Shown here: positions 1 through 64,000 of the stretch, one piece after another
How positions within the stretch are numbered: position 1 is the stretch's first letter
How the letters are laid out: each line of letters begins with the position of its first letter
Virus record (IMG/VR): IMGVR_UViG_3300042889_001503
Location: 124,001-188,000 of that record
Reading direction: 5' to 3' (one strand)
DNA: 64,000 bases
Translations under genes and position numbers: made by a program
The notes under the pieces: model-generated
Told to the model about the DNA's origin: nothing
The model's database searches: none
What the model saw: the letters and a program-made list of their open reading frames with translations, nothing else

Positions 1-1
1 A

Positions 2-319
2 ATCATTACGATTGTTTCGGAATATTTTAATCCGGAAAATAGACAAATGGGTGAAAATGTTAATATTTCTGAATTAAGAAGATTAATACAAAGTGAAAAC
101 GGGGTAATTTCATTATCCGATATTCAAGTCTTTAATAAAGTTGGTGGACAGTATTCATCATCTCAAACATCTCAACGATATATTGACAGTACAACTTATC
201 AGATAGGGTTAATTGATGATACAATCTTTGCGGAACCAAACCAAACTTACCAAATAAAATATGCAAACAAAGATATAAACATTAGAGTTAAAAATTTAAA
301 AACGGTTAATTTCTCTTGA
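2..319 (+). CDS. C-terminal part of a probable baseplate wedge protein (5' truncated by window)
   Basis: Frame is open from position 2. Sequence 'GENVNISELRRLIQSENGVISL...DINIRV' resembles the C-terminus of baseplate J/gp6-like proteins, and it precedes the structural module. Confidence 0.5.
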   Translation: MITIVSEYFNPENRQMGENVNISELRRLIQSENGVISLSDIQVFNKVGGQYSSSQTSQRYIDSTTYQIGLIDDTIFAEPNQTYQIKYANKDINIRVKNLKTVNFS

Positions 320-350
320 TAATTTAATCGGTATTCTCTATTTTTAATAA

Positions 351-1277
351 ATGGATTATATTACAGATATTTTAACTTTTATTAAAGGGTATAATGGGAC
401 TTGGTCTCAATGTTTTGTTGCGGGATTATATCTTAACTTCAGATTGATTTGTTCTTTTATTATTTTTTTGATTTTTTTTAATCAAATTAGGGTAACTAAA
501 AAAGTAACAAAATTTCAAATTTTTTTATTAATAATTGTTAGTTCTTTTATTACTTCAGATATTACCGATTTTAATGAAAGAAGAAAATTAGAAACAATCC
601 AACACCCCCAAGATTATTTTAATAAAAATACCAAAAATTTAGTTATAGTTGTTGAAGGTTCGTTAGGACCATTCAAGGATGTGTCAGGGGCTAATGAGGT
701 TCAAATTGACATTTCTAAGTCGAGGGACTTAGATGGTTTGGGTTTGGTTGAAAGTAAGGTCGAAACTAAAGAGACAAGTGTAATTACATATATTGGAACA
801 AACAACTATAATTTAACGTCCGAAGAGGTTTTTAAAACAGTAAAGTATTTTAGGCTATTTAACCCAACAGGTAAGGTTGTTCTTATTGGACATAGTATTG
901 GTGGGTATAATGTTGCTCAGGTGTTGGATAATTTAAATAAAGAAAAAATTGGTGTTGATTTAGTTGTTTTCTTAGATAGTGCTAACCAATTGTATAATAA
1001 CTATGATTATCAAATTAAAGATAATGTTGGTTATGTGATAAACTTTATGTCTGTTAAATGGTCGGACAATATGATTTTCTTCACCAATTCAGGGGGACGA
1101 GTGTCCTTATTTAAGGATAATCGAATAACTAAAGTCCTTAATGTTGATATTCCTAATACAACTCACACATCTATTGATAACACTGTTCACAAATATGTTA
1201 TTAGTATTGTTAATAATTTTTTAGAAAAAAAATCAAACCCTATTGATTTTGTTAAACAATATAAGTTTAAACCATAA
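351..1277 (+). CDS. Membrane-anchored alpha/beta hydrolase (lipase/esterase-like)
   Basis: GHSIGG nucleophile elbow, VVFLDSA, C-terminal THTSID His, two N-terminal hydrophobic segments. Confidence 0.75.
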   Translation: MDYITDILTFIKGYNGTWSQCFVAGLYLNFRLICSFIIFLIFFNQIRVTKKVTKFQIFLLIIVSSFITSDITDFNERRKLETIQHPQDYFNKNTKNLVIVVEGSLGPFKDVSGANEVQIDISKSRDLDGLGLVESKVETKETSVITYIGTNNYNLTSEEVFKTVKYFRLFNPTGKVVLIGHSIGGYNVAQVLDNLNKEKIGVDLVVFLDSANQLYNNYDYQIKDNVGYVINFMSVKWSDNMIFFTNSGGRVSLFKDNRITKVLNVDIPNTTHTSIDNTVHKYVISIVNNFLEKKSNPIDFVKQYKFKP

Positions 1278-1324
1278 TTTATTTTCAAAAAAAATGTTTT
1301 ATCTTTTAAAAATGGTATATAAAC

Positions 1325-1332
1325 TATTTATT
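1325..1332 (+). promoter_or_regulatory. TATTTAT upstream motif (putative phage late promoter)
   Basis: TATTTATT 13 nt before the ATG at 1346; same motif recurs before many structural or leader-bearing genes. Confidence 0.55.
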
Positions 1333-1345
1333 AAAAAAGATAAAA

Positions 1346-4300
1346 ATGTCAAAATCTTATAGAATAAGAACAAAGGTCGGTGTTGACACTTCAGTTAAAG
1401 TATTAATTGACCAAGAGTTCGAACATTTAGAAATATTATCCTTAAAAATATTACAAACAGACATCTATACTAGACAATGTGCTGATTATGGTGTTATTGT
1501 TGGACGTGTTAGTGTTAATAATGGATTTGGTGTTCCAAATGCCAAAGTATCTATCTTCATACCTTTAGATAGTAAAGACCAAGCTGACCCAATTATTTCT
1601 GAGTTATATCCGTATAAATCATTGTTAGATAATAATGATGATGGTTATAGATATAATTTACTACCCTATAAACCATCATATAGTGCTCACGTTCCTACCG
1701 GGACATTTTTCACTAGAACGGATGTTTTAACTAACCCAACTTTAATTGAAGTTTACGACAAGTATTATAAATATAATGCGGTTACAAACGATAGTGGTGA
1801 TTATATGATTTTTGGGGTTCCTGTTGGTGCTCATCTAATTGTTTTAGATGTTGATTTGTCTGACATTGGAGAATTTTCATTATCACCTCAAGATTTGATT
1901 AGAATGGGTCTTGCAACAGAAGCTCAAGTATCCGGAACAAATTTTAAATCATCAAATAATTTAAGAGAATTACCACAAATTGTATCGGTAAATAGAAGTA
2001 TTGAGGTTGAACCATTATGGGGACAACCTGAAATTTGTAATTTAGGTATAACAAGAACAGATTTTGATTTAAGTAGTGAGGCGAATGTTGATATTCGACC
2101 AACATCTATTTTTATGGGTTCTATAATTTCTGACTCAGATACTAACGCATTAAAGTCTAATTGTAAACCAACTAACAGGTCGGGGTATCAATGTAGTTTA
2201 ACTACGGGTCCCGGTGAAATATTGGCGATTAGACAAACAATACAACAAGATTCTAACGGGTTACCTATTCTTGAAAATTTTAGTTTAGAGGGGGGTGGTA
2301 AAGTTATTGATGAAAACGGAACTTGGTTGGTAGATGTCCCAATGAATATGGATTACTATGTAACCAATGAGTTTGGAGAACAAGTTCTTTCAAATGACCC
2401 TGAGGTTGGTATCCCAACTAAAGCAAAATATAGATTTAAAGTAAAATGGTCTCAATCACCATCATTATCAGACCTTACTAAAAGAGCTTATTTTTTAGTA
2501 CCAAATATTAGAGAATATAGTTCCAATCAATTTGAATCGTATGCTTTTAGCGTTGATTGGAATGATTATGGAAATACTCAAATGATTCAAGACGCTATAA
2601 ATTGTGATGATAAGTTTTACATAATGCAGTATAATAAAGTTTATACTGTATCAGAATTTATATATAATCATAGAGGGGGTAGCGGAAGTGAAAGGTATGT
2701 CGGTATTAAAAATATCTTAGAGGAATCTTGTGAAACTGAAAATAATAAATTTCCAACAAATGATGGTAATTTTAGGTTTGACATACTATACATAATTTTT
2801 ATGTTTTTCAGTATAATACTTACACCGGTATTCTTTGCGTTAATATTGGTGATGCACATTTTATATTTTGTTGTGTGGTTATTAAGGCTTATAGTTATAC
2901 CTGGATTAATTGTTTGGTGTGCTATTAGTATTATTAACTACGGGATATTGATTCTTGGTTGTGTTCCATATGCTTTAGGGATGATTGCGGGGTATTTGGC
3001 TATGATAGTTATATATATAATATTAGGACTTCTTTTGGCGTATATTTTAAGGCTGTTATGGAAACTTGACTTAAAAGGGATAAAAGTTCCTATATTAACA
3101 TATCCGGATTGTGACCTTTGTTCTTGTGAACAAGGACAAAGTGTTAATGAAAACCCTGACCCGGATGGTAATGATGAGGATGAAGAAAATGAATTAGTAC
3201 CGTGTCCAACAATATCGTCAGACCCTAAACCAATATCACCATTAAATGCTGGTTTAATAAGTGTTCCATTATCTACCTTTGCAACGTTTAAATTACCATC
3301 CTTTAATGCTGAGACAAATCCAAATGGGTTTCCGGGTCAAAGAAAAGTTATTTTTGCTAATGATTTTGCGGGGTATCAATTTGATAATCAATATGGGTCA
3401 TCCACTATTGGAGCACCTTACTTACAAAGTGAGGTTATTGCTGTGGGTGAAGGGGGTGATAGTACATCTTTTGCGTATGATTGGTTTACTAACGCATTAC
3501 CAATGGCGGATAGAATTAACTTATTTAATGTTAAAGCGAAATATTTTAATAGTGGTACAACTAATCCGGGAGGTGGTGTTAATAGAATTAATGTTACTTT
3601 TGACGAAGCACGTAATCCGGGTAAATTTCATAAAGATAATACTATTGTAATATTATGTGATAAATCAACTGCTAGAAGATTAGTTGCGGGAGAAATGTTG
3701 GCTTTTCAAAATCCGACTTTTAGTAAAGACCCAAATTTAACGGGAGGTATTAAAAATATATTTAATAACAACGCAATTACAGGAACAACATATACAGGTG
3801 ATACAACGGTGACAGTTAATTACGCACATCCTAACGGTATTAGTAGTATGTTATCAACTACTTATGATGTTAGAGTATTTGATGATGCTGGTCCATATAG
3901 TGCAAAAACAACTACAAATACCCATAAATTCCCTATTGATATAGAATATTTCCAAGTTATTACTGCTATGACATACAGTAATTTTAGTGGTCAATGTGTA
4001 AATACTTTACCTAATTCATTAAATAAAAAATACTTCAGAAATGAGTCGACTTTGTTTCAATTGTTCTCAACTATTAATGGAGGAAGACGGGATTGGACGG
4101 GTACTATTTTTAACCCAAATTGTTATTATCGACCTAATGGTAACACACATCCAGACCCAATACCTTTTGGAGTTCAAAAGTATGATTCGATGAATTATGT
4201 TAGAAACCGTAATGAAAACGTTGTTGTGATATTAAATAGAGGTGTTGACCCATATACCAGTAAAATACCAATTAAATATGGTATTGGTAAACTTTTTGGA

Positions 4301-7000
4301 CATCAAAATGAAAGTGATGTTGAGATTAGTGGTTACTATAGAATGAATATTCCGATTCAGGGTAAATTTTTAAATATTAGTCACGATGGTAATGAAAGGG
4401 CGGTTACAACACCATTACCTGCTTGGACACCATTACCAACTGGTAGCACACCAAATTATGTGACAGGGGCTACTTGGGTAGGTGGAATCCAACCAACGGT
4501 AGGTGGAAATATTAATACTGAAACAGGGTACGCTATTGGACAAAATTTATATTTTAACTCATTTTCTTATTGTCCTAATCAAAAAGAAACTTGGCAATTT
4601 GTTACAGGTTATACTCAGGGAGTGACAGCGTCTACTTGGACGCAAATGACATCTAGATTCTCAGGGTTTAATTCAAACTTAATTAGTTATTATTCTAACT
4701 TAGATAATCGTTCACTATTTTACGCACCAAGTTGTAAAAACGCACAACCTTTACGTGGGACAACTCAAACAAGTGATGATTCACTATCAAATGGAGCTTA
4801 TCCGAATACACCTACCGTAAGTAATGGTGCAAGTTCTTCACCATTTGGTTTACGAATAAGTTTAAATAATGATTTTACTAAAGCGTATACATACACTCCT
4901 TATGGGATGATAAGGGATTTTAATGGTTACTGTTATATGCAGGTACCTACTCCAGATAATCCAAGTGTCTATAATGTGACAGGTAGGACTGAAGGATATA
5001 TTCCTAATGAGATTGTTGAGGGAGCATCAATGATGCTCATGGACATTCAATATTTAAGAATTTCCCTTAATTTCGACCCATCCGATACTCCATATTGGTA
5101 TCAGTACGGTGATTATCGATTTCCTCCAACTCGAGTTTTAACGTATTATTATTCACCAATCTATAGTACGGGAAATACTATGAATTTTACATTAGGTAGG
5201 GTTGGTTCTTATTCTGGTGCTAGTAATAATCAAATTGTTATGAGAGGCGATAGATTACCGACAGGGACTGTTGTTGAGGAATACTGTTGTAATGGACGTG
5301 TTTTACAAAAAAACAGTAAATTAACGTTGTATTTAATACCTTCGACAGGTGTAATCGGGATAAATTCAATAGCGGGGTCAACAGGGTCTTTTGGTAACGG
5401 GTCTTTAGATGATGTTAGGGAAGATTTAGTTGGTTCTCCAAAAATAAATCGAGTTATAAACACTTTTACCTGTGCTGGTTCCGTTAATTTGGACTGTTAT
5501 GGTTGTACTCCAAGTCCTGTAAATAGTACTATATTCGTAAGACCGAGAGGTGGTGATTGTCTCCAATATGAGGGTGAAACGATTTTTGTGGGTGGATGTT
5601 ATGTCTTTATTACAACAATATTTATTTCTTTATTTAGAGATTGGGAATTAATGTTTGAATGGATTGCTCGAAATATGGTGATGCTTGGTGCGTGTAGAAA
5701 TGTGTTTTCTCACAGATTTAATAATAATTGGGTGAATGGAGTATTATATGCTTTTCCATTTAAAAATGAGATTAGTGGGTTTAGTTCTCCAACATCAAAT
5801 CCACCAAACTTTCCGCAAGGAAAGAAATGTAATAGTGTTATTATGTATCATAATCCATCTAGAAGTTTTTATTATAGATGTTCACCTTATGACTCCAATT
5901 CAGGTGAATTTAGTGCTGACCTAAAGTATCCAACAACAATTATGGATTTGGGTCCTAGAGCGGACTTTTTACAAGAATTGGTGATGTCTGACGAGTATGA
6001 CGGATACTTGGTTAATAAGTTAACAAGTTCAACGTATTCTCACGTTGATGAAATCCTTAATTTATTTATTATAAGTAGATTTATGGATAATAACTTTTTA
6101 AATAATTTGTTAGGGGCGTTTAACATATTTGCGTATTTTCAAAATAGTAGAAAAGGGAAATATTTAATTGATGCTGATTACTCTCAATTAATTTCAATTA
6201 ATTCTGAATTAGGTGTTGCAGCATTCCAATCGTCGAATTATCCTGATGCACCAACAACGGTAGGTGCGGGTGGTTTTGTAACAGGTATTCGATATAAAAT
6301 TTTGTCGGGTGGAACGGCTTCTAACCCAACAGATTTTACGTCGATTGGAGCACCTCCGGGATACGTTGCGGGAACAACAACATTTATCGCAACAGGTCCC
6401 GGAACAGGTACAGGAACAGCATTGGTTGACCCTGGTATTCAAAACCCTATTTTCTTTGATTGTAAGAATTCTTTGGGAATATTCTTTTCATCGGATACTC
6501 AAATTAGAGATTATGTTTCACCAAAAAGAACAATAATAAATCCAACAGGGACAACATCAAGTATTTGTACATTTAATAATTTTACAGTTTATTCTCAAGA
6601 AGTTCCATTATCACAATGGAGAATTGATGGTGGTGGTGAGCATGCGGGAAGTATTTTTGGTGGTGAATCAAATGATTGGGATTTTCAAACAATTTTTTCT
6701 TCAAAATATCAATCTTTGGATAGGTTATTACCGGTATCTAGATATTTTAGAACTACTAATCAGTCACAAAATGACTTTTTTAAAGGTTACATATACGCAG
6801 TCACTAATGGGAATAGTTTACCAACTTACCAAAATAACTCAATAACTGCAAAACCACAATATTGGAGTCAAAATACTCCTGAAACAGATTTGATTACTGT
6901 CGGAGCGCCATTTCACTTTTATTTTGGACTTAGAAGAGGAGCGTCGGCATTTGATAGATTTAGAACAAAATGGATAAACACTAGTAACGTTATAAATTAA
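1346..7000 (+). CDS. Large (1884 aa) putative virion/baseplate protein with internal multi-pass hydrophobic segment
   Basis: Long ORF heading the structural operon. N-terminal carboxypeptidase-regulatory-like beta segment (GVIVGRV...GVPNAKVSIF...TNDSGDYMIFGVPVG). About 95 aa hydrophobic stretch; Cys-rich. Confidence 0.6.
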   Translation: MSKSYRIRTKVGVDTSVKVLIDQEFEHLEILSLKILQTDIYTRQCADYGVIVGRVSVNNGFGVPNAKVSIFIPLDSKDQADPIISELYPYKSLLDNNDDGYRYNLLPYKPSYSAHVPTGTFFTRTDVLTNPTLIEVYDKYYKYNAVTNDSGDYMIFGVPVGAHLIVLDVDLSDIGEFSLSPQDLIRMGLATEAQVSGTNFKSSNNLRELPQIVSVNRSIEVEPLWGQPEICNLGITRTDFDLSSEANVDIRPTSIFMGSIISDSDTNALKSNCKPTNRSGYQCSLTTGPGEILAIRQTIQQDSNGLPILENFSLEGGGKVIDENGTWLVDVPMNMDYYVTNEFGEQVLSNDPEVGIPTKAKYRFKVKWSQSPSLSDLTKRAYFLVPNIREYSSNQFESYAFSVDWNDYGNTQMIQDAINCDDKFYIMQYNKVYTVSEFIYNHRGGSGSERYVGIKNILEESCETENNKFPTNDGNFRFDILYIIFMFFSIILTPVFFALILVMHILYFVVWLLRLIVIPGLIVWCAISIINYGILILGCVPYALGMIAGYLAMIVIYIILGLLLAYILRLLWKLDLKGIKVPILTYPDCDLCSCEQGQSVNENPDPDGNDEDEENELVPCPTISSDPKPISPLNAGLISVPLSTFATFKLPSFNAETNPNGFPGQRKVIFANDFAGYQFDNQYGSSTIGAPYLQSEVIAVGEGGDSTSFAYDWFTNALPMADRINLFNVKAKYFNSGTTNPGGGVNRINVTFDEARNPGKFHKDNTIVILCDKSTARRLVAGEMLAFQNPTFSKDPNLTGGIKNIFNNNAITGTTYTGDTTVTVNYAHPNGISSMLSTTYDVRVFDDAGPYSAKTTTNTHKFPIDIEYFQVITAMTYSNFSGQCVNTLPNSLNKKYFRNESTLFQLFSTINGGRRDWTGTIFNPNCYYRPNGNTHPDPIPFGVQKYDSMNYVRNRNENVVVILNRGVDPYTSKIPIKYGIGKLFGHQNESDVEISGYYRMNIPIQGKFLNISHDGNERAVTTPLPAWTPLPTGSTPNYVTGATWVGGIQPTVGGNINTETGYAIGQNLYFNSFSYCPNQKETWQFVTGYTQGVTASTWTQMTSRFSGFNSNLISYYSNLDNRSLFYAPSCKNAQPLRGTTQTSDDSLSNGAYPNTPTVSNGASSSPFGLRISLNNDFTKAYTYTPYGMIRDFNGYCYMQVPTPDNPSVYNVTGRTEGYIPNEIVEGASMMLMDIQYLRISLNFDPSDTPYWYQYGDYRFPPTRVLTYYYSPIYSTGNTMNFTLGRVGSYSGASNNQIVMRGDRLPTGTVVEEYCCNGRVLQKNSKLTLYLIPSTGVIGINSIAGSTGSFGNGSLDDVREDLVGSPKINRVINTFTCAGSVNLDCYGCTPSPVNSTIFVRPRGGDCLQYEGETIFVGGCYVFITTIFISLFRDWELMFEWIARNMVMLGACRNVFSHRFNNNWVNGVLYAFPFKNEISGFSSPTSNPPNFPQGKKCNSVIMYHNPSRSFYYRCSPYDSNSGEFSADLKYPTTIMDLGPRADFLQELVMSDEYDGYLVNKLTSSTYSHVDEILNLFIISRFMDNNFLNNLLGAFNIFAYFQNSRKGKYLIDADYSQLISINSELGVAAFQSSNYPDAPTTVGAGGFVTGIRYKILSGGTASNPTDFTSIGAPPGYVAGTTTFIATGPGTGTGTALVDPGIQNPIFFDCKNSLGIFFSSDTQIRDYVSPKRTIINPTGTTSSICTFNNFTVYSQEVPLSQWRIDGGGEHAGSIFGGESNDWDFQTIFSSKYQSLDRLLPVSRYFRTTNQSQNDFFKGYIYAVTNGNSLPTYQNNSITAKPQYWSQNTPETDLITVGAPFHFYFGLRRGASAFDRFRTKWINTSNVIN

Positions 7001-7001
7001 G

Positions 7002-8879
7002 ATGGATGATATAAGAATAGTATTAGGGTCGTTAAGGTATAAAACGTCGACGGACACTAATTTATCGATACCAACACCATTGGTTCAAAACACAAAAAAT
7101 CTTGAAGAATTTGATAGGAGTATTGATGTTAATTTAGTTCAAATATTTAACGATGAAAGGCAAAAATCGACAACATTTAGACCGGTTTGTAAGTTTCAAG
7201 TGTTATTTAATAACTCATATACGGGTTCAACAAATTATGAACCATTAGAAAATAATTTATATTACATTAATGAAACTGCGTTAACTTTAAGACAATGTGG
7301 GGCGTTGTCTACCTCAGTAAGTTGGGAAGGATTTCCCCAATATGATGAGTTTGATTTTATTAGAAGTGATTACAATGTTTCGGGATACACGGTTCCAATA
7401 CCATCAACAATTCCAAATGGACAACCACAGGTTCACGTTGATTTTGTCGCTAGAAGTGCTTCAACCTATAATTGGAATCATTTTGTTAGTTATCCATATA
7501 AGAACATAGATAAGGTTATGAATTTTTATGATGGTACCGGGTCTAATGTTCCTACTTTTGTTTGGAATGCTGTTGATGGGATTCCTTTTATAATTAATAG
7601 TAAGGATAATGACGGTAATGATATTATGGAGGGAGGGAACCCTATAATTCAATTTAGATGTCCCGTTAAACACGGATTATCGGAATCTGAATTTGTAAAA
7701 ATAAAATTAAATAATGGGTATGTTAATACATATCAAGTATTTTCTTTTGGAGACGGTTTGCCGGGAACTAATGAGTATATCTTTAACATATTTAATATCG
7801 GATACGGGTCTTCAATTTTTGTGGATGACCAAACTACAGGAACATTTAAAAGAGTTATAAATTATGAAAACCCTAATGATACTACATCCAAATATTATGT
7901 GATTCAACATAAAATAATTACAGATGTTAATGACGCTGTTTTAGTTAATGCCGGGTTTGAAAAAAATATATTTGGGACTAAAAAGAAATTTGAAAGTCCT
8001 GTTTATACACCAAATAATGTAAAGAGAGTTTCAATTAAAGAAAATGCTCAATCATATACTTTATCGTTTAATAAAGATATTGATGTTAGTGAGTTGCGTG
8101 ACAATCAAAAACGACCAATTAGTGAGTTATATATTACAACAATTTGGAAAGGGTATTTTGGATTAACTTTTGGGGGTGTTGATAGTAATGGTAATGATGT
8201 GGGATTAAAACAGGGGTTTGATTTTAATTTACCACCGGATACTCAGTTTAATAACCCACAAACTTGGTGGGATGTGGATACGGTAGAATCAAATTTTGTG
8301 GATTCAAATAATAACGCATATCCAACGGGGTATTATAACACACCTTATGGTGGTAATGTGAATGGAATAAATATTGATTTCACATATCTTAAATCACTTA
8401 AAAGTGGTGACACAATAAATGGTAATTACTGTGAGTGGAATGATTATGAACAAAAAGAAAGAGTTATTTCTGAAATGTATCATAAGTTTACATTTAATAC
8501 TGATGTGTTTGATATGAGTTTGGTAGATATGAATAATAATCAATTTGGTTATTACTACAAACCAAATAGACGAATGAAAATAAGAGGGTTTTCTGATTAT
8601 ATAGAAACAGGTAGCATTAACAATATGGTGGGTGTTCCGGATTACTCATATTTTTCAACAACATACAATTCATTTATTTGGAGAGATTTATATACCTATG
8701 GTTTTAATGATGGTCTCGGTAATGGTGTTGATTATCCATTTTTAAATGGAAAACATTATCCATATGAAAATTTTATTTTTAGAATAATACCGGAAGGAAC
8801 TAATTATATAGAAAGTACTTTAAATAATTACGCAACTCTTTATGGAGCTGCTCAACCAACAAAAGACGATTGTGAATAA
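7002..8879 (+). CDS. Putative virion structural protein (625 aa)
   Basis: Tightly packed in the structural operon; beta-rich N/Y/F composition. Confidence 0.55.
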   Translation: MDDIRIVLGSLRYKTSTDTNLSIPTPLVQNTKNLEEFDRSIDVNLVQIFNDERQKSTTFRPVCKFQVLFNNSYTGSTNYEPLENNLYYINETALTLRQCGALSTSVSWEGFPQYDEFDFIRSDYNVSGYTVPIPSTIPNGQPQVHVDFVARSASTYNWNHFVSYPYKNIDKVMNFYDGTGSNVPTFVWNAVDGIPFIINSKDNDGNDIMEGGNPIIQFRCPVKHGLSESEFVKIKLNNGYVNTYQVFSFGDGLPGTNEYIFNIFNIGYGSSIFVDDQTTGTFKRVINYENPNDTTSKYYVIQHKIITDVNDAVLVNAGFEKNIFGTKKKFESPVYTPNNVKRVSIKENAQSYTLSFNKDIDVSELRDNQKRPISELYITTIWKGYFGLTFGGVDSNGNDVGLKQGFDFNLPPDTQFNNPQTWWDVDTVESNFVDSNNNAYPTGYYNTPYGGNVNGINIDFTYLKSLKSGDTINGNYCEWNDYEQKERVISEMYHKFTFNTDVFDMSLVDMNNNQFGYYYKPNRRMKIRGFSDYIETGSINNMVGVPDYSYFSTTYNSFIWRDLYTYGFNDGLGNGVDYPFLNGKHYPYENFIFRIIPEGTNYIESTLNNYATLYGAAQPTKDDCE

Positions 8880-9720
8880 TAACAGTTATAAATTTACCTT
8901 ACCAAAAGGTGACGACAAATATATCAATATACCGATTGAAATTAAATGGGATTTTCTTGGGCAAGGTGATGCCGTTGAAGAATATCAACAAAATGTTGTT
9001 GAGGATATTGTTGGATTTCCGGGGGATTTTGAAGTATTAAGATTTGCTCACGCACCGTATAGTAGTGATACAAAAACGGATATTAAATACGATTTTCATT
9101 TTTTTAGTGACTTACAGTTGGATTCAAATGGTAATTTAGTTCCAACGGTTCCTGTTAATCCATCTTCGTTAGTAACAACTGCTCCGTCAAGTTATTGGGT
9201 GACTAGTTATGTTCCGGAAGGATTTACCATAAGTGAAATATATTATTATGTAAAACCATTTACTAAATCTTTCTTTAAATTGGATTTTTATGATAGTAAA
9301 GATACTATCACTCAAACTAATTATTTTACAGTGATATTACCTGTGCAACAAGGGTTTACGGTAACAGAAGTTGTGAGTTCGTATAAACCTTCAGTTCAAA
9401 TTAAAATACCATCATTTAAGTTAGATTATGTGGGTGACAAAGAAGGGTTCTTTCTATATTGGTTAAGAAATAAAAAATTCTTAGACATTAGTAAATTTTA
9501 TATGACAGCAAAATTTTTTGATGCTAGATTGGGTGTTTTTGTTAAAATGACAAATACACCACAAAGTAATATTACATCAAAATTTATGTTTGACCCTGAG
9601 ATTTATTTTTATTATGAGGTAAGGTTAAATTATAATGAAAAAACATATGAAGTTTGGGATAATAGTGTAAGAAGAGGAACATCAGTTCCAATAAAATGGT
9701 ATGAATATATAAATCCATAA
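8842..9720 (+). CDS. Putative virion structural protein (true start may be GTG 8872)
   Basis: Operon packing; ORF track. Confidence 0.55.
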   Translation: MELLNQQKTIVNNNSYKFTLPKGDDKYINIPIEIKWDFLGQGDAVEEYQQNVVEDIVGFPGDFEVLRFAHAPYSSDTKTDIKYDFHFFSDLQLDSNGNLVPTVPVNPSSLVTTAPSSYWVTSYVPEGFTISEIYYYVKPFTKSFFKLDFYDSKDTITQTNYFTVILPVQQGFTVTEVVSSYKPSVQIKIPSFKLDYVGDKEGFFLYWLRNKKFLDISKFYMTAKFFDARLGVFVKMTNTPQSNITSKFMFDPEIYFYYEVRLNYNEKTYEVWDNSVRRGTSVPIKWYEYINP

Positions 9721-9721
9721 T

Positions 9722-10918
9722 ATGACAGAAAGAGATTATCATATTAAAATATCACCGGAATTTATTAGTGGAGACATTTTTAAAGTTAATTATAATGCTG
9801 GAACTATAACGGGGTCAGGTATTGTTAATAAGTGTTGTATTATTCCTGCAGAAACCTTTAAAATTGATTTAGTGGGGGCATCTTACATTTATTCGTCAAT
9901 GACAGAAGTCTTGTCAGGAGGTACAAACACTACTAATATTTCGTCGGCGACAACCAAATCAGGTACTTCTTTATTAACCGGATTAACTATCCCAATTTTA
10001 TTAACAGAAACTGTGACAGACATAGGATATTATTCTGTATTTGATGGTATGGTGTTACAACAAGAAACTATGACGAATTTTATCTTTTCGGGCAATAGTT
10101 CAAACTCAAAAAGGTGTTATGTTTATAATACATCGGATATTGAGTTTAAAAAGTATTTGGAGTTTTCTACATACAAGATTGATTGGGGTGATGGGCAAGT
10201 TAGTGCGGTAACATCAACATCAATGTACCATGATTATGCTAATAATACGGCATATACAATCACTATGTCAGGTATGAGCCCTTGGGGGACAAATGTAATA
10301 ACAAAAACGGTTAACACACCATTCACGGGTGTAACAATAACAAATCCTAAAGGGGTTGCTTATTTTAAACCTGCGGGTGGTAATTGGTCAAATACGTTAT
10401 TATCGTATGATTATATATTCAGTGGAGATTCAAGTTGTGGTGCAACATTAAATGATATTAATTTATTTAACCCAATAACATCAATTCCATTTTTAATAAC
10501 GGGATATACAATGTCATCGTTAAGTGATTTAAAACAATATGGAACGACTCAATATATACCTAATCAATGGGTGACGGGTAATACTGGTACGATTGGTAAA
10601 TATTCAGGAGTAAGTTCAAATGGTTTATATACCGCCTATACAATTAATGATATTGATTACTATGATTATTCAAATGGGACAACAATTTTTGTTGTAAAAT
10701 CTTCGGGTTTAACTTCTGATATGTTAGTTTGTGAAAAAATAGTAAAAAATGATTTATTAATGAATATAATTGATGAAGCAGAAGTACAATCCAACATATT
10801 TATAGAACGAGGGAAGAACTCAGCACTTGAGAGAGTTGAAAGATTGGGTGAGGTTGACAACGTAGGTGATTTAGTCAAATACGGATATAAATTTTTTAAT
10901 GTAAATAATAGTATATAA
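9722..10918 (+). CDS. Putative structural protein with PKD-like domain
   Basis: YKIDWGDG...HDY...YTITMSG matches the PKD/Ig-like pattern; T/S/G-rich. Confidence 0.55.
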   Translation: MTERDYHIKISPEFISGDIFKVNYNAGTITGSGIVNKCCIIPAETFKIDLVGASYIYSSMTEVLSGGTNTTNISSATTKSGTSLLTGLTIPILLTETVTDIGYYSVFDGMVLQQETMTNFIFSGNSSNSKRCYVYNTSDIEFKKYLEFSTYKIDWGDGQVSAVTSTSMYHDYANNTAYTITMSGMSPWGTNVITKTVNTPFTGVTITNPKGVAYFKPAGGNWSNTLLSYDYIFSGDSSCGATLNDINLFNPITSIPFLITGYTMSSLSDLKQYGTTQYIPNQWVTGNTGTIGKYSGVSSNGLYTAYTINDIDYYDYSNGTTIFVVKSSGLTSDMLVCEKIVKNDLLMNIIDEAEVQSNIFIERGKNSALERVERLGEVDNVGDLVKYGYKFFNVNNSI

Positions 10919-10919
10919 T

Positions 10920-11828
10920 ATGGCTACAGGAACATATGGGACAATAAGACCGGCTGACGTAAGTCCGGAAGATGTTGAGATAATTTTAAATTATACTCCA
11001 TCAAGAGATGAAACAGATAATTTTGTTTTAACAAAATTGGATGCGAAGTCTATTTTAAGACCTTATTATAATAATGATACTACAGGTGTGAATAATGGTA
11101 TTGAGATATTAGGTGGTTTATATAATTTAAAATTACCTGCTGAACAATTTAATCAAATTGGGATTTATACGATTTTTATTAGACCTGCTCAAATAAGAAC
11201 AACAATATTAGATTGTGGTGTTTTATCGGCACTTCCTAATGTTAAAGGATTAATTTTTGATTTAAATTCTGTTCCATCTACTTATAGAAACAAATTTGTT
11301 AGTCAAGGGTTAGTTGGTTTTAGAATTGAATATCTAAATGCTGATGGGACAAAGATACCTAATTTCTTTAGAATTATTACCTCATCATTCTTTTGTGAAC
11401 CGGTTGTTCAAAACTTAACAAATTCATCTCAAAAGGCTATTAGATATCGATATACAGATAATAACACTAATTTATTGTTTTGTACATTAACACCATCTTC
11501 GGCACCAACAAATAAGCCAAACGCCACACCATATATTGGTCAACCAAATCAAAATGTTATTATAACAAATACTTTCTTTAATCCAATAACTTTGGATATT
11601 GAAATTGGAGAACACGATTTCTCAACATTGGCTATTGCTTTATATGGTAATCAAACTAAATCTATTGATGATGGTGTGTATACACTATACGATAATGCTA
11701 ATAACATATACAAACAATACAACTTATATGAGATTAGAGACCAATTTAACGAGTTATTATATGAAGTTAGACAAGACAGAGGGAATAACATAGATTTTAG
11801 TAAAAACTTTACAAATATAACCCAATAA
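10920..11828 (+). CDS. Putative structural protein (302 aa)
   Basis: Operon packing, TAATG overlap with the next gene. Confidence 0.55.
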   Translation: MATGTYGTIRPADVSPEDVEIILNYTPSRDETDNFVLTKLDAKSILRPYYNNDTTGVNNGIEILGGLYNLKLPAEQFNQIGIYTIFIRPAQIRTTILDCGVLSALPNVKGLIFDLNSVPSTYRNKFVSQGLVGFRIEYLNADGTKIPNFFRIITSSFFCEPVVQNLTNSSQKAIRYRYTDNNTNLLFCTLTPSSAPTNKPNATPYIGQPNQNVIITNTFFNPITLDIEIGEHDFSTLAIALYGNQTKSIDDGVYTLYDNANNIYKQYNLYEIRDQFNELLYEVRQDRGNNIDFSKNFTNITQ

Positions 11829-14800
11829 TGGCAATAGAAAAATTTACGTGTCCACCACAGACAGCATCCGGTGCAGGTACATTCTCCGATAATTTAGTTG
11901 GATTCCAACTTGTTGCGGGGGGTGGATTGACGCAAGGAAATTTTGAGTTCACTAGAGGAGTTAAGGAAAAATCAAATAGAACTTTTACAACAGGAGCATT
12001 CTCAAACCCTATTAACTTAGATAGTATGGGGGTTAATAGTGTTGTTCAATCAAAGGTGATATTTGAAAACAATTTTAAAGTTTATCCTAATTTTGATTTA
12101 ACTGAAGTAACTAATTTTACATCATACGGTTCAATGGTTAAAAGAATTTCAACATCGGTTGAAATGATTATTAGTAAATTTCCGGCAGCGTTGGAGGTTA
12201 CTTTTATGGATGAAAACTATTTAACCGGAGCTACTGCGACAAACATTTCATATAATCCAATAGTTAATGAAACAAGTATTGATTTAGATATTTCAAGAAT
12301 TAGAAACCCTTTTGATATTGATTTTACTGTTAACGCAACTAGAAATTTAGAACTAAGAGAGATTCAAGTTTCTCCTTTAAGAAATATGACAAATCAATTT
12401 GCCAAATACTCCTTATATTATGGTGGTGTTGGATTTGATGTTACTCATATTGAGCCAACAACGTCATCAACTACAGGAACCCTTAGAATATACCTTAAAG
12501 GTGATGTTTTTCCGGGTCAAACTCAGACACAAGATGATTTAGTTATTAGACCAAATGATTATCAGGTTAATAGAGTTCTTAATGAGGATTTGGATGAAGT
12601 TCAACGATTTTTATTAAATAGAAATGTTGTTCCTATTTATACAGCAACTTTCCAAGTTCCAAATGAAAACGATGATGGAACTTTTTATATTCAAAATAAG
12701 TTAGTGACTTGGCCGTTATATGGTAATTGGAATTTGGATATATTAACCAATTCCTTTACAATATATTTAACAACATTAAATGAGATTAGTTTGTCTTTTG
12801 ATGGATATCAAACAAATCTTGTTTCAAGATTTTTAACAACTGATTCACTTAAAGAATTTGACACCTCTGACCAAAAAATTGAAAAAATATTACAAATTTA
12901 CGGTAGAAGTTTTGATGAAACTAAGAAATTCATTAATGGTTTAGCTTATATGAATTCGGTGAATTATAACACCGGAAACGATATTCCGTCTCAATTACTA
13001 AAAAATTTATCACAAACATTAGGTTGGGCGACAAATATGTCCCCAATTACTAACGAGGACTTTTTAGGTTCGGTATTTGGTCAAAAGAATGTTGATAAAT
13101 CCGCTTTTAGTGGTGTAGGACAGTCTCAAACGCCTGACGAGTTAAACTACCAATATTATAAGAATTTAGTTCTTAATTCCGCCTATTTGTTTAAATCAAA
13201 AGGGACTAGAAAATCCATAGAAACTTTAATGAGGTTAATTGGTGCTCCGGACGCTTTAATTGATTTTAATGAGTATGTTTGTTTAGCTGACCAAAGAATT
13301 AATATGTCAGAGTTCGACTCTCAATATGCTAAAATATCGGGTGGAACATATTCTAAAACATTACCGACATTAGAGAGTGGATATACATTCAATATACAAG
13401 GGGTTCAATATTCTGGTTTTACAACAACATCAGTTCTTCAAGAAGTTGATTTAAGTAAAGGAGATTATCCAATTAGTGATAGTGGATATCCTATGTCACC
13501 GGGTAATTCTGAAACATATTTTTATCAGATGGGTGCTGGTTGGTTTGAATCAACACCAAAACATAGGTCATTAGAACAACCGGATTTAACTAATAGTGTG
13601 TTCACAGGTTCAAATCCTAATTATCAAACAAAATTAGCTCCATTTACTTATGGGCAAGAATATTTGAATGTATATAAATCATTCCCATTTACTGATTTAG
13701 GTTATAACATAAGAACAGCCGTAGATAACAATAAAACGTGGGTTGATAGTGAAATTGGGGATAGAAATAATTTAGATGGTGGGTATAACGCATTATATAA
13801 TGTTGGGGCAGAAGGTTTAGTTATTAATGTTAAAAATATTGATTTATACTTAAACCCCTCTCAAGGATTATCTTACGATGTTTGGTATATGTCAAGACAA
13901 TACAACTTCCCAATTAATAATCAAGGTTTGGGTTATGTTGCACCAACAAGATGTAACCCTAATCCGGTATCGTCTTATCCACATAACGGTGGTGTTGACT
14001 CAACCCTTATTAATCCCCAACCAAGGAAAGAAACCTTTTTTGAGTTTGCTCAAACATTTTGGAAAAACACAATTAATGTTAGAAATAGACAATTTGCAAC
14101 AGATGGTGGAACAAGTGGATATCCAACGTTATCATCAATATATTGGAATTATTTACAATCAGAATCTTTAGCTGGAATTCCAAATGATAACTTCACATAC
14201 AAAACAATGATTGAGTATGTTGAAGGTATGGGTGATTATTGGATTAGATTAGTTGAACAAATGATTCCGGCAACTACAATTTGGAATACGGGTGTTAAAT
14301 TAGAGAATTCTATTTTTCATAGACAAAAATTTGTTTGGAGAAGACAAAGAGGGTGTGCGTTGGTACCAATTATTTGTAAACCTTGTAAATTCACGGGTAG
14401 TGTTTATCAACTTAATTGTGATGTTTGGTATACCTTATGTAATCGATATCCGGAAAATGTAATGGAATTTGATAGTTTTAGTGGTGTTTTTAGTGATGTT
14501 ATTAATCAGTGGGAAACCGATAATGGAATAGATGTTGGGTCGTGTTATAGAGACGGAACAATTGTTAGTGAATGGTTTGTTGACATAAGTATAAATGGAA
14601 CTAATATTATTCAAGATGTGTTCTTTGATGGGGTAGGATACTCAAACCCGGTTGGTTACCTTTGTAGTGATGCGATGCCTTGTGTATCTGCATGGGAAAC
14701 AGCGTTAAATAATAGTCTTTCTACTTTAATATTAATGGGGTATGATTATCGTTATGAACGTTCAGTTAATGATGAAATAGGTTCACCACCAACAAAAGTT

Positions 14801-14893
14801 AAGATATGGAACATAAATTGTTCTGTTTCTCCACTAAATACAACTATAAGTATAAATGTAGGAATAAACTTTAATATAACTTGTCCACAATAA
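11828..14893 (+). CDS. Putative baseplate wedge / tail protein I-like (1021 aa)
   Basis: 'LLKNLSQTLGW' and 'YLFKSKGTRKSIETLMRLIG' resemble the KGT motif region of P2 gpI / baseplate wedge proteins. Confidence 0.55.
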   Translation: MAIEKFTCPPQTASGAGTFSDNLVGFQLVAGGGLTQGNFEFTRGVKEKSNRTFTTGAFSNPINLDSMGVNSVVQSKVIFENNFKVYPNFDLTEVTNFTSYGSMVKRISTSVEMIISKFPAALEVTFMDENYLTGATATNISYNPIVNETSIDLDISRIRNPFDIDFTVNATRNLELREIQVSPLRNMTNQFAKYSLYYGGVGFDVTHIEPTTSSTTGTLRIYLKGDVFPGQTQTQDDLVIRPNDYQVNRVLNEDLDEVQRFLLNRNVVPIYTATFQVPNENDDGTFYIQNKLVTWPLYGNWNLDILTNSFTIYLTTLNEISLSFDGYQTNLVSRFLTTDSLKEFDTSDQKIEKILQIYGRSFDETKKFINGLAYMNSVNYNTGNDIPSQLLKNLSQTLGWATNMSPITNEDFLGSVFGQKNVDKSAFSGVGQSQTPDELNYQYYKNLVLNSAYLFKSKGTRKSIETLMRLIGAPDALIDFNEYVCLADQRINMSEFDSQYAKISGGTYSKTLPTLESGYTFNIQGVQYSGFTTTSVLQEVDLSKGDYPISDSGYPMSPGNSETYFYQMGAGWFESTPKHRSLEQPDLTNSVFTGSNPNYQTKLAPFTYGQEYLNVYKSFPFTDLGYNIRTAVDNNKTWVDSEIGDRNNLDGGYNALYNVGAEGLVINVKNIDLYLNPSQGLSYDVWYMSRQYNFPINNQGLGYVAPTRCNPNPVSSYPHNGGVDSTLINPQPRKETFFEFAQTFWKNTINVRNRQFATDGGTSGYPTLSSIYWNYLQSESLAGIPNDNFTYKTMIEYVEGMGDYWIRLVEQMIPATTIWNTGVKLENSIFHRQKFVWRRQRGCALVPIICKPCKFTGSVYQLNCDVWYTLCNRYPENVMEFDSFSGVFSDVINQWETDNGIDVGSCYRDGTIVSEWFVDISINGTNIIQDVFFDGVGYSNPVGYLCSDAMPCVSAWETALNNSLSTLILMGYDYRYERSVNDEIGSPPTKVKIWNINCSVSPLNTTISINVGINFNITCPQ

Positions 14894-14896
14894 AAA

Positions 14897-17800
14897 ATGC
14901 CTTGTAATTTAACATATAACGCTAGTATAACAGGAGATTGTGCTAATACTAATTCAGGTTCGTTCACCATTGATATTATTGGTGAAGCTCCTGATTATAC
15001 CATCCAATGGTTATCACCATCGGCAACAACTATTTCATTAGGTCCAAGCGCGACAACATATAACGCAACAAGTTTATCCGCAGGAACGTATTCATTCAAC
15101 ATTATTGATAGTTGTGCTCCAACCAATACAATATTACCGGTAAATATTATTATATCTAGTGGAACCTGTGTTACAATAACATCAGCAACCAACACATTAT
15201 GTGGGTTCAATAATGGTTCTCTAATTGCGTCAACAATTAATGCGTATGATATATCAACTTTTAGTTTATATAATAATACAACAGGGTTTGTATCCTCAGG
15301 GGCATCATATTCAAACACATTTGAATTCACAACAATACCTTATGGAACTTATTATGTGATTGCTGATGACGGAGGTGGTTGTACCGGGAAGTCTGAGACT
15401 TGTATTATTAAAAATTCAACAACAATTGATTATGGTTTCTACATTGTAAACGATGCGGGATGTGCAGTTAATTCCGGAAAAATGTTTATTTCAGGATTAA
15501 CAGGTAACCCACCATATACGTATTTATGGTCTGACGGTAGTGTTGGGGATTCTATTTCTAATTTATCGACAGGGACATACTCTGTGACAGTTACAGATAA
15601 TACAGGATGTAGTATAAGTAAAAGTGGGTTTGTTGGTAAAATAGAACCCGTTGGTTTTGGTGTTGCTTATTTAACACAACCGACTTGTTTTAGTAGTGAT
15701 GGTGAAGTTAGTATAACTATAACCGGCGGTACACCACCATTTTATTACTTAGGGTCAAATGGTGTAACAAATATTACTTTTGACAGAACTGTTGTCTTTA
15801 GTGGATTGGGTGCTGGAGGATTTACAATTCAAGTTACTGATGCCGGGTTATGTACGTTTACAGCAACAGTTACTCTACAAGTTCCTATGGGGATATCTAC
15901 AGTTTCTGTTAATACAAGAAACTCAAAGTGTAATGATTCATCAGGAGCAATAGGTCCTATTCAAGTTTTTGGTGGGGTTGCTCCTTATACATTTACTTTA
16001 ACAGATTCTGACGGTAATTCAGACAGTCAAACACCATCAGATAGTGGTACTTGGATTTTTGATTTTTTATCGTCAGGAACATATTCATTAACAGTATCTG
16101 ATTCAGGTTCTGCTTTATGTGTATTTATGGGGACTTACGTCATTAATAATGATGTTGTGTATGATTTAACAGTTACCACAACCGGAACAACTTGTAACGG
16201 AAAAGATGGGTCGGTTAAATTGGAAATAACTTCAGGTGGAACTCCACCTTATTTGTATACAATTAATGGTAAATCTATATCAACTTCATTTACGTCATAC
16301 ACTTTTACTAATTTATTTTCAGGTAATTATATTGCAAATGTGACAGACGCATTGTTATGTAATCAATCATCTCCGTTTACCATTGATGGTTCAAATACTA
16401 TTGATTTTCATTTATTAAGTACTGACTCTATTAATAGTAATGGTTCGTTAACATCTTATATAACAAACGGGACACCACCGTTTACATTATATTTTGATGG
16501 AGATACTGTTGGAACTACTGTTATGGAAATAACTGATTTACCTCCGGGTGATTATGAGGTTAGAATTGTAGATAGTTCAGGGTGTTCAAAAGCGAAAAGA
16601 ATGGGTATTAGGGGAGATAAAGTCTACGAAAACCAAGTAGGTTATTCTAATGTTTGTTTAGGTGAATTAAACAAACCTATGAAAATTTACTCAGGTCCTA
16701 GACAATATTTAAATGAGGGATATGCCGAATTAATTATAGGGAATGAAAATTGTCTTTTAACTCAAACAATATTCTCAGCGTCAACAGTCATTGGTGACTG
16801 TGTTAATTCCGCAACATTCTATACAGGGTCTACATTGCAGGATTACCCTTCAGATAATTTATGGTACTCAACAATCGCATCATTGATTGAATCGTGCCCT
16901 CAAATTGGTCCGGGAAATGTTGATATTAATCCATTAACAAATGAAATAACAATCTCAACAAATTGTGAACCGGAATCGTTACATAATTCTAATGTTTTAA
17001 TTAAAATGAGAATTGATTACGATATTGAATGTGAATTTGGTTGTCTTACACCAACACCTACTCCTACAAATACTACGACAGTTACGCCTACCCAAACTCA
17101 AACACCAACTAAAACTCCGACAAATACGCCAACTCAAACACAAACACCAACTCATACTCCAAGTCAAACACCAACAATTGGGTCTATACCTCCAACTCCA
17201 ACACCAACACCAACAAATACGGCTACAGTTACGCCTACAAATACTCAAACCCCTACTCAAACTAAAACTCCTACTCAGACTCCAACTAAAACTCCGACAA
17301 ATACTCCAACTCAAACTCAAACCCCAACTCAAACAATGACAATGACTCCAACACCGTCTTCTAAGAAAACGTATTACGCTTATTTAATATGCGGAGAAAG
17401 ACCGAATAAAACTACTGTAGTTATTCAACCGGTTCCTGCGGTTCCGGGTAACGTTGTTGGTGGTGTTATTTTGGACTTTACAAATAAACTTTGTTGGGAA
17501 TTGAAAGAGATTTCTAGTGATTTAGCTCAATTAGAGAACAATTGGGGTGGAACAACTTATGATTATAATTGGTTTGACGATGTGTCGCCAACAATATATA
17601 CAGGTAGTGATGGGGTTAAACCTTGTGAAGAATGTGTTAAACTGTTAGATACTGTTATTGTTCCTGTTAAATCAAACTGTCCTACTAAATTAAGAAATTG
17701 GAGTGATTGTGCTAGGTCTAACGCAAGTGGTAATATATATATTAATGATATTTTAATCTATTCATTTGATTCAACCTTTGACGCTAATGTATTTATTAGT

Positions 17801-18469
17801 ACTTTAGGTACAAATGAGGGTGACGTTGTAAAAATTGTATTAACACCAAATGTAACTAATAGTGTGGTTACTTTAAATGTTACGTATAATGGAGCATCAG
17901 TATTTTCTCAAACAAGTAGTAATAGTGAAATTGGTTTTGTGTATACGGTTAGGTGTGATAAAAAATCAACCACTCAATACAACATTGATATCTTTTCAAC
18001 TTGTAAAAAGGGAGAACCATCAATAACATTATACAGTAACACATATACTGAAGGAAATGTTATTCCAACAGCGTATTATTCATCGTTTTGTTACCAATTT
18101 AATGACTCTCCTGAGATGAATTGGATTTTAAATTCGTTCGATGTTTCAAATGTTGTGAGTTATGAAATACTTTGTGAAGATATAGATGCTTCAGGTAGTA
18201 GTCCTGATGGATATTTCATCCATTGGTGGGTGACGGATATTGACCCGACCCAATTAAACATACCTATAAATGGTAATTGGAATAGTGGTAATGTTCAACC
18301 AACAGATTATGGTTCAGGTGATAATTTTAATGGATGGAATGGACCTTGTCCACCTTCAAATCCGGTTCATAATTATAGAATAAGAATATCGGCAACATTA
18401 TTAAATGGTAATGTTATTGATAGTAACTACTCAACATTTACTGCAGGTTGTATATACCCATTCTGTTAA
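14897..18469 (+). CDS. Putative fibre/adhesin: SprB-like repeats, Pro-Thr linker, C-terminal YbhB/YbcL (PEBP) domain
   Basis: Repeated C..dG.i...GGtpPY.Y....L..G.Y.V.VTD..GC units. (PT/QT)n at about 17048-17357. C-terminus '[45 protein letters not shown]' matches the PEBP pattern. Confidence 0.7.
17048..17357 (+). repeat. Pro/Thr-rich low-complexity coding repeat
   Basis: TPTPTPTNT...[23 protein letters not shown], degenerate at DNA level. Confidence 0.9.
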
Positions 18470-18471
18470 TA

Positions 18472-18507
18472 AATAAAAAAACCCCCTTAATTGGGGGTTT
18501 TTTTATT
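18472..18507. terminator. Bidirectional intrinsic terminator
   Basis: AATAAAAAAACCCCC-ttaatt-GGGGGTTTTTTTATT between converging genes. Confidence 0.9.
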
Positions 18508-19105
18508 ACCATAAATTTTCTTGATTCATATGACCTAAGACACAACAATAAGCGTCTGTTTGGTCGAAGTTCTCTTTTTTAAGAGTGTTGTTTCTTGTGT
18601 ATTGCCAAGTGATTTGGGGTTCTTTTTTGGCTATTAATTCCCATATGATTTGTTTTTTATCAATGTCTTTTGGTAGACCACCAAATAAAACAAACTTACC
18701 TTTATCATTTTCTTTAACTAATTCGGGGAAGGCGAACTTACGAGAGTTATATGTTGATATGAAGTCAGGAACTACCCCTAAAACGTCGTAAATTTCTTTT
18801 GTGACTAATGTGTTAAACCTTAATAAAGTTTGGACTGTATAGACGTTATTTGAGTTTAATAGAGGTTCCTCAATAATAACTTTAGTGATACCCATATCTT
18901 TGTACTCTAAAAGTTTGGTTCTAAAGATTTCACCTTTAAGAAGTAGTTCTTTTATTTTATTATCTTCCTTTGGTTTTGGTGTTGGTGATACGTGGGTTAG
19001 TTCTAATAATTCTCTACTTTGTATGTCAAATAATGCCCAACCAATAGTTTTGGTTGATACATCAAGCCCTAAAACTTTAGGGCTTTCTTTTAATGTTTTT
19101 TTCAT
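18506..19105 (-). CDS. RuvC-like Holliday junction resolvase
   Basis: VLGLDVSTKTIGWA (Asp), VIIEEP (Glu) and FDQTDAY (Asp pair) are RNase H-fold RuvC motifs. Confidence 0.75.
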   Translation of the reverse strand: MKKTLKESPKVLGLDVSTKTIGWALFDIQSRELLELTHVSPTPKPKEDNKIKELLLKGEIFRTKLLEYKDMGITKVIIEEPLLNSNNVYTVQTLLRFNTLVTKEIYDVLGVVPDFISTYNSRKFAFPELVKENDKGKFVLFGGLPKDIDKKQIIWELIAKKEPQITWQYTRNNTLKKENFDQTDAYCCVLGHMNQENLW

Positions 19106-19108
19106 ATG

Positions 19109-21532
19109 TTAAAAATCAAATTTTACTAAAAACTGTTGAATCCCCTGTCTAAGAATAGGTGATTGTAGCTTTGATACAATCATAAGATTCATTTTGTCAT
19201 CGTAAAGCCCAATTTCTGAAATATATGGTGAGACACCTTGTGACCAAGTTGGGTTTGATGAACGTTGAAATTCTGCTTGACCAAGGTTTATCTTATATCT
19301 CATTTCATAGATAGTTGCTTGGATGTCGGTTTCTAATGAACCATAGAAATAATATTCGTCACCAAAATTAAGAGTAGGTGTTGTAAGATTTATTGGTGTT
19401 TTAGGTGGTAATGAAATGTAATTATTTAAGTTGTATTTTGTTGCGACAGTAGAGTTAAGCATATCGCTAGTTATAACAAATGTGTTCCCTGTTAATCCGC
19501 TTTGAGTTATATAACCATTTACTGTTGACGCACTTAATTGGTTTGTAAAGTTAATTATTGTCCAAGCGTTTGACAAAGGTCTACTACCGTCCTCAACTAT
19601 TTGACAAATAATTTGAAATTTATTTGCAATATAACCACCAAAAAGTGAATTATTTGTTATTTGATTTAAACAATTAAATTCTCCACCAAATCTAACAGCA
19701 ACGTTTTGACTACCCGGAGTTCCACAGTCAACGTTTGGTCCGGATATGGTTGAGTAGTAATTACAATGTAATGAATTAGTTGCTCCTGAGGTTGTATTTG
19801 TTAATAAATAACTAACATACATAGTTTGATTAGCACTTGTTAATACACCATTAAATGACCCTTCTTTTGAACTACAACTATTTGGAACGATTAGTGATGT
19901 TGTTGCTGCCGGTAAAGTCCAGTTACGGTTTGATTTATATGATAACGCCGCAATCAATTCTTCATCATCTATAATTATTATTTTTTGGTCAGGGAATACT
20001 TTACCAACTCTATTTGGTAATCCACTACTACTATTTTGGTGAGTGTCCCATAAAAAATAATATCGAATACCCGGATTATTCATATCACTACTTTTTGTTG
20101 ATTTAATATAGTGAGGTTCAAAAACGTTAATTAATACCTTGTCTTCAGGTGGACTAACATAAAATGTTTCACCAAAACAACATTCAGGGTTTTTATGCCA
20201 CATTAACCAAGGTAAATGTAGTTTAAAGTTTCTAGCGTCTCCTGTAATATCTTCAGGGATTGTTCCACTAATAGGTTGTTCTAATGCAAATTTTTCACCA
20301 TAAAAGAAATCAATAGATTGGTTTGTGTAATGAATAATTGCGATAGCTTTTTGTTCTTTAGGTGCGACTGTTATTTTATTGTAAAATGAGTCGTAGTAAT
20401 AAACTGAATCTTCAACATCGCCCGCCATATTAACAAAAGTTTGTCCACTATCGGACATATATCCTAAATATTCTTTAGTTCCAATGTATGATTTAGAGTT
20501 AAATGTTTTATAATCTTGAGAAATAGTGTCAATTAATCCCGCAGGATTCTCCGACCAAGGAATATTCATATTCCAAACTTTAACGTCAAATTCGTCTGTA
20601 TTACAAACAGATTCATAATTAATTACATCAGTGTTCCAATGTGGTGACGGTGTAATACTGTCATATAAATCAGTCATATTTGGCGGATACACTAATGTTC
20701 TAACATAAGAACATCCGGAGGCAATATATGAATAGTTTGGTGTTACTCTATCTAATGTTACAACATTTAAACAAATATCGACAATTCTGTATGTTAATAT
20801 ATTGTAACAACTATTAACATTTACAAAACTATTAATAATTGGTGTTGGAGTACAACCTGTTGGTGTTGTAACGCAACAAGATGATGACGGTGTTGGTGTT
20901 GGATATATGATACAAGCGTCGTATGATGGTGTTGGTGTCGGTGTTGGTGTCGGTGTTGGGGTAACAGAAATTGGTTCAGTGGTACAAGAACTTGAATTAC
21001 CGTCAAAATAAATTGTTATTAAATCACCTTTAGCTGGTAATCTAACAATGGTTGAATCACCGCAAGCTGAGTATATTATTTTAATGTTTGTTCCTCCGGT
21101 AAATGTTGAAATATCAACAACGTAGTTAGAATCAATCACATAGTTAGTATCGGTTAATGCACTCCAATTAGATGTGGATGAATCTCCACTAAAAAAACCT
21201 CTCATTGTTGCTCTATTATATATTGGAGAAACCGCTGGGTCTGAAAATGGAATACCAAACGTATTACTGTCATCAGGGTCAACGTAAATTGGATATTTTA
21301 CATTTTGTTTATTACTTTGTCCCGGAGCGGAATTTTGTGAATTAAAATTAGGTTCTAATATATTGTTACTAGATTGATTGTAAGATGTTCCGGTTAGTGT
21401 ATTATAAGACACTTCACTATCTCCAACTTGGAAATACGAAATGTTAAAATTACCTTCAGATAGTTTTTGTCTAGCTGTGTCGGTTAATCTTGTACTAATT
21501 AACGCTGATGTGTTTTTAATTATATATGCCAT
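19109..21532 (-). CDS. Putative baseplate/tail-fibre attachment protein (807 aa)
   Basis: N-terminal 'LTDTARQKL...ISYFQVGDSE' and C-terminal 'ISEIGLYDDKMNLMIVSKL' resemble the two halves of tail-fibre/collar N-terminal (DUF3751-like) domains; internal PT/Cys segment. Confidence 0.55.
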   Translation of the reverse strand: MAYIIKNTSALISTRLTDTARQKLSEGNFNISYFQVGDSEVSYNTLTGTSYNQSSNNILEPNFNSQNSAPGQSNKQNVKYPIYVDPDDSNTFGIPFSDPAVSPIYNRATMRGFFSGDSSTSNWSALTDTNYVIDSNYVVDISTFTGGTNIKIIYSACGDSTIVRLPAKGDLITIYFDGNSSSCTTEPISVTPTPTPTPTPTPSYDACIIYPTPTPSSSCCVTTPTGCTPTPIINSFVNVNSCYNILTYRIVDICLNVVTLDRVTPNYSYIASGCSYVRTLVYPPNMTDLYDSITPSPHWNTDVINYESVCNTDEFDVKVWNMNIPWSENPAGLIDTISQDYKTFNSKSYIGTKEYLGYMSDSGQTFVNMAGDVEDSVYYYDSFYNKITVAPKEQKAIAIIHYTNQSIDFFYGEKFALEQPISGTIPEDITGDARNFKLHLPWLMWHKNPECCFGETFYVSPPEDKVLINVFEPHYIKSTKSSDMNNPGIRYYFLWDTHQNSSSGLPNRVGKVFPDQKIIIIDDEELIAALSYKSNRNWTLPAATTSLIVPNSCSSKEGSFNGVLTSANQTMYVSYLLTNTTSGATNSLHCNYYSTISGPNVDCGTPGSQNVAVRFGGEFNCLNQITNNSLFGGYIANKFQIICQIVEDGSRPLSNAWTIINFTNQLSASTVNGYITQSGLTGNTFVITSDMLNSTVATKYNLNNYISLPPKTPINLTTPTLNFGDEYYFYGSLETDIQATIYEMRYKINLGQAEFQRSSNPTWSQGVSPYISEIGLYDDKMNLMIVSKLQSPILRQGIQQFLVKFDF

Positions 21533-21536
21533 ACTG

Positions 21537-21544
21537 TATAAATA
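21537..21544 (-). promoter_or_regulatory. TATTTATA motif
   Basis: 4 nt upstream of the ATG at 21532 (minus strand). Confidence 0.55.
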
Positions 21545-21559
21545 TTCTGTGTTTTATTA

Positions 21560-22855
21560 TTAGTTAATAATTATTGAACAACAATCGCATCCACTAATAA
21601 CCGGATTACTAATTGAGTAGTTATCGTTACTATATCCAACAACACATTTTCCTGTTGTTGTTTTGTCAACTCTTGATGATGTAGAGATTGTTATTGTATC
21701 ACTATTAGAGATTGTTAATGAACTCCAAACATCACTAATATTTGATTGGTAAACATAATCCGTTTGACATCCTGCGGCGGTATTAACAGATTGATTAACA
21801 CTATTTGAAGTGCTTGTTAATAATACTTCATCACCATTTTTATATAATAATGTTGAAGTGGTTAGTATTGATGTTCCACTATTAGGTGATGAATAGAAAT
21901 TATTGTTATGTATTAAATCAAAAGTTATTGTTGCTCCGTTAGGTAACGGTGGGTTCACTACTACTGTTGTTTGATATGAATTTGCTAACGACACATTATT
22001 GTTAACCGGTTTTGTATTAGTTGTGTAAAGAGATATTGTATACGTTGTTGATGGGATTTCAGTTTTTACTATTTCCGTACTTAAATGAACATTCCCAATT
22101 GAATCAAGAACTGCTAAAATATAAGTTCCACTACAAAGGTTTGTAAATATTGGAGATGATGAATAGGTTACACCATTATCAATTGAATAACTGAAAGGTG
22201 GGTTATCTAAATCAACATTAAAAATAATACTACCGTCACATATACACGTAGGTTGGTTTACACTTCTTCTAAAATTACCTTGTTGTATTACGGGACAATT
22301 ACCTAAAGTTTGGGTAAAGTATACTGAAACCCCCCCAACACTCTGCCAATTACTTGGTGGGTTTGATGTTGAGTTAGTTGGATATTTTGATGAGATAACA
22401 TTACCTGTTCCCCCCGGTTGATAATTATTTATTACAAATCTAGCGGGGTTCAGAGTTGCGTCCCAAGTGATTGTAATTGTTGAATTCAATTCATTATCCT
22501 TCCAAGAAGGGTATCCACCAACTAAACCATTTGGTATGAAAGTTTTATGTACAACAGTTCCTAAATAACTAGATTCAAATGATAAACAGAATGGATTATA
22601 AGTAATATTCACCGGTGGTAATAATGATAAATTGTTACCACAATACGTATTGTAAAGGAAAATTGAGTTTGGTGTGGTGTTAGTTTTTATTGTTACGCCC
22701 GCTTGTAATAAAGGTAATGATAAACCTGTTGCTGGGGCGGCAACAGGATAAAGTGTTGCAACGGTTCCAAAGACACTATCAAGATAAATTGTGTATGGTC
22801 CCGGTGATGACGTTGTCCCCGTTATTTTTATTGTGTAATATTTTTCTGTGCTCAT
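21560..22855 (-). CDS. Putative virion fibre/decoration protein with one SprB-like repeat
   Basis: 'QPTCICDGSI...PPFSYSIDNG..FTNLCSGTY.L.VLDS'; T/S/N-rich; ends in CDCC. Confidence 0.55.
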   Translation of the reverse strand: MSTEKYYTIKITGTTSSPGPYTIYLDSVFGTVATLYPVAAPATGLSLPLLQAGVTIKTNTTPNSIFLYNTYCGNNLSLLPPVNITYNPFCLSFESSYLGTVVHKTFIPNGLVGGYPSWKDNELNSTITITWDATLNPARFVINNYQPGGTGNVISSKYPTNSTSNPPSNWQSVGGVSVYFTQTLGNCPVIQQGNFRRSVNQPTCICDGSIIFNVDLDNPPFSYSIDNGVTYSSSPIFTNLCSGTYILAVLDSIGNVHLSTEIVKTEIPSTTYTISLYTTNTKPVNNNVSLANSYQTTVVVNPPLPNGATITFDLIHNNNFYSSPNSGTSILTTSTLLYKNGDEVLLTSTSNSVNQSVNTAAGCQTDYVYQSNISDVWSSLTISNSDTITISTSSRVDKTTTGKCVVGYSNDNYSISNPVISGCDCCSIIIN

Positions 22856-22858
22856 AAA

Positions 22859-25114
22859 TTATCCGATTATATATGTTGATGATGAATATGTAACATTTCC
22901 ACCTGAATATCTGTATGCTAATACATCTGGCGGTGTTGGAACATAATTAATAATTGGGGTTGCCCATATTTCAAAACTACTAGTATCGGCAGAATTAGGG
23001 TATAATGTTGTATATTGACATAATAATGTGTTGTTGTAGAAACCCCCTTGAAAAGACCCTTCAGAACCAAGATTATTAAAGTTACATACAGAACCGGATA
23101 ATGATGGTATTATTGAAGGTGATGTTCCTGAATATGGGTATGTACTTGTTGACCAATCATTGGTAAATATTTTTTCTCCTATTGTTTGTGCTGAAAATGT
23201 GGTTGTGAGTGCTGTGATATAATATAAAAATTCAAATACGGGGGCATAATAGATACCATACCAACCAAAACTTGTATTGGCAGAAAAGTATTGATTAAAT
23301 TGTGTATTCCCGGTTGAAGAATCGTTAACAACCGATAATACCCCACTAATACGTGATACACAATCGATATCACAAGTAGAAATGGTATATCCGCTTGTGA
23401 TTGTATTTGCGGTTATATTAAAAAAGTAATTTCCGCCTGATGTTGTCCCGGTTAATACCGTTGATGATGGGTGAATTAGTGCCGCGTTTGTACCACTTTG
23501 GTCACCACAAGCATGTGGGTGATTCGTTTTTGGAAAATACCAACCAAAATATCTATAATACCCCAAATTTGTGTTATTAGGGTTATATCCTAATGAGTTT
23601 GAAAGGTTGATGGCGGCTATCCAAGAATCGTAAAATGTTGATATTACGGTTGATGAACCGGTAATGCTAAACACTCCTCTATTGCTACCATCAGTTAAAA
23701 ATGTTTTTTTGTAAGTTATATCATTTGGGTCTGTTTTACAACTAGTTAGGGCACCTTGAGGATATTGAAAATCATAAGTACAAACTTTATTATTATAATA
23801 AAAATCGGCACTATCATATGGTAAATTACCATTTGTGTCTGCGTATCTAATATTGTTAAATGTACCTCCAAATTGTTGTTGTGATAAAATACGTTGAGCG
23901 TCTTGAAATAATGTACTAACACCATTCAGTTCGGTGGTATCGTAATACTTAAAATAATCCTCACTAAATAAAGTATTTGAAGAACATCCGGACACTGTAA
24001 ACTTTACGTTTATTTTACAATTATTTGTAATTCCTGTTATTGTTGAACCAATAATTTTGTATGGGTTAGTATATGCACAACTATTACAATTAAAGTTATC
24101 TAAACACGTTATAAGTAAGTCCCAATCAGTATTTGCTTCTGCGGGGATTACATCAATAATTATTTCATCACCGGGATTTCTTGTTAATCCTGTTAAACAA
24201 GTTATTTTTGTAAAATAACTTGCGGTTGCGGCTGATTTAGAGATTAAAGATGGAGTATATGCGTTGGAACTATTTGTACCAATTACCCAATTTTCCAATC
24301 CAATATCATTAAGATAACTACTACCTCTAAATGATAATTTAATTGTATCCGGATTCGCTTTACCTTGAAATTTCCAAGCAATAAAATTTGTGGTTGGAGA
24401 CAACACATATGTTGATGAAACTGGTTGAGGTATTCCTTGACTTTGTGAACTAAATGTAATGTTATGATTATAACCGCTAGCCCAATATTCAGTTTTTGTG
24501 TTAGTTTGATTAAAACAAGTTAATGGTTGTATTGTTGTTGTTGGAAGACAATTACCATCAAACAATATACTATTGGTCCCACCTGTGTTTGAAAAAGTTA
24601 ACCCACTTACAATTACTTTTTGAATAATAGGGGTGTAAATACCTTCGGGTAAAGGTATAGAAGATATGCCCAAAAATGGGTGGGGAATATCGTATTGTCC
24701 TGAAAAAACTGAACCAAATCCGGTTCTTTTTTGTAATGTTGTTGTATCGTTTGGACCATACCAATGAATAACATAGTCCGTAATATTTTGACAAGACCCT
24801 GTTAAAAAACCACAAGACAATCTTGTTATTGTTGTTGCAGAATAGTTAGATAATCCTAAATTACAAGTTTGACATATGTTGTTATCTCTAACAGGTATTG
24901 TAAAACAATAAAGTAAGTTAACATCTTTTAAGTAAAGGGTGGTTGTTCCGGTAGGAATATTACTAAAAATAAATGGACATCCAATTGTAAGTTGATTTTT
25001 TGTTACAGAACTAAAGGGTGTTGAACTATAATCATCGGTTAAATAGATGTTAAATGGTCCCGGTGAAACGAAACTTGATGTTAGACAGGTTGCTGCTGAA
25101 AATGTTGTTGGCAT
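22859..25114 (-). CDS. Putative fibre/receptor-binding protein, paralogue of 27303-29489
   Basis: Colinear similarity with the 728 aa ORF (FSAxTCL, CP..xxxIPxGT, CxTCxL, LTGSCQ, FxAWKF, TxWDxxxTC). Confidence 0.6.
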   Translation of the reverse strand: MPTTFSAATCLTSSFVSPGPFNIYLTDDYSSTPFSSVTKNQLTIGCPFIFSNIPTGTTTLYLKDVNLLYCFTIPVRDNNICQTCNLGLSNYSATTITRLSCGFLTGSCQNITDYVIHWYGPNDTTTLQKRTGFGSVFSGQYDIPHPFLGISSIPLPEGIYTPIIQKVIVSGLTFSNTGGTNSILFDGNCLPTTTIQPLTCFNQTNTKTEYWASGYNHNITFSSQSQGIPQPVSSTYVLSPTTNFIAWKFQGKANPDTIKLSFRGSSYLNDIGLENWVIGTNSSNAYTPSLISKSAATASYFTKITCLTGLTRNPGDEIIIDVIPAEANTDWDLLITCLDNFNCNSCAYTNPYKIIGSTITGITNNCKINVKFTVSGCSSNTLFSEDYFKYYDTTELNGVSTLFQDAQRILSQQQFGGTFNNIRYADTNGNLPYDSADFYYNNKVCTYDFQYPQGALTSCKTDPNDITYKKTFLTDGSNRGVFSITGSSTVISTFYDSWIAAINLSNSLGYNPNNTNLGYYRYFGWYFPKTNHPHACGDQSGTNAALIHPSSTVLTGTTSGGNYFFNITANTITSGYTISTCDIDCVSRISGVLSVVNDSSTGNTQFNQYFSANTSFGWYGIYYAPVFEFLYYITALTTTFSAQTIGEKIFTNDWSTSTYPYSGTSPSIIPSLSGSVCNFNNLGSEGSFQGGFYNNTLLCQYTTLYPNSADTSSFEIWATPIINYVPTPPDVLAYRYSGGNVTYSSSTYIIG

Positions 25115-25121
25115 ATATGTT

Positions 25122-25784
25122 TTAAGTTATATCAAATGTGTATCCGGACATTACCGTAGGAAGACATTCTTCCACAAAAGTTTCTTCTATACTAGCACCA
25201 AACGTGCAAATTTTTGGTGTGAATATTTCACAAACTGTTGTTGCCGTGTAATCACCATAAAAATCAACCGTAGTTGCGGTGTATGAACCATTTCCAACCA
25301 TTTCAAGTGCTGGTGAGACATTTCCGTTATTCAACCAAGTGACGGTATATGGGGCGGTTCCTCCCGATATTGATACCGAGACTTCGCCATCTTCGAGACC
25401 CCAAACTGATGGTGGAGAACTTTCACATACTACACTCATTGGTAAAATTGTTACAATTCCACATTCGTTTTGATATCCTATGATTGTAGGGGGTACAACA
25501 ACGGGTGGTGTATAACAAGGAAATAAAATAATACATTGATTACAACTATATGAAATAAATATTGGAGGAGTTGAGGATACGTTTTTTAATGGTATAGGCG
25601 GGTTTGTGATAACGGTGTTTGAACTACCACTATATGTTACGCATCCTGAGTATGAACCAATAACAAGTCCGTATGTTGTTCCAACAGTATCTGTGAAACC
25701 ATTCCAAGGCACAAACGGGTTAGAGTTATTTGGAACCCCAAAAACCTTTGTTCTATCACAGCAAGAAGTAAAGTAATATATCAT
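25122..25784 (-). CDS. Cys-rich structural protein with SprB-like repeat
   Basis: 'DGEVSVSISGGTAPYTVTW...GSYTATTVD'. Confidence 0.55.
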   Translation of the reverse strand: MIYYFTSCCDRTKVFGVPNNSNPFVPWNGFTDTVGTTYGLVIGSYSGCVTYSGSSNTVITNPPIPLKNVSSTPPIFISYSCNQCIILFPCYTPPVVVPPTIIGYQNECGIVTILPMSVVCESSPPSVWGLEDGEVSVSISGGTAPYTVTWLNNGNVSPALEMVGNGSYTATTVDFYGDYTATTVCEIFTPKICTFGASIEETFVEECLPTVMSGYTFDIT

Positions 25785-25803
25785 TATACAAGTTTTATTT
25801 TAC

Positions 25804-25811
25804 TATAAATA
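25804..25811 (-). promoter_or_regulatory. TATTTATA motif
   Basis: 19 nt upstream of the ATG at 25784. Confidence 0.55.
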
Positions 25812-25876
25812 ATCTAAAGTTTGATTTTATTAAAATATAATTGACATTTGTTGTTAATAAATGGTGAGGTAGTTGA

Positions 25877-25884
25877 TATTTATA
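25877..25884 (+). promoter_or_regulatory. TATTTATA motif
   Basis: 3 nt upstream of the ATG at 25888. Confidence 0.55.
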
Positions 25885-25887
25885 GAT

Positions 25888-26070
25888 ATGAAACTTATAG
25901 ACACAATATCAAATGTTGTTACTGAGGCTAAAAATGTCTACGAAACGGCTTGTGACAAAGGTGTTCCTGAGAAGGAACTTGATAGATTAGAAAAAAATTA
26001 CTACGAATCCTTAAAACTTCTAAGGATATATGAAAATTTAGGTAAGAGAGAAAATAAACCTATTGATTAA
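25888..26070 (+). CDS. Small protein with [LIV]-x-E leader (MKLIDTISNVVTEAK)
   Basis: ATG at 25888 in the 25873 ORF. It is the lone + strand gene inside the minus-strand block and has its own motif. Confidence 0.6.
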   Translation: MKLIDTISNVVTEAKNVYETACDKGVPEKELDRLEKNYYESLKLLRIYENLGKRENKPID

Positions 26071-26705
26071 TAAATTTTAGTAAGTGTAAAATTTCTTGAA
26101 AATATTTGATTTCCCGCATTAGTGGTATTCCATTGGACATTCACCGATAATGTGTTGATTATTGTGGTGTCAAATGTCGTATTATTAATCTCACTTAATG
26201 GATATCCTTCATAGGTAAGTCCAGAATCTTTAAGGTAGGAGAATAGTCCACCGGATGATATTGAAGCAACGGTGGTTCCCCCGATTTGTCTTATCGTGAA
26301 ATATAGTGTTAATAACCAAGGCTTTGAGGTTGAGGTATCCAAATCTATTACTCCTGTATCAATGAGTAATGTCCCACCAGTTGTTCTAACGTGAACGTGG
26401 ATTGTTGCGGTGTTAATGCAAGACAAAACGCCATCGAATGATGCTTGAAACGAATCACCAACTCTGAAACTATTTGCAGGAACAGACAAAGTCCCAACAC
26501 CCGGTCCTATTACACTAGTCTCGACAGTGGTTGCGGATACCGTAGCGCTATCACCTGTTTGGGCAAATAAACCATATGCCAACGGAAACGGTGTTAATGT
26601 TGATTGTTTTATTTTATATGTTGTTCCCGAAAGTTCAACAGCATATTCTGCATTTGAGGTTGTAGCGGTTAATTCGGGTAATCCTGATATTGGTAAATCT
26701 GGCAT
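26067..26705 (-). CDS. Putative tail fibre/spike-like protein
   Basis: N-terminal 'PISGLP...SGTTYKI' motif typical of fibre N-termini; beta-rich C-terminal domain. Confidence 0.5.
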   Translation of the reverse strand: MPDLPISGLPELTATTSNAEYAVELSGTTYKIKQSTLTPFPLAYGLFAQTGDSATVSATTVETSVIGPGVGTLSVPANSFRVGDSFQASFDGVLSCINTATIHVHVRTTGGTLLIDTGVIDLDTSTSKPWLLTLYFTIRQIGGTTVASISSGGLFSYLKDSGLTYEGYPLSEINNTTFDTTIINTLSVNVQWNTTNAGNQIFSRNFTLTKIY

Positions 26706-26716
26706 ATCTTTTTATT

Positions 26717-26724
26717 TATAAATA
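26717..26724 (-). promoter_or_regulatory. TATTTATA motif (within palindrome TATTTATAAATA)
   Basis: 11 nt upstream of the ATG at 26705. Confidence 0.5.
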
Positions 26725-26726
26725 GT

Positions 26727-27299
26727 TTATGTTATAATAATTTTTGACCCATTGGCTTGTAAAATGTAAAACCCGTTGGCTTGTTCTAAATAATATATTG
26801 GAGTCGGTGTAGGTGTTTGTGTGTGGGTTGGAGTTATAGTTGGTGTCGGTGTTGGAGTAAGAGTGTTTGTTGGGGTTTGTGTGTGGGTTGGAGTTATAGT
26901 TGGTGTCGGTGTTGGAGTAAGAGTGTTTGTTGGGGTTTGTGTGTGGGTTGGAGTTATAGTTGGTGTCGGTGTTGGAGTAAGAGTGTTTGTTGGAGTTATA
27001 GTTGGTGTCGGTGTTGGAGTAAGAGTGTTTGTTGGGGTTTGAGTCATTGTTGGGGTTGGCGTTGGGTATAAAGAGTTACAATTAATAATATTAAATCGTT
27101 CACACCCATCCGAGGTTATAATTTTAATACCGACAGCGGGTGCCATATCAAATGGAATTGGTAATACAATTTCTACAGATGCTGGTACAGGTGTGTTAAT
27201 TTGAACAATATATCCACAATTATTCCCATAGACATCACATACGTAAACATCGTATGGGTAAGTTAACCCTGTGATACTATTTAGGATTATTGATGTCAT
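26727..27299 (-). CDS. Small Cys domain + PT tandem repeat structural protein
   Basis: N-domain is paralogous to 30583-30804; PT repeat; C-terminal [16 protein letters not shown]. Confidence 0.6.
26815..27040. repeat. Perfect 60-bp tandem repeat (about 3 copies plus a 36-bp sub-unit copy) encoding [20 protein letters not shown]
   Basis: 26821-26880 is identical to 26881-26940, and 26941-26993 continues identically. Confidence 0.95.
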
Positions 27300-27302
27300 A
27301 AA

Positions 27303-29489
27303 TTAATATGTGTATAATGGGTTTGTAGGTAATTGGAGAACACCATTAATTACCGTTGCAACTGTATCGTATGTCAAACTATACACTCCATTAATAATTG
27401 GTCTTGCCAAAATTTGATATGATTCGACATTAAGAGGGTCTGTTAATTTTATGTCATAATAATACATGAACATTTGTCTGGCACCCCAACTAACATTTGT
27501 CCCTGCTGATGTATAATTATTACACGTTGATGCTGATAATGTGGGGATTGGTGTATAAGGTAATGTATTACCTGAAAACGGCATTGTTGTGTTTAACCAA
27601 TCACTATACATAAAATATCCATAAGCGGTTGATGCTGAAGCAACTACGGGTGCGTTTTGGTAATAGACGAATACACGCCCAAAAGGGTCTAAGTATCTAG
27701 AACCGGTATTTGAAGTAAATGCTGTAACATTTGTTGTTCCGGTCGAACTATTATTAATATCATTGATTGCACCATTGTGATATGATTGACAATTATCATC
27801 ACAAATATTATATGGTGGCATACCATTTGTTATTGTTGGCATTGTTATCGTTATAGTATAGTTTCCTGAGGTAAAACCGGTTGTTAATACACTAGAATAA
27901 TGAAATTGATATCTTAATATATTAGTTCCATCCCCACATACTTGACTACCACTTCTTTCCGGTATTGATAATTCATACCATCTATAATAAGTTGTAAGGG
28001 AAGGTGTTGATGGTGTTCCTGAATATGGTAAAATACTTAGAAATGATGAATAGTATGCGGAAAAATCACTTAAATTATTAAAACTCATTTGAACAAACCC
28101 TTGACCAAATGGACCAGTGTTAGATTTTTGAAATGATATTGTATTTGTATTTGCGGGTGATAAACAAGTAGGTGGCTCTATGTATTTTTGATACCCTCCC
28201 CCACAACTATTTGAGACCCACTTCAATGGACTCGTAGTATTTTGTAGTAGTTGTGTGGTATTGTCTGTTGATATATTATAATATTGTGTATTATTAACAC
28301 TATATAAACCTGATGCTTGATATCGTGTAATATCATTAGTTTCTATTGAATTTGTTGTACATCCAGATACGTTAAAAGAAATACTGATTGATGAACAAGA
28401 ACCTGTGGTTCCTGTGATAGATGATGCTTTTATTTTATATGGGGTGTTTAAATAATCGTATGCACATATGTTACAGTTAAAAGTATTTTTACACGTAAAA
28501 TAAAAATCCCAATTTGTTTGATTGTTATTTGGATTTGGGGTTACTTCTAATTTTATATAATCACCTGTATTTCGAGTTAATGAGGTTAATGACGTTACTT
28601 TTGAAAAATAAGTAGGTGTTTTACCTGATTTTGGGAGAGTTAATAAGTCAATATTGGTTTCTGTATTAATACCTACAACCCACTTTTCTAAAATAATTGG
28701 GTTATAACTATAGTGTGACCCATAATATGTTAATGTAAGAGTGTCAGGAACTGTAAAACCTGCAAATTTCCATGCAAAATAATTTGTGGTTGCGGCAGAA
28801 ATTTCAAAAGTTGATGACATTATTAATGGTTGTACTCCCGCAGATGCTCCTGAAAACTGAACTCTATGTGTATAATCCCCGGATTCGGTACCATTATCAC
28901 ATCTATACGCTTGAACCACAACGGTTGTGGAGTTAAAACATTCTAAGTTTGCTTGAATAAATCCTGTTCCACCTGTTTGTGAGTAATTTAACCCGTTTAA
29001 TTTTATTTTATCGATAATTGGTGTATAAGTCCCCGCGATTGTCATTGGTGAGGTTGCACCGGTTAATGGATGTGTATAATTGTATGGGATAAATTCTGTT
29101 CCATATCCTGATGTAAATACAGGTGTTGTAAAATCAGGACTTTTAAACCAATTTATTCTATATTGAGCAATACTTGGTTGACAAGACCCTGTTAAATTTC
29201 CTGCAACTATTCTACTAATTAAACTTGTTGAATACGAATCAAAAGATAAATCACACGTCGTACATAAGTCATTACAAGTAAGAGGAACATCACAACAATA
29301 AAAGTTTGCTGATTTTAACTTTATTGTTGATGTCCCATCAGGTATTCCTGTTAAAACTAACGGACAATTTGTTATTTGGTTTAATGTAACTGCGGTAATA
29401 AACACATCACTAAAAGTGTAAATTGATATTGGTTCCGTTAAAGTTGTTGTTCCTGTATATGATAAACAAGTCGATGCTGAAAATGACAT
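27303..29489 (-). CDS. Putative fibre/receptor-binding protein, paralogue of 22859-25114
   Basis: Colinear paralogy; T/S/N/Y/C-rich. Confidence 0.6.
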   Translation of the reverse strand: MSFSASTCLSYTGTTTLTEPISIYTFSDVFITAVTLNQITNCPLVLTGIPDGTSTIKLKSANFYCCDVPLTCNDLCTTCDLSFDSYSTSLISRIVAGNLTGSCQPSIAQYRINWFKSPDFTTPVFTSGYGTEFIPYNYTHPLTGATSPMTIAGTYTPIIDKIKLNGLNYSQTGGTGFIQANLECFNSTTVVVQAYRCDNGTESGDYTHRVQFSGASAGVQPLIMSSTFEISAATTNYFAWKFAGFTVPDTLTLTYYGSHYSYNPIILEKWVVGINTETNIDLLTLPKSGKTPTYFSKVTSLTSLTRNTGDYIKLEVTPNPNNNQTNWDFYFTCKNTFNCNICAYDYLNTPYKIKASSITGTTGSCSSISISFNVSGCTTNSIETNDITRYQASGLYSVNNTQYYNISTDNTTQLLQNTTSPLKWVSNSCGGGYQKYIEPPTCLSPANTNTISFQKSNTGPFGQGFVQMSFNNLSDFSAYYSSFLSILPYSGTPSTPSLTTYYRWYELSIPERSGSQVCGDGTNILRYQFHYSSVLTTGFTSGNYTITITMPTITNGMPPYNICDDNCQSYHNGAINDINNSSTGTTNVTAFTSNTGSRYLDPFGRVFVYYQNAPVVASASTAYGYFMYSDWLNTTMPFSGNTLPYTPIPTLSASTCNNYTSAGTNVSWGARQMFMYYYDIKLTDPLNVESYQILARPIINGVYSLTYDTVATVINGVLQLPTNPLYTY

Positions 29490-29519
29490 ATTATTTTATT
29501 TTATTTTATTTTATTACTA

Positions 29520-30581
29520 TTAACTAAGACACACAGTATTTGAAAATGAATACCCTGACATACCACTATCTAAACAAACAATTGGTAATGTTGATGTTGG
29601 AGTATTAGTTGGTGTTGGTGTGTGTGTTTGTGTTGGCGTTTGTGTTGGTGTCATTGTCATTGTTTGGGTAGGTGTCATTGTTGGAGTTCGTGTTGGTGTA
29701 GGTGTTGGCACAGTATCTGGTTGACAGTATATACAATCACCTTCTGTTGAAAGACCATACGAAACCGGGTTTGTAATTTGAATTATGGAATCGTTTCCGT
29801 GATTATAATCATAACCATAATATGAGACACATTTTAATTCATTCACACCATTGTAATATACAAGTGCTAAATAAACCGAATATAACTCAAATTGAGTTCC
29901 CGTTGGAACACCAGTTATTTCGTTAGCGTAATAATATTGTTTATTATCAAAACAATCTTGGAATTTTTGAGTGCCGGGACATATAATTTGTCCTTCTATT
30001 GTTGTAAAGATAGCCAATCCGGACGCGTCACAATTTCTAGCAATTAAGGATGAATAGAAAGGTAATCGAGCTTTTCTATTATTTACGTAATACATTGTGG
30101 GTGTTACGGTAGGTGTTGGTGTTGGAGTTGGTGTGTAGGTATATCCACTAGCGTCAATACCAATAATTGAACAGAAATTAGTTGGTGATGGTGTTATTGT
30201 CGGAGTTGGAGTAACACTAGCGGTAGGTGTGGGTGTTTGTGTCTGAATAAAATCACAATTAAACATTGCGGAAAAATCTAACACATCACAATTCTGTGTA
30301 GGTGTTGGGGTAGGTGTTAAACATATACCACTAAAAACATAAATACTTGATAAATCAGGACATAGACTACTACAAGGTGATTTACCTGTCAAGTAACAAG
30401 GTCCTCCTAAAGTATCTGATAAACACCATTGACTAGTTGTTCCGGTTGAGTAATAAATGGTCCAACCACTTGTTTGTCCTGACCAATAGGTGTCACCATT
30501 ATAGGTTCCTCCTGTAATGTAATTATCGTCGGCACCTACTAATCCGGTATTGCTTATACAGTATGTTGAATTACAAGGCAT
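29520..30581 (-). CDS. Cys-rich structural protein with several PT linkers
   Basis: MPCN start (shared with the 14897 ORF); multiple TPTPT tracts. Confidence 0.6.
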   Translation of the reverse strand: MPCNSTYCISNTGLVGADDNYITGGTYNGDTYWSGQTSGWTIYYSTGTTSQWCLSDTLGGPCYLTGKSPCSSLCPDLSSIYVFSGICLTPTPTPTQNCDVLDFSAMFNCDFIQTQTPTPTASVTPTPTITPSPTNFCSIIGIDASGYTYTPTPTPTPTVTPTMYYVNNRKARLPFYSSLIARNCDASGLAIFTTIEGQIICPGTQKFQDCFDNKQYYYANEITGVPTGTQFELYSVYLALVYYNGVNELKCVSYYGYDYNHGNDSIIQITNPVSYGLSTEGDCIYCQPDTVPTPTPTRTPTMTPTQTMTMTPTQTPTQTHTPTPTNTPTSTLPIVCLDSGMSGYSFSNTVCLS

Positions 30582-30582
30582 A

Positions 30583-30804
30583 TTAAATTAAGATATTTGA
30601 GATTGATACGCAACCATTATTATCGACAACTTTTAAATTATATGATGGTTGATTTTCCATTATTGATGGGACCTGAAAATCGTATGGTAACGACAATGCG
30701 GGGATTGTATCAATATAAACGCAAGTGACGTTTGTTTGGTCACATAGATAGACATTGAACGGTGTTGCTCCTGATATGTCGTTAATTAAAATATTCGTTG
30801 GCAT
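30583..30804 (-). CDS. Small Cys-containing structural protein (MPTNILIN...)
   Basis: Paralogous to the N-domain of 26727-27299; start at 30804 chosen by alignment. Confidence 0.6.
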   Translation of the reverse strand: MPTNILINDISGATPFNVYLCDQTNVTCVYIDTIPALSLPYDFQVPSIMENQPSYNLKVVDNNGCVSISNILI

Positions 30805-30822
30805 TTGCTTAAAAGTTATTAT

Positions 30823-30830
30823 CATAAATA
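30823..30830 (-). promoter_or_regulatory. TATTTATG motif heading the minus-strand structural arm
   Basis: 18 nt upstream of the ATG at 30804. Confidence 0.5.
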
Positions 30831-30856
30831 TAGGGGGATTAAAAAACTAATAAAGT

Positions 30857-30887
30857 TTTGATAATAATAATTTTATTCGTATCTTTG
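30857..30887 (+). promoter_or_regulatory. Bacteroidota-type sigma70 promoter (-33 TTTG / -7 TAnnTTTG)
   Basis: TTTG-19 nt-TATCTTTG, 4 nt before the primase ATG. Confidence 0.8.
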
Positions 30888-30891
30888 CTGT

Positions 30892-31791
30892 ATGTCAGAT
30901 GATGCGGAAATTTTATTGGAGATATTACACGATATCTTAGGGGATGAGAAACTTCACTATGAGTCAAAGGGTCAGATATCTTTTGACTGTCCAATATGCG
31001 ATGAAGACCAACATAAGGGAAATATGGAGGTGAACTACTTTGAACACGTCTACAAGTGTTGGAGTTGTGGGGATGAAAACAATACCAAAGGACCTCTTGG
31101 AAAACTTATAGATACTTTTGGTAATAAGAAACAGAAAAAAATCTACAACCTACTTCAACCGGAAAATCACAAACCAAAAGAGAAACGTGTTGACAAACTA
31201 AAACTACCTGATGGATTTACCAAATTCAAAGATAGTAGTTTAGTTTATCCGGTTCGTCGTCAGGCATATAATTACTTAACCCAACGTGGTATTACAGATA
31301 AGATTGTTGAGAAATATGGAATTGGATTCTGTGATAGGGGTGCGTTCTCGGGTAGGATAATAATTCCTTCTTATGATAGTAAGGACGAATTAAACTATTT
31401 TATCGCCCGAAGTTGGGACCCAAATAGTCGTGCTAAGTATAAGAACCCGGAGGCGGCAAAAGATGAGATAATCTTCTTTGAAAGTACAATTAATTGGAAT
31501 GCCGATATCTATCTTTGTGAAGGAGCGTTTGATGCTATCTTCCTACCAAATAGTATTGCTATGTTGGGAAAACATATGTCGGAGTTGTTACTTAATACAT
31601 TATATGAGAAGGCAAATGGGAATATAATTATATGTCTTGATGCTGATGCGTGGCAAGATGCCGTAAAACTATACCACAACTTAAATGGGGGTAGACTATA
31701 TGGTAAGGTTAAAATAATAAAACTAACGGGTGATGCCGATGTTGCTGATTTAAGAGGTGATATAGATAATCATTTTTATACAATGAAATAG
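30892..31791 (+). CDS. DNA primase (Zn finger + TOPRIM)
   Basis: CPIC...CWSC, YLTQRGI, GRIIIP, KYKNP, LCEGAFDA, CLDADA. Confidence 0.9.
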   Translation: MSDDAEILLEILHDILGDEKLHYESKGQISFDCPICDEDQHKGNMEVNYFEHVYKCWSCGDENNTKGPLGKLIDTFGNKKQKKIYNLLQPENHKPKEKRVDKLKLPDGFTKFKDSSLVYPVRRQAYNYLTQRGITDKIVEKYGIGFCDRGAFSGRIIIPSYDSKDELNYFIARSWDPNSRAKYKNPEAAKDEIIFFESTINWNADIYLCEGAFDAIFLPNSIAMLGKHMSELLLNTLYEKANGNIIICLDADAWQDAVKLYHNLNGGRLYGKVKIIKLTGDADVADLRGDIDNHFYTMK

Positions 31792-32655
31792 ATGATAGAT
31801 TTAAATGAGGTTGCAAAAGAAATAAGGGGGTTGTTAGATAAACGAAGAGAGGACCTTGGGTTAACATTCGTTGAGGATACCCACACTTATTATATGAAGG
31901 ATGAAACCGGTGTAATCCGAAGTGATTATCCGTCTGTTAGTAAGGTAATGAAATATTTCTACGAGGAGTTTGATACGGAAGGTATCTCACTAAAGAAAGC
32001 CAAAGGAGACCCTGAGGTTCAACAACAACTATTAGATGAGTGGAAAGCGGCGGGTGACTATTCAACCAATATGGGGAGTAGAGTTCACTATATGTTGGAG
32101 AAGAAAACCATTGAGATGTTTGGGGATTACAAAGAAGTAAGACAACCCATATTTGAATGTGACTTCACCCAAATATTAAAGGGGGATAGTATGATATCTG
32201 CGGGAACGGCTTACTTGGACCTTATGGTTGAGAGGGGTGCTGTGTTATTGGACACGGAGATTGTATTGGGTGACCCCGAGTTGAAATATACAGGACAACC
32301 GGATAAGGTGTGGTTGATTATGAATAAGGAACAAACTGAGTTTGGTTTGGTGATAACAGACTGGAAAAGTAATAAGCCGAAGAACTTTGAAGAATCGTTC
32401 TTTACCAAAAAGATGTATTACCCGTTTGATAAGTTACCAAACAATGCGTTGGGTCACTATTTTACCCAATTACCATTTTACGGGAAACTTCTTATTAAAA
32501 TGTTACAAGGAACCAAATACGAAAACATTAAATTGTATGGATGTGTAATTGTTCTTGTAAAAGAAATTGGTCAGTATGAAGAGTTCCGTGTTCCTAAAGA
32601 AGTTCAAGAAACAATCTTGAAGATGGATGTGACAAAATATTTGACAAAGAAGTAA
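31792..32655 (+). CDS. PD-(D/E)XK family nuclease (phage exonuclease-like)
   Basis: HTYY..YPSVS, GSRVHY, E..., GQPD, ITDWKS, QLPFY. Confidence 0.8.
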   Translation: MIDLNEVAKEIRGLLDKRREDLGLTFVEDTHTYYMKDETGVIRSDYPSVSKVMKYFYEEFDTEGISLKKAKGDPEVQQQLLDEWKAAGDYSTNMGSRVHYMLEKKTIEMFGDYKEVRQPIFECDFTQILKGDSMISAGTAYLDLMVERGAVLLDTEIVLGDPELKYTGQPDKVWLIMNKEQTEFGLVITDWKSNKPKNFEESFFTKKMYYPFDKLPNNALGHYFTQLPFYGKLLIKMLQGTKYENIKLYGCVIVLVKEIGQYEEFRVPKEVQETILKMDVTKYLTKK

Positions 32656-32683
32656 AAAATAACTAAATTTAAAAGAAAAACAT

Positions 32684-32899
32684 ATGGACGATTTATTACA
32701 ACCAAAGATTGATTTAAAAAAACAACCTACATTAGTATGTGAGGAGTGTGACAGTATCTACTTCAAAGAAGTTGTTATGATAAAAAAAGTTAACAAATTG
32801 TTAACAGGAAGTTCGGAAGACACTATAGTTCCGTTCCCAACATACAGATGTGATGATTGTGGTCACGTAAATGTGGAATTTAAATTATTTGATAAGTAA
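32684..32899 (+). CDS. Small Zn-ribbon protein
   Basis: CEEC...CDDCGH. Confidence 0.7.
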   Translation: MDDLLQPKIDLKKQPTLVCEECDSIYFKEVVMIKKVNKLLTGSSEDTIVPFPTYRCDDCGHVNVEFKLFDK

Positions 32900-33120
32900 T
32901 GATTACTGAAAGAACTTTTGATACAAATGATTTAAATTGGATTGCCAACTCATTAAAAGAAAATGTTGGGAGAATGAACTATACCGGTGACTTGAGTGAC
33001 TGTGGTAATGAGATTGGAATTATAGTTGGATATAAATATAAGAATATGACTGAAGATGAAACTCAAGATTTTATTTCAGGTATTAAACACGGAATTTCAT
33101 TAACAAATGGGACTCACTAA
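32899..33120 (+). CDS. Hypothetical protein
   Basis: TAATG coupling with the upstream gene. Confidence 0.6.
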   Translation: MITERTFDTNDLNWIANSLKENVGRMNYTGDLSDCGNEIGIIVGYKYKNMTEDETQDFISGIKHGISLTNGTH

Positions 33121-33130
33121 TAAAAAAAAT

Positions 33131-33919
33131 ATGATTAAAAAAATAGTCCACTTCAGTGACTTACATATAAGATTATTCAAAGACCACGACCTTTATAGGT
33201 TAATTTTGAATGATATGTTGGAACAATTTAGAGATATTAAACCTTGTAGAATCGTGTTTTCGGGAGACCTAGTTCATTCCAAGAACCAAATGACACCTGA
33301 ACTTATTGAGTTCGTTGCTTGGATTCTTACGGAGTGTTCTCAGATTGCCAAAACTATTGTTATAATTGGAAACCATGATTTTTTGGAGAGTAATTCATCA
33401 AGATTGGACGCTCTTACACCGGTAATTGATTCGTTAAAGGACGACAACATCGTTTATTTGAAGAATAGAGGTGAATACGAGGATGATAATGTTGATTGGG
33501 TGGTGTATTCATTACTTGACCATAACATTCCGCCTGAGATTGAAAAAACGGGTAGATTAAAGATTGGATTGTTCCACGGACCAGTTCAGGGATTAACAAC
33601 CGATATCGGATATAAGTTTGAAACCGGATTTGAAACTGATAAGTTTGATGGTTGTGACTTGGTATTATGTGGTGATATTCACAAAAGACAAATCTTTAAC
33701 ATTCCGGGAGGAAAGAAAGCATATATGGTGGGTTCAACAATCCAACAGAACTATGGGGAGACAATAACCAAACACGGATTTGGAATTTACAATTTAGAAT
33801 CTGATGAATATTCATTTGTTGATTTAGATAATCCAAAACCTTTCTTATCATTTAAGATGAAATCATTTGATGATATAATTAATGGAACTGAAAAATTAAT
33901 TAATTATGGGAAATCTTAG
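33131..33919 (+). CDS. Mre11/SbcD/gp47-like metallophosphoesterase nuclease subunit (short form)
   Basis: SDLH, SGDLVH, IGNHD, LFHG, GDIHKRQ, GSTIQQNYGE. Start 33131 is preferred to 33107. Confidence 0.85.
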   Translation: MIKKIVHFSDLHIRLFKDHDLYRLILNDMLEQFRDIKPCRIVFSGDLVHSKNQMTPELIEFVAWILTECSQIAKTIVIIGNHDFLESNSSRLDALTPVIDSLKDDNIVYLKNRGEYEDDNVDWVVYSLLDHNIPPEIEKTGRLKIGLFHGPVQGLTTDIGYKFETGFETDKFDGCDLVLCGDIHKRQIFNIPGGKKAYMVGSTIQQNYGETITKHGFGIYNLESDEYSFVDLDNPKPFLSFKMKSFDDIINGTEKLINYGKS

Positions 33920-34163
33920 TGACAAATACACCAACGAAGAGTGGGATGAAATGGAGAATCAGATTAAAAGAGATAGATTATTGGGAAAACCGCAACACGG
34001 ACATATTACGGTTTGGGTGGATAAATTGACTATTAAACAATTAAAAAAACTTAAAAAGAAGTTAAAGAAATGTGGTATTGATAGTCACGATTGTTCCAAA
34101 GTTGACCAATGGATAACGTATAATGAAAACAAAGAACGTGTCACAAATAAAACTAACGGCTAG
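33906..34163 (+). CDS. Hypothetical protein
   Basis: ORF in operon. Confidence 0.55.
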   Translation: MGNLSDKYTNEEWDEMENQIKRDRLLGKPQHGHITVWVDKLTIKQLKKLKKKLKKCGIDSHDCSKVDQWITYNENKERVTNKTNG

Positions 34164-34731
34164 TCAATTAAGTAGCGTCAACGAGTATTGTAAATTAAAT
34201 AATATTGAGGATGTGGACAAGTTCATAACCAAATGTTATACCGAAGGGTTTAACATTACGAAATATGGGTTACTTGGTGATGATTTGGGAAAAACGGGTA
34301 TTGTTGGTGAAAAACAGGTAGAAATTGAAGTAATCCGTGAAATACGGGTTGAAGTTCCGGTTGAAGTTATCAAAGAGATTGAGGTAATTAAAGAAATAAT
34401 CCGAGAAGTTGAGGTTATTAAATATGTTGATAAAGAAGTTATCAAAGAAGTGAGGGTGGAAATCCCTGTCACAAATTTAGACAACATTTGTGACAAACCT
34501 GAACCAATAATTATTGAGAGAATAATTGAAGTCGAGAAGATTGTTGAGATAGAAAAATCAAATGATAAGACATTACTTCTTCAAGAAACTTTACAGAAAC
34601 TTAGAAAAGAACTATCTTTAAAGAACACAAGGATTGAAGACCTTGAAAAAATAAATAAACAATTGGAATCTGTTAAAGTTAGTCAAGGGGCTATTTTTAT
34701 GAAAGGTTCTAACTTAAACGAAATGATGTAA
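34123..34731 (+). CDS. Hypothetical protein with V/E/I/K repeats and coiled coil
   Basis: EVIREIRVEVPVEVIKEIEVIKE repeats. Confidence 0.65.
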   Translation: MKTKNVSQIKLTASQLSSVNEYCKLNNIEDVDKFITKCYTEGFNITKYGLLGDDLGKTGIVGEKQVEIEVIREIRVEVPVEVIKEIEVIKEIIREVEVIKYVDKEVIKEVRVEIPVTNLDNICDKPEPIIIERIIEVEKIVEIEKSNDKTLLLQETLQKLRKELSLKNTRIEDLEKINKQLESVKVSQGAIFMKGSNLNEMM

Positions 34732-34732
34732 T

Positions 34733-35083
34733 ATGATTAACATTTTAACTTGGTTCATCTTAAGCTACGGGCTTATGAATATTATGGTTTACGGGTCAAT
34801 CTTTCAGGGATTCAGAGATTTCTTCCAAAAATGGGGAAATAATAAATTATTACCATTTAATGGTATTGCTAACTTTATCTCGGGTATAATAACTTGTCCG
34901 ATGTGTTTTAGTTTTCACGGAGGTTGGTTTTTATCATTAACCGTATTTTCACCAACATTTGTATTGTTTGGTACACCAATATGGATTAGTTGGTTCTTTG
35001 ATGGAATTCTATCATCTGGAGCGGTATGGGCAATCAATGCAATAATTGAATGGTTTGAAGAAAATAAACCATCAAAAAATTAA
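34733..35083 (+). CDS. Small membrane protein, DUF1360-like
   Basis: Three hydrophobic segments with 'IITCPMCFSFH.GW'. Confidence 0.55.
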   Translation: MINILTWFILSYGLMNIMVYGSIFQGFRDFFQKWGNNKLLPFNGIANFISGIITCPMCFSFHGGWFLSLTVFSPTFVLFGTPIWISWFFDGILSSGAVWAINAIIEWFEENKPSKN

Positions 35084-35086
35084 AAT

Positions 35087-35719
35087 ATGGAAACTAAATT
35101 AGGTGATTTTGTTATTAAGTTTTTACAAAATAAAACAGAGACAAGAAAGATTATTAAGTGTGATGACTTTTTTCAGTTAATAAATGATATGGGTATTACT
35201 GATGATAGTGATGAAATTATAAGTATTATAAATTATTTGGAAGATAATGATACAGATATAAATTTTCATAAAGCTAACACTCAAGATTATTATAATAGGT
35301 TTAGAAATATTGAACGAAAAGTTCAGATGTCTAAAATGTTAATAGGTTCTAAAACTGAAGTTCAAAAAATGATTGAGAAGGTTGAAAGTATTAAAATTGA
35401 AGAGAGACCGGATTGGTTGGATTATTATAAAAATGAGGATGATGAAGATGAAACAAATGTTAATGGTAAGCCAACATCGGATAGAGATAAAAATTTGGGT
35501 CAAGACATTATTGACAGATTGACTAATGAGATTAAAGAAAAAATTGAGAATGAACCGGGAATGACTTTAGATGAAATCCGAATAGAAATTAATGATGAAA
35601 TGAATGTTATGAATACTATTCGTCAGGGTTTTGGTATGACTAATGAAATGTTAGAACAATTAAGAAATGCTCCGGATATTACTGAAGAACAAATAAATGA
35701 AATTAGAAATAACAATTAA
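35087..35719 (+). CDS. Hypothetical acidic protein
   Basis: ORF in operon. Confidence 0.6.
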   Translation: METKLGDFVIKFLQNKTETRKIIKCDDFFQLINDMGITDDSDEIISIINYLEDNDTDINFHKANTQDYYNRFRNIERKVQMSKMLIGSKTEVQKMIEKVESIKIEERPDWLDYYKNEDDEDETNVNGKPTSDRDKNLGQDIIDRLTNEIKEKIENEPGMTLDEIRIEINDEMNVMNTIRQGFGMTNEMLEQLRNAPDITEEQINEIRNNN

Positions 35720-35731
35720 ATAAAAACAATT

Positions 35732-35989
35732 ATGCCAAAGTCAAAATTACGTGGTGGAGCAAAAGCTCACAAAAAAAGAGTTACATTAAGAAATCAAAAC
35801 CTTAATGGATTAAGAAAGAAAGCTCAAGCAGAGTATACTGAAATGTTTGAGAAACAAATGGAAGAGTTGAAAGCTCAATACCAAAATGAAAATGGTGAAA
35901 CAACTGAATTAAATACTGAGGTTCTTGGTGACGTTAATGAGGTTAATGTAACAGATGCTGAAGTAATAACTCCTGATGTTGAGAACTAA
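35732..35989 (+). CDS. Hypothetical protein, basic N-terminus and acidic C-terminus
   Basis: MPKSKLRGGAKAHKKR...; A-rich upstream region. Confidence 0.65.
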   Translation: MPKSKLRGGAKAHKKRVTLRNQNLNGLRKKAQAEYTEMFEKQMEELKAQYQNENGETTELNTEVLGDVNEVNVTDAEVITPDVEN

Positions 35990-36488
35990 GATAGTATCTG
36001 CGTTTCCTGGTGTTGGAAAAACAACGTATCATAAAAACAACACAGGGACTACATTGGATTCGGATTCAAGTAATTTCAGTTGGGTTGTTAATGAGAATGG
36101 AGAAAAGGTAAGAAATCCTGAGTTTCCACAGAACTACATTACCCATATTAAAAATTGTATAGGTAAATATAAATACATTTTTGTGTCATCACATAAAGAA
36201 GTTAGAGACGCATTATTAGATAATTGTCTTTTCTTTTATTTAGTTTATCCGGATGACAATAGAAAAGAGGAATTTATCCAACGATACCGAGATAGAGGTA
36301 ATGACGAGAACTTTATTAAGTTGGTTGATTCCAAATGGGAAGAGTGGATGTCTGAGTTCTATTGGATGGGTAGAGGTTGTGAGAAACTTACTGCGTATGA
36401 TGGTTGGAATTTAGATACTGTATTGGAGGCTCAAGAAAGAAGAGACGGTGGTGAAGTCATTCAAGAAGACGTAGAAGAACTGAACTAA
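35976..36488 (+). CDS. P-loop nucleotide-kinase-like protein
   Basis: SAFPGVGKT Walker A, LDSDSS, R..RG lid-like segment. Confidence 0.7.
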   Translation: MLRTKIVSAFPGVGKTTYHKNNTGTTLDSDSSNFSWVVNENGEKVRNPEFPQNYITHIKNCIGKYKYIFVSSHKEVRDALLDNCLFFYLVYPDDNRKEEFIQRYRDRGNDENFIKLVDSKWEEWMSEFYWMGRGCEKLTAYDGWNLDTVLEAQERRDGGEVIQEDVEELN

Positions 36489-36493
36489 AACAA

Positions 36494-36670
36494 ATGGAGA
36501 AGTTAAATGAAGAATATATTGAGGTGATTAATCAAATGAGGGTCTTAAACAAGAAACGAAAAGAAATCTTTGATAAATATAAAGACATTGAGCCCAATGC
36601 TGAACCGGTAATTATGAGAACACCAACATTTTATCACGATTTATTCGGGAATGATTTAGACAAAAAATAA
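36494..36670 (+). CDS. Small hypothetical protein (58 aa, not in ORF track)
   Basis: MEKLNEEYIEVINQMRVLNKKRKEIFDKYKDIEPNAEPVIMRTPTFYHDLFGNDLDKK fills the gap exactly. Confidence 0.6.
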   Translation: MEKLNEEYIEVINQMRVLNKKRKEIFDKYKDIEPNAEPVIMRTPTFYHDLFGNDLDKK

Positions 36671-36671
36671 A

Positions 36672-39038
36672 ATGGATTTATTTAATCCCCCACCACAATT
36701 TAATTACACAATAATGGAAGATTTAGATATTGTAAACTTGGATAATCCTTACCTACAGGTTGTATGGGAGGATTATGCTGAGAATTTTACACAAGAAAAA
36801 ATAAAGAGTGTTCGTCATTACTTTCAAAAGAAGTATAACACAACCAACGTCAACGTAATCACGAAGACAAAGGTTGCTGACGACACCACACATACCGTAG
36901 ACATATCATTTAACATTTTGGATGAGAACTATCAATTAGAGTTAGTTCGTTCATTCTTGGAGTCAAAAGGGAATATGGAACACTACGATGATATCTACCA
37001 ACTTAATAGTATTGTGGATAACAAATTGTTACAGGACCAAACCGATGCCACTCCGTTTAAGAGATGGTATATCAAAAACATTGAGTTCTCAAACTTTTTA
37101 TCCTATGGTGAGAATCAGAAGATAGATTTTGAGAAGTGTGATGGGATTACGGTTGTGGAGTCAAACCCACCTAACTTTGGGGGTAAGACAGTTCTTACTG
37201 TTGATTTACTTATGTTCTTATTCTTTAATGAGACAACCAAGACATCAAAGGCGGAGGAAATATTCAACAGGTTTACAGAGAGAAACAAAGTCGCCGTAAA
37301 AGGTGAGATTACAATCGATGGTGAGGAGTATATCATATTGAGAAATATTGAGAGAAAGTTATCAAAGAAAAATGAATGGACGGTTAAGACCGAGTTGGAC
37401 TTCTATAAAAGATTGTCTGATGGTAGTTTGCAGAACTTCACCGGAGAACAACGAAGAGAGACCGAGGCGTTTATCAAAACATCTATCGGGACCAAAGAGG
37501 ACTTCTTAATGACCATCCTAACAACTGCCACCAACTTGGAAGAACTAATAGATGCCAAACCTACGGCGAGGGGTCAAGTTCTTTCAAGGTTTATGGGGTT
37601 GGATTTTCTTAAACGAAAGGAAGAAGCTGCCAAAGAAATTTATAGTGACTTCTCCAAAGGAATGTTATCAAACATCTATAACTCTGAAGAACTTAAAACA
37701 GATAACCAAACTAGTCAAGAAACGATTGATACTCTAACGGAGAGTAATCTTACGTTAGATACTCAATTGGAAGATGCTAAAGCAAGAATCCTTAAGGGTC
37801 AGGAGTATCGTGATGGATTGTTAAAATCCAAACACAATATTGATAGAGATTTAACATTGGTATCACCGGATAAAGTCCAAGAGGAAATTAATGGGTTGGA
37901 CCTACAGAAATCCAAAGCCATTTCTGACAGAGATGGGGTTAAGGTTGTTGAACCATCCAAATTTTATCACGAGGATAAACACGATGAGGTAAAACAAGAG
38001 ATTAAGGACTTGATTACCAAACAAGCGGAGAACAACGCCAAGATTAAAAATATTGAAGAACTTAAGAGTTCGGTTGATGGTGGAATCAAATGTGAACATT
38101 GTGGTATTGAACTAATGAATGCGGCAATTACCAACGCAAAAATTGGTGGACTTGCCGGTTTTATCACGCACAAAGTCGAATTAGAGGGGTTAATGCAGGA
38201 TTTAACCATCAAAGAGTTAAGTTTTGTTAATCTTAAAAAAGAGTTTGATGAGTATGAGAAAAACAAACTTATCAAAGAGAAATATGAATTAAGTGTAGAA
38301 CGTTTCCAATTGATGATTGATGCGTTAAAAACCAAATTGGAAAGATACTCTGAAGTTCAGGATAAGATTATTGAAAACAACAAGACAGATGGATTGTTAA
38401 TTAAAGCGGGGATTAGAATTGATGAACTTGAGGGTGAGAAGAAAACTATTGAAACTAGTATCTCAAACAATAAGTTTACAATGACTAACCTGACTACCAA
38501 GATAACTTCTAACTTGGAAACAATTAGAAAGATTGCGGAAGAGGCGGAGAGAGAAAGAGTCTACAAAATCTATTTGGAAATCTTTGGTAAGAATGGTGTG
38601 ACCAAACTTATAATGAAGACGATGATGCCACTTATTAATAGCGAACTTCAAAGACTATTGGAAGATAGTTGTCACTTTAGATTAGAGGTTAAGATTAATG
38701 ATAAGAATGAGGTTGACTTCCTTATGATAGACAACAACACTCAGGTTGAGAAACCGATGGCATCCGGTTCCGGGTATGAGAGAAGTATCGCTTCACTAGC
38801 GTTGAGAGCCGTGTTGAGTAAGATATGTTCATTACCAAGAGCAAATGTTGTTGTATTTGATGAGGTGTTCGGAAAGATGTCCAACGACAACTTGGAGATG
38901 GTGTCAGAATTCTTTAATAAGATTAAAGAATATTTTGAGAAAATATTTGTAATCACACACAACCCATTAGTAACAAATTGGGCGGATAATGTAGTGAGAA
39001 TTAGAAAAGAAGAAAATATTAGTTATGTTTCCCAATAA
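36672..39038 (+). CDS. Rad50/SbcC/gp46-like SMC ATPase with about 125 aa N-terminal extension
   Basis: IKNIEFSNFLSYG, atypical Walker A PPNFGGKT, coiled coil, Zn hook CEHC, SGSGYE signature, VVVFDE, ITHN. Confidence 0.9.
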   Translation: MDLFNPPPQFNYTIMEDLDIVNLDNPYLQVVWEDYAENFTQEKIKSVRHYFQKKYNTTNVNVITKTKVADDTTHTVDISFNILDENYQLELVRSFLESKGNMEHYDDIYQLNSIVDNKLLQDQTDATPFKRWYIKNIEFSNFLSYGENQKIDFEKCDGITVVESNPPNFGGKTVLTVDLLMFLFFNETTKTSKAEEIFNRFTERNKVAVKGEITIDGEEYIILRNIERKLSKKNEWTVKTELDFYKRLSDGSLQNFTGEQRRETEAFIKTSIGTKEDFLMTILTTATNLEELIDAKPTARGQVLSRFMGLDFLKRKEEAAKEIYSDFSKGMLSNIYNSEELKTDNQTSQETIDTLTESNLTLDTQLEDAKARILKGQEYRDGLLKSKHNIDRDLTLVSPDKVQEEINGLDLQKSKAISDRDGVKVVEPSKFYHEDKHDEVKQEIKDLITKQAENNAKIKNIEELKSSVDGGIKCEHCGIELMNAAITNAKIGGLAGFITHKVELEGLMQDLTIKELSFVNLKKEFDEYEKNKLIKEKYELSVERFQLMIDALKTKLERYSEVQDKIIENNKTDGLLIKAGIRIDELEGEKKTIETSISNNKFTMTNLTTKITSNLETIRKIAEEAERERVYKIYLEIFGKNGVTKLIMKTMMPLINSELQRLLEDSCHFRLEVKINDKNEVDFLMIDNNTQVEKPMASGSGYERSIASLALRAVLSKICSLPRANVVVFDEVFGKMSNDNLEMVSEFFNKIKEYFEKIFVITHNPLVTNWADNVVRIRKEENISYVSQ

Positions 39039-39041
39039 AAG

Positions 39042-39072
39042 TTTGGGAAACATAATTTTATTATTATCTTTG
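39042..39072 (+). promoter_or_regulatory. Bacteroidota-type sigma70 promoter
   Basis: TTTG-19 nt-TATCTTTG upstream of 39104 and the sigma gene. Confidence 0.8.
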
Positions 39073-39103
39073 TAACATAATACATAACTTAAACGTATAA
39101 AGT

Positions 39104-39673
39104 ATGAATGGTTTAACCAAATACATTTTATTTGTCTTTGCAAAAAACGACAACCCAAAAGAATTTACAGAACAAATCGCGGAAGAATTGTGTGTTATTT
39201 CTGACACACCAAATCTTAATTTTTATTTTGGACCGGAATCGTCTGTGTTCACAATCTCAACATTGGATTCTCATCAGGATGTGAAAGACTACATTGATAT
39301 GATTTTAGGTGTAGGGGACATTATGTATGTCTTACTACCTTATACGTCTGACAATTTGTCATATGGTTTACCTAAAAAAATATCCGAACACCTTTTTAAC
39401 GATGGGATTAGTGACTTTATGTCAGAAAAATCTAAACTTTCTGATAAAACTGAATTTGAGGTGCGAAAAATGATACAAGATGAGATTAAAGAAAGTTTTA
39501 TGTTAAACATTGACGACTTTGACTTTGATTACGATGAGGAAGATGATATTGAAAAAATTAAAAATAAAACACGTAATCCATCTTTAGACCAATTGTTAGA
39601 TAAAATTAAAGAAAAAGGTTTAAATTCGCTAACAGAAAAAGAATTAACACAATTAAACAAATACTCAAATTAA
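39104..39673 (+). CDS. Hypothetical protein with C-terminal DUF6576-like domain
   Basis: 'LDQLLDKIKEKGLNSLTEKELTQLNKYS' pattern. Confidence 0.6.
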   Translation: MNGLTKYILFVFAKNDNPKEFTEQIAEELCVISDTPNLNFYFGPESSVFTISTLDSHQDVKDYIDMILGVGDIMYVLLPYTSDNLSYGLPKKISEHLFNDGISDFMSEKSKLSDKTEFEVRKMIQDEIKESFMLNIDDFDFDYDEEDDIEKIKNKTRNPSLDQLLDKIKEKGLNSLTEKELTQLNKYSN

Positions 39674-39674
39674 T

Positions 39675-40475
39675 ATGAAAGAAAAGAGCTCAGGTATTCC
39701 AATTAATCAAGAAGAAATAAACCTGTATTTAAAGGACATCCGTAAAATTAAGGTAATGACACCGGAAAGAGAGAAAGAATTATCTAAGATGATTACATCC
39801 GGTACTTTATCCCCAAGGGAGATTGATGAGGTAAACCAAGAACTATTGGAAGGTAACTTACGTTTTGTTATTACCGTGGCAAAACAATATCAAAATCAAG
39901 GATTAGACTTTCCTGACTTAATTGCTGAGGGTAATTTAGGATTAATGAAAGCCATCCAAAATTTTGATTGGTCTAAGAACCTTAGATTTATATCTTACGC
40001 GGTATGGTGGGTTAAACAATCAATCCTTCAGTCATTAAATGATAATGCGAGAACCATCCGACTACCTGTTAATGTGGTTCAGGATTTACATAGAGCCAAG
40101 AAAGCGATTGAATCCAACGGTGGTAAGTTGGAGGACAAGTTTCAAAATCTACCATCAATGGTTTGGTTAGATATGAGTATTAATGAAGATGGGGACACTC
40201 TTGTTGATATTGTTAGAAACGACCAAGCAGATATGCCTGACGAAGTTTTTGATACCAAGGATGAATTAAAAAGACAATTACATTCACTGTTGAATGTTTT
40301 GGATGATAGAGAAAAAGTTATTGTGGGAGACTATTATGGGCTTACCGGGACACCAAGAACTCTTGAAGACATTGGTGGTGACTTTAACCTAACAAAAGAA
40401 CGTGTTAGACAAATTAAAGAGAAAGCCTTACGGAAATTAAGGAATGATAGTTCAATATTATACGATTATATGTAA
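39675..40475 (+). CDS. RNA polymerase sigma70 factor, RpoD-like, Bacteroidota short type lacking region 1.1
   Basis: YLKDI (1.2), NLRFVITVAKQY, DLIAEGNLGL, RFISYAVWWVKQSI, RTIRLPVN, TLEDIG...LTKERVRQIKEKALRKLR. Confidence 0.92.
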   Translation: MKEKSSGIPINQEEINLYLKDIRKIKVMTPEREKELSKMITSGTLSPREIDEVNQELLEGNLRFVITVAKQYQNQGLDFPDLIAEGNLGLMKAIQNFDWSKNLRFISYAVWWVKQSILQSLNDNARTIRLPVNVVQDLHRAKKAIESNGGKLEDKFQNLPSMVWLDMSINEDGDTLVDIVRNDQADMPDEVFDTKDELKRQLHSLLNVLDDREKVIVGDYYGLTGTPRTLEDIGGDFNLTKERVRQIKEKALRKLRNDSSILYDYM

Positions 40476-40484
40476 AAACTTTAC

Positions 40485-40516
40485 AACCTTCTATTTATTA
40501 TGATAGAAGGTTTTTT
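40485..40516 (+). terminator. Intrinsic terminator after the sigma gene, overlapping a TATTTATT motif
   Basis: AACCTTCTAT-ttattatg-ATAGAAGGTT-TTTT. Confidence 0.75.
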
Positions 40517-40546
40517 ACTTTTATGATAAAACTAATACAAAAAATT

Positions 40547-40816
40547 ATGAAAGCAATATTAAATTTTATTGATGCTTGGGGTGTTAGAATAATGTTTTTA
40601 CTTGTGGTAATCATTTTCTTCAAAACCTGTACAACTAACACAAAAATTCAAAATGTTAACGATAGTGTTGATTCATTATCGGTTAAACTTATTAAAGAAA
40701 TAAAGATTGAAGGTCTTAAATCAGAGAAAAGAGCTATTCAAGCGTCAGATAGAAAAATATTAGATGTTAATAGACAAACTGAGATTGACCAAGAAATATC
40801 TAAATTAGAAAAATAA
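40547..40816 (+). CDS. Small single-TM membrane protein with coiled coil
   Basis: IMFLLVVIIFF TM segment; alternative start at 40523. Confidence 0.6.
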   Translation: MKAILNFIDAWGVRIMFLLVVIIFFKTCTTNTKIQNVNDSVDSLSVKLIKEIKIEGLKSEKRAIQASDRKILDVNRQTEIDQEISKLEK

Positions 40817-41577
40817 TGAAGAAAATATGGAATTGGGTTATTGAACACCCAAATAGAGCAATGTTCTTAGTCCCAATTTTATTGGTTGCGGGAATATCAA
40901 TATCACACGTTGTTTCTTGGTATAATTTAGCCAACCCAATAAGTTGGGCAATTTACTTATCGATAGCTATTGAGATTGGTGCTATGACAGCATTGGTTGC
41001 CGCTACCAACAAAATTAAAGGTGGTGTGTGGTTTATGTTTGGATTAATAACATTCATCCAAATGATTGGTAATATCTTTTTCTGTTATAAAGAAATTGAT
41101 GAAACAGGTGAATTATTTAAATCTTGGATGGAATTAACCGGACCGGTATGGGAAATGTTAGGTTCAAAAGCTAATGATGTTATTACGATGAAAAGATGGT
41201 TAGCGTTTTTAGAAGGTGGGTTACTTCCAATTATTTCATTGACTTCTTTACATTTCTTCACCAAATACGATGATGGTAAAACTGATAAGGAAGAGGTAAA
41301 AGAGATAATTAAAGAAGTTATTGTAGAAAAAGAGGTAATTAAAGAAGTTCCGGTAGAAGTTGAAAAAATTGTTGAGGTTGAAAAAATTGTTGAGGTTGAA
41401 AAAATTGTTGAGGTTGAAAAAATAGTTGAGGTTGAGAAAATAGTTGAGGTTGAGAAAATAGTTGAAATTCCAGTTTATCAATCAGAATCTATTGATATAA
41501 AAGATGAATATGTTAGTCCGGGAATGGACACACACGAACCACCACGTCCAAATAGGTTAAGTTACGTTAAACCATAA
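40816..41577 (+). CDS. Multi-pass membrane protein with C-terminal (VEKIVE)n repeat
   Basis: Four hydrophobic segments; repeat tail. Confidence 0.7.
   Translation: MKKIWNWVIEHPNRAMFLVPILLVAGISISHVVSWYNLANPISWAIYLSIAIEIGAMTALVAATNKIKGGVWFMFGLITFIQMIGNIFFCYKEIDETGELFKSWMELTGPVWEMLGSKANDVITMKRWLAFLEGGLLPIISLTSLHFFTKYDDGKTDKEEVKEIIKEVIVEKEVIKEVPVEVEKIVEVEKIVEVEKIVEVEKIVEVEKIVEVEKIVEIPVYQSESIDIKDEYVSPGMDTHEPPRPNRLSYVKP
41359..41466 (+). repeat. 18-bp tandem repeat x6 (VEKIVE)
   Basis: gttgaRaaaatWgttgag units. Confidence 0.95.
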
Positions 41578-41595
41578 AACATTAATCTATATGGA

Positions 41596-42192
41596 ATGAT
41601 AGACATAATTAAATATGGTGAATTCAAACCTGTTGGAAAACAAAAAAAGAAACACCAAATAATACTTACACACACATCAAGAAACATCAACGACTATCTT
41701 CAGTCGTTGAAGTTTCGTTTTAACGGGGGTTTTAAAAGAATTCCTAACTACATTATTACCCGGGAGGGTAAAATTATACAATTATTGGGAAACACCGAAC
41801 ACTCGGAATACTTCAAAGACCCCAATATAAATCGTAATTCAATTATCATATCATTAGAAAATTTAGGGTGGTTACAAAAAGAACCACTAACTGACCATTA
41901 CATTAACTGGATTGGGGATATTTATAAGGGTAGCGTGTTTGAAAAAAAGTGGAGAGATTACTTTTTTTGGCAACCATATACTGAAACTCAAGTTGATAAT
42001 CTTGGGTTATTATGTAAGGAATTGTTTGAAAGTGTAAAGATTAAATCACAAATTGTTGAACATAACACAAAAATAAGCGGGATTGAAAAATATTGTGGGA
42101 TTGTAACTAAAAGTAATTTTGGTGTTGATTATACCGATGTTAGTCCGGCATTTAAATTTAATGAACTTTTAAAAAAAATAGAAAATGAATAA
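41596..42192 (+). CDS. N-acetylmuramoyl-L-alanine amidase (Amidase_2)-like protein, possibly degenerate
   Basis: IILTHT, NYIITREGKIIQL, NRNSIIISLEN, YTETQ..L, DVSPAF. Confidence 0.7.
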   Translation: MIDIIKYGEFKPVGKQKKKHQIILTHTSRNINDYLQSLKFRFNGGFKRIPNYIITREGKIIQLLGNTEHSEYFKDPNINRNSIIISLENLGWLQKEPLTDHYINWIGDIYKGSVFEKKWRDYFFWQPYTETQVDNLGLLCKELFESVKIKSQIVEHNTKISGIEKYCGIVTKSNFGVDYTDVSPAFKFNELLKKIENE

Positions 42193-42802
42193 TTCACACG
42201 ACGAAATTAAACAATTATTAAATGTTTCTCGAAGATTATTGGGGGATAATAATGTAAATGAAGATATCCGTAGACAATATGGGTTATTGACAGAACAGGG
42301 TGTTGATTTGACAGATAATAATGTTACATCAAAAGTTAATGTGACTAAATCTGTTGAGGACAAAATTGATTATGATACCGCTGATACTGAAGAAGAACTT
42401 GAATCTGAGGATGATAAAAAGCAAGCGTATAGAATTTCCGGTGGATTATTGGTTTTACACGGAAAAGAACAAACAGATTTAGAGTTAACGACAGATGAGA
42501 AGATAGCGTTTCAAGAAACAATGGATGAGTTTGTTTCTAACGTTTCTGATATGGTTGATTTTAATAAATTAAACGTATATTCCAATAATGTTGAATGGTC
42601 CGGGAAACTTATTGAATTTGATATTGAATTTTTCTTTTCGATAGGTGAAGAAAATGGTGTTTACATCAATGGAGAAATGTTAAACGCTGATAATGAATTC
42701 ATCGCGTTAATTACTAAATTAAAAACTTATTACGAGAAATTCAAATCAAAATGGGCGGCTGTATTATCATCAAGAAAGAAAACAATTAAAACTGAAGAAT
42801 AA
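42185..42802 (+). CDS. Hypothetical acidic protein (possible internal head protein)
   Basis: N-terminal 'IRRQYGLLTEQ' leader-like motif. Confidence 0.6.
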   Translation: MNNSHDEIKQLLNVSRRLLGDNNVNEDIRRQYGLLTEQGVDLTDNNVTSKVNVTKSVEDKIDYDTADTEEELESEDDKKQAYRISGGLLVLHGKEQTDLELTTDEKIAFQETMDEFVSNVSDMVDFNKLNVYSNNVEWSGKLIEFDIEFFFSIGEENGVYINGEMLNADNEFIALITKLKTYYEKFKSKWAAVLSSRKKTIKTEE

Positions 42803-43173
42803 TGGAAGATATTAGTAAAAATAAAGATGGTATTATTTTATTGGTAATTATTGCCTGTTTGGTAGGGTGGAATATTTTCACAACCAATACAATAAAAACG
42901 GATGTTAAAGGTTATGGGAAAAAAATTGAAAATATCCAAACAAAAATTGATTCCTCACAAGTTGTTAATAAACAAATTAACACTAAAATTGGTGAGGTAA
43001 AAGAAAATGTAACAACTATCAGTAATGAAATCCATCACATTGATAAAAACATAACAGTAATTAAAAAACAAACAAATGAGAAAGTTAATAACGTTGATAA
43101 TATTCCTGACAGTGAGCTTGAGTTGTTTTTCACAAACAAATACGAACAACCAACCCCAAAATCAGGTAATTAG
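42802..43173 (+). CDS. Putative inner-membrane spanin-like protein
   Basis: N-terminal TM plus long coiled coil; overlapped by the next exported protein. Confidence 0.5.
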   Translation: MEDISKNKDGIILLVIIACLVGWNIFTTNTIKTDVKGYGKKIENIQTKIDSSQVVNKQINTKIGEVKENVTTISNEIHHIDKNITVIKKQTNEKVNNVDNIPDSELELFFTNKYEQPTPKSGN

Positions 43174-43516
43174 TGATACAACAAGAGTTAAGTTAAAACC
43201 ATCGACAGCTAGACTAGCGATAAAAGATATTGTTAGAGGTGAAGGTTGTGAATTAGAGTTAAAATTAACTCAAGAAAAAGTTATAAAGTTAGAATCTAGA
43301 GAATCTCAAAAGGATACTATCATTTCTTTATTAGAATCCAAAGATAAGAATAATCAATTTATTATTAGTCAACAAGGATTACAGGTTGATGAATTTAGAA
43401 ATATGACTAATGATTTGAAAAAAGAAATAAAACAAATGAGGGTTAAAACTTTTTTATACAAAGTGGGAACATTTGTTGGTATATTAACAACTTCGTATTT
43501 ATTAATTGTAAGATAA
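43076..43516 (+). CDS. Putative exported spanin-like protein (signal peptide, coiled coil, C-terminal TM)
   Basis: MRKLITLIIFLTVSLSCFSQ; C-terminal VGTFVGILTTSYLLIVR; 98-nt overlap with the upstream gene. Confidence 0.5.
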   Translation: MRKLITLIIFLTVSLSCFSQTNTNNQPQNQVISDTTRVKLKPSTARLAIKDIVRGEGCELELKLTQEKVIKLESRESQKDTIISLLESKDKNNQFIISQQGLQVDEFRNMTNDLKKEIKQMRVKTFLYKVGTFVGILTTSYLLIVR

Positions 43517-43517
43517 T

Positions 43518-43763
43518 ATGTCACTAACTACAACAGATAAAAAGGAGATTGAAACGTTAGTTCGTAAAGAAATTAAAGATTTCTTTGGGAGTAATACTAT
43601 GCAACAATATGAAAATAAACTAATAGATGTTATTTCCAAAGAACTTAAACGAGGTAAACTTGAGGGGGATGTTAAAGATATTACATTAAGAATGTTCCGT
43701 GAGTTCTACCAATTTATGTGGATGAATAGAAGTTATTGGGAACCAAGACTTAAAAACGCATAA
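43518..43763 (+). CDS. Hypothetical protein
   Basis: ORF in operon. Confidence 0.6.
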   Translation: MSLTTTDKKEIETLVRKEIKDFFGSNTMQQYENKLIDVISKELKRGKLEGDVKDITLRMFREFYQFMWMNRSYWEPRLKNA

Positions 43764-43766
43764 CAT

Positions 43767-44525
43767 ATGAGACTAAAAGAAAGTATTGGGACTGATTTGA
43801 AAAGCGCTATGTCAACTGAAATGGGAAAATTGTCTACAATTACTAGTGGTGGTATTGATGCGGCGGTTGCAGCTAACGAATTTAAAAATGAAATCCCGGA
43901 AAATAATAATAAAATAATTAAAAAACCAATGAAAAAGGTTGATATCGGCAAATTAGTGGGTAAGAGTAAACTTAAAACACCAACAGGTAAATTAACAATG
44001 GGACTACCAATAATGGGTGAAGATAGTGAAACATCTGAATCTACCGGTTCAGGTTCCGCAGGAGGGTTTGAGGCTCCATTATTCTCTGAAACTAAACAAG
44101 AGATGCAAGAAAAATGTTGGACAGGTTTTGAACAAAAGGGTATGAAAAAGAAAGGTACACGAATGGTCCCTAATTGTGTAAGAGAAGGTGACGAGGGTGA
44201 TATTAAAAAAGTTGAGGCTACTGAATCAACAGGTTCAGGTTCTTCCGGTTCTTATGAAACTACCGCCGCTTGGGCTAAATCTCAAAGTAAAAAAGATTGG
44301 AGAGGAAAGTCTAAGACACAAATACCCGGAGGAAAGTTTGTTCAAGTTAAAAAGAAATGTCAAAAATTTCCATATTGTAATCAAGGAGATATTAAAGCTC
44401 TAAAAATATTTGAAAATGAAAAGGTTAAGAAAGCTATTCAAAATATTAGTGAGAGACATAATATAAGTGAGAATGTTATTAAAACAATTATCGCTTATGA
44501 GTATGAAAATACCTTTTCAAAGTAA
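43767..44525 (+). CDS. Probable internal head/core-like protein
   Basis: MRLKES start; duplicated ESTGSGS(A/S)G; 'EKCWTGF..KKKGTRMVPNCV' module recalled from T4-like phage low-complexity proteins. Confidence 0.5.
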   Translation: MRLKESIGTDLKSAMSTEMGKLSTITSGGIDAAVAANEFKNEIPENNNKIIKKPMKKVDIGKLVGKSKLKTPTGKLTMGLPIMGEDSETSESTGSGSAGGFEAPLFSETKQEMQEKCWTGFEQKGMKKKGTRMVPNCVREGDEGDIKKVEATESTGSGSSGSYETTAAWAKSQSKKDWRGKSKTQIPGGKFVQVKKKCQKFPYCNQGDIKALKIFENEKVKKAIQNISERHNISENVIKTIIAYEYENTFSK

Positions 44526-44543
44526 TAAAGTTAAAAACTAATA

Positions 44544-44551
44544 TATTTATA
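44544..44551 (+). promoter_or_regulatory. TATTTATA motif
   Basis: 13 nt upstream of the ATG at 44565. Confidence 0.6.
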
Positions 44552-44564
44552 ATAAAAACTAAAA

Positions 44565-45881
44565 ATGAAAAAATTAAATACAACTTATTTAGATAATTTA
44601 GTGTCTAAAATTTTAAAAGAAACTTTAGAAGAAAAGGCGGACACTCTTGTTTCAAAGATTAAAGGTGACGTTTGCGAATGTGGGGGTCAAATGTATGAAG
44701 GTGAATGTAATGAATGTGGTGGTATGTATGAGGATATGAGTGAAGGAATTTACGATGTTGATAACACATTAGATGATGAGTTTGATTATGTTGGAGAAAG
44801 TGAAGACTTTGTTGGTGATGAAGAAAACACTGACGAAGATAGAGAAAAAACTTGTAGATACCATATTGAAAATTTTGGTAAAGAAGACCCTGTTACTAAA
44901 GAAATGTGTCAAGGTATTAATATTACCGAGGCATTAAAAGGTCGTCAAAGAAAATTGGATAAAAACAAAAACAATAAGATTGATGCTGAAGACTTTGAAA
45001 TGTTAAGAAATAAATCAAAAAATAGTAAAGCCATTAAAAGAATTAACAAAATTTCTACAACACACGGAATGGAAGAACAAGAAACGGAAGAAGGTAATGC
45101 TTTCTCAGGAGCGTTATCTAACGCTAAAAAAAGTGGTAAAGATTCTTTTGAAGTAGATGGTAAAAAATATCCGGTTAAAGAATCGTATAGATTGACTGAA
45201 AATGAAATGGTTGGGTTAATTGAGAAAATTGTGTTAGAACAAAAAAATAAAGAAGTTAAAGACCCTGCGGAAAAAAATAACATTAAAGGTTTTGGAGGTT
45301 CTCCAAGAGGATTAGAGGTTTATAAAAAAGCTCACAATGGTTCCGGAAAGGAAAATGATGATAACATTAAAGCGGTTACCAAAAAAATGAAAGATTATCT
45401 TAAAGATGGTTCTAAAGGTGATTATGAAATGAACCCTAAAATGTTTCCTAAAGGAAATGGTGAAATAGAAAAGATGAAGAAAAAGGCTTATACTATGTCA
45501 GATGCGGGTCAAGAATTTATTGATGATTTTATGAGTCCTGGTATGGAAAATTTAGACTATGACCAAATAGAACCGAATGAAGAACAAATAACTAATAACA
45601 TTGAAGGTTCTTCTAAAACAGGTAATAACTCTGAATGGGGTAATGCTGTTGAAACAGATGTTAACAAAAAGATTAATGCCAAACGTAAAGCTAATAAATT
45701 TGCTAAAGTAAGAAATATGGCTTATCAAAAATCTGCTCAACCTATTAAAGATGCGACAGGTGAGGATAGTGGTAAAGGTATTAACCTTAAATTGGAATCT
45801 ACTGAAAAGAAAACAAAACAAATCAACGAAGAGTTTGACAGAATGAAATCGTTAATTAGTTACGACCGAAAAACACAATAA
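44565..45881 (+). CDS. Probable scaffold/internal head protein (E/K-rich)
   Basis: Many [LIV]-x-E sites (ILKE, ITEA, VKES, LTEN, VLEQ, INEE); CECGG..ECNECG; EF-hand-like DKNKNNKIDAED. Confidence 0.55.
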   Translation: MKKLNTTYLDNLVSKILKETLEEKADTLVSKIKGDVCECGGQMYEGECNECGGMYEDMSEGIYDVDNTLDDEFDYVGESEDFVGDEENTDEDREKTCRYHIENFGKEDPVTKEMCQGINITEALKGRQRKLDKNKNNKIDAEDFEMLRNKSKNSKAIKRINKISTTHGMEEQETEEGNAFSGALSNAKKSGKDSFEVDGKKYPVKESYRLTENEMVGLIEKIVLEQKNKEVKDPAEKNNIKGFGGSPRGLEVYKKAHNGSGKENDDNIKAVTKKMKDYLKDGSKGDYEMNPKMFPKGNGEIEKMKKKAYTMSDAGQEFIDDFMSPGMENLDYDQIEPNEEQITNNIEGSSKTGNNSEWGNAVETDVNKKINAKRKANKFAKVRNMAYQKSAQPIKDATGEDSGKGINLKLESTEKKTKQINEEFDRMKSLISYDRKTQ

Positions 45882-45928
45882 TTTACAAACAAATATTTTA
45901 ACTTATAATTTCTCCATAGACGAACTCT

Positions 45929-46393
45929 ATGGAGAATTTTTTTAACTACATATCAAAACCTTTATTACCGGAAGACGTTGACGTTTGGTTCCGAGGTAAT
46001 AATATAATTTCTGAAAAATTGGAATTATATTCTGATTTCACGCATTCACTCAATAGTCTGATTTTAAATACTTATTTAGGTGAGAATGATGTTAACGAAA
46101 CTAAAATTGTTTTAAGTGAATCTGATGATAAAAATCACTTCGAGTGGTGTTGGAATAAAACCATAGATAATTTTGATAAAGAAAACATTAAATTTAATAA
46201 AAAAGGTGAACACTTTGATTATTTTGAATCTTTTTTTGGGGAGACATTTTACAATCAAAAAGACACTAAAGTAAAATCCTCAATAGGGTTCTTTTTTACG
46301 GACCTATTTAACAATGAAAAACTATTTACTAAATCAGATTTAGATATGATAACAACCATTTATAAATTGTTGGATAAGTATTTAAAACATTAA
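45929..46393 (+). CDS. Hypothetical protein
   Basis: ORF track. Confidence 0.65.
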   Translation: MENFFNYISKPLLPEDVDVWFRGNNIISEKLELYSDFTHSLNSLILNTYLGENDVNETKIVLSESDDKNHFEWCWNKTIDNFDKENIKFNKKGEHFDYFESFFGETFYNQKDTKVKSSIGFFFTDLFNNEKLFTKSDLDMITTIYKLLDKYLKH

Positions 46394-46472
46394 AAAGGGT
46401 GATAGTATTTACTATAGGGTAAAAAAAATTACTTTTACTATTATAAAAAATAAATAAATTAAAATTATTCAG

Positions 46473-46649
46473 ATGGAAACGTTAGAACAAATTAAGTCAT
46501 TGGTAGAAGAACTATCAGTAGACACAACAAAATTTTTCGGTGGTAATAATAGCGCCGGAACAAGAGCTAGAAAATCAGCACAAGATTTAAAAAAATTATT
46601 AGATGGTCTAAGAAAAGAGATTTTATCTGAAAGAAAAGGGGGAGAATAA
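46473..46649 (+). CDS. Histone H1-like (Hc1-family) small protein, 58 aa (not in ORF track)
   Basis: METLEQIKSLVEELSVDTTKFFGGNNSAGTRARKSAQDLKKLLDGLRKEILSERKGGE; GN.sAGTRARK is the family signature. Confidence 0.8.
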   Translation: METLEQIKSLVEELSVDTTKFFGGNNSAGTRARKSAQDLKKLLDGLRKEILSERKGGE

Positions 46650-46837
46650 TGACGGATATTAATACAATTTATTTATTTGTATTTATCTTTTCAACGTTAA
46701 CTGTTGTTAAGACAGTTGGTAGAATAATGAGTTCCCTATTTTCAAACCCACCAAAACCAATTGTATGGGGGAAATGGGAACTTATCTTTCTTGGATTGGC
46801 AATTACATATTGCTTAACATATATTATAAAAAATTAA
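46649..46837 (+). CDS. Small two-TM membrane protein
   Basis: Two hydrophobic segments; TAATG coupling. Confidence 0.6.
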   Translation: MTDINTIYLFVFIFSTLTVVKTVGRIMSSLFSNPPKPIVWGKWELIFLGLAITYCLTYIIKN

Positions 46838-46839
46838 TT

Positions 46840-47274
46840 ATGAGTTTATATAAAGAATTTTCATCTCTATTACCTTATTTACAGTCTGTTAGAAAATTAG
46901 AAAACTATTTAAGTTTTGACGTTAGTTTCCCAACATCTTGGAAGTTACCTAAAAAATATGTAGATGAAGAAAAGGTAATGGAACAAACTAGTAAAATTGA
47001 AGAACATCGATTTTTTTCATTTGTTTCGGAAATATCTGAAGAAAATGTGGGGATTATTTCTAGTAATTTAAAAAGTATTATACAATACAATCTTGAGTTA
47101 GAAGAAAAAGATAGGTTATTCCAAAATAAAGTTAACGAATTAAAGTCAATATTTGAGAGACAAAATTTAACAAATTTAAAAGATTTAAGTTTTGAGATGA
47201 GACCAAAGACAAAAAAAATAAAATTAGACGATGGGGAAGAAAGCGTTAAAGGAATTGGAGTTACTGAATCGTGA
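46840..47274 (+). CDS. Hypothetical protein
   Basis: ATG 46840 within the 46765 ORF. Confidence 0.6.
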   Translation: MSLYKEFSSLLPYLQSVRKLENYLSFDVSFPTSWKLPKKYVDEEKVMEQTSKIEEHRFFSFVSEISEENVGIISSNLKSIIQYNLELEEKDRLFQNKVNELKSIFERQNLTNLKDLSFEMRPKTKKIKLDDGEESVKGIGVTES

Positions 47275-47425
47275 TATAATTAAAAATGACCTTATCTTAA
47301 AACGAGATAAGGAAATTTTAATTGATAAAATTAAACAAATTCGTAAAGAAGATGTTGTACCAAAACAACCTGAACCACCTAAAAAATTAACATTATGGCA
47401 GAGAATAAAAGTATTGATGGGATAA
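47231..47425 (+). CDS. Small hypothetical protein
   Basis: C-terminal amphipathic LTLWQRIKVLMG. Confidence 0.55.
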   Translation: MGKKALKELELLNRDIIKNDLILKRDKEILIDKIKQIRKEDVVPKQPEPPKKLTLWQRIKVLMG

Positions 47426-47646
47426 TTGAAAAGTTGGCGCTTGTTGCAGATGGATTACAAACATTATTTCCGGATGGGACTATGGCGATTGCGATGGAAC
47501 TTAACTACGATGATTATAAGAAAGTTCAAAAAAACTTTAGAGATGTTGATAGAGATTTCAAACAATTTAAGATTGATATGTCCGGTGTTGAATTTATGTT
47601 TTTATTGAAGGATGGGTCGTTGTCTGACGCTGTAAGTAATTCTTAG
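47395..47646 (+). CDS. Small hypothetical protein
   Basis: Overlapping operon packing. Confidence 0.55.
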   Translation: MAENKSIDGIIEKLALVADGLQTLFPDGTMAIAMELNYDDYKKVQKNFRDVDRDFKQFKIDMSGVEFMFLLKDGSLSDAVSNS

Positions 47647-48238
47647 AAAACCCATTCTCAATTAATAAATTGTATAAGTATTTTCTTTGAGCGTTAGAAT
47701 AATCTTTAACAAACATAGTGTCATATCTTTTTTGTTCTATAAAGAATTCAGATATCACATCAATAAATCTACTTGAGTCGTAATCATTCTTCAATGTAAA
47801 TAAATTAAATTTATCGTCATTTTGAACAATAATTTTATTATTTAATTTTGATACTAATTTAAGTCCCGGTGGGTCCAAATATAATTTAATAAACTCTTTT
47901 GAGTTTATTTTTTTATTTAAAGTAGTGTCTAAAATATTTTCTTCAGTATGGTATGTGGTGATTTTTTTAATTGAAAAATCTTCATCATCTAAATTCACTT
48001 TTACATTTCTTCCTAACTCATCTTTTAAAAATACAGGTAGAAAAGTTCCCGATACCTTTTCGAGGATGGCAATTTCATAATTAAAAGAAAATCCATTTTC
48101 ATATTGTTTGTTAAACAATACGTTGTTACTATTATCCAATAAAGATTCGTAGAAGTTATTTGCTCTATTTGAGGTCTTAAACTTCTTGATTATTTTCTTT
48201 TTTACTTTATTTTTAAATAGAACAATTAAATAATTCAT
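47594..48238 (-). CDS. Hypothetical basic protein
   Basis: 214 aa ORF divergent from dnaJ. Confidence 0.6.
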   Translation of the reverse strand: MNYLIVLFKNKVKKKIIKKFKTSNRANNFYESLLDNSNNVLFNKQYENGFSFNYEIAILEKVSGTFLPVFLKDELGRNVKVNLDDEDFSIKKITTYHTEENILDTTLNKKINSKEFIKLYLDPPGLKLVSKLNNKIIVQNDDKFNLFTLKNDYDSSRFIDVISEFFIEQKRYDTMFVKDYSNAQRKYLYNLLIENGFSKNYLQRQTTTHPSIKT

Positions 48239-48276
48239 AATAAATAATTTAACTTTAAATATAGTAGAAGTAAAGA

Positions 48277-49197
48277 ATGGAAGATTTTTATCAAATATTA
48301 GGTGTTAACCAAAATGCCACACAGGACGAAATAAAGAAGGCTTATAGGAAGTTAGCTGTAGAACATCACCCGGATAAAGGTGGTGATGAAAATAAGTTTA
48401 AAAAGATTTCAGAGGCGTATGATACGATAGGCGACGAAAATAAACGAAGTCAATACGATAACCAAAAAAGAAACCCCTTTGCTAATATGGGTGGTGGTGG
48501 TGGAGGAGGATTTAATCCGTTTGAGGAGATGTTTAACCAAATGCACACTCAAAGAAAACGTGCTGTCCCGGATAAGATAATTGAGGTGGTTGTTAATGCT
48601 GTTGAATCTTTCTTGGGAGGTGAAAAAAACATTACATATGAGCGAAACCATAATTGTGGTGGGTGTAATGGAACAGGTGGTGAAAAAATAACTTGTTCTA
48701 CTTGTAATGGACAAGGAATGATTACTCAACAAATTGGAACCGGATTATTTACACAAATAATTAGAACACATTGTGGTAGTTGTAGTGGTAGAGGTTTTAC
48801 ATATAGAACAACTTGTGGTACTTGTCACGGAACCACAACAACATCCTCAAAGGAAACCATATCAATTAAATTACCACACGGAATTGATGAGGGTCAATTT
48901 TTAAGAGTTCAAGGTAAAGGAGATTTTAGAGATGGGATGTACGGTAATTTAGTAATTAAAGTTAACATTATCCCGGAAAATAATTTTGAAAAATCAATGG
49001 AGGATTTAATCTATAATGCTTATTTTGATTTAAATACTATTAAATTAGGTAGTGTTAAAGTTCCCCATCCTTTAGGGGACATTTCAATTAAACTACCACA
49101 GGAGTTTGACACGTCAAAACCATTACGAGTTAAAGGTAAAGGATATCACGGTAGAGGTGATTTATATATAAAACTATTTGTTAAGTTTAAAAGATAA
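48277..49197 (+). CDS. dnaJ: DnaJ chaperone (class A)
   Basis: J-domain HPD, G/F region, four CxxCxGxG-type motifs, C-terminal domain. Confidence 0.92.
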   Translation: MEDFYQILGVNQNATQDEIKKAYRKLAVEHHPDKGGDENKFKKISEAYDTIGDENKRSQYDNQKRNPFANMGGGGGGGFNPFEEMFNQMHTQRKRAVPDKIIEVVVNAVESFLGGEKNITYERNHNCGGCNGTGGEKITCSTCNGQGMITQQIGTGLFTQIIRTHCGSCSGRGFTYRTTCGTCHGTTTTSSKETISIKLPHGIDEGQFLRVQGKGDFRDGMYGNLVIKVNIIPENNFEKSMEDLIYNAYFDLNTIKLGSVKVPHPLGDISIKLPQEFDTSKPLRVKGKGYHGRGDLYIKLFVKFKR

Positions 49198-49218
49198 CCC
49201 CTATAAAGGGGTTTTTTT
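49196..49218. terminator. Intrinsic terminator between converging genes
   Basis: AACCCCT-ataa-AGGGGTT-TTTTT. Confidence 0.8.
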
Positions 49219-49432
49219 ATGGGATATATTGAAGTAATTCTTGGATTATTTTTATTGTTCCGTATATCGCGGAGAACAATATGTAAAATGATGCTGATAA
49301 CATAATCCACTGCCCTTTAGTTAAACCTCTTTGTTTACAGGTTTTACATTCCTCTTCAGGTTGTTCAGGTTGTTCAGGTGTAACATCTATGATGTCTCTT
49401 TCTTCAATAATTTGTCCTTCAACTGTTTCCAT
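49217..49432 (-). CDS. Small membrane protein with CxxC
   Basis: ECKTCK followed by a TM helix. Confidence 0.6.
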   Translation of the reverse strand: METVEGQIIEERDIIDVTPEQPEQPEEECKTCKQRGLTKGQWIMLSASFYILFSAIYGTIKIIQELLQYIP

Positions 49433-49531
49433 AGTAATAATATTAATTTAAAACAAATATAGTAAAAATTTTTTAAAAGAGAAACTTGCTTTTTCACTTT
49501 TTATTTCTTATACTTTAAAAAAAGAAAAATT

Positions 49532-50380
49532 ATGGCATTATCATACATCGGGGGTAAATCAAAGATAGGTAAATGGATTGTTCCGTTTATACCTCAAGAC
49601 ATTGAAACATACGTGGAACCATTTTCAGGTATGTTTTGGGTATTCTTTAATATGGACTTATCCAAATACCCAAATCTAAAAGAAGTTGTCTACAATGACT
49701 TCAATCCACTTAACTACAATTTATTTCAGTGTCTTCAGAATCCTGAGAGATTATTGGAAGTTGTTAACTCAATTCCTTGTCAACAAAGAAATGAGTTTCC
49801 GACACCGGACATCTATAAAGAACAATTTATCAGGTTTCAGGCTGAAATATTTGAAACCAATTTCAGCGTACAGGCTTACGATTATGTAGTTGCGGCTAAA
49901 TACGCTTATGTGTTGGCTCAGGTATTCTCGGGCTCTAAACCTGAAACAAGTTCGTTTATTGACTTGAAAGGGAAATACAAATCAAAGTATCTAACATTCA
50001 GAGATAAGTTATCTAAACCTGATTGGGTGGAACATTTCTTAAAAATTACTAAGGTTGAGAATATGGACTTTGAAGAGGTTATTCAAAAGTATGATAACCC
50101 ATCTACATATGTTTATGCTGACCCACCATATTGGAAAACAGAGAACTATTATAACAACCACGACTTTGATAGTGCTGACCACGAGAGACTTGCAGATTGT
50201 TTAAAAGGTATTCAAGGGAAGTTCTCTTTATCTTACTATGATTTTCCTCAGTTACATACTTGGTTCCCTCAGACTCAATATGTGTGGGAAAAGAAAGAAT
50301 TTGCTAAGGCGGCTGCGGCTAAGAAAGGTAAGACTCAAAATATGGGGGAAGAACTTCTTATTATGAATTACCGAAAATAG
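49532..50380 (+). CDS. DNA adenine methyltransferase, Dam/D12 class
   Basis: YIGGK, EPFSG, YND, YADPPY. Confidence 0.9.
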   Translation: MALSYIGGKSKIGKWIVPFIPQDIETYVEPFSGMFWVFFNMDLSKYPNLKEVVYNDFNPLNYNLFQCLQNPERLLEVVNSIPCQQRNEFPTPDIYKEQFIRFQAEIFETNFSVQAYDYVVAAKYAYVLAQVFSGSKPETSSFIDLKGKYKSKYLTFRDKLSKPDWVEHFLKITKVENMDFEEVIQKYDNPSTYVYADPPYWKTENYYNNHDFDSADHERLADCLKGIQGKFSLSYYDFPQLHTWFPQTQYVWEKKEFAKAAAAKKGKTQNMGEELLIMNYRK

Positions 50381-50411
50381 TTTGGATAATTAAAAATATG
50401 TCTTATCTTTG
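50381..50411 (+). promoter_or_regulatory. Bacteroidota-type sigma70 promoter
   Basis: TTTG-19 nt-TATCTTTG. Confidence 0.75.
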
Positions 50412-50462
50412 TCCCGTTGAATAAAGAAAATAACGTTTGTTAGATTATTTACAAAAAACAAA

Positions 50463-50470
50463 TATTTATA
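50463..50470 (+). promoter_or_regulatory. TATTTATA motif
   Basis: 14 nt upstream of the ATG at 50485. Confidence 0.6.
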
Positions 50471-50484
50471 ATAAAAACAATTAA

Positions 50485-51882
50485 ATGAAGATTATCCAAG
50501 TACTTTCAAATTTAATAACTGAAGACGCTCGTTTTCAGGTATTTTATAATAAATATATACTACCTAGTGGTGATAGAAAAAAAGGATTACTTCCTTTTGA
50601 AATTGTTAAGCAAATAGTTTTTGCTGACCCAACAACAAGAGTTCCGGTTAACTATGACAAAAATGGTGCGTCCGTTGAAGATATGTTAAGTAATCAAATT
50701 AAGGTTGGGAAATATAGTCAATGGATGTTAAATATGTTTATTAAACCACATTTAACTAATGACAATAATGATGTTATAGAAGTTAATACTGACGAATATA
50801 AATCAAAGGCAAATCAATATAGAAAACTTTTTTTAGAAGATTTACATTACTTTACTGAATTACTAACAAAATTTGAAAGATTCAAAGGTAGTTTAGTAGA
50901 TGCGTCTAAGAAAGATATTAATAATGTTAAATCTATTAACGAATTATCTCAATTACAAGTTGAGTATGGTGATACAACAGTTGATTTGGCTGTGTATCGT
51001 GGTAAAAAAGTTAAAAACGAAAAAGGTGCTGACGTTAAAACAAACTTTAATTTTCCCGGTGCGGAAATATTAAAGGTTGGTTCAGAATATACCTTGATTA
51101 GAATTTCTGATAAAGGTGACTTAGGTTCTAAGGCGGCTTCTTATTTTGGAGGTTACGAAGGAGGATTAGCAAGAGGTGAGTCTAATTGGTGTACGGCAGC
51201 AACAGGTTCTGACCACTCACATAGATATAGACAAAAAGGTCCATTATATATTATTATGGCTAATGACGATAAAGGTAAAGTAGGTGAGGTAACAGGATTA
51301 CCTACAGAAAGATATCAACTTCACTTTCCAGCACCGAGTCAATTTAAATCTCGTGACCAATATTCTGCTGAGGGTAATGTCCCAATTGTTGAATTTTTAA
51401 ATGGTAAATGGAGTGAATTTAAAGAAATATTGAAACCTGAATTTGCTAAAGGGTTTGTTACACCAAATAGTGAAAACGTTAACATTAGATATCCATCTGA
51501 TGAAACAGGTAGATTTGTTGCGTTATATGGGTTTGAAGAATTATTTGAGGCGTTACCGGACACGATTAAAAAATTAAATATTGTTAACACTTCAAATGAA
51601 AACATTAGTGTAGCACTTCCTAAGTCAATTGTTAGGTTTAAATCGTTAGTGGCGGTGATGTTTCAGAATATGATTAGTTCAATTCCTGATAACATCTGTG
51701 AGTTGAAGAACTTGACGTTATTGGCTTTCCCTGATAATAAAGAATTAAAATCAGTTCCGGATTGTATACTGTCATTAAAAAACTTTACATTTTTAAATGT
51801 AAACGGATGTCCTAATGTTCAAGTACCAAAAGAATTGGAAAAATATAATGAAGGTAATGGTTATTACCATATGGAAGAATAG
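50485..51882 (+). CDS. LRR-containing protein, paralogue 1
   Basis: LITED leader; WCTA motif; C-terminal LP..I..L..L LRRs. Confidence 0.75.
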   Translation: MKIIQVLSNLITEDARFQVFYNKYILPSGDRKKGLLPFEIVKQIVFADPTTRVPVNYDKNGASVEDMLSNQIKVGKYSQWMLNMFIKPHLTNDNNDVIEVNTDEYKSKANQYRKLFLEDLHYFTELLTKFERFKGSLVDASKKDINNVKSINELSQLQVEYGDTTVDLAVYRGKKVKNEKGADVKTNFNFPGAEILKVGSEYTLIRISDKGDLGSKAASYFGGYEGGLARGESNWCTAATGSDHSHRYRQKGPLYIIMANDDKGKVGEVTGLPTERYQLHFPAPSQFKSRDQYSAEGNVPIVEFLNGKWSEFKEILKPEFAKGFVTPNSENVNIRYPSDETGRFVALYGFEELFEALPDTIKKLNIVNTSNENISVALPKSIVRFKSLVAVMFQNMISSIPDNICELKNLTLLAFPDNKELKSVPDCILSLKNFTFLNVNGCPNVQVPKELEKYNEGNGYYHMEE

Positions 51883-51892
51883 ATAAAGAAAA

Positions 51893-51900
51893 TATTTATA
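51893..51900 (+). promoter_or_regulatory. TATTTATA motif
   Basis: 17 nt upstream of the ATG at 51918; leader region duplicated with the gene. Confidence 0.6.
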
Positions 51901-51917
51901 ACAAAAAAACAATTAAA

Positions 51918-53309
51918 ATGAAGATTACAAAAGTATTATCGAACTTAGTTACTGAAGACGCTCGTTTTCAAATTTTATACAAAAAATATGTGTTACCTAG
52001 TGGTGATAGAAAAAAAGGTTTACTACCATTTGAGGTTGTTAAACAAATTGTTTTCGCTGACCCAACAACGAGAGTTCCTGAGAACTACGATAAGGAAGGT
52101 GCGTCTATTGAGGATATGACAAGTGACAAAATTAAAGTTGGTAAATATACCCAATGGTTGTTGAATCTATTTGTTAAACCATACATAACTAGAGAAGGTT
52201 CTAATGAACCAATTGAGGTTGGGACTGATGAGTATAAATCAAAGGCGACTGAATACAGACGACTTTTCTTAGAAGATTTATCTCAATTCACTGAATTATT
52301 AGTGAAATATGATAGATTTAAAGGTAGTTTAGAGGATGCCGCTAAAAAAGACATTAACAATGTTAAATCACTTAATGATTTATCTCACTTGAAAGTTAAA
52401 GTGGGTGATGAAACGGTTGATTTAAATATGTATCGTGGTAAAAAAATTAAGAAAGAAGAAGGTGTTGCTGCTAACACAAACTTTAATATTCCCGGAGCTG
52501 AAATTTTAAAAGTTGGTTCTGAATACACACTAATTAAAATTGCTGACAAAGGTGCTTTAGGTTCTAAAGCGGCATCTTATTTCGGTGGTTATAGTGGAGG
52601 ACTTGATAGAGGTGAAACTAACTGGTGTACGGCAGCAGAAAATTCAAGTTATTCAAACACTTACAGACAACAAGGTCCATTATATATCTTTATTGCTAAT
52701 GATGATAAAGGTAAGGTTGGTCAAGTTACGGGGTTACCATCAGAAAGATATCAATTCCACTTCCCATCTAACCAATTTAAATTTGCTAACCAACACGGTG
52801 GTAACATTCCGGTTGTTGAGTATTTGAATGGTAAATGGTCTGAGTTTAAAGAAATATTCAAACCTGAGTTTGCGGCTGGATTTGTTAAACCAAATTCTGA
52901 TAATGTTGAAATTAAATACCCGGACTCTGCTACAGGTAAGTTCGTGGCTTTATACGGATTTGATGAATTATTTACATCATTACCTATAACAATTAAAAGA
53001 TTGAACATTATTAACACTTCAACAGAAAGTGTTACAATTGATGTTCCTGAGTCAATCAGTAGATTCCAATCATTAACAGCAATATTGTTTGAGAATATGA
53101 TTAGTAAACTTCCAAACTCAATCTGTGAATTAAAGAACTTGGTGTTTATCGCTGTTCCGGGTAACAAAGAATTGAAAACAATTCCGGAATGTATTATGAA
53201 TTTACCAAACCTTACATTTGTGAATGTAAGTAGATGTCCTAATGTTCAAGTGCCAAAAGCGTTAGAACAATACAATACGGGTGAAGGTTTCTACCATATG
53301 GAAGAATAA
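51918..53309 (+). CDS. LRR-containing protein, paralogue 2
   Basis: End-to-end similar to 50485-51882. Confidence 0.75.
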   Translation: MKITKVLSNLVTEDARFQILYKKYVLPSGDRKKGLLPFEVVKQIVFADPTTRVPENYDKEGASIEDMTSDKIKVGKYTQWLLNLFVKPYITREGSNEPIEVGTDEYKSKATEYRRLFLEDLSQFTELLVKYDRFKGSLEDAAKKDINNVKSLNDLSHLKVKVGDETVDLNMYRGKKIKKEEGVAANTNFNIPGAEILKVGSEYTLIKIADKGALGSKAASYFGGYSGGLDRGETNWCTAAENSSYSNTYRQQGPLYIFIANDDKGKVGQVTGLPSERYQFHFPSNQFKFANQHGGNIPVVEYLNGKWSEFKEIFKPEFAAGFVKPNSDNVEIKYPDSATGKFVALYGFDELFTSLPITIKRLNIINTSTESVTIDVPESISRFQSLTAILFENMISKLPNSICELKNLVFIAVPGNKELKTIPECIMNLPNLTFVNVSRCPNVQVPKALEQYNTGEGFYHMEE

Positions 53310-53327
53310 TTTAAAAAAAATACTACT

Positions 53328-53618
53328 ATGAAAAATGTTGACGTTGAAATCTACATTAATCAATTTATAACTTTCTTTAATAACAACCCCAATGACTTAC
53401 TTGAGTTAATTGGGGATGTTTTGAAGGACGACTTCTACGACAGAGTTAAACAACAATCTTTGGATAATGTTAATAACGGTGAGGATGTTTCCTTAACCCA
53501 AAAACAAATTATATCTATTGTTGTGGCTCTTAAACAATCTCAAAATGATGAGGTTGATATGGATAAGATTAAGTCCATAATTTATCACACACAATTCGGA
53601 CATTTTTCCCTTAATTAA
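53328..53618 (+). CDS. Hypothetical protein
   Basis: ORF track. Confidence 0.6.
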   Translation: MKNVDVEIYINQFITFFNNNPNDLLELIGDVLKDDFYDRVKQQSLDNVNNGEDVSLTQKQIISIVVALKQSQNDEVDMDKIKSIIYHTQFGHFSLN

Positions 53619-53650
53619 TTTGTATATTCAAATTTAATATCTTACTTTTG
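53619..53650 (+). promoter_or_regulatory. Bacteroidota-type sigma70 promoter
   Basis: TTTG-20 nt-TACTTTTG upstream of ATG 53669. Confidence 0.75.
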
Positions 53651-53668
53651 TGGTTCAAAATAAACCTG

Positions 53669-55429
53669 ATGAAAGAAGAATTATTTAATTATACCGTAAA
53701 GAAATATCAAGTATCGGAATACTTGGATACCAATCCTATTCGACCTCTTAAAAAAGAGGTTCAGGATGATTTTTGGGGGGTAATTGAAACTACTATGAGT
53801 TCAACTAAAAACTCAAGTTATACGCCTTGGGGTGACTTTACTTTTAAGGAGGATTATGATACAGAAGAAAAATTTGTAGAACATTACGGGAACCCACTTA
53901 CTTCATTATATTTGAATAGGGTGATTATCTGTGTGACTAAAGAGAATGATAAAGTTTCCTTTAAGATATTCAATTACAGTAAAACAAGACGTGTTGCGGG
54001 TAAATGGTTTAAATTAAGAACTAATTGTAGGTTCATTACTTTTAACTATAAAACAAATGCGTTATATACCGGTTCATTAGATAATTACCATTTGAAGAGA
54101 AAATGTCGTAAAAATATTAGAAGAGTCCTTTTTAATAATGACCCTATCAATAATATGAGACGATATTTGAGAGAGTCATTCAACTCAATAGTTGATAAAG
54201 ATAAAGTTGATATCCCAACAATAGTTAATCAGGTTATCTCAACCTTTGTTAACGCCATTCCCGGAACTGAACTATACTCTGATTTACTTCCTGAACAAAG
54301 AATCTATAAAAGATATTTGGACGTTCAAGGAATTAAAGTCCCAAACAATTGGTTTGAGCTTATGAATGTTTATCCCCAACCAAAGAAGAAAGATTTGGTG
54401 AAGTGTGAGTATAAGTATATTGATGCTCTAATGAGGGTTCATAATTTAAAGGGGGATAAAGTTAAAAGGGTATTACATAACGTTAAATCATTTGAGGGTG
54501 TAAATAATTTAACCAATGCTTGTTCAATATTTGGAGATAAGTTTATTTTAAATCAACCGGACGAGTTTGTTCAATTGTTACTGGAGAAGTCTCAACCCGG
54601 ATTTCATAATAATATTGGAAAAGGATTGTTAACCAAAAAAGAATTCTCTAATTTCTTTGAAATATATAAATTATTTCAAAAAGGATTAGTTAATAATAAT
54701 GTGATTGAAGACCACTTTAGATTTTATCGTTTATTGGACGAAATGGAACCGGTTAAATGGACTTCAAGGACTCACGATGAGTTTGTTCAAGAACATTATG
54801 ATTGGTCGGAAAAATATAACCATTACACAAACGGAGATTTCAATAGAATTTACAACCGAGGGTTTGTAGATAAAATAAATGAGGTTATCTTAACCAAAGA
54901 TGGTCCATATTTCCCGGAGGTGTTAACAACATCCAAACGATATAACAACGAGTCGTTCTTCCAAAACAATTGTGTTAAGACATATGTTAAACGTGTGGGT
55001 TCTGTGTTGATATCACTAAGACGTGGTGAGGGAGAAACTGAAGAAAGAGCGTCAATTGAAATTGAAGTAACTCCGCTTGTGTGGCTGGATGAAATGTATT
55101 TTAATTTAAGACGAGTTCAAACCTTGGGAAAACGTAACAGTAGGTTAGATAATAGTTGGGATGATGTTTTGGGTAAATTAGATGATAGAATTGAATATAT
55201 TGTTCGTGAGAAATTGTTTGATACATTACAGATTGATGGTGAATTTGGGGGGAGAAAAGTGTTTTCTGATTATAAAATTGGGGAATATAGTAGAGACAAT
55301 TATGGTACTTTTCCAAATATAACAAAAGGGGTTCAATTAGAATGGGAAAACGATTCAATTATGAAATTAAATTCGTATAATTATAACATTGTTCCCGTCT
55401 TTAATGACCCGGACGCATTAGATTTTTAA
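53669..55429 (+). CDS. PcfJ-like domain protein
   Basis: C-terminal 'HYDW...ESFFQNNCVKTY...RASIEI...QTLGKRN' pattern. Confidence 0.65.
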   Translation: MKEELFNYTVKKYQVSEYLDTNPIRPLKKEVQDDFWGVIETTMSSTKNSSYTPWGDFTFKEDYDTEEKFVEHYGNPLTSLYLNRVIICVTKENDKVSFKIFNYSKTRRVAGKWFKLRTNCRFITFNYKTNALYTGSLDNYHLKRKCRKNIRRVLFNNDPINNMRRYLRESFNSIVDKDKVDIPTIVNQVISTFVNAIPGTELYSDLLPEQRIYKRYLDVQGIKVPNNWFELMNVYPQPKKKDLVKCEYKYIDALMRVHNLKGDKVKRVLHNVKSFEGVNNLTNACSIFGDKFILNQPDEFVQLLLEKSQPGFHNNIGKGLLTKKEFSNFFEIYKLFQKGLVNNNVIEDHFRFYRLLDEMEPVKWTSRTHDEFVQEHYDWSEKYNHYTNGDFNRIYNRGFVDKINEVILTKDGPYFPEVLTTSKRYNNESFFQNNCVKTYVKRVGSVLISLRRGEGETEERASIEIEVTPLVWLDEMYFNLRRVQTLGKRNSRLDNSWDDVLGKLDDRIEYIVREKLFDTLQIDGEFGGRKVFSDYKIGEYSRDNYGTFPNITKGVQLEWENDSIMKLNSYNYNIVPVFNDPDALDF

Positions 55430-55430
55430 A

Positions 55431-55754
55431 ATGAAAGAAATACCTCAAAATTGTATAGATACGTTTAAATCTAGGTTCTTAACACAACCAAGTATTATTG
55501 AAGTGTATCCAAACCTGTCTAATGAAGACACGGACAAATTATTAAATAAATCACTTTTATTATGGTTTGATTATTTTGTAAATAACGAACACGACATAGT
55601 TTATAAAGATAGATTATACGAATATGATGCTACGGGAATTTTAATTTTACGGAAGTCACAAACTAAGATATTTATTTTAACAAGAGTGGATAAACAAAAC
55701 GTAGTAGAGTATTTGTTACTACAACTAAAACGATTAACAACAAAAAAAGATTAA
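55431..55754 (+). CDS. Hypothetical protein
   Basis: ORF in operon. Confidence 0.6.
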   Translation: MKEIPQNCIDTFKSRFLTQPSIIEVYPNLSNEDTDKLLNKSLLLWFDYFVNNEHDIVYKDRLYEYDATGILILRKSQTKIFILTRVDKQNVVEYLLLQLKRLTTKKD

Positions 55755-55756
55755 GA

Positions 55757-56080
55757 ATGGAAATTACACAAGAATTATTACAGGAAAAAATTAACAATGG
55801 TGAAAAATTAGTGGTTGACTTTTGGGCTCCGTGGTGTGGACCTTGTAAAGTTATGAAACCCGCATTTGAAAAAGTTTCCGAACATTACAGAAATGAAAAT
55901 TCGGAAGTTCAGTTATTCACATTGAATGTTGAGGAAAACAAAGAATTTGCGGCTAAATTAGGTATTAGAGCAATCCCAACAGTTAAAACATTTTCTGAAG
56001 GTAAAGAAGTTTATTCTCAACCGGGAATGCAAATGGAAGGACAAATTAAACAATTGGTGACTAACCTAATCAATGGATAA
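55757..56080 (+). CDS. trxA: Thioredoxin
   Basis: VDFWAPWCGPCK, GIRAIPT. Confidence 0.92.
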   Translation: MEITQELLQEKINNGEKLVVDFWAPWCGPCKVMKPAFEKVSEHYRNENSEVQLFTLNVEENKEFAAKLGIRAIPTVKTFSEGKEVYSQPGMQMEGQIKQLVTNLING

Positions 56081-56360
56081 GTTACTAATTCTTTTCACAA
56101 TGGAAGGTTGTCCTTATTGTGATATGATGAAGGAACAACTAACGAAATCAAATATCCCATTTGAGGTTAGAGATATCGATGAACACAATGATGAATATGA
56201 GATGTTTGTTGAGATTACGGAAAATGAATTTGTTCCCGCATTTATGATTGTTGAATCACCTCTAACAGATAACCACAAGAGTTATCTGTTTGCTCCGGAA
56301 AGAGATTACAACGAGATTGAAGAAGGTGTTGCAATCATTAAAGAACATTTTGGAAAATAA
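56073..56360 (+). CDS. Glutaredoxin-like protein
   Basis: GCPYC, FVPAF cis-Pro loop. Confidence 0.85.
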   Translation: MDKLLILFTMEGCPYCDMMKEQLTKSNIPFEVRDIDEHNDEYEMFVEITENEFVPAFMIVESPLTDNHKSYLFAPERDYNEIEEGVAIIKEHFGK

Positions 56361-56389
56361 AGAATCCCCTTGATTGGGGGTTTTTTATT
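56358..56389 (+). terminator. Intrinsic terminator
   Basis: AATCCCC-ttgatt-GGGGGTT-TTTT. Confidence 0.8.
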
Positions 56390-56396
56390 TATGGGA

Positions 56397-56404
56397 TATT
56401 TATT
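56397..56404 (+). promoter_or_regulatory. TATTTATT motif
   Basis: 3 nt upstream of the ATG at 56408. Confidence 0.55.
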
Positions 56405-56407
56405 ATT

Positions 56408-56839
56408 ATGAAAATAGTAATTAAAGAATCTCAGTATAACTTTTTGGTTGAACAAACTACACCATCAACAACACCGGTTCCATTAAGTAGAGAAGAACAA
56501 ATTAAGTTAAATAAAGAAAAACTTGAACTTAAAAAGAAAGCTGCTGAGGAATTAAAACTTAAAACCATTCAAAAAAAGGATTCAATTGCAAAGGCTTGGG
56601 ATGAAAAAAGAGCTCCTGAATTAAAGAAAGCTGAAGAATTACATAAAAAATATCTTGATGCTTGGTTAGCTGCTAATCCGGGTAAAACGGAAAAAGATTA
56701 TAGTAAGTATTTGGAGAAACAAAAAAAATTACCTGATTCACCATCCTATGAAACTCAAGACCCATCATTCAAATCAACAAAATGTGGTGTTTCAAAAGCG
56801 GCGGCAAAACAATCTAAAAGTGATTGGTCTAAAAAATAA
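56408..56839 (+). CDS. Lys-rich protein with IKESQ..LVEQ leader
   Basis: MKIVIKESQYNFLVEQ; self-contained between terminators. Confidence 0.65.
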   Translation: MKIVIKESQYNFLVEQTTPSTTPVPLSREEQIKLNKEKLELKKKAAEELKLKTIQKKDSIAKAWDEKRAPELKKAEELHKKYLDAWLAANPGKTEKDYSKYLEKQKKLPDSPSYETQDPSFKSTKCGVSKAAAKQSKSDWSKK

Positions 56840-56866
56840 AAAATCCCCAAGTTAGGGGATTTTATT
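56838..56866. terminator. Bidirectional intrinsic terminator
   Basis: AAAATCCCC-aagtta-GGGGATTTT between converging genes. Confidence 0.85.
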
Positions 56867-56867
56867 T

Positions 56868-57686
56868 TTAAAATAATATTAGGTCTTTAATTTTATCTCT
56901 AATTAACCAAGGTTTATTATCAAATGGTTTTGTTATGTCTTCCATAATATCATAATCTTTTATCATATCATTGAATACCAACATATCAAAATCAAACACG
57001 TCCAATGTCATTGAGATAATATCTTTTTTAGGAAACACCGTGTTAGCATTAATGTCTATTTGATTATCGTCGTCCACTTTAATGGACGAATATTTGAAAG
57101 TTAACTTATCTGTTAACAGAACATCTAATAACTGATTAGAGATGTATTCTGAGTAGTATAACTCTTGTCTTCCCATACCTAAACTATATCCGTGTGGAAA
57201 CTCTGATGAGATATTCAACGGAGCATAAGTATAATATTCCAAATTGGTAGTGTCGTCTTCAGAATAATCTAATTCATATTCCAATCTTCTATTATAAAAA
57301 ACTGAATTAAATTTAGGTTGAGGATTTTCAACAATATCTAAAATAAGATTACGGTGATATAACGGTCTTGATGAATGATAAAAATCAAACGTGTATTCTG
57401 TTTTTTTAGTTAAGTCTCGATTATACATAATTAAATCAATAATGTTAACCGTCTCATAACCAAATTTAGTCATTAAAGATTTATAGGTTTCAACAAATGA
57501 CTCTCTTACTTTAATTATATCTAAAATTTTATCTGATGTTGTCATACCGTTAACAACAAAGAATTTACCACAATCAGTAACTTCAATTACGGAGTCATAA
57601 TTAATTGTTTTATTTATCTCTTTTATTAAAAAGTCTGCGAATAGGTTTACTATACCCCGGTTTGAATTTTCATTAATATATTTCAT
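56868..57686 (-). CDS. Degenerate S-adenosylmethionine synthetase (MetK)-like protein
   Basis: By-eye colinearity with the MetK N-terminal and C-terminal domains; catalytic motifs lost (see findings). Confidence 0.6.
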   Translation of the reverse strand: MKYINENSNRGIVNLFADFLIKEINKTINYDSVIEVTDCGKFFVVNGMTTSDKILDIIKVRESFVETYKSLMTKFGYETVNIIDLIMYNRDLTKKTEYTFDFYHSSRPLYHRNLILDIVENPQPKFNSVFYNRRLEYELDYSEDDTTNLEYYTYAPLNISSEFPHGYSLGMGRQELYYSEYISNQLLDVLLTDKLTFKYSSIKVDDDNQIDINANTVFPKKDIISMTLDVFDFDMLVFNDMIKDYDIMEDITKPFDNKPWLIRDKIKDLILF

Positions 57687-57734
57687 ATTTTTAAGTTATA
57701 CGAAATGATATAGAAATTAATTCTAATTATAAAT

Positions 57735-57760
57735 AAAAAAAGGGAACTAAATTGTCCCCT
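57735..57760 (-). terminator. Intrinsic terminator for the 57940 gene
   Basis: Minus strand AGGGGAC-aatttag-TTCCCT-TTTTTT (imperfect stem). Confidence 0.6.
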
Positions 57761-57790
57761 GTAATTTTTTTCACCCCTAACGTTTAGTTA

Positions 57791-57940
57791 CTACCTCTTG
57801 TAATATTTCTCAACAACTTTACGAATTGATTCTTGGATAGGTTGAGTCTGTGGTTGACTTTGACCCGCAGGAGTATTCGTTTGTTGAGCTGGTGGTGGTG
57901 GAGGAGTTTGATTTCCTTGGTTTTTACATCCGCATCCCAT
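57791..57940 (-). CDS. Small MGCGCK protein (49 aa)
   Basis: ATG 57940 in the 57991 ORF; P/Q-rich linker; TATTTATG at 57970-57977 upstream. Confidence 0.6.
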   Translation of the reverse strand: MGCGCKNQGNQTPPPPPAQQTNTPAGQSQPQTQPIQESIRKVVEKYYKR

Positions 57941-58022
57941 GATAATATATGTATTAAAGTTTATATATCCATAAATATCAATAATAATCATAATAAGTAA
58001 ATAAATTTTGTATCTTCGTGGA

Positions 58023-58030
58023 TATTTATT
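58023..58030 (+). promoter_or_regulatory. TATTTATT motif
   Basis: 3 nt upstream of the ATG at 58034. Confidence 0.55.
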
Positions 58031-58033
58031 ACT

Positions 58034-59401
58034 ATGGGTAGAAAATTAAGACTTACAGAATCCGAATTATATAAAGTAATCAAAAAAATAGTTGAGCAAA
58101 CTGAGGACGAATATTATAGAATATCTCCTGAGGATTACTTGGATATGATGCAATATGCCAGTTATAATGGTAATGTGTTTAGAAAAATGAAAAAATATGG
58201 TGGAAAACCATTATATATTACAGGTGATTTAGATTTAAGCGGTTTACCGGTTAAAGACATTGGACCAATAGGTTATGTTGACGGTAGATTTGATATTAGC
58301 AGAACTAAAGTATCCGATATTGGTAATTTAAGAAGTAAGTCACATATTTGGGATTCGGGGTCTCCTCGAGAAAGAATTAGAGAAAAACAAGAACTTTTGG
58401 GTAAACAAGCTGAGATGGACTCCAAACGAGAAGATGATGAATGGAATTTTCAAAATCACGATGAAGAGGGATTAAAGGCTATGGCTTTATTAGAATATCT
58501 TGAGGGTCAAGGTAAAGTTAAAGTATTGGATAATGATGAGAAAGAAGAGTTAAAAGAATTGACTCAACAATTGGAAGAACTTAATGCCGATTATGATGAT
58601 GAAGATAGAGACGGTGACCCGGATGAGAATGTGGAAATATTAAATAAAATTGAAGAAGTTCAAGAAAGAATTGATGATTTAACTGGTGACGTTGGTGACA
58701 TCTATGATATGTATCCAACAAATTATACTCATTATGGTTTGACTCAATTTGAAGTTTTGGTGGATGGTTTTAAAGGTGAAGAATATACTGTTGGAACTGA
58801 GGAAGAAATGGATAGAGCGGCTTTAGAGTATTCTAAAAATTATATTGATGATGTTGGAGCTGATGGGTTTAGTAAAAGTTTTATTGAGGATTATTTGGAT
58901 GAAGATGCAATTGTTGACTTTGCAAGAGAAGATTATGAATATCAAGTAAGAGATAGTCCGGAAAGTTATTTTAATGATGATGATTTTGAATTGACTTCAG
59001 AACAAGAAGAAAGAATAGAACAGATTGAATCTCAAATTGAGGATTTGGAACAACAAAAACTTGAATTAGATTCAGATGATGAAAATTATTATGACTACGA
59101 AGAGGATTTAGATAATCAGATTGAATCTCTTCAAGAAGAGTTAGACAATATTGAGGTTGATACTGACCCAACTGAGGATATGATTGATAATAAAGTTGAA
59201 GAATTAGTTAGGTGGGTTAAACGAGACCCTATGCAATATCTTAATGATTACGGTATGGACGTTAAAGAATATATTGATGGAGATGCTTTAGCTCAAGGGT
59301 TAGTTGATTCTGATGGGTGGGGTATTATGAACAGTTATGACGGTACTTATGACAGTATTGATATAGGTGGTGAGTCTTATTACGTAATGAGAGTTAACTA
59401 A
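58034..59401 (+). CDS. Highly acidic protein with LTESEL leader, short LRR-like segment and acidic coiled coils
   Basis: MGRKLRLTESELYKVIKKIVEQ; GDLDLSG..VDGRFDISRT; D/E-rich C-terminal two-thirds. Confidence 0.7.
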   Translation: MGRKLRLTESELYKVIKKIVEQTEDEYYRISPEDYLDMMQYASYNGNVFRKMKKYGGKPLYITGDLDLSGLPVKDIGPIGYVDGRFDISRTKVSDIGNLRSKSHIWDSGSPRERIREKQELLGKQAEMDSKREDDEWNFQNHDEEGLKAMALLEYLEGQGKVKVLDNDEKEELKELTQQLEELNADYDDEDRDGDPDENVEILNKIEEVQERIDDLTGDVGDIYDMYPTNYTHYGLTQFEVLVDGFKGEEYTVGTEEEMDRAALEYSKNYIDDVGADGFSKSFIEDYLDEDAIVDFAREDYEYQVRDSPESYFNDDDFELTSEQEERIEQIESQIEDLEQQKLELDSDDENYYDYEEDLDNQIESLQEELDNIEVDTDPTEDMIDNKVEELVRWVKRDPMQYLNDYGMDVKEYIDGDALAQGLVDSDGWGIMNSYDGTYDSIDIGGESYYVMRVN

Positions 59402-59429
59402 AACTATTCCTTTTTCCAATCTTTTCCTG

Positions 59430-59437
59430 TATATTTG
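59430..59437 (+). promoter_or_regulatory. Possible -7 element TATATTTG (no clear -33)
   Basis: 12 nt upstream of ATG 59450. Confidence 0.45.
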
Positions 59438-59449
59438 AAATAATAGAAT

Positions 59450-60217
59450 ATGGAAATGAGACAGAAAAATAAGAATAAATTTATAATGGACACGGATTGG
59501 TTGTTTGACGGTATTTTAGATGCTGAACAAAAACAATACGTGTTATTAGATTACTTTCAAAAGATGAACAAACATCTTGAGAGAATGGAGGTCTACCCAA
59601 TGTTTATTGAGCTTTCATTACATTTAGGTAATATACAAACTTTACTAACCCAAAACAAAATCTTATATGTTGATAAAAAATTAACATCTACTGATGATGA
59701 ATTGGTATTAAACGATTTAAAGGTTAGGGACATCCCGGTACTTGACGATGAAGAAGTAATTGAATATCAAAAAATATTAAAAAATAGTCAACCACAATTA
59801 CACGACTATTTCAACTTTGCAAAATCAATATGGAGTATTGTTTATGATTCCATAGATATTGTTGTAAAGAAAAATAAAAACAATCTACAAAGTAAATCAG
59901 GTTTTTTTTCATATAAGACACCGGAAATTTTATATGTTTGGCAATATACTACAAGAAAAGTCTATAAAACTAAAAACCAAACAAAAACATCTTTAAAATT
60001 AATTTTTAAAGGTCAACAAGATGATTTGACTATCCCGGAAATTATCTCTACTTTTTCAAAAACATACGAGAAAAACAATGAAGTTGGTTATCCAATCTTT
60101 GAGGTGTTTTGTAGTGATATATTTCCATTAGAGCAGACTTTAGTTCCAATCTTTAAAAGAAAAATATTATCGTATGTCAATCAAAACGTTATTATAACAA
60201 GAAAATTAATATCATAA
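59450..60217 (+). CDS. Hypothetical protein
   Basis: 255 aa ORF. Confidence 0.65.
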   Translation: MEMRQKNKNKFIMDTDWLFDGILDAEQKQYVLLDYFQKMNKHLERMEVYPMFIELSLHLGNIQTLLTQNKILYVDKKLTSTDDELVLNDLKVRDIPVLDDEEVIEYQKILKNSQPQLHDYFNFAKSIWSIVYDSIDIVVKKNKNNLQSKSGFFSYKTPEILYVWQYTTRKVYKTKNQTKTSLKLIFKGQQDDLTIPEIISTFSKTYEKNNEVGYPIFEVFCSDIFPLEQTLVPIFKRKILSYVNQNVIITRKLIS

Positions 60218-60399
60218 TGGACAAGAAACAAATTAAAAATTTGATGGATAAGTTAAGACAACCAATCCATATTAGTTACATCTCAAAATACATTCTTAAA
60301 CAGAGTATTGATGAGTCACAAAAACAATTAGATGTATTAATCTCAGAAGGATATATTCAGAAAAGTTCACTAAGTGATGGTTACTATGTGGCTATCTAA
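60217..60399 (+). CDS. Small protein, possible winged helix
   Basis: PIHISYIS..L......LDVLISEGYI...GYYV pattern. Confidence 0.5.
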   Translation: MDKKQIKNLMDKLRQPIHISYISKYILKQSIDESQKQLDVLISEGYIQKSSLSDGYYVAI

Positions 60400-60607
60400 A
60401 AAAACTTATCACATTGGTATTGGGTGTAGTCAAACGGTAATTAGAATATTTAAACAATCAATATTGTTTAGTAAATCACCATCAGGTTGGTCACTTAGGA
60501 TTAATGATGGGGTTGGTATTAATGTTACCACAAAACCACTCTTTTCGGTTAGAAATGGGTATAAAAAATCCATTAAATTGGGTAGATATTATTTAGTAAA
60601 ATTATGA
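60374..60607 (+). CDS. Small hypothetical protein
   Basis: Operon packing; start may be 60386. Confidence 0.5.
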   Translation: MMVTMWLSKKTYHIGIGCSQTVIRIFKQSILFSKSPSGWSLRINDGVGINVTTKPLFSVRNGYKKSIKLGRYYLVKL

Positions 60608-60990
60608 ACGAATTATTTAAATCAATTGAACCTCTGTTTAAAAATAGGTTCACTATAAATGTTAATGAGGATGTTAACATTCCGGAATATCTGTTCCGTA
60701 AATTCCATATTGAAAATATTGGTGAGGATTTTATTTTTACAACAGAAATTTATCAAACCGTGGAATACACATTTAACCCATCTGATTTGACAAAAATTAC
60801 GGATATCATTCTTAAATTTTTAGGTCCGGTTGGTGATTTAGTTGGAGGGTTACATATGTTAGTTAAAGGTTCCAATATGGAAATCGAGGGTGATTATGGT
60901 GATGGTGAATTATTAATTGTTAAATTTAGATTTGTTGTTAAACCGGTAGATATTAACCTATTATGTCAAGATATTAAGAAAGATGAATAA
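60604..60990 (+). CDS. Hypothetical protein, possibly a shortened tail-tube (gp19-like) paralogue
   Basis: EP..NRF, IPEY, DIILKFLGPVG..V, DYG...L pattern. Confidence 0.45.
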   Translation: MNELFKSIEPLFKNRFTINVNEDVNIPEYLFRKFHIENIGEDFIFTTEIYQTVEYTFNPSDLTKITDIILKFLGPVGDLVGGLHMLVKGSNMEIEGDYGDGELLIVKFRFVVKPVDINLLCQDIKKDE

Positions 60991-61216
60991 AGAAATGGTG
61001 AACCACCCGGAACATTACGGAGGTCAGGACAATCCTTATGAGGTTGTAAAAGTTTGTGAAGCTTGGGGTCTTGATAAAGACGCTTACATCTTCAACGTTG
61101 TTAAATATGTTGCAAGAGCGGGTAAGAAAGATACCGATAAAGAACTTCAGGATATGAAGAAAGCGTTGTGGTATTTAAATCGTAAAATTGAAAGATTAGA
61201 AAGTGGAAATCAATAA
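60983..61216 (+). CDS. DUF3310 family protein
   Basis: VNHPEHY, NVVKYVARAGKK, DMKKALWYL. Confidence 0.88.
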   Translation: MNKEMVNHPEHYGGQDNPYEVVKVCEAWGLDKDAYIFNVVKYVARAGKKDTDKELQDMKKALWYLNRKIERLESGNQ

Positions 61217-61370
61217 AGAATATATTGAATCAATAATAGGACTTGAAATTGATGATTTCAAAGTAGAGGAATTAATAGACGACGAAGACATTATAAATGT
61301 TAAAGTTAAACCTAAGGTATTACCCAAATATATTAACATTTCAATAAAAATAGATAAAGTAGATGTATAA
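61203..61370 (+). CDS. Small hypothetical protein (55 aa, GTG start, not in ORF track)
   Basis: VEINKEYIESIIGLEIDDFKVEEL...IKIDKVDV fills the gap and overlaps both neighbours. Confidence 0.5.
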   Translation: MEINKEYIESIIGLEIDDFKVEELIDDEDIINVKVKPKVLPKYINISIKIDKVDV

Positions 61371-61668
61371 AGTAACAGTAGATATTGACCAATACGCGGA
61401 AGGTGCGATTTTATTGGATGGTTTAGAGAGTGCAATTATTGGTATTGTTGAGGACTTTGGTTCTCCGGGAAGAAAGATATTATATTCAAAACGAGAGATA
61501 TTAAACATCTTACAAGAAAGAGACTTAATGACTATGGGTGAAGCGGAAGAGTTTTACGATTATAATATATTAGGATTATATGCTGGTGAACAGAACGCAG
61601 TGTTTTTAGACCAAGGTTTAGAACCAATTAAAAATGAAGAAAACGAGTGGGAATACCACGTAAAATAA
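61363..61668 (+). CDS. Phage hypothetical protein
   Basis: 'LDGLESAIIG...YS...EAEEFYDYNILGLYAGE', a pattern recalled from many phages. Confidence 0.65.
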   Translation: MYKVTVDIDQYAEGAILLDGLESAIIGIVEDFGSPGRKILYSKREILNILQERDLMTMGEAEEFYDYNILGLYAGEQNAVFLDQGLEPIKNEENEWEYHVK

Positions 61669-61672
61669 TAAA

Positions 61673-62533
61673 ATGATAGAAACAGGAAAGATAATTAATG
61701 GAGATTGTATTGAGGTAATGAAAACATTTCCTGAAGGTTCAATTGATTTACTAGTAACATCACCACCATATAATGTAAACATTTCGTATGATGTTCATAA
61801 GGATGATTTACCAATGGAGGAATATTACGAGTGGTCAAAGGATTGGTTGAGAGAGGCGTTCCGAGTATTAAAAGATGATGGTCGAATTGCTGTGAATGTC
61901 CCAAATGAATTGAATGTCCAAGAAAGAGGTGGGAGAATATTATTCGTTGCCGAGTTTTGGATGTTAATGAAAGAAGTTGGGTTTAAATTTAGTGGGTTAG
62001 TCGACCTTACGGAAGATAGTCCACATAGAGTTCGACAAACGGCTTGGGGTTCTTGGATGAGTGCGTCAGCACCTTATATCTATAATCCTAAAGAGTGTAT
62101 CATATTGGCTTATAAGAAAAGTAGTAAAAAATTAACTAAAGGAGTTTCACAATGGATGGGAATATCAACTGAGGTTACTACTGAAGATGGTAAGGTTAAA
62201 AACAAAATGATTTATCAGGACGAAGATAAAAAAGAATTTATGAATTTGGTGTTTGGTAGATGGGAATATTTTGCGGATACTAGGTCATTAACTAAAGCCA
62301 CATTCTCAATGGACATTCCATCAAAGGCGATTAAGATATTGTCTTATAAAAATGATATTGTTCTTGACCCTTTTATGGGAAGTGGGACTTCAGCTTTTGC
62401 GGCTGAGTTATTAGATAGACGATGGATTGGAATTGAGTTATCTCCGGATTATACAGAAATTGCAAGGAAAAGAGTTCAATCATTAATTGATGAACGAAAA
62501 CAAACAAAATTAGAATTAAAAGAAGAGGTGTAA
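61673..62533 (+). CDS. Site-specific DNA methyltransferase, N4/N6 family beta class (SPPY suggests m4C)
   Basis: GDC, VTSPPYN, VLDPFMGSGT, IGIEL. Confidence 0.9.
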   Translation: MIETGKIINGDCIEVMKTFPEGSIDLLVTSPPYNVNISYDVHKDDLPMEEYYEWSKDWLREAFRVLKDDGRIAVNVPNELNVQERGGRILFVAEFWMLMKEVGFKFSGLVDLTEDSPHRVRQTAWGSWMSASAPYIYNPKECIILAYKKSSKKLTKGVSQWMGISTEVTTEDGKVKNKMIYQDEDKKEFMNLVFGRWEYFADTRSLTKATFSMDIPSKAIKILSYKNDIVLDPFMGSGTSAFAAELLDRRWIGIELSPDYTEIARKRVQSLIDERKQTKLELKEEV

Positions 62534-62549
62534 TAACCTCTTTTTTATT
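62523..62549 (+). terminator. Intrinsic terminator
   Basis: AAGAGGT-gtaata-ACCTCTT-TTTT. Confidence 0.75.
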
Positions 62550-62556
62550 TTCTGTA

Positions 62557-62564
62557 TATTTATA
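62557..62564 (+). promoter_or_regulatory. TATTTATA motif
   Basis: 15 nt upstream of the ATG at 62580. Confidence 0.6.
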
Positions 62565-62579
62565 ACTAAAACAATTACT

Positions 62580-62936
62580 ATGGCAAAAAGATTTATAATT
62601 TCGGAAGATGAAAAAAGAGATATCCGTTCAAGATATGGTTTAGTTAATGAACAAAATGATGGTTTTGAACTTAAAAAAGGGATACAATGTTTCCTTAACA
62701 AAAAAGGTTATAAAGATGATGCGAATCAACCATTAAAAGTTGACGGATTACTAGCGGGTAAAACAGCGGAAGCTTTAAGTAAATATCAATCTAAGATTGG
62801 TGTTACCGCAGATGGTGTTTGGGGTCCTGAAACACAAAATAAAATGTCTGATAAAGACGTTCAACTTTTTAAACAATGTGTATCCGATGAAGGTAGTTTC
62901 ATTGATAAAGGTTTACATATGTTTGGTTTAGATTAA
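62580..62936 (+). CDS. Peptidoglycan-binding domain protein with ISEDEK..LVNEQ leader
   Basis: IQCFLN..GY..L.VDG..G.KT..AL..YQ..IG..ADGVWGPET (PG_binding_1). Confidence 0.8.
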   Translation: MAKRFIISEDEKRDIRSRYGLVNEQNDGFELKKGIQCFLNKKGYKDDANQPLKVDGLLAGKTAEALSKYQSKIGVTADGVWGPETQNKMSDKDVQLFKQCVSDEGSFIDKGLHMFGLD

Positions 62937-64000
62937 TGAAAAAACTTATAAAAGAAAGTGGATTAAGAGACATTAACGCTCTTGCTAAAAGATACCCTAA
63001 AGCTGAAATATATTTTCACCAAGATTTAGATGGTGTAACTACGGCTATTGCGATGAAAGAATATCTTAAGAATAATGGTATTGATGTAATAGATTCTCAT
63101 ATCATCCAATATGGTGATAAAGAGTTCGCTGTAAAGAAGAATGACGCTAAAGGGGACGTGATGCCTGTTTTAGTTGATTTTGCTCACGGAAAACCAATGT
63201 TTGTGATTCACACAGACCACCACGATAGACAAGCCGGAGCTGAAGACACTAAATCAACATCATTTAGAAGTTCCCGTTCAAATGTTGAGACAATCTCTCA
63301 GGTAGTTTCTCCAAAAGAATTATTCCCATCCTCAGACATATTACTTATTTCTACTGTAGATTCTGCAAACTATGCGGTTAACGATATTTCAGTGGACCAA
63401 GTAATCTCTTACTTATTCAGATTAGATAAAGAGAAATCGTTAGAAAAGAATAAAATGTTAATGGGGTTAGTTGTTAACAAACTATTATTAGCGTTTAAAA
63501 ACAAACCAGGGTTCTTAGAGACATTGGTTATGGAATGTTCTCCATCGTTATTAAATATACTTCACACCATTAAACGAATAATGGTTGAGAAAGGATACGC
63601 GAAACCGGACCAACTTGAAAAGAATAAAGAAGACTATGTCACATCAATGCAAACTAACCCTAATGTTAAAGTATTAGGTAATGTTATTGTTCAATATGGT
63701 GGGGGTTCAATGTTTAAGCCAGGTTCTTACGATAGATACACACCATTCAAAAATAATCCTGAGGCTGACTTTATTGTTATTGCTTGGCCGTTAGGGTTAG
63801 TTCAAGCGTCTTGTAACCCATTCAAAGGAGAACGTCAATTAAAAGGTGTGAATTTAGGTGAGATTGCCCAAGAGGTATTATCAAAATGGGAGGACCAATT
63901 AAAACAAAGAGAGATAACCCTTTCAACAATTAAATGGATTTCAGAATCATCAAAAGATTTTAATTCGGAATCAACAGGATTTACCTTTAAAGATTTTGTT
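62936..64000 (+). CDS. DHH-family phosphoesterase (3' truncated; not in ORF track)
   Basis: MKKLIKES...FHQDLDG...LVDFAH...HTDHHD...SRSN...STVDSA; open to the window end. Confidence 0.8.
   Translation, partial: MKKLIKESGLRDINALAKRYPKAEIYFHQDLDGVTTAIAMKEYLKNNGIDVIDSHIIQYGDKEFAVKKNDAKGDVMPVLVDFAHGKPMFVIHTDHHDRQAGAEDTKSTSFRSSRSNVETISQVVSPKELFPSSDILLISTVDSANYAVNDISVDQVISYLFRLDKEKSLEKNKMLMGLVVNKLLLAFKNKPGFLETLVMECSPSLLNILHTIKRIMVEKGYAKPDQLEKNKEDYVTSMQTNPNVKVLGNVIVQYGGGSMFKPGSYDRYTPFKNNPEADFIVIAWPLGLVQASCNPFKGERQLKGVNLGEIAQEVLSKWEDQLKQREITLSTIKWISESSKDFNSESTGFTFKDFV

What the first reader, a model, noticed from the sequence alone, without database searches (positions are those of the whole stretch)
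1325..62564. Two promoter classes: host-type TAnnTTTG versus a phage-specific TATTTAT motif
Seen: TATTTAT[A/T/G] lies 3-30 nt upstream of the starts at 1346, 21532(-), 25784(-), 25888, 26705(-), 30804(-), 40523, 44565, 50485, 51918, 56408, 57940(-), 58034 and 62580. These are all structural, lysis-like or leader-bearing genes. TTTG-N19/20-TAnnTTTG precedes the primase operon, the sigma operon, 50485 and the PcfJ-like gene. TATTTATA is the reverse complement of the T4 late promoter TATAAATA, so it is not gp55-type in this orientation, but it aligns with the Bacteroidota -7 box (TA-nn-TTTG vs TA-TT-TATA). Spacings of only 3-4 nt to ATG imply nearly leaderless mRNAs. Inference: a late regulon read by a phage sigma factor. 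Caveat: the intergenic DNA is very AT-rich.
Basis: partly seen in the sequence, partly recalled or inferred. Interest (0 to 1): 0.65.

Follow-up and report, generated by a model that had tools for sequence, protein, structure and literature searches.

The report
Phage-specific TATTTAT promoters beside host-type
An uncultured freshwater jumbo phage of Bacteroidota has two real promoter types, the host's own and a phage-specific TATTTAT box. The TATTTAT box sits so close to many start codons that the mRNAs probably have no leader or a very short one. It looks like a variant of the phage T4 late promoter, probably read by a second, gp55-like sigma factor encoded outside the window.

Summary
TATTTAT is not enriched in the window as a whole. 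In the 272-kb genome it is the top over-represented word upstream of genes: 84 sense against 17 expected and 34 antisense. Between co-directional genes it is 61 sense against 13 antisense, and it is nearly absent between convergent genes. Its spacing to ATG is sharp: exactly 4 nt for 20 genes and 14-18 nt for 29. It stays invariant upstream of orthologues whose proteins have fallen to 30-40% identity.

The second-ranked word is the Bacteroidota -7 box, TATCTTTG. It has TTG 18-20 nt upstream, which TATTTAT promoters lack.

The interpretation needs correcting. The window's sigma (39675-40475) copies the DNA-reading helices of Bacteroidota sigma-A, so it should read host-type promoters. A second, divergent sigma (genome 43791-44540) resembles the T4 gp55 late-sigma family. 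TATTTATA matches the T4 late box TATAAATA at 6 of 8 positions in the same orientation and likewise has no -35 element.

The regulon is not purely late or structural. No transcription start sites were mapped, and which sigma reads which box remains inference.

The parts
1325..1331 (+). TATTTAT box, 14 nt before the ATG at 1346 (1884-aa protein downstream of baseplate genes). Short-leader class.
21538..21544 (-). TATTTAT box, 5 nt before the ATG at 21532 (807 aa). Near-leaderless class.
25805..25811 (-). TATTTAT box, 20 nt before the ATG at 25784 (220 aa, SprB repeat).
25877..25883 (+). TATTTAT box, 4 nt before the ATG at 25888 (60-aa ORF; it is uncertain whether this is a gene).
26718..26724 (-). 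TATTTAT box, 12 nt before the ATG at 26705 (212 aa).
30857..30887 (+). Host-type promoter TTTG-N19-TATCTTTG. The box ends 4 nt before the primase ATG at 30892, so a leaderless mRNA is predicted.
39042..39072 (+). Host-type promoter TTTG-N19-TATCTTTG of the operon 39104-40475 that holds sigma-1. Its -33 element lies in the hairpin 39021-39057.
39675..40475 (+). Sigma-1: a 266-aa sigma-70 family protein with regions 1.2, 2 and 4. It is 42% identical to a Bacteroidota sigma-A and shares that protein's recognition helices.
40485..40512 (+). Intrinsic terminator hairpin after the sigma gene.
43496..43502 (+). TATTTAT box 15 nt before the ATG at 43518, inside the end of the preceding gene.
44544..44550 (+). 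TATTTAT box, 14 nt before the ATG at 44565 (438 aa). ATATTTATA is invariant in orthologues down to 30% protein identity.
50381..50411 (+). Host-type promoter TTTG-N19-TATCTTTG, 73 nt upstream of 50485 and in tandem with the TATTTAT box.
50463..50469 (+). TATTTAT box, 15 nt before the ATG at 50485 (465 aa). Conserved in orthologues down to 32% identity.
51893..51899 (+). TATTTAT box, 18 nt before the ATG at 51918 (463-aa paralogue). The predicted start is 51904, and one metatranscriptome contig begins at 51905.
53619..53650 (+). Host-type promoter TTTG-N20-TACTTTTG, 18 nt before the ATG at 53669. The TTG start at 53648 would lie inside the box.
56386..56403 (+). Two TATTTAT boxes, 15 and 4 nt before the ATG at 56408, directly after the terminator 56366-56380. 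Only the 4-nt box is kept in the one distant orthologue found.
58023..58029 (+). TATTTAT box, 4 nt before the ATG at 58034 (455 aa). The arrangement TATTTAT-N3-T-ATG is kept in orthologues down to 41% identity.
62557..62563 (+). TATTTAT box, 16 nt before the ATG at 62580 (118 aa, peptidoglycan-binding domain), after a terminator. Conserved in relatives.

Best explanation
TATTTAT(A) is the -10-like core of a promoter specific to this phage clade, and it has no -35 element. Transcription is inferred to start at the A five bases after the box. Two kinds of mRNA follow. Where the box sits 4 nt before ATG (form TATTTAT-NNN-T-ATG) the mRNA is leaderless. Where it sits 14-18 nt before ATG the mRNA has an A-rich leader of 10-14 nt.

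The host core RNA polymerase would read the box with a phage-encoded sigma factor. The most likely one is the divergent, gp55-family-like 249-aa sigma-2, at genome 43791-44540 on the minus strand, outside the window. On this reading TATTTATA is a variant of the T4-type late promoter TATAAATA.

The second class, TTTG-N19/20-TAnnTTTG, is the ordinary Bacteroidota sigma-A promoter. It would be read by host sigma-A at the start of infection, and probably also by the phage's own sigma-A copy (sigma-1, window 39675-40475).

Shown: the motifs, their strand and position bias, their conservation, and the sigma homologies. Inferred: the start sites, the timing, and which sigma reads which box.
For: Motif reality:
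- TATTTAT is the top de novo 7-mer upstream of genes: 84 sense, 17 expected, 34 antisense.
- Its strand and location pattern is that of a promoter, and it far exceeds a Markov-2 background.
- Spacing peaks lie at 4 nt and at 14-18 nt, with almost nothing at 7-11 nt.
- An A stands at box+11 in both classes, at 82% and 91%. In the 4-nt class this A is the A of ATG and is preceded by T in 85%.
- Many boxes directly follow terminator hairpins.
- Footprints: the box and its spacing are invariant upstream of orthologues of 44565, 50485/51918, 58034 and 62580, while the flanks and the proteins diverge to 30-41% identity.
- The same word is top-ranked in a second clade whose sigma-2 is only about 38% identical: ATATTTAT 61 against 6.2 expected, 3 antisense.

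Geometry: host-type boxes have the same 4-nt class, seen in 7 genes. Published Flavobacterium promoters place TAnnTTTG at -12..-5 with the start 4-5 nt after it (PMC6847099; PMC9723704).

No -35 element: TTG at 18-20 nt upstream occurs in 15 of 34 host-type promoters but only 3 of 28 and 4 of 34 TATTTAT promoters.

Sigmas:
- No phage RNA polymerase was found with Pfam models.
- Sigma-1 shares the Bacteroidota sigma-A helices of regions 2.3-2.4 and 4.2.
- Sigma-2 matches the phrog_234 'late sigma transcription factor' family at E 4.5e-4, and 19 of 68 family members match it.
- A profile of the sigma-2 family hits SigA region 2 at E 0.002 and T4 gp55 at E 0.07 in the PDB.
- The sigma-2 model has mean pLDDT 90, and its top Foldseek hits are almost all sigma factors.
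- The ESM Atlas names its nearest clusters viral sigma factors.
- Sigma-2 is 88-98% conserved across the listed metagenome homologues, of about 8000 hits.

T4 precedent: the late box TATAAATA lies at -13..-6, has no -35, and shifts in phages whose gp55 has diverged (PMC1524935).

Targets: portal, tail sheath, baseplate wedge, an adaptor-like protein, the 1884-aa protein after the baseplate genes, and a peptidoglycan-binding protein all carry the box. Primase, the sigma-1 operon and an FtsH-like protease carry the host type.
Against: - No 5' ends were mapped. The RNA runs are assembled contigs only. One contig begins 1 nt from the predicted start at 51904, but another crosses that promoter.
- The sigma-2 to gp55 link is weak. 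E-values are 1e-4 to 0.07, Foldseek E-values are above 0.001, and phrog_234 also matches in 8 of 14 cellular control genomes. Sigma-2 also seems to have a C-terminal helical domain that gp55 lacks.
- No gp45 C-terminal domain was found, and gp33 was not sought.
- The long operon that holds sigma-2 is itself headed by a TATTTAT box (genome 61176-61182). An additional promoter is therefore needed to start it. A host-like TTG-N20-TATATTTT sits before genome 57189, but it lacks the G and its conservation was not tested.
- If the start is the A of ATG, the box lies at -11..-5, two bases closer than in T4.
- TATTTAT also heads non-late genes.
- Complete related genomes carry both sigmas, so co-occurrence cannot tell which reads the box.
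Confidence: 0.55

Rival explanations
1. One reading: the RpoD-like sigma-1 in the window (39675-40475), made early from a host-type promoter, reads TATTTAT. Sigma-2 would then be a product of that regulon and would read something else.
For: Sigma-1 sits under a host-type promoter, as expected for the first step of a cascade. The operon that contains sigma-2 begins with a TATTTAT box, which fits an order of sigma-1 first and sigma-2 second. Sigma-1 differs from Bacteroidota sigma-A in region 1.2, at the positions of E. coli Y425 and K426, and has a shortened region 3. These changes could alter how the downstream half of the box is read. A phage copy of sigma-A with unchanged specificity would seem redundant.
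Against: Its helices in regions 2.3-2.4 and 4.2 are almost identical to those of Bacteroidota sigma-A. Yet TATTTAT lacks the near-invariant T-7 and G-5 of the host box (PMC6847099) and has no -33 TTG for the intact region 4.2 to bind. No further abundant motif was found for sigma-2 to read.
Confidence: 0.25
2. Host sigma-A reads both classes, and TATTTAT is merely a weak or variant -7 box. It might need a phage activator or appropriator in the manner of T4 MotA/AsiA.
For: Both boxes begin with TA followed by T-rich sequence, and both show the same 4-nt spacing to ATG.
Against: The six positions that are nearly invariant in host promoters include T-7 and G-5, which TATTTAT lacks (PMC6847099). 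The -33 element is absent. The box is invariant in its own right across distant phage clades, which argues for a dedicated reader.
Confidence: 0.08
3. The word is not a promoter. It could be a by-product of AT-rich intergenic DNA or of terminator tails, or a translation-initiation element in the 5' UTR.
For: Intergenic DNA has only 25% G+C. Some copies are terminator parts, for example 40492 and probably 57729(-). Bacteroidota lack Shine-Dalgarno sites and use A-rich leaders (PMC6847099).
Against: The excess over a Markov-2 model of the same DNA is about 13 standard deviations. There is a strong strand bias, and the word is nearly absent between convergent genes. Two discrete spacings with an empty gap between them do not fit one ribosome-binding geometry. 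The word is exactly conserved while its flanks vary.
Confidence: 0.05
4. An unrecognised phage-encoded RNA polymerase reads TATTTAT.
For: Several giant proteins (1021-2307 aa) have no family match, and jumbo-phage polymerases can be very divergent (PMC7598289).
Against: There were no matches to Rpb1, Rpb2 or T7-type models. The T7 model matched in no control genome, so that search says little. The phage has T4-like head, sheath and baseplate genes and two sigmas, the pattern of jumbo phages that use the host polymerase (PMC7824862).
Confidence: 0.05

Closest known systems
T4-type late promoters (TATAAATA at -13..-6, read by gp55 with gp33 and the gp45 clamp)
   Same: Both are 8-bp AT-rich -10-like boxes without a -35 element. 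The two boxes are identical at 6 of 8 positions in the same orientation. Both precede head, tail and baseplate genes, and the genome encodes a distant relative of the gp55 family. The T4 consensus is known to drift where gp55 has diverged, for example CTAAATA in phage Aeh1 (PMC1524935).
   Different: The two central bases are TT, not AA. The box is inferred to lie about 2 nt closer to the start. About a quarter of the promoters would give leaderless mRNAs. The box also heads non-late genes. Sigma-2 is longer than gp55 (249 against 185 aa) and has an extra C-terminal helical domain. No gp45 C-terminal domain was found, and gp33 was not sought.
Bacteroidota sigma-A promoters (-33 TTTG, -7 TAnnTTTG)
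   Same: The window's second class matches the box, the 19-20 nt spacer and the TTG. The phage sigma-1 is a homologue of the sigma that reads them and also lacks region 1.1.
   Different: A high share of these phage promoters place the box exactly 4 nt before ATG (7 of about 34). Only 5.5% of Flavobacterium mRNAs are leaderless (PMC9723704). TATTTAT itself does not meet this family's invariant positions.
Phage sigma cascades (Bacillus phage SPO1 gp28, then gp33/34; group 2 jumbo phages with RpoD-like and minimal sigmas, PMC7824862)
   Same: Host polymerase is re-aimed by phage sigmas. The genome holds one RpoD-like and one divergent sigma. The first phage sigma is under a host-type promoter.
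   Different: Here the RpoD-like copy appears to keep the host's specificity. The order of use is not known. The SPO1 comparison rests on general knowledge and was not tested here.

Membership tests
T4-type late promoter | Consensus TATAAATA on the non-template strand | tested here: not met
   The consensus here is (A)TATTTAT(A), identical at 6 of 8 positions. The two central bases differ (PMC1524935).
T4-type late promoter | No -35 element | tested here: met
   TTG at 18-20 nt upstream occurs in 3 of 28 and 4 of 34 TATTTAT promoters, at background level, against 15 of 34 host-type promoters. No conserved column was found upstream beyond a T at -15.
T4-type late promoter | Box at -13..-6 relative to a mapped start | not testable with these tools
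   Only assembled RNA contigs were available. The spacing to ATG suggests -11..-4.
T4-type late promoter | A gp55-family sigma is encoded by the phage | tested here: inconclusive
   Sigma-2 matches phrog_234 at E 4.5e-4, with 19 of 68 relatives matching; a family profile hits T4 gp55 in the PDB at E 0.07; the fold resembles sigma factors. But phrog_234 also matches cellular control genomes.
T4-type late promoter | Co-activator gp33 and sliding clamp gp45 | tested here: inconclusive
   The Pfam gp45 C-terminal model gave no match in the genome. gp33 was not sought. Divergent homologues cannot be excluded.
T4-type late promoter | Found upstream of late (virion, lysis) genes only | tested here: not met
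   The box precedes portal, sheath, baseplate, adaptor-like and peptidoglycan-binding genes. It also precedes a DnaB-like helicase gene and many small genes at 188-272 kb.
Bacteroidota sigma-A promoter (host-type class) | TAnnTTTG box with no G at the two n positions | tested here: met
   TATCTTTG occurs 19 times against 0.5 expected, and 37 genes carry TAHHTTTG.
Bacteroidota sigma-A promoter (host-type class) | TTTG/TTG about 19-20 nt upstream (-33) | tested here: met
   Present in 15 of 34 promoters, against 1-2 of 34 at control spacings. There are four full sites in the window.
Bacteroidota sigma-A promoter (applied to TATTTAT) | Near-invariant T-8, T-7, T-6 and G-5 | tested here: not met
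   TATTTAT(A) has A where T-7 would stand and no G (PMC6847099).
Bacteroidota primary sigma (sigma-A type), applied to sigma-1 | Regions 1.2, 2 and 4 present, no region 1.1, phylum-typical recognition helices | tested here: met
   Pfam regions r1_2, r2 and r4 all match. The protein is 266 aa and 42% identical to a 288-aa sigma of a Bacteroidota MAG, with the same 2.3-2.4 and 4.2 helices. Region 3 is shortened. The comparison rests on one MAG protein.
Leaderless mRNA | The 5' end of the transcript lies at the A of the start codon | not testable with these tools
   This is inferred from the exact 4-nt spacing in both promoter classes and from the published 4-5 nt distance from box to start (PMC6847099).

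The most novel reading that the evidence does not exclude
A widespread, uncultured clade of freshwater jumbo phages of Bacteroidota runs a conserved programme with two phage sigmas. One is a copy of the host's unusual sigma-A. The other is a two-domain relative of T4 gp55 that has shifted the late box to TATTTATA. About a quarter of the phage's promoters, of both classes, would fire exactly at the A of ATG. The phage would then rely on leaderless translation far more than its host does.
Probability: 0.35. Interest if true: 0.6.

Novelty: new variant of a known kind. Interest (0 to 1): 0.5.

Why it matters
Transcription signals of Bacteroidota phages are almost unknown, and no cultured phage in the collection searched carries either sigma at more than 39% identity. 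The TATTTAT box gives three practical things:
- A simple, conserved marker for finding gene starts and operon boundaries in hundreds of related metagenomic contigs.
- A testable pairing of promoter and sigma in a phylum whose transcription machinery differs from the E. coli model.
- A natural set of probable leaderless mRNAs in a phylum that lacks Shine-Dalgarno sites.

It also extends the known drift of the T4 late promoter together with its sigma.

Tried and rejected
- A whole-window enrichment test gave 44 against 54.5 expected. It was rejected as the wrong background, because coding DNA swamps the signal.
- Near-identity DNA search of phage records found nothing.
- I first read the conserved R584/E585/R588/Q589-type residues of sigma-1 as a sign that it reads a canonical TTGACA -35 element. 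I therefore treated TTGACA-N17-TAnnnT as a third class read by sigma-1 (6 non-coding sites, all sense; conserved before the SSB gene). I withdrew this. Bacteroidota sigma-A has the same residues, and TTG-N20-TA is the host geometry. These sites are better seen as host-like promoters with a strong -35 and a weak -7 box.
- Co-occurrence could not separate the two sigmas, because complete related genomes have both. Three more scans with distant sigma-2 relatives found no loci. The family alignment was too diverse to scan with.
- Cultured phages have no useful sigma-2 homologue; the only hit is 25% identical.
- RNA: only three freshwater metatranscriptome runs hold parts of the stretch, all as assembled contigs. 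They show presence, not transcript ends. DNA carry-over cannot be excluded.
- The FtsH-like gene was tried as a host marker. Its best matches are contigs of Bacteroidota MAGs at 55-59% identity, which may themselves be phage contigs. It was used only to reach a Bacteroidota genome.
- The 'PcfJ-like' label for the 593-aa protein was not confirmed by Pfam or PHROGs.
- The host-type match before 59450 (TATATTTG) loses its G in close relatives and is not counted.

Full report
**Setting**

The window is bases 124001-188000 of a 272,437-bp IMG/VR virus record with 32% G+C, estimated 91% complete. I laid the whole record in the script box and called 333 genes with a simple longest-ORF rule.

PHROGs places T4-like virion and replication genes across the record:
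- large terminase, portal, major head protein, tail sheath and baseplate wedge proteins
- family-B-like DNA polymerase, an SSB, a UvsX-like recombinase and a DnaB-like helicase
- primase and SbcCD-like proteins

No RNA polymerase subunit was found with Pfam models. The T7-type model matched in no control genome either, so that search is uninformative. No phage record in the collection is close at the DNA level. About 80 related contigs per query, many from genomes of 200-320 kb, came from environmental metagenomes. Three freshwater metatranscriptome runs hold parts of the window.

- It is 14 times denser outside genes than inside (6.9 against 0.5 per kb).
- Ranked against a second-order Markov model built from the upstream non-coding DNA itself, it is the most over-represented 7-mer: 84 sense, 17 expected, 34 antisense.
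- Sorting intergenic regions by the orientation of their flanking genes gives the pattern expected of a promoter. Co-directional regions have 61 sense and 13 antisense copies. Convergent regions have 0.4 per kb on either strand. Divergent regions have about 5 per kb on both strands. Simulation expects 12.8 +/- 3.7.
- The window alone gives 13 sense against 2 antisense.
- The distance to the start codon is sharply bimodal. Twenty genes have exactly 4 nt and 29 have 14-18 nt. There is almost nothing at 7-11 nt, and antisense copies show no peak.

The second word to emerge de novo is TATCTTTG(T), 19 copies against 0.5 expected. This is the Bacteroidota -7 box. So both classes are real and were recovered without prior assumption.

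Three of the 14 listed sites are weak.
- The copy at 40492 lies in the stem and loop of the terminator after the sigma gene.
- 57940(-) depends on choosing an internal ATG as the start, and so does 30804(-).

**Anatomy of the TATTTAT promoter**

Aligned on the box, the two spacing classes share an A at the fifth base after it, at 82% and 91%. In the 4-nt class this A is the A of ATG, preceded by T in 85% of cases, so the form is TATTTAT-NNN-T-ATG. In the other class it opens a run of A.

The host-type box has its own class with exactly 4 nt to ATG, seen in 7 genes including primase. In Flavobacterium the box occupies -12..-5 and transcription starts 4-5 nt after it (PMC6847099). The simplest reading is a common start five bases after either box. 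That gives leaderless mRNAs, or leaders of 10-14 nt. The empty range at 7-11 nt reflects the fact that very short leaders serve neither mode of translation initiation; this last point is inference.

Host Flavobacterium has only 5.5% leaderless mRNAs (PMC9723704). Here about a quarter of predicted promoters are of that kind.

Many boxes follow a terminator hairpin directly. Host-type promoters carry TTG 18-20 nt upstream in 15 of 34 cases. TATTTAT promoters do so in 3 of 28 and 4 of 34, which is background. They are therefore promoters without a -35 element.

**Conservation**

The box and its distance to ATG are invariant upstream of orthologues of 44565, of the paralogue pair 50485/51918, of 58034 and of 62580. 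Meanwhile the flanking bases change and the proteins drop to 30-41% identity. One lineage has a degenerate box before its 51918 orthologue.

In 80 loci around the sigma gene, sense copies peak at 13-18 nt and antisense copies do not. In a separate clade reached through a sigma-2 relative of 38% identity, ATATTTAT is again the top upstream word: 61 against 6.2 expected, with 3 antisense.

**Who reads it?**

The genome has two sigma-like genes and no others.

Sigma-1 (window 39675-40475) has regions 1.2, 2 and 4 and scores best against RpoD/RpoS models. Through a Bacteroidota MAG I obtained a 288-aa sigma that lacks region 1.1, the hallmark of the phylum's primary sigma (PMC6847099). Sigma-1 is 42% identical to it. 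It shares the helices of regions 2.3-2.4 and 4.2 almost letter for letter, including the substitutions that set this phylum apart from E. coli. That predicts host-type specificity. It sits badly with a box that lacks T-7, G-5 and the -33 element.

Sigma-2 (genome 43791-44540, minus strand, 249 aa) was left open by Pfam and NCBIfam, with only weak region 2 matches. I therefore used the large representative search once and built a 68-member alignment. The results were:
- The profile hits SigA region 2 at E 0.002 and T4 gp55 at E 0.07 in the PDB.
- The AlphaFold model is confident (mean pLDDT 90).
- Almost all its top Foldseek hits are sigma factors, although E-values are weak. Isolated sigma-E region 2 aligns with a TM-score of about 0.7.
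- The ESM Atlas calls its neighbouring clusters viral sigma factors.
- Its only recurrent PHROG is phrog_234, 'late sigma transcription factor', matched by 19 of 68 members.

The T4 late promoter TATAAATA lies at -13..-6, has no -35 element, and is known to change where gp55 has diverged (PMC1524935). Read in the same direction, it is also identical at six of eight positions. I therefore think sigma-2 is the more likely reader.

The case is not closed.
- The homology is distant, and phrog_234 also matches cellular genomes.
- No gp45 C-terminal domain was found.
- The operon that holds sigma-2 starts with a TATTTAT box.
- Complete relatives carry both sigmas.

**Which genes?**

TATTTAT precedes:
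- portal, tail sheath, baseplate wedge and an adaptor-like gene
- the large operon from 1346
- a peptidoglycan-binding protein
- a DnaB-like helicase and many small genes in the 188-272 kb region

The host type precedes primase with its exonuclease and SbcCD genes, the sigma-1 operon, an FtsH-like protease and many small genes. Leaderless TATTTAT promoters concentrate in the 188-272 kb region and short-leader ones in the 1-188 kb region. This may mark two temporal sub-classes.

'Late regulon' is therefore only partly right. TATTTAT is the phage's main promoter type, found before 83 genes against 37 for the host type.

**RNA**

The three runs are assembled contigs at low depth. They cover 51905-56343 in pieces. 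One contig begins at 51905, one base after the predicted start, and another crosses that promoter. This shows only that the sequence, or a close relative's, is present in RNA libraries.

**Verdict**

The finding is real and well conserved. The mechanism is a variant of a known kind, a T4-like late promoter with a phage sigma, in a poorly known host phylum, with an unusual reliance on leaderless starts.

Noticed in passing
genome 113617-113645 (outside the window; L089:13617-13645): A canonical-looking TTGACA-N17-TATACT promoter stands before the SSB gene. Both hexamers and the 17-nt spacing are kept in relatives while the spacer sequence varies. Five similar non-coding sites exist, all in sense orientation. 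It is probably a host-like promoter with a strong -35 and a weak -7 box.
   Followed up: partly
genome about 114555-114600 (outside the window), upstream of the UvsX-like gene: A conserved hairpin lies between the SSB and UvsX-like genes, with compensatory changes in relatives (for example GGACAC/GTGTCC to GGGCAC/GTGCTC). A conserved TAGACATATG stands at the start codon. It could be a terminator, an attenuator or an operator.
   Followed up: no
genome 43791-44540, minus strand (outside the window; L003:7791-8540): A second, highly conserved sigma-like gene (249 aa) lies in a long operon with PhoH-like, sugar epimerase, aminotransferase and glycosyltransferase genes.
   Followed up: yes
window 41359-41465: An 18-nt unit is repeated 5.9 times (97% matches) inside the 253-aa gene 40816-41577. 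It encodes a six-residue tandem repeat.
   Followed up: no
window 39021-39057: A 15-bp hairpin at the end of the SbcC-like gene contains the -33 TTTG of the sigma-operon promoter, so terminator and promoter overlap.
   Followed up: no
window 50485-53309: Two adjacent paralogues (465 and 463 aa, with weak leucine-rich-repeat matches at the C-terminus) each have their own TATTTAT promoter. The first also has a host-type promoter 73 nt upstream.
   Followed up: partly
window 25122-25784 (-), 48277-49197, 49532-50380, 61673-62533, 62580-62936: Gene content: a protein with an SprB repeat (a domain of Bacteroidota gliding adhesins), a full DnaJ homologue, two DNA methyltransferases and a small protein with a peptidoglycan-binding domain.
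   Followed up: no
window 53648 and 53669: The longest ORF of the 593-aa protein starts at a TTG inside the host-type -7 box. The ATG at 53669, 18 nt after the box, is the more likely start.
   Followed up: partly
window 49196-49213 and 56840-56863: Hairpins with T-runs on both strands lie between convergent genes. They are probably bidirectional terminators. Terminator-like sites are enriched in 39000-58999 (24 against 6.6 expected), whereas E. coli-type promoter matches are not (112 against 104).
   Followed up: no

What the first reader, a model, noticed from the sequence alone, without database searches (positions are those of the whole stretch)
14897..18469. SprB-repeat / PT-linker / PEBP (YbhB-YbcL) fusion in a virion-module protein
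Seen: about six SprB-like repeats, a 100 aa PT stalk and a terminal domain (about 18020-18469) with PEBP motifs (D.DA, HW, GPCPP, H.Y). Known: SprB repeats belong to Flavobacterium gliding adhesins; PEBP domains bind anions or phospholipid head groups and are usually stand-alone. Inference: a fibre built from host adhesin modules that displays a PEBP as a receptor- or lipid-binding tip, possibly engaging the gliding/T9SS surface.
Basis: partly seen in the sequence, partly recalled or inferred. Interest (0 to 1): 0.6.

Follow-up and report, generated by a model that had tools for sequence, protein, structure and literature searches.

The report
Phage tail fibre tipped with PEBP
The last gene of the baseplate operon of an uncultured 272-kb lake-water jumbo phage encodes a beads-on-a-string fibre whose exchangeable end piece is a PEBP domain, a fold not described so far as a phage host-recognition module, and the same end piece turns up on T7-type, crAss-like and other phage fibre proteins.

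Summary
ORF 14897-18469 (1190 aa) has seven SprB-type repeats (Pfam scores five), a Cys-rich domain, a 106-aa Pro/Thr linker, two small domains and a C-terminal PEBP domain (Pfam E 5.6e-12; fold Z 15.6 to CT736, 14.4 to YbhB). The canonical pocket residues are present.

The genome is a 272-kb IMG/VR myovirus with a tail sheath. The gene closes a nine-gene, same-strand run that begins with Baseplate_J and ends at a terminator.

In 45 related loci residues 1-706 are constant and the end varies: PEBP, a Fib_succ_major domain, three unknown modules, or nothing. Against the closest relative, 90% DNA identity stops at base 18010 and resumes at the stop codon, so exactly the PEBP cassette is replaced.

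An exhaustive search finds this PEBP type mainly in large multidomain proteins. These include proteins with the T7 tail-fibre N-terminal domain and a protein in a crAss-like structural block.

Best reading: an accessory or primary host-adhesion fibre whose PEBP pocket binds an anionic envelope group. Virion incorporation, ligand and host are inferred; Shine-Dalgarno-free leaders suggest Bacteroidota. The gliding/T9SS idea is untested. No paper or GenBank phage record with such a fibre was found.

The parts
2..319 (+). 3' end of the Baseplate_J / gp6-like wedge gene (whole gene G000:122481-124319, 612 aa), first gene of the same-strand run that ends with the fibre gene
   Evidence: PF04865 over cut-off (E 2.3e-9; E 1e-7); weak Gp6-like_1st hit
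351..14893 (+). Seven tightly packed genes (308, 1884, 625, 292, 398, 302, 1021 aa; gaps of 68 nt or less, or overlaps) between Baseplate_J and the fibre gene. Presumed baseplate/fibre components of unknown family.
   Evidence: ORF map. No Pfam, PHROG or PDB-sequence hits. Same order in L009, L010 and about 40 IMG/VR loci. A language-model lead to Baseplate_wedge clusters for the 1021-aa protein scored only 0.88.
14897..16612 (+). Residues 1-572: seven SprB-type Ig-like repeats, the constant proximal shaft
   Evidence: PF13573 E 9.2e-20; positions; seven-unit alignment; 33-89% identical in 45 loci
16613..17044 (+). Residues 573-716: Cys-rich domain of unknown fold, the last constant module before the linker
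   Evidence: No Pfam hit; conserved at 29-86% in all loci with many invariant Cys
17045..17362 (+). Residues 717-822: Pro/Thr-rich linker and first recombination boundary of the family
   Evidence: Composition; degenerate tandem DNA repeats; C-terminal modules differ completely after it in L031, L038-43 and L049-53
17381..17671 (+). Residues 829-925: small alpha/beta domain A
   Evidence: AF2 model, pLDDT about 85-92; no family hit
17672..18016 (+). Residues 926-1040: beta-sandwich domain B, resembling Gram-positive pilin/Ig domains. It ends in the conserved I-D-I-F-S-T-C motif, the second recombination boundary.
   Evidence: VIA Z about 8 to pilins PitB and Spy0128; sub-threshold Ig_GpJ_C hit, E 0.026; orthologues L034-36 and L046 end here
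18017..18466 (+). Residues 1041-1190: PEBP (YbhB/YbcL-type) domain, the exchangeable distal cassette
   Evidence: pocket residues nearly invariant in 38 tips; DNA identity to L010 breaks at 18010 and resumes at 18466
18483..18507 (.). GC-rich hairpin flanked by an A-run and a T-run between the convergent fibre gene and the RuvC-like gene: a terminator-like site that closes the operon
   Evidence: 1 found, 0.2 expected; sequence

Best explanation
The gene encodes a modular, virion-borne adhesion fibre of an uncultured lake-water jumbo myovirus, probably a phage of Bacteroidota.

Residues 1-716 (seven SprB-type Ig-like beads plus a Cys-rich domain) form the constant shaft and presumably carry the contact to the baseplate. 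A 106-aa Pro/Thr tether gives reach and flexibility. The distal head is an alpha/beta domain, a pilin-like sandwich and a PEBP domain.

The PEBP is a self-contained cassette that phages exchange by recombination at the domain boundary. It most likely acts as the ligand-binding tip. Its canonical PEBP pocket (Asp1095, His1109, Gly-Pro-Cys 1149-1151, His1158, Tyr1160) would hold an anionic, probably phosphate-bearing, group of the host envelope during reversible adsorption.

Shown: the architecture, the fold, the genomic setting, the cassette exchange, the recurrence on other phage fibre scaffolds, and conservation of the pocket.

Inferred: incorporation into the virion, binding, the nature of the ligand, and the host.
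For: 1. Setting. The genome has a tail sheath (PF04984/PF17482). Baseplate_J heads a nine-gene same-strand run with gaps of 68 nt or less, and the fibre gene is the last member before a terminator-like hairpin. The synteny is kept in a 464-kb contig and about 40 viral contigs.

2. Tip swapping. Residues 1-706 are conserved in 45 loci. After the PT linker or after domain B the end is one of: PEBP; nothing; a repeated unknown module; Fib_succ_major (PF09603, E 9.6e-12); or one of two other unknown modules.

3. Clean junction. The window and L010 are 90% identical at DNA level up to base 18010 and 92% identical again from 18466. Only the cassette differs.

4. Repeated events. On a tree of the constant part, PEBP tips need at least 4 gains or losses forced by well-supported branches. 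WIN (PEBP) is sister to L010 (other tip), and L044 (PEBP) is sister to L035 (no tip).

5. Same cassette on other fibres. Three proteins have the Phage_T7_tail N-terminal domain (E 6e-16, 3e-16, 1e-10) and one or two C-terminal PEBPs; one of them follows three large genes, as the T7 fibre gene does. A 1978-aa protein has Ig, PEBP and phage tail Collar domains. Proteins of about 880 aa lie in another myovirus (T4 gp13-like, sheath). An N-terminal PEBP protein sits between Crass_capsid and CrAss_Ring/MUZ genes.

6. Fused relatives dominate. Of the 50 best representatives in the exhaustive search, 42 are multidomain. An ESM-Atlas structural neighbour is a 100% viral PEBP cluster.

7. Pocket under constraint. 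Across 38 tips that are otherwise 45-80% identical, D1095 is kept in 37, H1109 in 36, W1110/G1149/P1150/Y1160/R1161 in all 38, and C1151 and H1158 in 36 each. The two exceptions lose both His and the Cys together.

8. Not a secreted protein. There is no signal peptide (sequence) and no T9SS C-terminal domain.
Against: - No virion proteome or image exists, and no cultured relative was found.
- The seven genes between Baseplate_J and this gene have no recognisable family, and the fold of the adjacent 1021-aa protein failed (pLDDT 44).
- The protein has no known fibre anchor or trimerisation domain. It starts directly with an Ig-like repeat.
- Orthologues without any tip (L034-36, L046, L054) show the tip is dispensable in some phages.
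- Pocket conservation shows constraint, not what is bound.
- The Pfam match covers profile positions 8-100 of 135, so the C-terminal part of a canonical PEBP is shortened.
Confidence: 0.6

Rival explanations
1. It is a dispensable decoration or accessory fibre on the capsid, neck or tail, in the manner of T4 Hoc, phage head fibres or the T5 L-shaped fibres. Such a fibre would increase encounter rates by weak, reversible sticking to cells, particles or polysaccharide, while another protein is the essential receptor binder.
For: It has Ig-like beads and a mucin-like PT tether without a recognisable trimer motif. Some orthologues lack the tip or the whole distal half (L034-36, L046, L054). The genome has several other PT-linked adhesin-like proteins with DUF285 repeats. 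The adjacent 1021-aa protein also has a variable Cys-rich C-terminus.
Against: The gene sits in the Baseplate_J operon, not beside capsid genes. The same PEBP cassette occupies the tip position of T7-type fibres, which are the receptor binders of that group. This rival overlaps with the best explanation: it differs in essentiality and site, not in binding.
Confidence: 0.22
2. The PEBP domain is not a receptor binder but a protease inhibitor or shield, as yeast Tfs1 inhibits carboxypeptidase Y. It would protect the fibre against secreted host proteases, or use a surface protease as its docking site.
For: The carboxypeptidase Y inhibitor is among the structural matches (1wpx, Z 9.2). From general knowledge, many Bacteroidota secrete proteases through T9SS.
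Against: The closest folds are bacterial YbhB/YbcL/CT736 types with no shown inhibitor activity. Swapping with a lectin-like Fib_succ_major domain at the same scaffold fits a binding role better.
Confidence: 0.06
3. The C-terminal cassette is an assembly aid, an intramolecular chaperone for the fibre that is cleaved off, and is therefore not displayed on the mature virion.
For: C-terminal, exchangeable modules of some fibres (endosialidase tailspikes, T5 pb1) are such chaperones (general knowledge).
Against: There is no similarity to the chaperone family (Peptidase_S74) in Pfam scans. The PEBP also occurs at the N-terminus and internally in other phage proteins. Tip-less orthologues have the same shaft. 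The anion pocket is conserved.
Confidence: 0.05
4. It is a non-structural protein, made in the infected cell or released at lysis, that changes the host surface or lipid metabolism.
For: Cellular PEBPs are soluble regulators. Virion incorporation has not been shown.
Against: It has no signal peptide, is 1190 aa of Ig-like repeats, lies in the baseplate operon, and shows the mosaic pattern typical of adsorption proteins.
Confidence: 0.05

Closest known systems
Mosaic phage tail fibres / receptor-binding proteins with a constant proximal part and an exchangeable C-terminal tip (T7 gp17 type, T4 gp37/38 type, P2 H type)
   Same: Position at the end of the baseplate operon; conserved proximal part and swapped distal module with a sharp DNA junction. 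PEBP tips occur on proteins with the true T7 tail-fibre N-terminal domain.
   Different: This protein has no homology to any known fibre anchor, shaft or tip. The shaft is made of SprB-type Ig beads and a PT tether rather than a trimeric beta-helix or coiled coil. The tip is a PEBP fold.
Bacterial YbhB/YbcL-type PEBPs (PF01161; E. coli YbhB 1fjj, YbcL 1fux, Chlamydia CT736 3n08)
   Same: Fold (Z 14-16), Pfam score over the cut-off, and conserved pocket residues Asp, His-Trp, Gly-Pro-Cys-Pro-Pro and His-x-Tyr.
   Different: About 20% identity. It is fused to a 1040-aa fibre instead of standing alone at 150-190 aa. Asp-Pro-Asp-x-Pro is Asp-Ile-Asp-Ala-Ser. The C-terminal third of the profile is shortened. 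It carries extra Cys. Its nearest relatives are phage multidomain proteins.
SprB gliding-motility adhesin of Flavobacterium johnsoniae and other SprB-repeat surface proteins of Bacteroidota
   Same: The repeat type PF13573.
   Different: Seven repeats rather than hundreds. No signal peptide and no T9SS C-terminal sorting domain. No close bacterial homologue was found. It is encoded by a phage.
Ig-like decoration proteins of phages (T4 Hoc; Ig/FN3/BACON domains on tails and heads)
   Same: Tandem Ig-like domains on a phage structural-module protein. BFVD matches are mostly Ig/FN3-rich phage proteins.
   Different: It sits in the baseplate operon, is much longer, and carries a PT tether and a swappable non-Ig tip.

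Membership tests
PEBP / PBP family (PF01161) | Profile HMM score above Pfam's gathering cut-off | tested here: met
   46.6 bits against 24 on the C-terminal piece; 46.4 bits in the genome scan. Not reported in the full-length scan.
PEBP / PBP family (PF01161) | PEBP beta-fold | tested here: met
   AF2 model pLDDT 85. Foldseek probability 1.0 to YbcL, YbhB, CT736 and Rv2140c. VIA Z 15.6, 14.4 and 12.3, with the next unrelated folds at about Z 8.
PEBP / PBP family (PF01161) | Anion-pocket motifs: Asp-Pro-Asp-x-Pro, His(-Trp), Gly-Pro-x-Pro-Pro, Gly-x-His-Arg-Tyr | tested here: met
   D1095-I-D-A-S (both Pro replaced), H1109-W, G1149-P-C-P-P, H1158-N-Y. These align to YbcL D-P-D-A, H-W, G-A-C-P-P, H-H-Y and are nearly invariant in 38 tips.
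PEBP / PBP family (PF01161) | Complete domain including the C-terminal segment (profile positions 100-135) | tested here: inconclusive
   The Pfam match covers positions 8-100 of 135. Only 24 residues follow. The structural alignment still covers 132-133 residues of CT736 and YbhB.
PEBP / PBP family (PF01161) | Binding of phosphate, phospholipid head groups or other anions | not testable with these tools
   Needs binding assays or a liganded structure.
SprB-repeat proteins (PF13573) | Repeat profile above the cut-off | tested here: met
   70.4 bits against 28, 5 stretches. Seven units by internal alignment.
SprB-type gliding adhesin / T9SS cargo | N-terminal signal peptide and C-terminal T9SS sorting domain (PF18962 or type B) | tested here: not met
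   The N-terminus ([10 protein letters not shown]...) has no hydrophobic stretch. No PF18962 hit at E up to 1 or 10. The C-terminus is the PEBP.
Phage tail fibre / receptor-binding protein | Gene in the tail/baseplate module | tested here: met
   Same-strand packed run from Baseplate_J to this gene, followed by a terminator; the genome has a sheath.
Phage tail fibre / receptor-binding protein | Mosaic C-terminus against a conserved proximal part among relatives | tested here: met
Phage tail fibre / receptor-binding protein | Homology to a known fibre anchor or shaft domain | tested here: not met
   No PHROG or fibre Pfam hit for this protein. Relatives of the tip do carry Phage_T7_tail, Collar and Fibritin_C.
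Phage tail fibre / receptor-binding protein | Presence in the virion and role in adsorption | not testable with these tools
   There is no cultured relative.
Phage tail fibre / receptor-binding protein | Homotrimer | not tested
   The complex prediction was not run, because the report does not rest on oligomer state.

The most novel reading that the evidence does not exclude
PEBP domains form a widespread, so far unrecognised class of phage receptor-binding module. They are spread by cassette exchange among at least four kinds of tailed phages (jumbo myoviruses, a second group of myoviruses, T7-like podoviruses and crAss-like phages). They recognise a phosphate-bearing or other anionic group of the bacterial envelope through the same pocket that cellular PEBPs use. 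This would give the first defined extracellular ligand-binding role for the prokaryotic branch of the PEBP family.
Probability: 0.4. Interest if true: 0.7.

Novelty: new variant of a known kind. Interest (0 to 1): 0.55.

Why it matters
Receptor-binding tips decide phage host range, and only a limited set of tip folds is known. A PEBP tip adds a fold with a small, well-defined anion pocket. That makes the ligand question directly testable: soaks, lipid and glycan arrays, and pocket mutants.

It also bears on bacterial YbhB/YbcL-type PEBPs, whose biochemical function is still unclear. The phage version points to binding of an envelope component.

The family offers a natural experiment, because one scaffold carries at least six alternative ends.

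Fluorescent recombinant heads could be used to fish the unknown hosts of abundant lake-water jumbo phages. This exact gene is present in at least 22 lake-water metagenome runs.

Tried and rejected
- PHROG and Pfam scans of the seven upstream genes and ten downstream genes gave no structural family for the genes between Baseplate_J and the fibre.
- Profile searches of four neighbours against PDB sequences gave nothing below E 0.3.
- The AlphaFold2 model of the adjacent 1021-aa protein from a 21-sequence alignment had pLDDT 44 and was unusable, so it was not searched.
- The ESM-Atlas feature search for that protein gave a lead to Baseplate_wedge clusters at only 0.88. The PF23786 scan of the genome found nothing, and the control genomes did not ring either, so it says nothing.
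- GenBank phage collection: no DNA match. tblastn of the whole protein hits only the SprB part of a 642-kb uncultured phage. No match for the PEBP domain or for two neighbours.
- Bacterial and archaeal genome collection: only a 4.4-kb contig binned into a Polynucleobacter MAG. This was judged too short to name a host, and it conflicts with the Shine-Dalgarno-free leaders.
- Cluster look-up of two relatives gave no organism.
- The BFVD fold search returned generic Ig/FN3 phage proteins.
- The tree of 185 PEBP domains was too poorly resolved (147 columns) to decide between one and several captures from cells.
- Literature: six searches found no paper linking PEBP or SprB repeats to phage fibres.
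- Metatranscriptome contigs of a related phage cover much of the gene, including the PEBP part at about 87% identity. DNA carry-over cannot be excluded, so expression is not claimed.
Full report
**What is there**

The window is bases 124001-188000 of a 272,437-bp IMG/VR virus record (linear, CheckV 91% complete, 32% G+C). ORF 14897-18469 on the + strand is open for 1190 codons.

Pfam finds SprB repeats (PF13573, E 9.2e-20, five stretches). Internal alignment resolves seven units of 73-90 aa over residues 1-572. The weak PEGA, BiPBP_C and SdrD_B hits fall on single repeats and simply reflect their Ig-like, prealbumin-like nature.

The remaining parts, in order, are:
- Residues 573-716: a Cys-rich domain without any family hit.
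- Residues 717-822: a Pro/Thr linker encoded by decayed 12-42-nt tandem repeats.
- Residues 829-925: a small alpha/beta domain.
- Residues 926-1040: a beta-sandwich resembling Gram-positive pilin domains (Z about 8).
- Residues 1041-1190: a PEBP fold.

The last three come from an AlphaFold2 model of residues 830-1190, built from 42 aligned sequences with mean pLDDT 85.

The PEBP call rests on four independent lines:
- Pfam PF01161, E 5.6e-12 on the C-terminal piece. The full-length scan missed it.
- phmmer to E. coli YbcL, E 2.2e-7, with the pocket motifs aligned.
- Foldseek probability 1.0 to YbcL, YbhB, CT736 and Rv2140c.
- VIA-align Z 15.6, 14.4 and 12.3, well above the background of about 8.

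A language-model search also returned only PF01161 clusters.

**Setting**

The genome encodes a contractile-tail sheath (G000:92541-96134; PF04984 and PF17482). It also encodes a Baseplate_J/gp6-like protein whose gene ends at window base 319.

From that gene to the fibre gene there are nine genes on one strand, with gaps of 68 nt or less or with overlaps. The fibre gene is the last. It is followed by a GC hairpin flanked by A- and T-runs, and then by a convergent RuvC-like gene.

The seven genes in between have no Pfam, PHROG or PDB-sequence relatives. A fold of the adjacent 1021-aa protein failed. The virion assignment therefore rests on operon membership and on what follows.

The same gene order is found on a 464-kb contig, on several contigs of 90-300 kb and on about 40 IMG/VR contigs. 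No cultured or GenBank phage is related.

The exact gene is present in at least 22 lake-water metagenome runs.

Only 3.4% of 319 ORFs have a Shine-Dalgarno-like motif, against a background of 6.3%. Leaders are 50-57% A. From general knowledge this is the pattern of Bacteroidota and their phages. Together with the SprB and Fib_succ_major modules and 32% G+C, it makes a Bacteroidota host likely but not shown. A 4.4-kb relative binned into a Polynucleobacter MAG is too short to count.

**Tip swapping**

In 45 related loci the first 706 residues are conserved at 33-89% identity, while the distal part varies. The classes are:

| Distal part | Loci |
|---|---|
| A + B + PEBP | window, L009, L021-28, L030, L037, L044 |
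| A + B, then stop | L034-36, L046 |
| A + B + two to four copies of an unknown ~120-aa module | L010, L033 |
| Fib_succ_major directly after the linker (PF09603, E 9.6e-12) | L031/32 |
| Unknown ~330-aa module | L038-43, L055/56 |
| Unknown ~135-aa module | L050-53 |
| Nothing after the Cys-rich domain | L054 |

The closest relative (L010) is 90% identical in DNA from base 10903 to 18010 and 92% identical again from 18466. Exactly the PEBP cassette is replaced, by 1.6 kb of unrelated sequence.

On a tree of the constant part, the window (PEBP) is sister to L010 (other tip) with full support, and L044 (PEBP) is sister to L035 (no tip). At least four changes of the PEBP state are forced by well-supported branches.

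**The cassette elsewhere**

The word-indexed search found the same PEBP type at the C-terminus of unrelated proteins of about 880 aa and of 1874-2051 aa. One of the 880-aa proteins lies in a different myovirus, next to T4 gp13-like, sheath and DNA polymerase B genes.

The exhaustive search of 1.84 billion representatives gave 377 hits at E ≤ 1e-3 and 51 at E ≤ 1e-10. Of the best 50 representatives, 22 have the domain at the C-terminus, 17 at the N-terminus and 3 internally, all in proteins of 285-1978 aa. Only 8 are short, and some of those are fragments on 1-3-kb contigs. Stand-alone PEBPs of cellular size dominate only further down the list.

Pfam shows the following:
- Three of these proteins carry the T7 tail-fibre N-terminal domain (PF03906; 58.9, 60.0 and 41.7 bits against a cut-off of 25.2) followed by one or two PEBPs. 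One of them also has a Fibritin_C segment.
- A 1978-aa protein combines Ig, PEBP and the phage tail Collar domain.

One T7-type example follows three large genes, as the T7 fibre gene follows the core proteins. An N-terminal-PEBP protein lies between Crass_capsid and the CrAss ring and muzzle genes. The nearest ESM-Atlas structural cluster is a 93-member, 100% viral PEBP family.

In the T7 family the N-terminal domain fixes the fibre to the tail and the C-terminus is the distal receptor binder (general knowledge). A PEBP at that position is therefore the strongest architectural argument for a binding tip.

**Pocket**

Across 38 tips from three scaffolds, the residues that line the PEBP anion pocket are almost invariant:
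- D1095: 37 of 38.
- H1109: 36 of 38.
- W1110, G1149, P1150, Y1160 and R1161: 38 of 38.
- C1151 and H1158: 36 of 38 each.

The loop between them varies. The only two exceptions (P0026, P0027) lose both histidines and the cysteine together, which looks like coordinated loss or change of the site. The T7-type tips keep D-x-D-A ... H-W and G-P-C-P-P ... H-x-Y.

This shows purifying selection on the pocket. It does not show what is bound.

**Mechanism proposed**

The proposed mechanism is a fibre anchored through its constant part to the baseplate, a flexible PT tether, and a head whose PEBP pocket holds an anionic envelope group during reversible adsorption. Candidates for that group are phosphate or phosphoethanolamine on lipid A or core, a phosphorylated or sulfated glycan, or a phospholipid head group.

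Because some orthologues have no tip, the fibre may be accessory rather than essential. This is kept as the main rival, together with a protease-inhibitor role, an assembly-chaperone role and a non-structural role.

The protein itself lacks a signal peptide and a T9SS sorting domain, so it is not a T9SS cargo. No close bacterial source of its SprB repeats was found.

**Comparison and novelty**

By kind, this is a mosaic phage adsorption protein, which is well known. What is new is the tip: a YbhB/YbcL-type PEBP. I found it:
- in no paper of the held library;
- in no record of 50,697 GenBank phages by tblastn.

JGI's automatic annotation already labels many of these proteins 'PEBP family uncharacterized protein'.

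The SprB-bead shaft with a PT tether is also unusual for a baseplate-operon protein. I rate it a new variant of a known kind, with interest 0.55. It would rise to about 0.7 if binding through the pocket is shown.

**Limits**

- There is no experimental evidence for virion incorporation, ligand or host.
- The neighbours are uncharacterised.
- The PEBP domain tree is unresolved.
- Metatranscriptome contigs of a relative cover the gene, but DNA carry-over cannot be excluded.

Noticed in passing
window 10920-11828 (+), 302 aa: This neighbour is far more conserved than the rest of the operon. It is 73-98% identical across loci in which the fibre shaft is only 33-89% identical and the other neighbours 37-97%. 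It has no family hit and is possibly a core baseplate part.
   Followed up: partly
window 11828-14893 (+), 1021 aa: The gene just upstream of the fibre has a strongly conserved first ~840 residues and a variable Cys-rich C-terminal ~180 residues. That C-terminal part is the only moderately confident region of a poor model. It may be a second variable host-contact protein. A language-model lead to Baseplate_wedge clusters scored 0.88.
   Followed up: partly
G000:13829-17017, 21884-25006, 61216-67134, 67338-67658; window 26796-27080 (-): Several other large proteins of the same phage carry Pro/Thr linkers like that of the fibre. Two of them (1062 and 1972 aa) are full of DUF285 repeats, at E 3.7e-127 and 5.9e-97. 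The phage seems to have a whole set of PT-tethered adhesin-like proteins.
   Followed up: partly
window 25122-25784 (-), 220 aa: A small protein on the opposite strand carries one SprB repeat (E 8.5e-7, at the cut-off). It is conserved in the syntenic loci L009 and L010.
   Followed up: no
L019/L031 downstream of the fibre gene, compared with window 18506-25784: In the Fib_succ_major-tipped relatives, the five genes after the fibre gene (217, 744, 566, 813, 199 aa) lie on the same strand and in reverse order compared with the window's minus-strand block (199, 807, 431, 751, 220 aa). This suggests an inversion of the block next to the fibre gene. It is judged by gene sizes only.
   Followed up: no
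P0026 / L021-23, L028, L045: One sub-family of PEBP tips has lost both pocket histidines and the Cys of G-P-C-P-P. The precomputed Pfam list for P0026 names PF18962, the T9SS sorting domain. I did not verify this.
   Followed up: no
window 351-1277 (+), 308 aa: The gene directly after Baseplate_J has weak, sub-threshold alpha/beta-hydrolase hits around residues 139-213 (E about 1e-3). It may be a virion-associated esterase or lipase.
   Followed up: no
L039:12293-13285 and P0042: The unknown ~330-aa tip of L038-43 shares repeated sequence motifs with the long PEBP-tipped protein P0042, which also holds PT/PS linkers and a Fib_succ_major domain. The same few modules seem to be shuffled among several scaffolds.
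   Followed up: no
whole genome G000: Gene starts lack Shine-Dalgarno motifs (11 of 319) and have A-rich leaders with T at position -1 in 60% of genes. TAnnTTTG is only mildly enriched upstream, with 24 sense against 13 antisense in 120 gaps.
   Followed up: partly
window 14897-18469 in runs X23/X24: Freshwater metatranscriptome contigs of a related phage (about 87-95% identical) cover most of the gene, including the PEBP part at 17804-18444. DNA carry-over is not excluded.
   Followed up: partly

What the first reader, a model, noticed from the sequence alone, without database searches (positions are those of the whole stretch)
25888..64000. Shared N-terminal [LIV]-x-E leader on unrelated proteins: candidate capsid-targeting and maturation system for packaged cargo
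Seen: unrelated cargo domains begin with similar amphipathic K/I/L leaders containing [LIV]-x-E. Examples: MKLIDTISNVVTEA (25888), ..VSKILKETLEE (44565), MKIIQVLSNLITED (50485), MKITKVLSNLVTED (51918), MKIVIKESQYNFLVEQ (56408), MGRKLRLTESELYKVIKKIVEQ (58034), MAKRFIISEDEK..YGLVNEQ (62580), MKKLIKES (62936), MRLKES (43767) and ..YGLLTEQ (42185). Most sit directly behind, or in an operon behind, a TATTTAT motif, and primase, nuclease, sigma and Trx lack the leader. Known: T4 gp21 protease cleaves after [LI]-x-E, and T4 internal proteins carry a short N-terminal capsid-targeting sequence. Inference: a modular promoter-plus-leader cassette loads diverse effectors (LRR proteins, DHH phosphoesterase, PG-binding and acidic proteins) into the head for injection.
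Basis: partly seen in the sequence, partly recalled or inferred. Interest (0 to 1): 0.8.

Follow-up and report, generated by a model that had tools for sequence, protein, structure and literature searches.

The report
Shared capsid-targeting-like leaders, jumbo phage
A large T4-like phage of freshwater Bacteroidota puts a few related short N-terminal peptides ending in hydrophobic-x-Glu on dozens of unrelated proteins; these are most likely address tags that load cargo into the capsid and are then cut off by its T4-type head protease, but no protein data exist to show it.

Summary
All ten N-termini are real, but the criterion as written ([LIV]-x-E) is too weak. It occurs in 48% of N-termini here against 33% of interior windows, and also in primase, nuclease and thioredoxin.

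A sharper signal lies behind it. The window belongs to a 270-330 kb T4-like "bS21" jumbo phage of freshwater Bacteroidota. In 216 kb of this genome, about 30-40 otherwise unrelated proteins begin with one of three related peptides:
- **MK-phi-phi-phi-[TK]-E:** 17 genes here, none in 1,573 genes of other AT-rich phages, and once in 56,607 interior residues.
- **An 11-13-residue amphipathic helix** ending phi-phi-x-E.
- **A longer helix** ending phi-phi-x-E-Q.

The same genome encodes a T4 gp21-family prohead protease with the catalytic His and Ser. Its gp23-type capsid protein reads LINE|A where T4 gp23 is cut (LTE|A). All 110 orthologues of one cargo protein keep [LIVM]-x-E at the leader's end, in two registers.

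T4-style capsid-targeting propeptides are the best reading (about 0.55), unproven without virion proteomics. TATTTAT is the phage's general late promoter, not a cassette part specific to leaders. Novelty: a new variant of the T-even internal-protein system.

The parts
25877..25883 (+). TATTTAT late-promoter-like motif, 4 nt before the ATG at 25888 (leaderless-type spacing)
25888..26070 (+). 60-aa ORF with a 13-residue leader MKLIDTISNVVTE|A (aa 1-13 = 25888-25926)
   Evidence: 13-mer pattern M-x-phi-x3-phi-x2-phi-phi-x-E
42185..42802 (+). 205-aa acidic protein with a long leader ending ..NEDIRRQYGLLTE|Q (E37). The leader end is kept in relatives, also as GIINE|Q and LIIE|Q
43767..44525 (+). 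252-aa protein starting MRLKES. Weak candidate: the N-terminus is not conserved in all orthologues
44565..45881 (+). 438-aa protein behind TATTTAT (44544-44550). N-terminal ..VSKILKE|T (E19), plus a conserved internal leader-like module KESYRLTENEMVGLIEKIVLE|Q (aa 207-225, about 45183-45239)
50485..51882 (+). 465-aa protein with a C-terminal LRR domain. Leader MKIIQVLSNLITE|D (50485-50523); TATTTAT at 50463-50469. AF2 residues 1-11 have pLDDT below 50
51918..53309 (+). 463-aa paralogue (71% identical) with leader MKITKVLSNLVTE|D; TATTTAT at 51893-51899
56408..56839 (+). 143-aa protein with composite leader MKIVIKE|SQYNFLVE|Q (56408-56452), followed directly by a Pro/Thr-rich linker. TATTTAT at 56397-56403, 4 nt before the ATG
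58034..59401 (+). 455-aa acidic protein of unknown fold with leader MGRKLRLTE|SELYKVIKKIVE|Q (58034-58096). TATTTAT at 58023-58029. AF2 pLDDT is below 50 exactly at E21-T23
62580..62936 (+). 118-aa PG_binding_1 protein with leader MAKRFIISE|DEKRDIRSRYGLVNE|Q (62580-62651). TATTTAT at 62557-62563. The leader is the best conserved part of the family
62936..64000 (+). DHH-family protein (468 aa in full, cut by the window end) starting MKKLIKES. Doubtful leader: the helix continues into DHH motif I
18506..19105 (-). Leader-like start, then a RuvC-like LGLDVSTKTIGW stretch; no Pfam hit
1325..1331 (+). TATTTAT before the 1884-aa baseplate/fibre-module protein (1346-7000). Shows the motif also serves leaderless structural genes
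21537..21550 (-). TATTTAT (minus strand) just upstream of the 807-aa structural gene 19109-21532. Similar sites precede 25784, 26705 and 30825
39675..40475 (+). Phage sigma-70 family factor (regions 1.2, 2 and 4). Possible reader of the phage promoters; not tested

Best explanation
The window comes from a T4-like jumbo phage (bS21 phage group, freshwater Bacteroidota) that builds its head the T4 way. A portal-nucleated core made of an acidic scaffold and a gp21-family serine protease is enclosed by a gp23-type shell.

Dozens of otherwise unrelated proteins carry a short N-terminal peptide in one of three related forms:
- a 7-residue MK-phi-phi-phi-[TK]-E;
- an 11-13-residue amphipathic helix with hydrophobic residues at positions 3, 7, 10 and 11 and Glu at 13;
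- a 21-37-residue composite ending phi-phi-x-E-Q.

Most likely mechanism:
1. The peptide docks the protein onto the assembling core, as a capsid-targeting sequence.
2. The prohead protease then cuts after the Glu of the hydrophobic-x-Glu site and frees the mature cargo inside the head.
3. The cargo is delivered with the DNA at the next infection.

Shown: the head module, the protease family and its catalytic residues, the capsid-protein site, and the leader's N-terminal restriction, peptide-level conservation, modularity and clade specificity.

Inferred: docking, cleavage, packaging and injection.
For: (1) Identity of the phage.
- Window = contig positions 124001-188000 of a 272-kb contig.
- A bS21 gene, T4-type portal, Peptidase_S77, DUF4494 and Gp23 lie in the order published for bS21 phages.
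- The gp25-sigma-DnaJ-Trx order matches Ga0209500_10000006.

(2) Protease. It is 35% identical to T4 gp21. ELNHP and GISSRG align with the two residues mutated in PDB 5JBL.

(3) Capsid protein. T4 gp23 GSFLTE|AEIGG aligns with ASFLINE|ATGEG, and LINE|AT is invariant in 53 orthologues. T4 gp21 cuts after L/I-x-E, and T4 propeptides are 7-65 residues long (PMC9026906).

(4) The leader is strictly N-terminal and specific to this phage.

(5) About 40 leader proteins share nothing beyond the leader, except three pairs. T-even internal proteins likewise share only the leader (PMC12373910).

(6) The constraint acts on the peptide. Ser is coded by both AGY and TCN, and Ile, Glu and Lys codons vary.

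(7) The 455-aa family keeps [LIVM]-x-E in 110/110 sequences in two registers (IVE|Q or I-[KLIV]-E|T), against 31% of shuffles.

(8) The leader is a discrete module.
- It is the best conserved segment, followed by variable or Pro/Thr-rich linkers.
- AF2 gives pLDDT below 50 at E21-T23 of the 455-aa protein and at residues 1-11 of the LRR protein.

(9) Different-looking leaders align column for column in front of the same mature protein (MNLRHDIKRILREE, MKLIRTIKSIVNEE). They are therefore one class.

(10) Timing and position.
- Many leader genes lie behind the promoter-like motif that precedes portal, protease, scaffold, sheath and baseplate genes.
- Two lie near the capsid gene.
- 86% lie in co-directional runs behind such a motif, against 57% of other genes.

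(11) No tail or baseplate protein has the leader.
Against: - No virion proteome, N-terminal sequencing or expression timing exists. The RNA runs gave only fragments.
- Hydrophobic-x-Glu is a low-information site, common in any helix.
- Direct association of leader and late promoter is not significant genome-wide (P = 0.07-0.3).
- About 12-15% of genes would be head cargo, far more than in T4. Many are about 100-aa proteins whose MK-phi-phi-phi-TE start could be the first strand of a small fold.
- One leader-like module is internal (44565 protein).
- The DHH example looks like an ordinary domain N-terminus.
- The leaders do not resemble the T4 targeting sequence beyond general architecture. The T4 sequence was recalled from memory, not tested.
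- Gene starts come from a simple ORF caller.
Confidence: 0.55

Rival explanations
1. The leader is a shared docking or oligomerisation helix for some other phage or host partner, such as a hub protein, the membrane or a chaperone (the phage encodes a DnaJ). It would be unrelated to the capsid and not cleaved.
For: The leader has an amphipathic helix pattern. An internal copy in the 44565 protein is conserved at variable positions. There are many small leader proteins in operons without a late promoter of their own. DnaJ lies at 48277-49197.
Against: This does not explain why the motif is confined to the extreme N-terminus (core seen once in 56,607 interior residues). It does not explain why the terminal Glu with a hydrophobic residue two positions before is kept through register shifts, or why that matches the capsid protein's maturation site.
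Confidence: 0.15
2. The leader proteins form one fast-evolving paralogous superfamily. Repeated duplication has left only the N-terminus recognisable, so the shared start is inherited rather than a transferable signal.
For: Leader genes occur in tandem arrays of about 100-aa genes (asm 198105-200575 and 214281-216453). Weak residual similarity remains in two pairs.
Against: The leader also sits on clearly unrelated architectures: LRR, PG_binding_1, a 455-aa coiled-coil protein and a Pro/Thr-rich 143-aa protein. Selective retention of only the first 7-25 residues would itself demand a function. This rival is compatible with the main explanation.
Confidence: 0.12
3. The N-terminal peptide tunes expression or stability: translation initiation on leaderless or short-leader mRNAs in a host without Shine-Dalgarno use, possibly with the phage bS21, or an N-terminal degradation tag.
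For: Nineteen promoter-like motifs lie only 4-6 nt before the ATG, so the mRNAs may be leaderless. The phage carries bS21, proposed to favour late phage transcripts (PMC9723584). MK starts are A-rich.
Against: Synonymous codons vary freely, and Ser uses both codon families, so the constraint is on the peptide rather than the RNA. AT-rich control phages lack the motif (0/1,573). The conserved element extends to residue 13-37 and ends in a fixed Glu. Most leader genes are internal to operons.
Confidence: 0.1
4. Chance and composition: K/I/L/E-rich N-termini of an AT-rich genome give [LIV]-x-E by accident.
Against: It fails for the refined motifs.
Confidence: 0.03

Closest known systems
T-even phage internal proteins (Ip1-3 and at least 10 others) with the capsid-targeting sequence, processed by gp21
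   Same: Short N-terminal peptide shared by otherwise unrelated, non-essential, variable proteins. It ends in hydrophobic-x-Glu. A gp21-family protease and a gp22/gp23-type core and shell are in the same genome. Genes cluster in variable loci (PMC9026906, PMC3012670, PMC12373910).
   Different: The leader consensus differs, with three length classes. The repertoire is about 30-40 candidates in 216 kb against 3-10 in T-even phages. Cargo includes LRR and peptidoglycan-binding proteins. The host phylum is Bacteroidota. Nothing is shown experimentally.
T4 Alt, gp24 and gp23 propeptides (7, 10 and 65 residues)
   Same: The 7-residue MK-phi-phi-phi-[TK]-E start parallels the 7-residue Alt propeptide. 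The capsid-protein site aligns with the gp23 site.
   Different: The Alt sequence was not compared here. The capsid site has one extra residue (LINE against LTE).
phiKZ / 201phi2-1 / SPN3US head and inner-body protein propeptides
   Same: Jumbo phages with a diverged gp21-like protease. Many head proteins are cut after Glu, some losing long N-terminal regions. The internal site of the 44565 protein would fit that style.
   Different: Those proteases prefer a small residue at P3 (S/A/G-x-E or A-x-E; from my own knowledge of that literature). Here P3 is hydrophobic, as in T4. There is no sign of the phiKZ-type head module.
Encapsulin cargo-loading peptides and P22-type scaffold-mediated loading
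   Same: A short terminal peptide addresses unrelated cargo to the inside of an HK97-fold shell.
   Different: Those peptides are usually C-terminal, are not cleaved, and have unrelated sequences.

Membership tests
T4-type capsid-targeting / internal-protein system | gp21-family (Peptidase_S77) prohead protease encoded by the same phage, with catalytic His and Ser | tested here: met
   Pfam 85.3 bits against a cut-off of 27. 35% identity to T4 gp21. ELNHP and GISSRG align with the two positions that are Ala in PDB 5JBL.
T4-type capsid-targeting / internal-protein system | T4-type core and shell: gp20 portal, acidic scaffold, and gp23 capsid protein with an N-terminal propeptide ending in L/I-x-E | tested here: met
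   Portal_T4 3e-79 and Gp23 1e-74. A 503-aa acidic protein lies between protease and capsid gene. LINE|A aligns to the T4 LTE|A site and is invariant in 53 orthologues. Actual cleavage is not testable here.
T4-type capsid-targeting / internal-protein system | Short N-terminal peptide (7-19 residues) ending in L/I-x-E, shared by proteins that are otherwise unrelated | tested here: met
T4-type capsid-targeting / internal-protein system | Sequence similarity of the leader to the T4 targeting sequence itself | not tested
   The T4 Ip sequences were not fetched. From memory only the general architecture agrees (MK start, amphipathic helix, hydrophobic-x-Glu end).
T4-type capsid-targeting / internal-protein system | Expression when heads are assembled | tested here: inconclusive
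   Many leader genes lie behind the motif that precedes the head, tail and baseplate genes. The genome-wide association is weak, and the RNA data are uninformative.
T4-type capsid-targeting / internal-protein system | Presence in virions with the leader removed; ejection into the host | not testable with these tools
   The phage is uncultured and no proteome is available.
bS21 phages of freshwater Bacteroidota (Chen et al. 2022) | bS21 gene on the opposite strand inside the TerL-portal-protease-capsid block; 293-331 kb; GC 31-34% | tested here: met
   Ribosomal_S21 hit of 30.4 bits on the minus strand between portal and protease. GC about 32%. Contigs of 272-318 kb. Gene order matches.
phiKZ-type propeptide processing | Cleavage motif with a small residue at P3 (S/A/G-x-E) | tested here: not met
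   P3 at the leader ends and at the capsid site is I, L, V or M.

The most novel reading that the evidence does not exclude
Roughly one gene in seven of a 300-kb phage is addressed to the capsid by a sequence tag. The phage would then inject a large, fast-changing arsenal along with its DNA. That arsenal would include operons of about 100-aa proteins whose content differs between close relatives, plus LRR, peptidoglycan-binding and other proteins. The tag would allow injected, probably anti-defence, proteins to be predicted from sequence alone across uncultured T4-like phages of Bacteroidota.
Probability: 0.35. Interest if true: 0.8.

Novelty: new variant of a known kind. Interest (0 to 1): 0.62.

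Why it matters
If the leaders are capsid-targeting propeptides, this extends the T-even internal-protein principle to a distant, abundant, uncultured group of jumbo phages of Bacteroidota, and on a much larger scale.
- It gives a simple sequence rule for listing their packaged and injected proteins.
- It marks the variable leader-gene operons as places to look for new counter-defence functions.
- It offers a candidate tag for loading foreign proteins into such capsids.
- It corrects annotation: database proteins that start IFI[DVS]M are translations of the promoter.

Tried and rejected
- **No close relatives in GenBank.** Megablast of 20 kb against GenBank phages gave no match. The DnaB protein search found only relatives of 29% identity or less.
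- **Structural proteins unannotatable.** PHROGs and Pfam on the window's large structural proteins gave almost nothing.
- **Single-family leader model.** A leader HMM built from one family recovered the other leaders only weakly. The leaders are a loose class, not copies.
- **Walking right of the window** found only small genes of unknown function. The head module lies about 90 kb to the left. It was reached through.
- **RNA runs** gave only fragmentary contigs of related strains, with no transcript starts or timing.
- **Fold searches.** The LRR protein matches only through its LRR part. The 455-aa protein matches nothing known.
- **RNA-level motif:** rejected.
- **AT-rich composition:** rejected.
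- **"Promoter plus leader cassette":** rejected as a specific unit.
- **Not run.** The big-database profile search with a leader profile was left out, because a 13-25-position profile cannot reach significance against 1.8 billion proteins.


Full report
**What the window is**

GC is about 32%. There is no near match in GenBank phages.

The 455-aa protein at 58034 has hundreds of close homologues on metagenomic contigs of up to 464 kb. It is 100% identical on IMG/VR contig 3300042889_001503 (272,437 bp). The locus ranges place the window at contig positions 124001-188000.

Window 1-30.8 kb is a baseplate and fibre module. A gp25 gene lies just upstream, and SprB repeats are present. The rest holds primase, SbcCD-like genes, a sigma-70 family factor, an Amidase_2, DnaJ, thioredoxin, glutaredoxin, two methyltransferases and many unknowns.

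**Finding the head module**

I walked along the contig and tiled 216,452 nt, identical in every overlap. About 90 kb to the left of the window lies a T4-type head module:
- portal (Portal_T4, 3e-79);
- a ribosomal protein bS21 gene on the opposite strand;
- a Peptidase_S77 prohead protease (85 bits);
- DUF4494;
- a 503-aa highly acidic scaffold-like protein;
- a Gp23-type major capsid protein (1e-74).

This is the arrangement published for the bS21 phages of freshwater Bacteroidota. Those are 293-331 kb with GC 31-34% (PMC9723584). The gene order gp25, sigma, DnaJ, thioredoxin also matches one of them.

**Checking the observation**

All ten N-termini are as quoted. The stated motif is weak:
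- [LIV]-x-E is in 48% of N-termini in the region, 33% of interior windows and about 35% of shuffled N-termini.
- Primase, nuclease and thioredoxin also have it.

Sharper features are real. In relatives that are 45-75% identical, the LRR proteins' LITED becomes LITEQ, LIVEQ or LILEQ. This joins them to FLVEQ, GLVNEQ, GLLTEQ and KIVEQ. In 31 related loci, 54 of 68 phi-phi-x-E-Q hits lie within the first 45 residues.

Over the 262 genes of the tiled genome:
- M[KR]-phi-phi-phi-[TK]-E starts 17 genes. None of 1,573 genes in 68 AT-rich (27-34% GC) control phage loci start this way (P = 3e-15). The core occurs once in 56,607 interior residues.
- A 13-residue pattern (M-x-phi-x3-phi-x2-phi-phi-x-E) starts 7 genes, against 3 in the controls.
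- phi-phi-x-E followed by Q, D, A, E, G or N is in 14% of N-termini, against 5% of interior windows (P = 3e-8).
- An unbiased tripeptide count puts ITE, REE, KKI and IIK at the top.

Outside the leader, about 40 such proteins show no pairwise similarity except three pairs. Ser after the Glu is coded by both AGY and TCN, and other codons vary, so the constraint is on the peptide.

**One leader class**

Orthologues of a 241-aa and a 137-aa protein carry MNLRHDIKRILREE, MKLIRTIKSIVNEE or MKLIGTIKSILVEE in front of 80-88% identical mature parts. The leaders align column for column, with invariant M1, L3, I7, I10, E13 and E14.

Composite leaders add a second helix:
- MKIVIKE|SQYNFLVE|Q
- ..LRLTE|SELYKVIKKIVE|Q
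- ..FIISE|DEKRDIRSRYGLVNE|Q

The leader is the best conserved part of its families and is followed by variable or Pro/Thr-rich sequence. AlphaFold models give low confidence for residues 1-11 of the LRR protein and exactly at E21-T23 of the 455-aa protein.

**Link to head maturation**

- T4 gp21 cuts after L/I-x-E. It removes propeptides of 7 residues (Alt) to 65 residues (gp23). The 10-19-residue propeptides of the internal proteins target them to the core. T-even internal proteins share only that leader (PMC9026906, PMC3012670, PMC12373910).
- The protease here is 35% identical to gp21. It keeps the His and Ser that are replaced in the 5JBL crystal construct.
- The T4 gp23 site GSFLTE|AEIGG aligns with ASFLINE|ATGEG in this capsid protein. 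LINE|AT is invariant in 53 orthologues while the residues after it vary.
- In the 455-aa family, all 110 sequences (18 different hexamers) keep [LIVM]-x-E at the leader's end. When IVE-Q is lost, I-[KLIV]-E appears one position later. Shuffles keep the motif in 31% of cases.
- No tail or baseplate protein has the leader.

**The TATTTAT motif**

It lies within 45 nt upstream of 59 genes, or 65 after correcting six starts, against about 4 expected. The consensus is aTATTTATa, with two spacings to the ATG: 4-6 nt and 12-20 nt.

It precedes portal, protease, scaffold, sheath, gp13, gp25 and baseplate genes, so it is the late-type promoter of the phage. In the window it precedes 7 of the 10 cited genes.

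Genome-wide, leaders are not significantly enriched directly behind it (OR 1.8, P = 0.07). However, 86% of leader genes lie in co-directional runs behind one, against 57% of other genes. One example is a terminator hairpin followed by TATTTAT and then seven small leader genes. Their number and kinds differ between relatives. The promoter is thus shared with all late genes and is not part of a leader-specific cassette.

**Cargo**

Only three cargo domains are recognisable: LRR, PG_binding_1 and DHH. The DHH protein's start is probably an ordinary domain N-terminus. The 455-aa protein gives a confident model (pLDDT 86.5) with no known relative. The other leader proteins had no Pfam hit on record.

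**Verdict**

Cleavage, packaging and injection remain inferred.

Limits:
- Genes were called with a simple longest-ORF rule.
- Motif patterns were refined after seeing the data. They were then checked against interior positions, shuffles, orthologues and control phages.
- About 55-115 kb of the genome was not seen.

Noticed in passing
window 25873-25887; also 56393-56407 and 58019-58033: ORF callers and database entries extend these proteins by IFI[DVS]M.. (for example LIFIDM.., MIFISM..). That extension is the translation of the promoter ATATTTAT lying 4 nt before the true ATG. The 4-6-nt spacing class (19 genes) suggests leaderless mRNAs.
   Followed up: partly
window 45183-45239 (aa 207-225 of the 44565 protein): An internal, conserved copy of the leader-like module (KESYRLTENEM..IEKIVLE|Q) occurs at variable positions (aa 130-313) in all relatives. 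It may be an internal maturation site that removes a long Cys-rich acidic N-terminal half.
   Followed up: partly
L317-L321, 3262-3570: Some relatives have an extra 102-aa leader gene (MKKIVKLNESELINFIKKFIAEE..) between the amidase gene and the homologue of the 42185 gene. This is gain or loss of a leader-tagged gene.
   Followed up: no
L329, L328, L330, L331, L332 (contig region about 217-220 kb, outside the window): An operon of small genes that all start with leader variants. The number and kinds of genes differ between relatives 63-80% identical in the anchor gene.
   Followed up: partly
L229 7915-8109 (minus strand): A phage-encoded ribosomal protein bS21 lies between the portal and protease genes. 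This ties the window's phage to the published bS21 phage group.
   Followed up: yes
window 18506-19105 (minus strand): A 199-aa protein with a RuvC-like LGLDVSTKTIGWALFD stretch after a leader-like MKKTLKES start. It has no Pfam hit and sits among structural genes.
   Followed up: no
window 26727-30581 (minus strand); 14897-18469; 25122-25784: Fibre-like proteins with long TPTPTxTPT linker repeats and SprB repeats, consistent with a Bacteroidota host surface.
   Followed up: no
window 41596-42802: An Amidase_2 gene overlaps the start of the leader-bearing 205-aa gene, and the PG_binding_1 protein at 62580 also has a leader. The phage may carry cell-wall-directed proteins in the particle.
   Followed up: no
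contig 39-59 kb (L049, L129): A cluster of sugar-nucleotide and glycosyltransferase genes (DegT aminotransferase, epimerases, GDP-mannose dehydratase, several GT2) lies between the head and tail modules.
   Followed up: no
L035 5455-6822: In one metagenomic contig the 455-aa gene is called in two pieces (346 + 73 aa). I did not examine this further.
   Followed up: no
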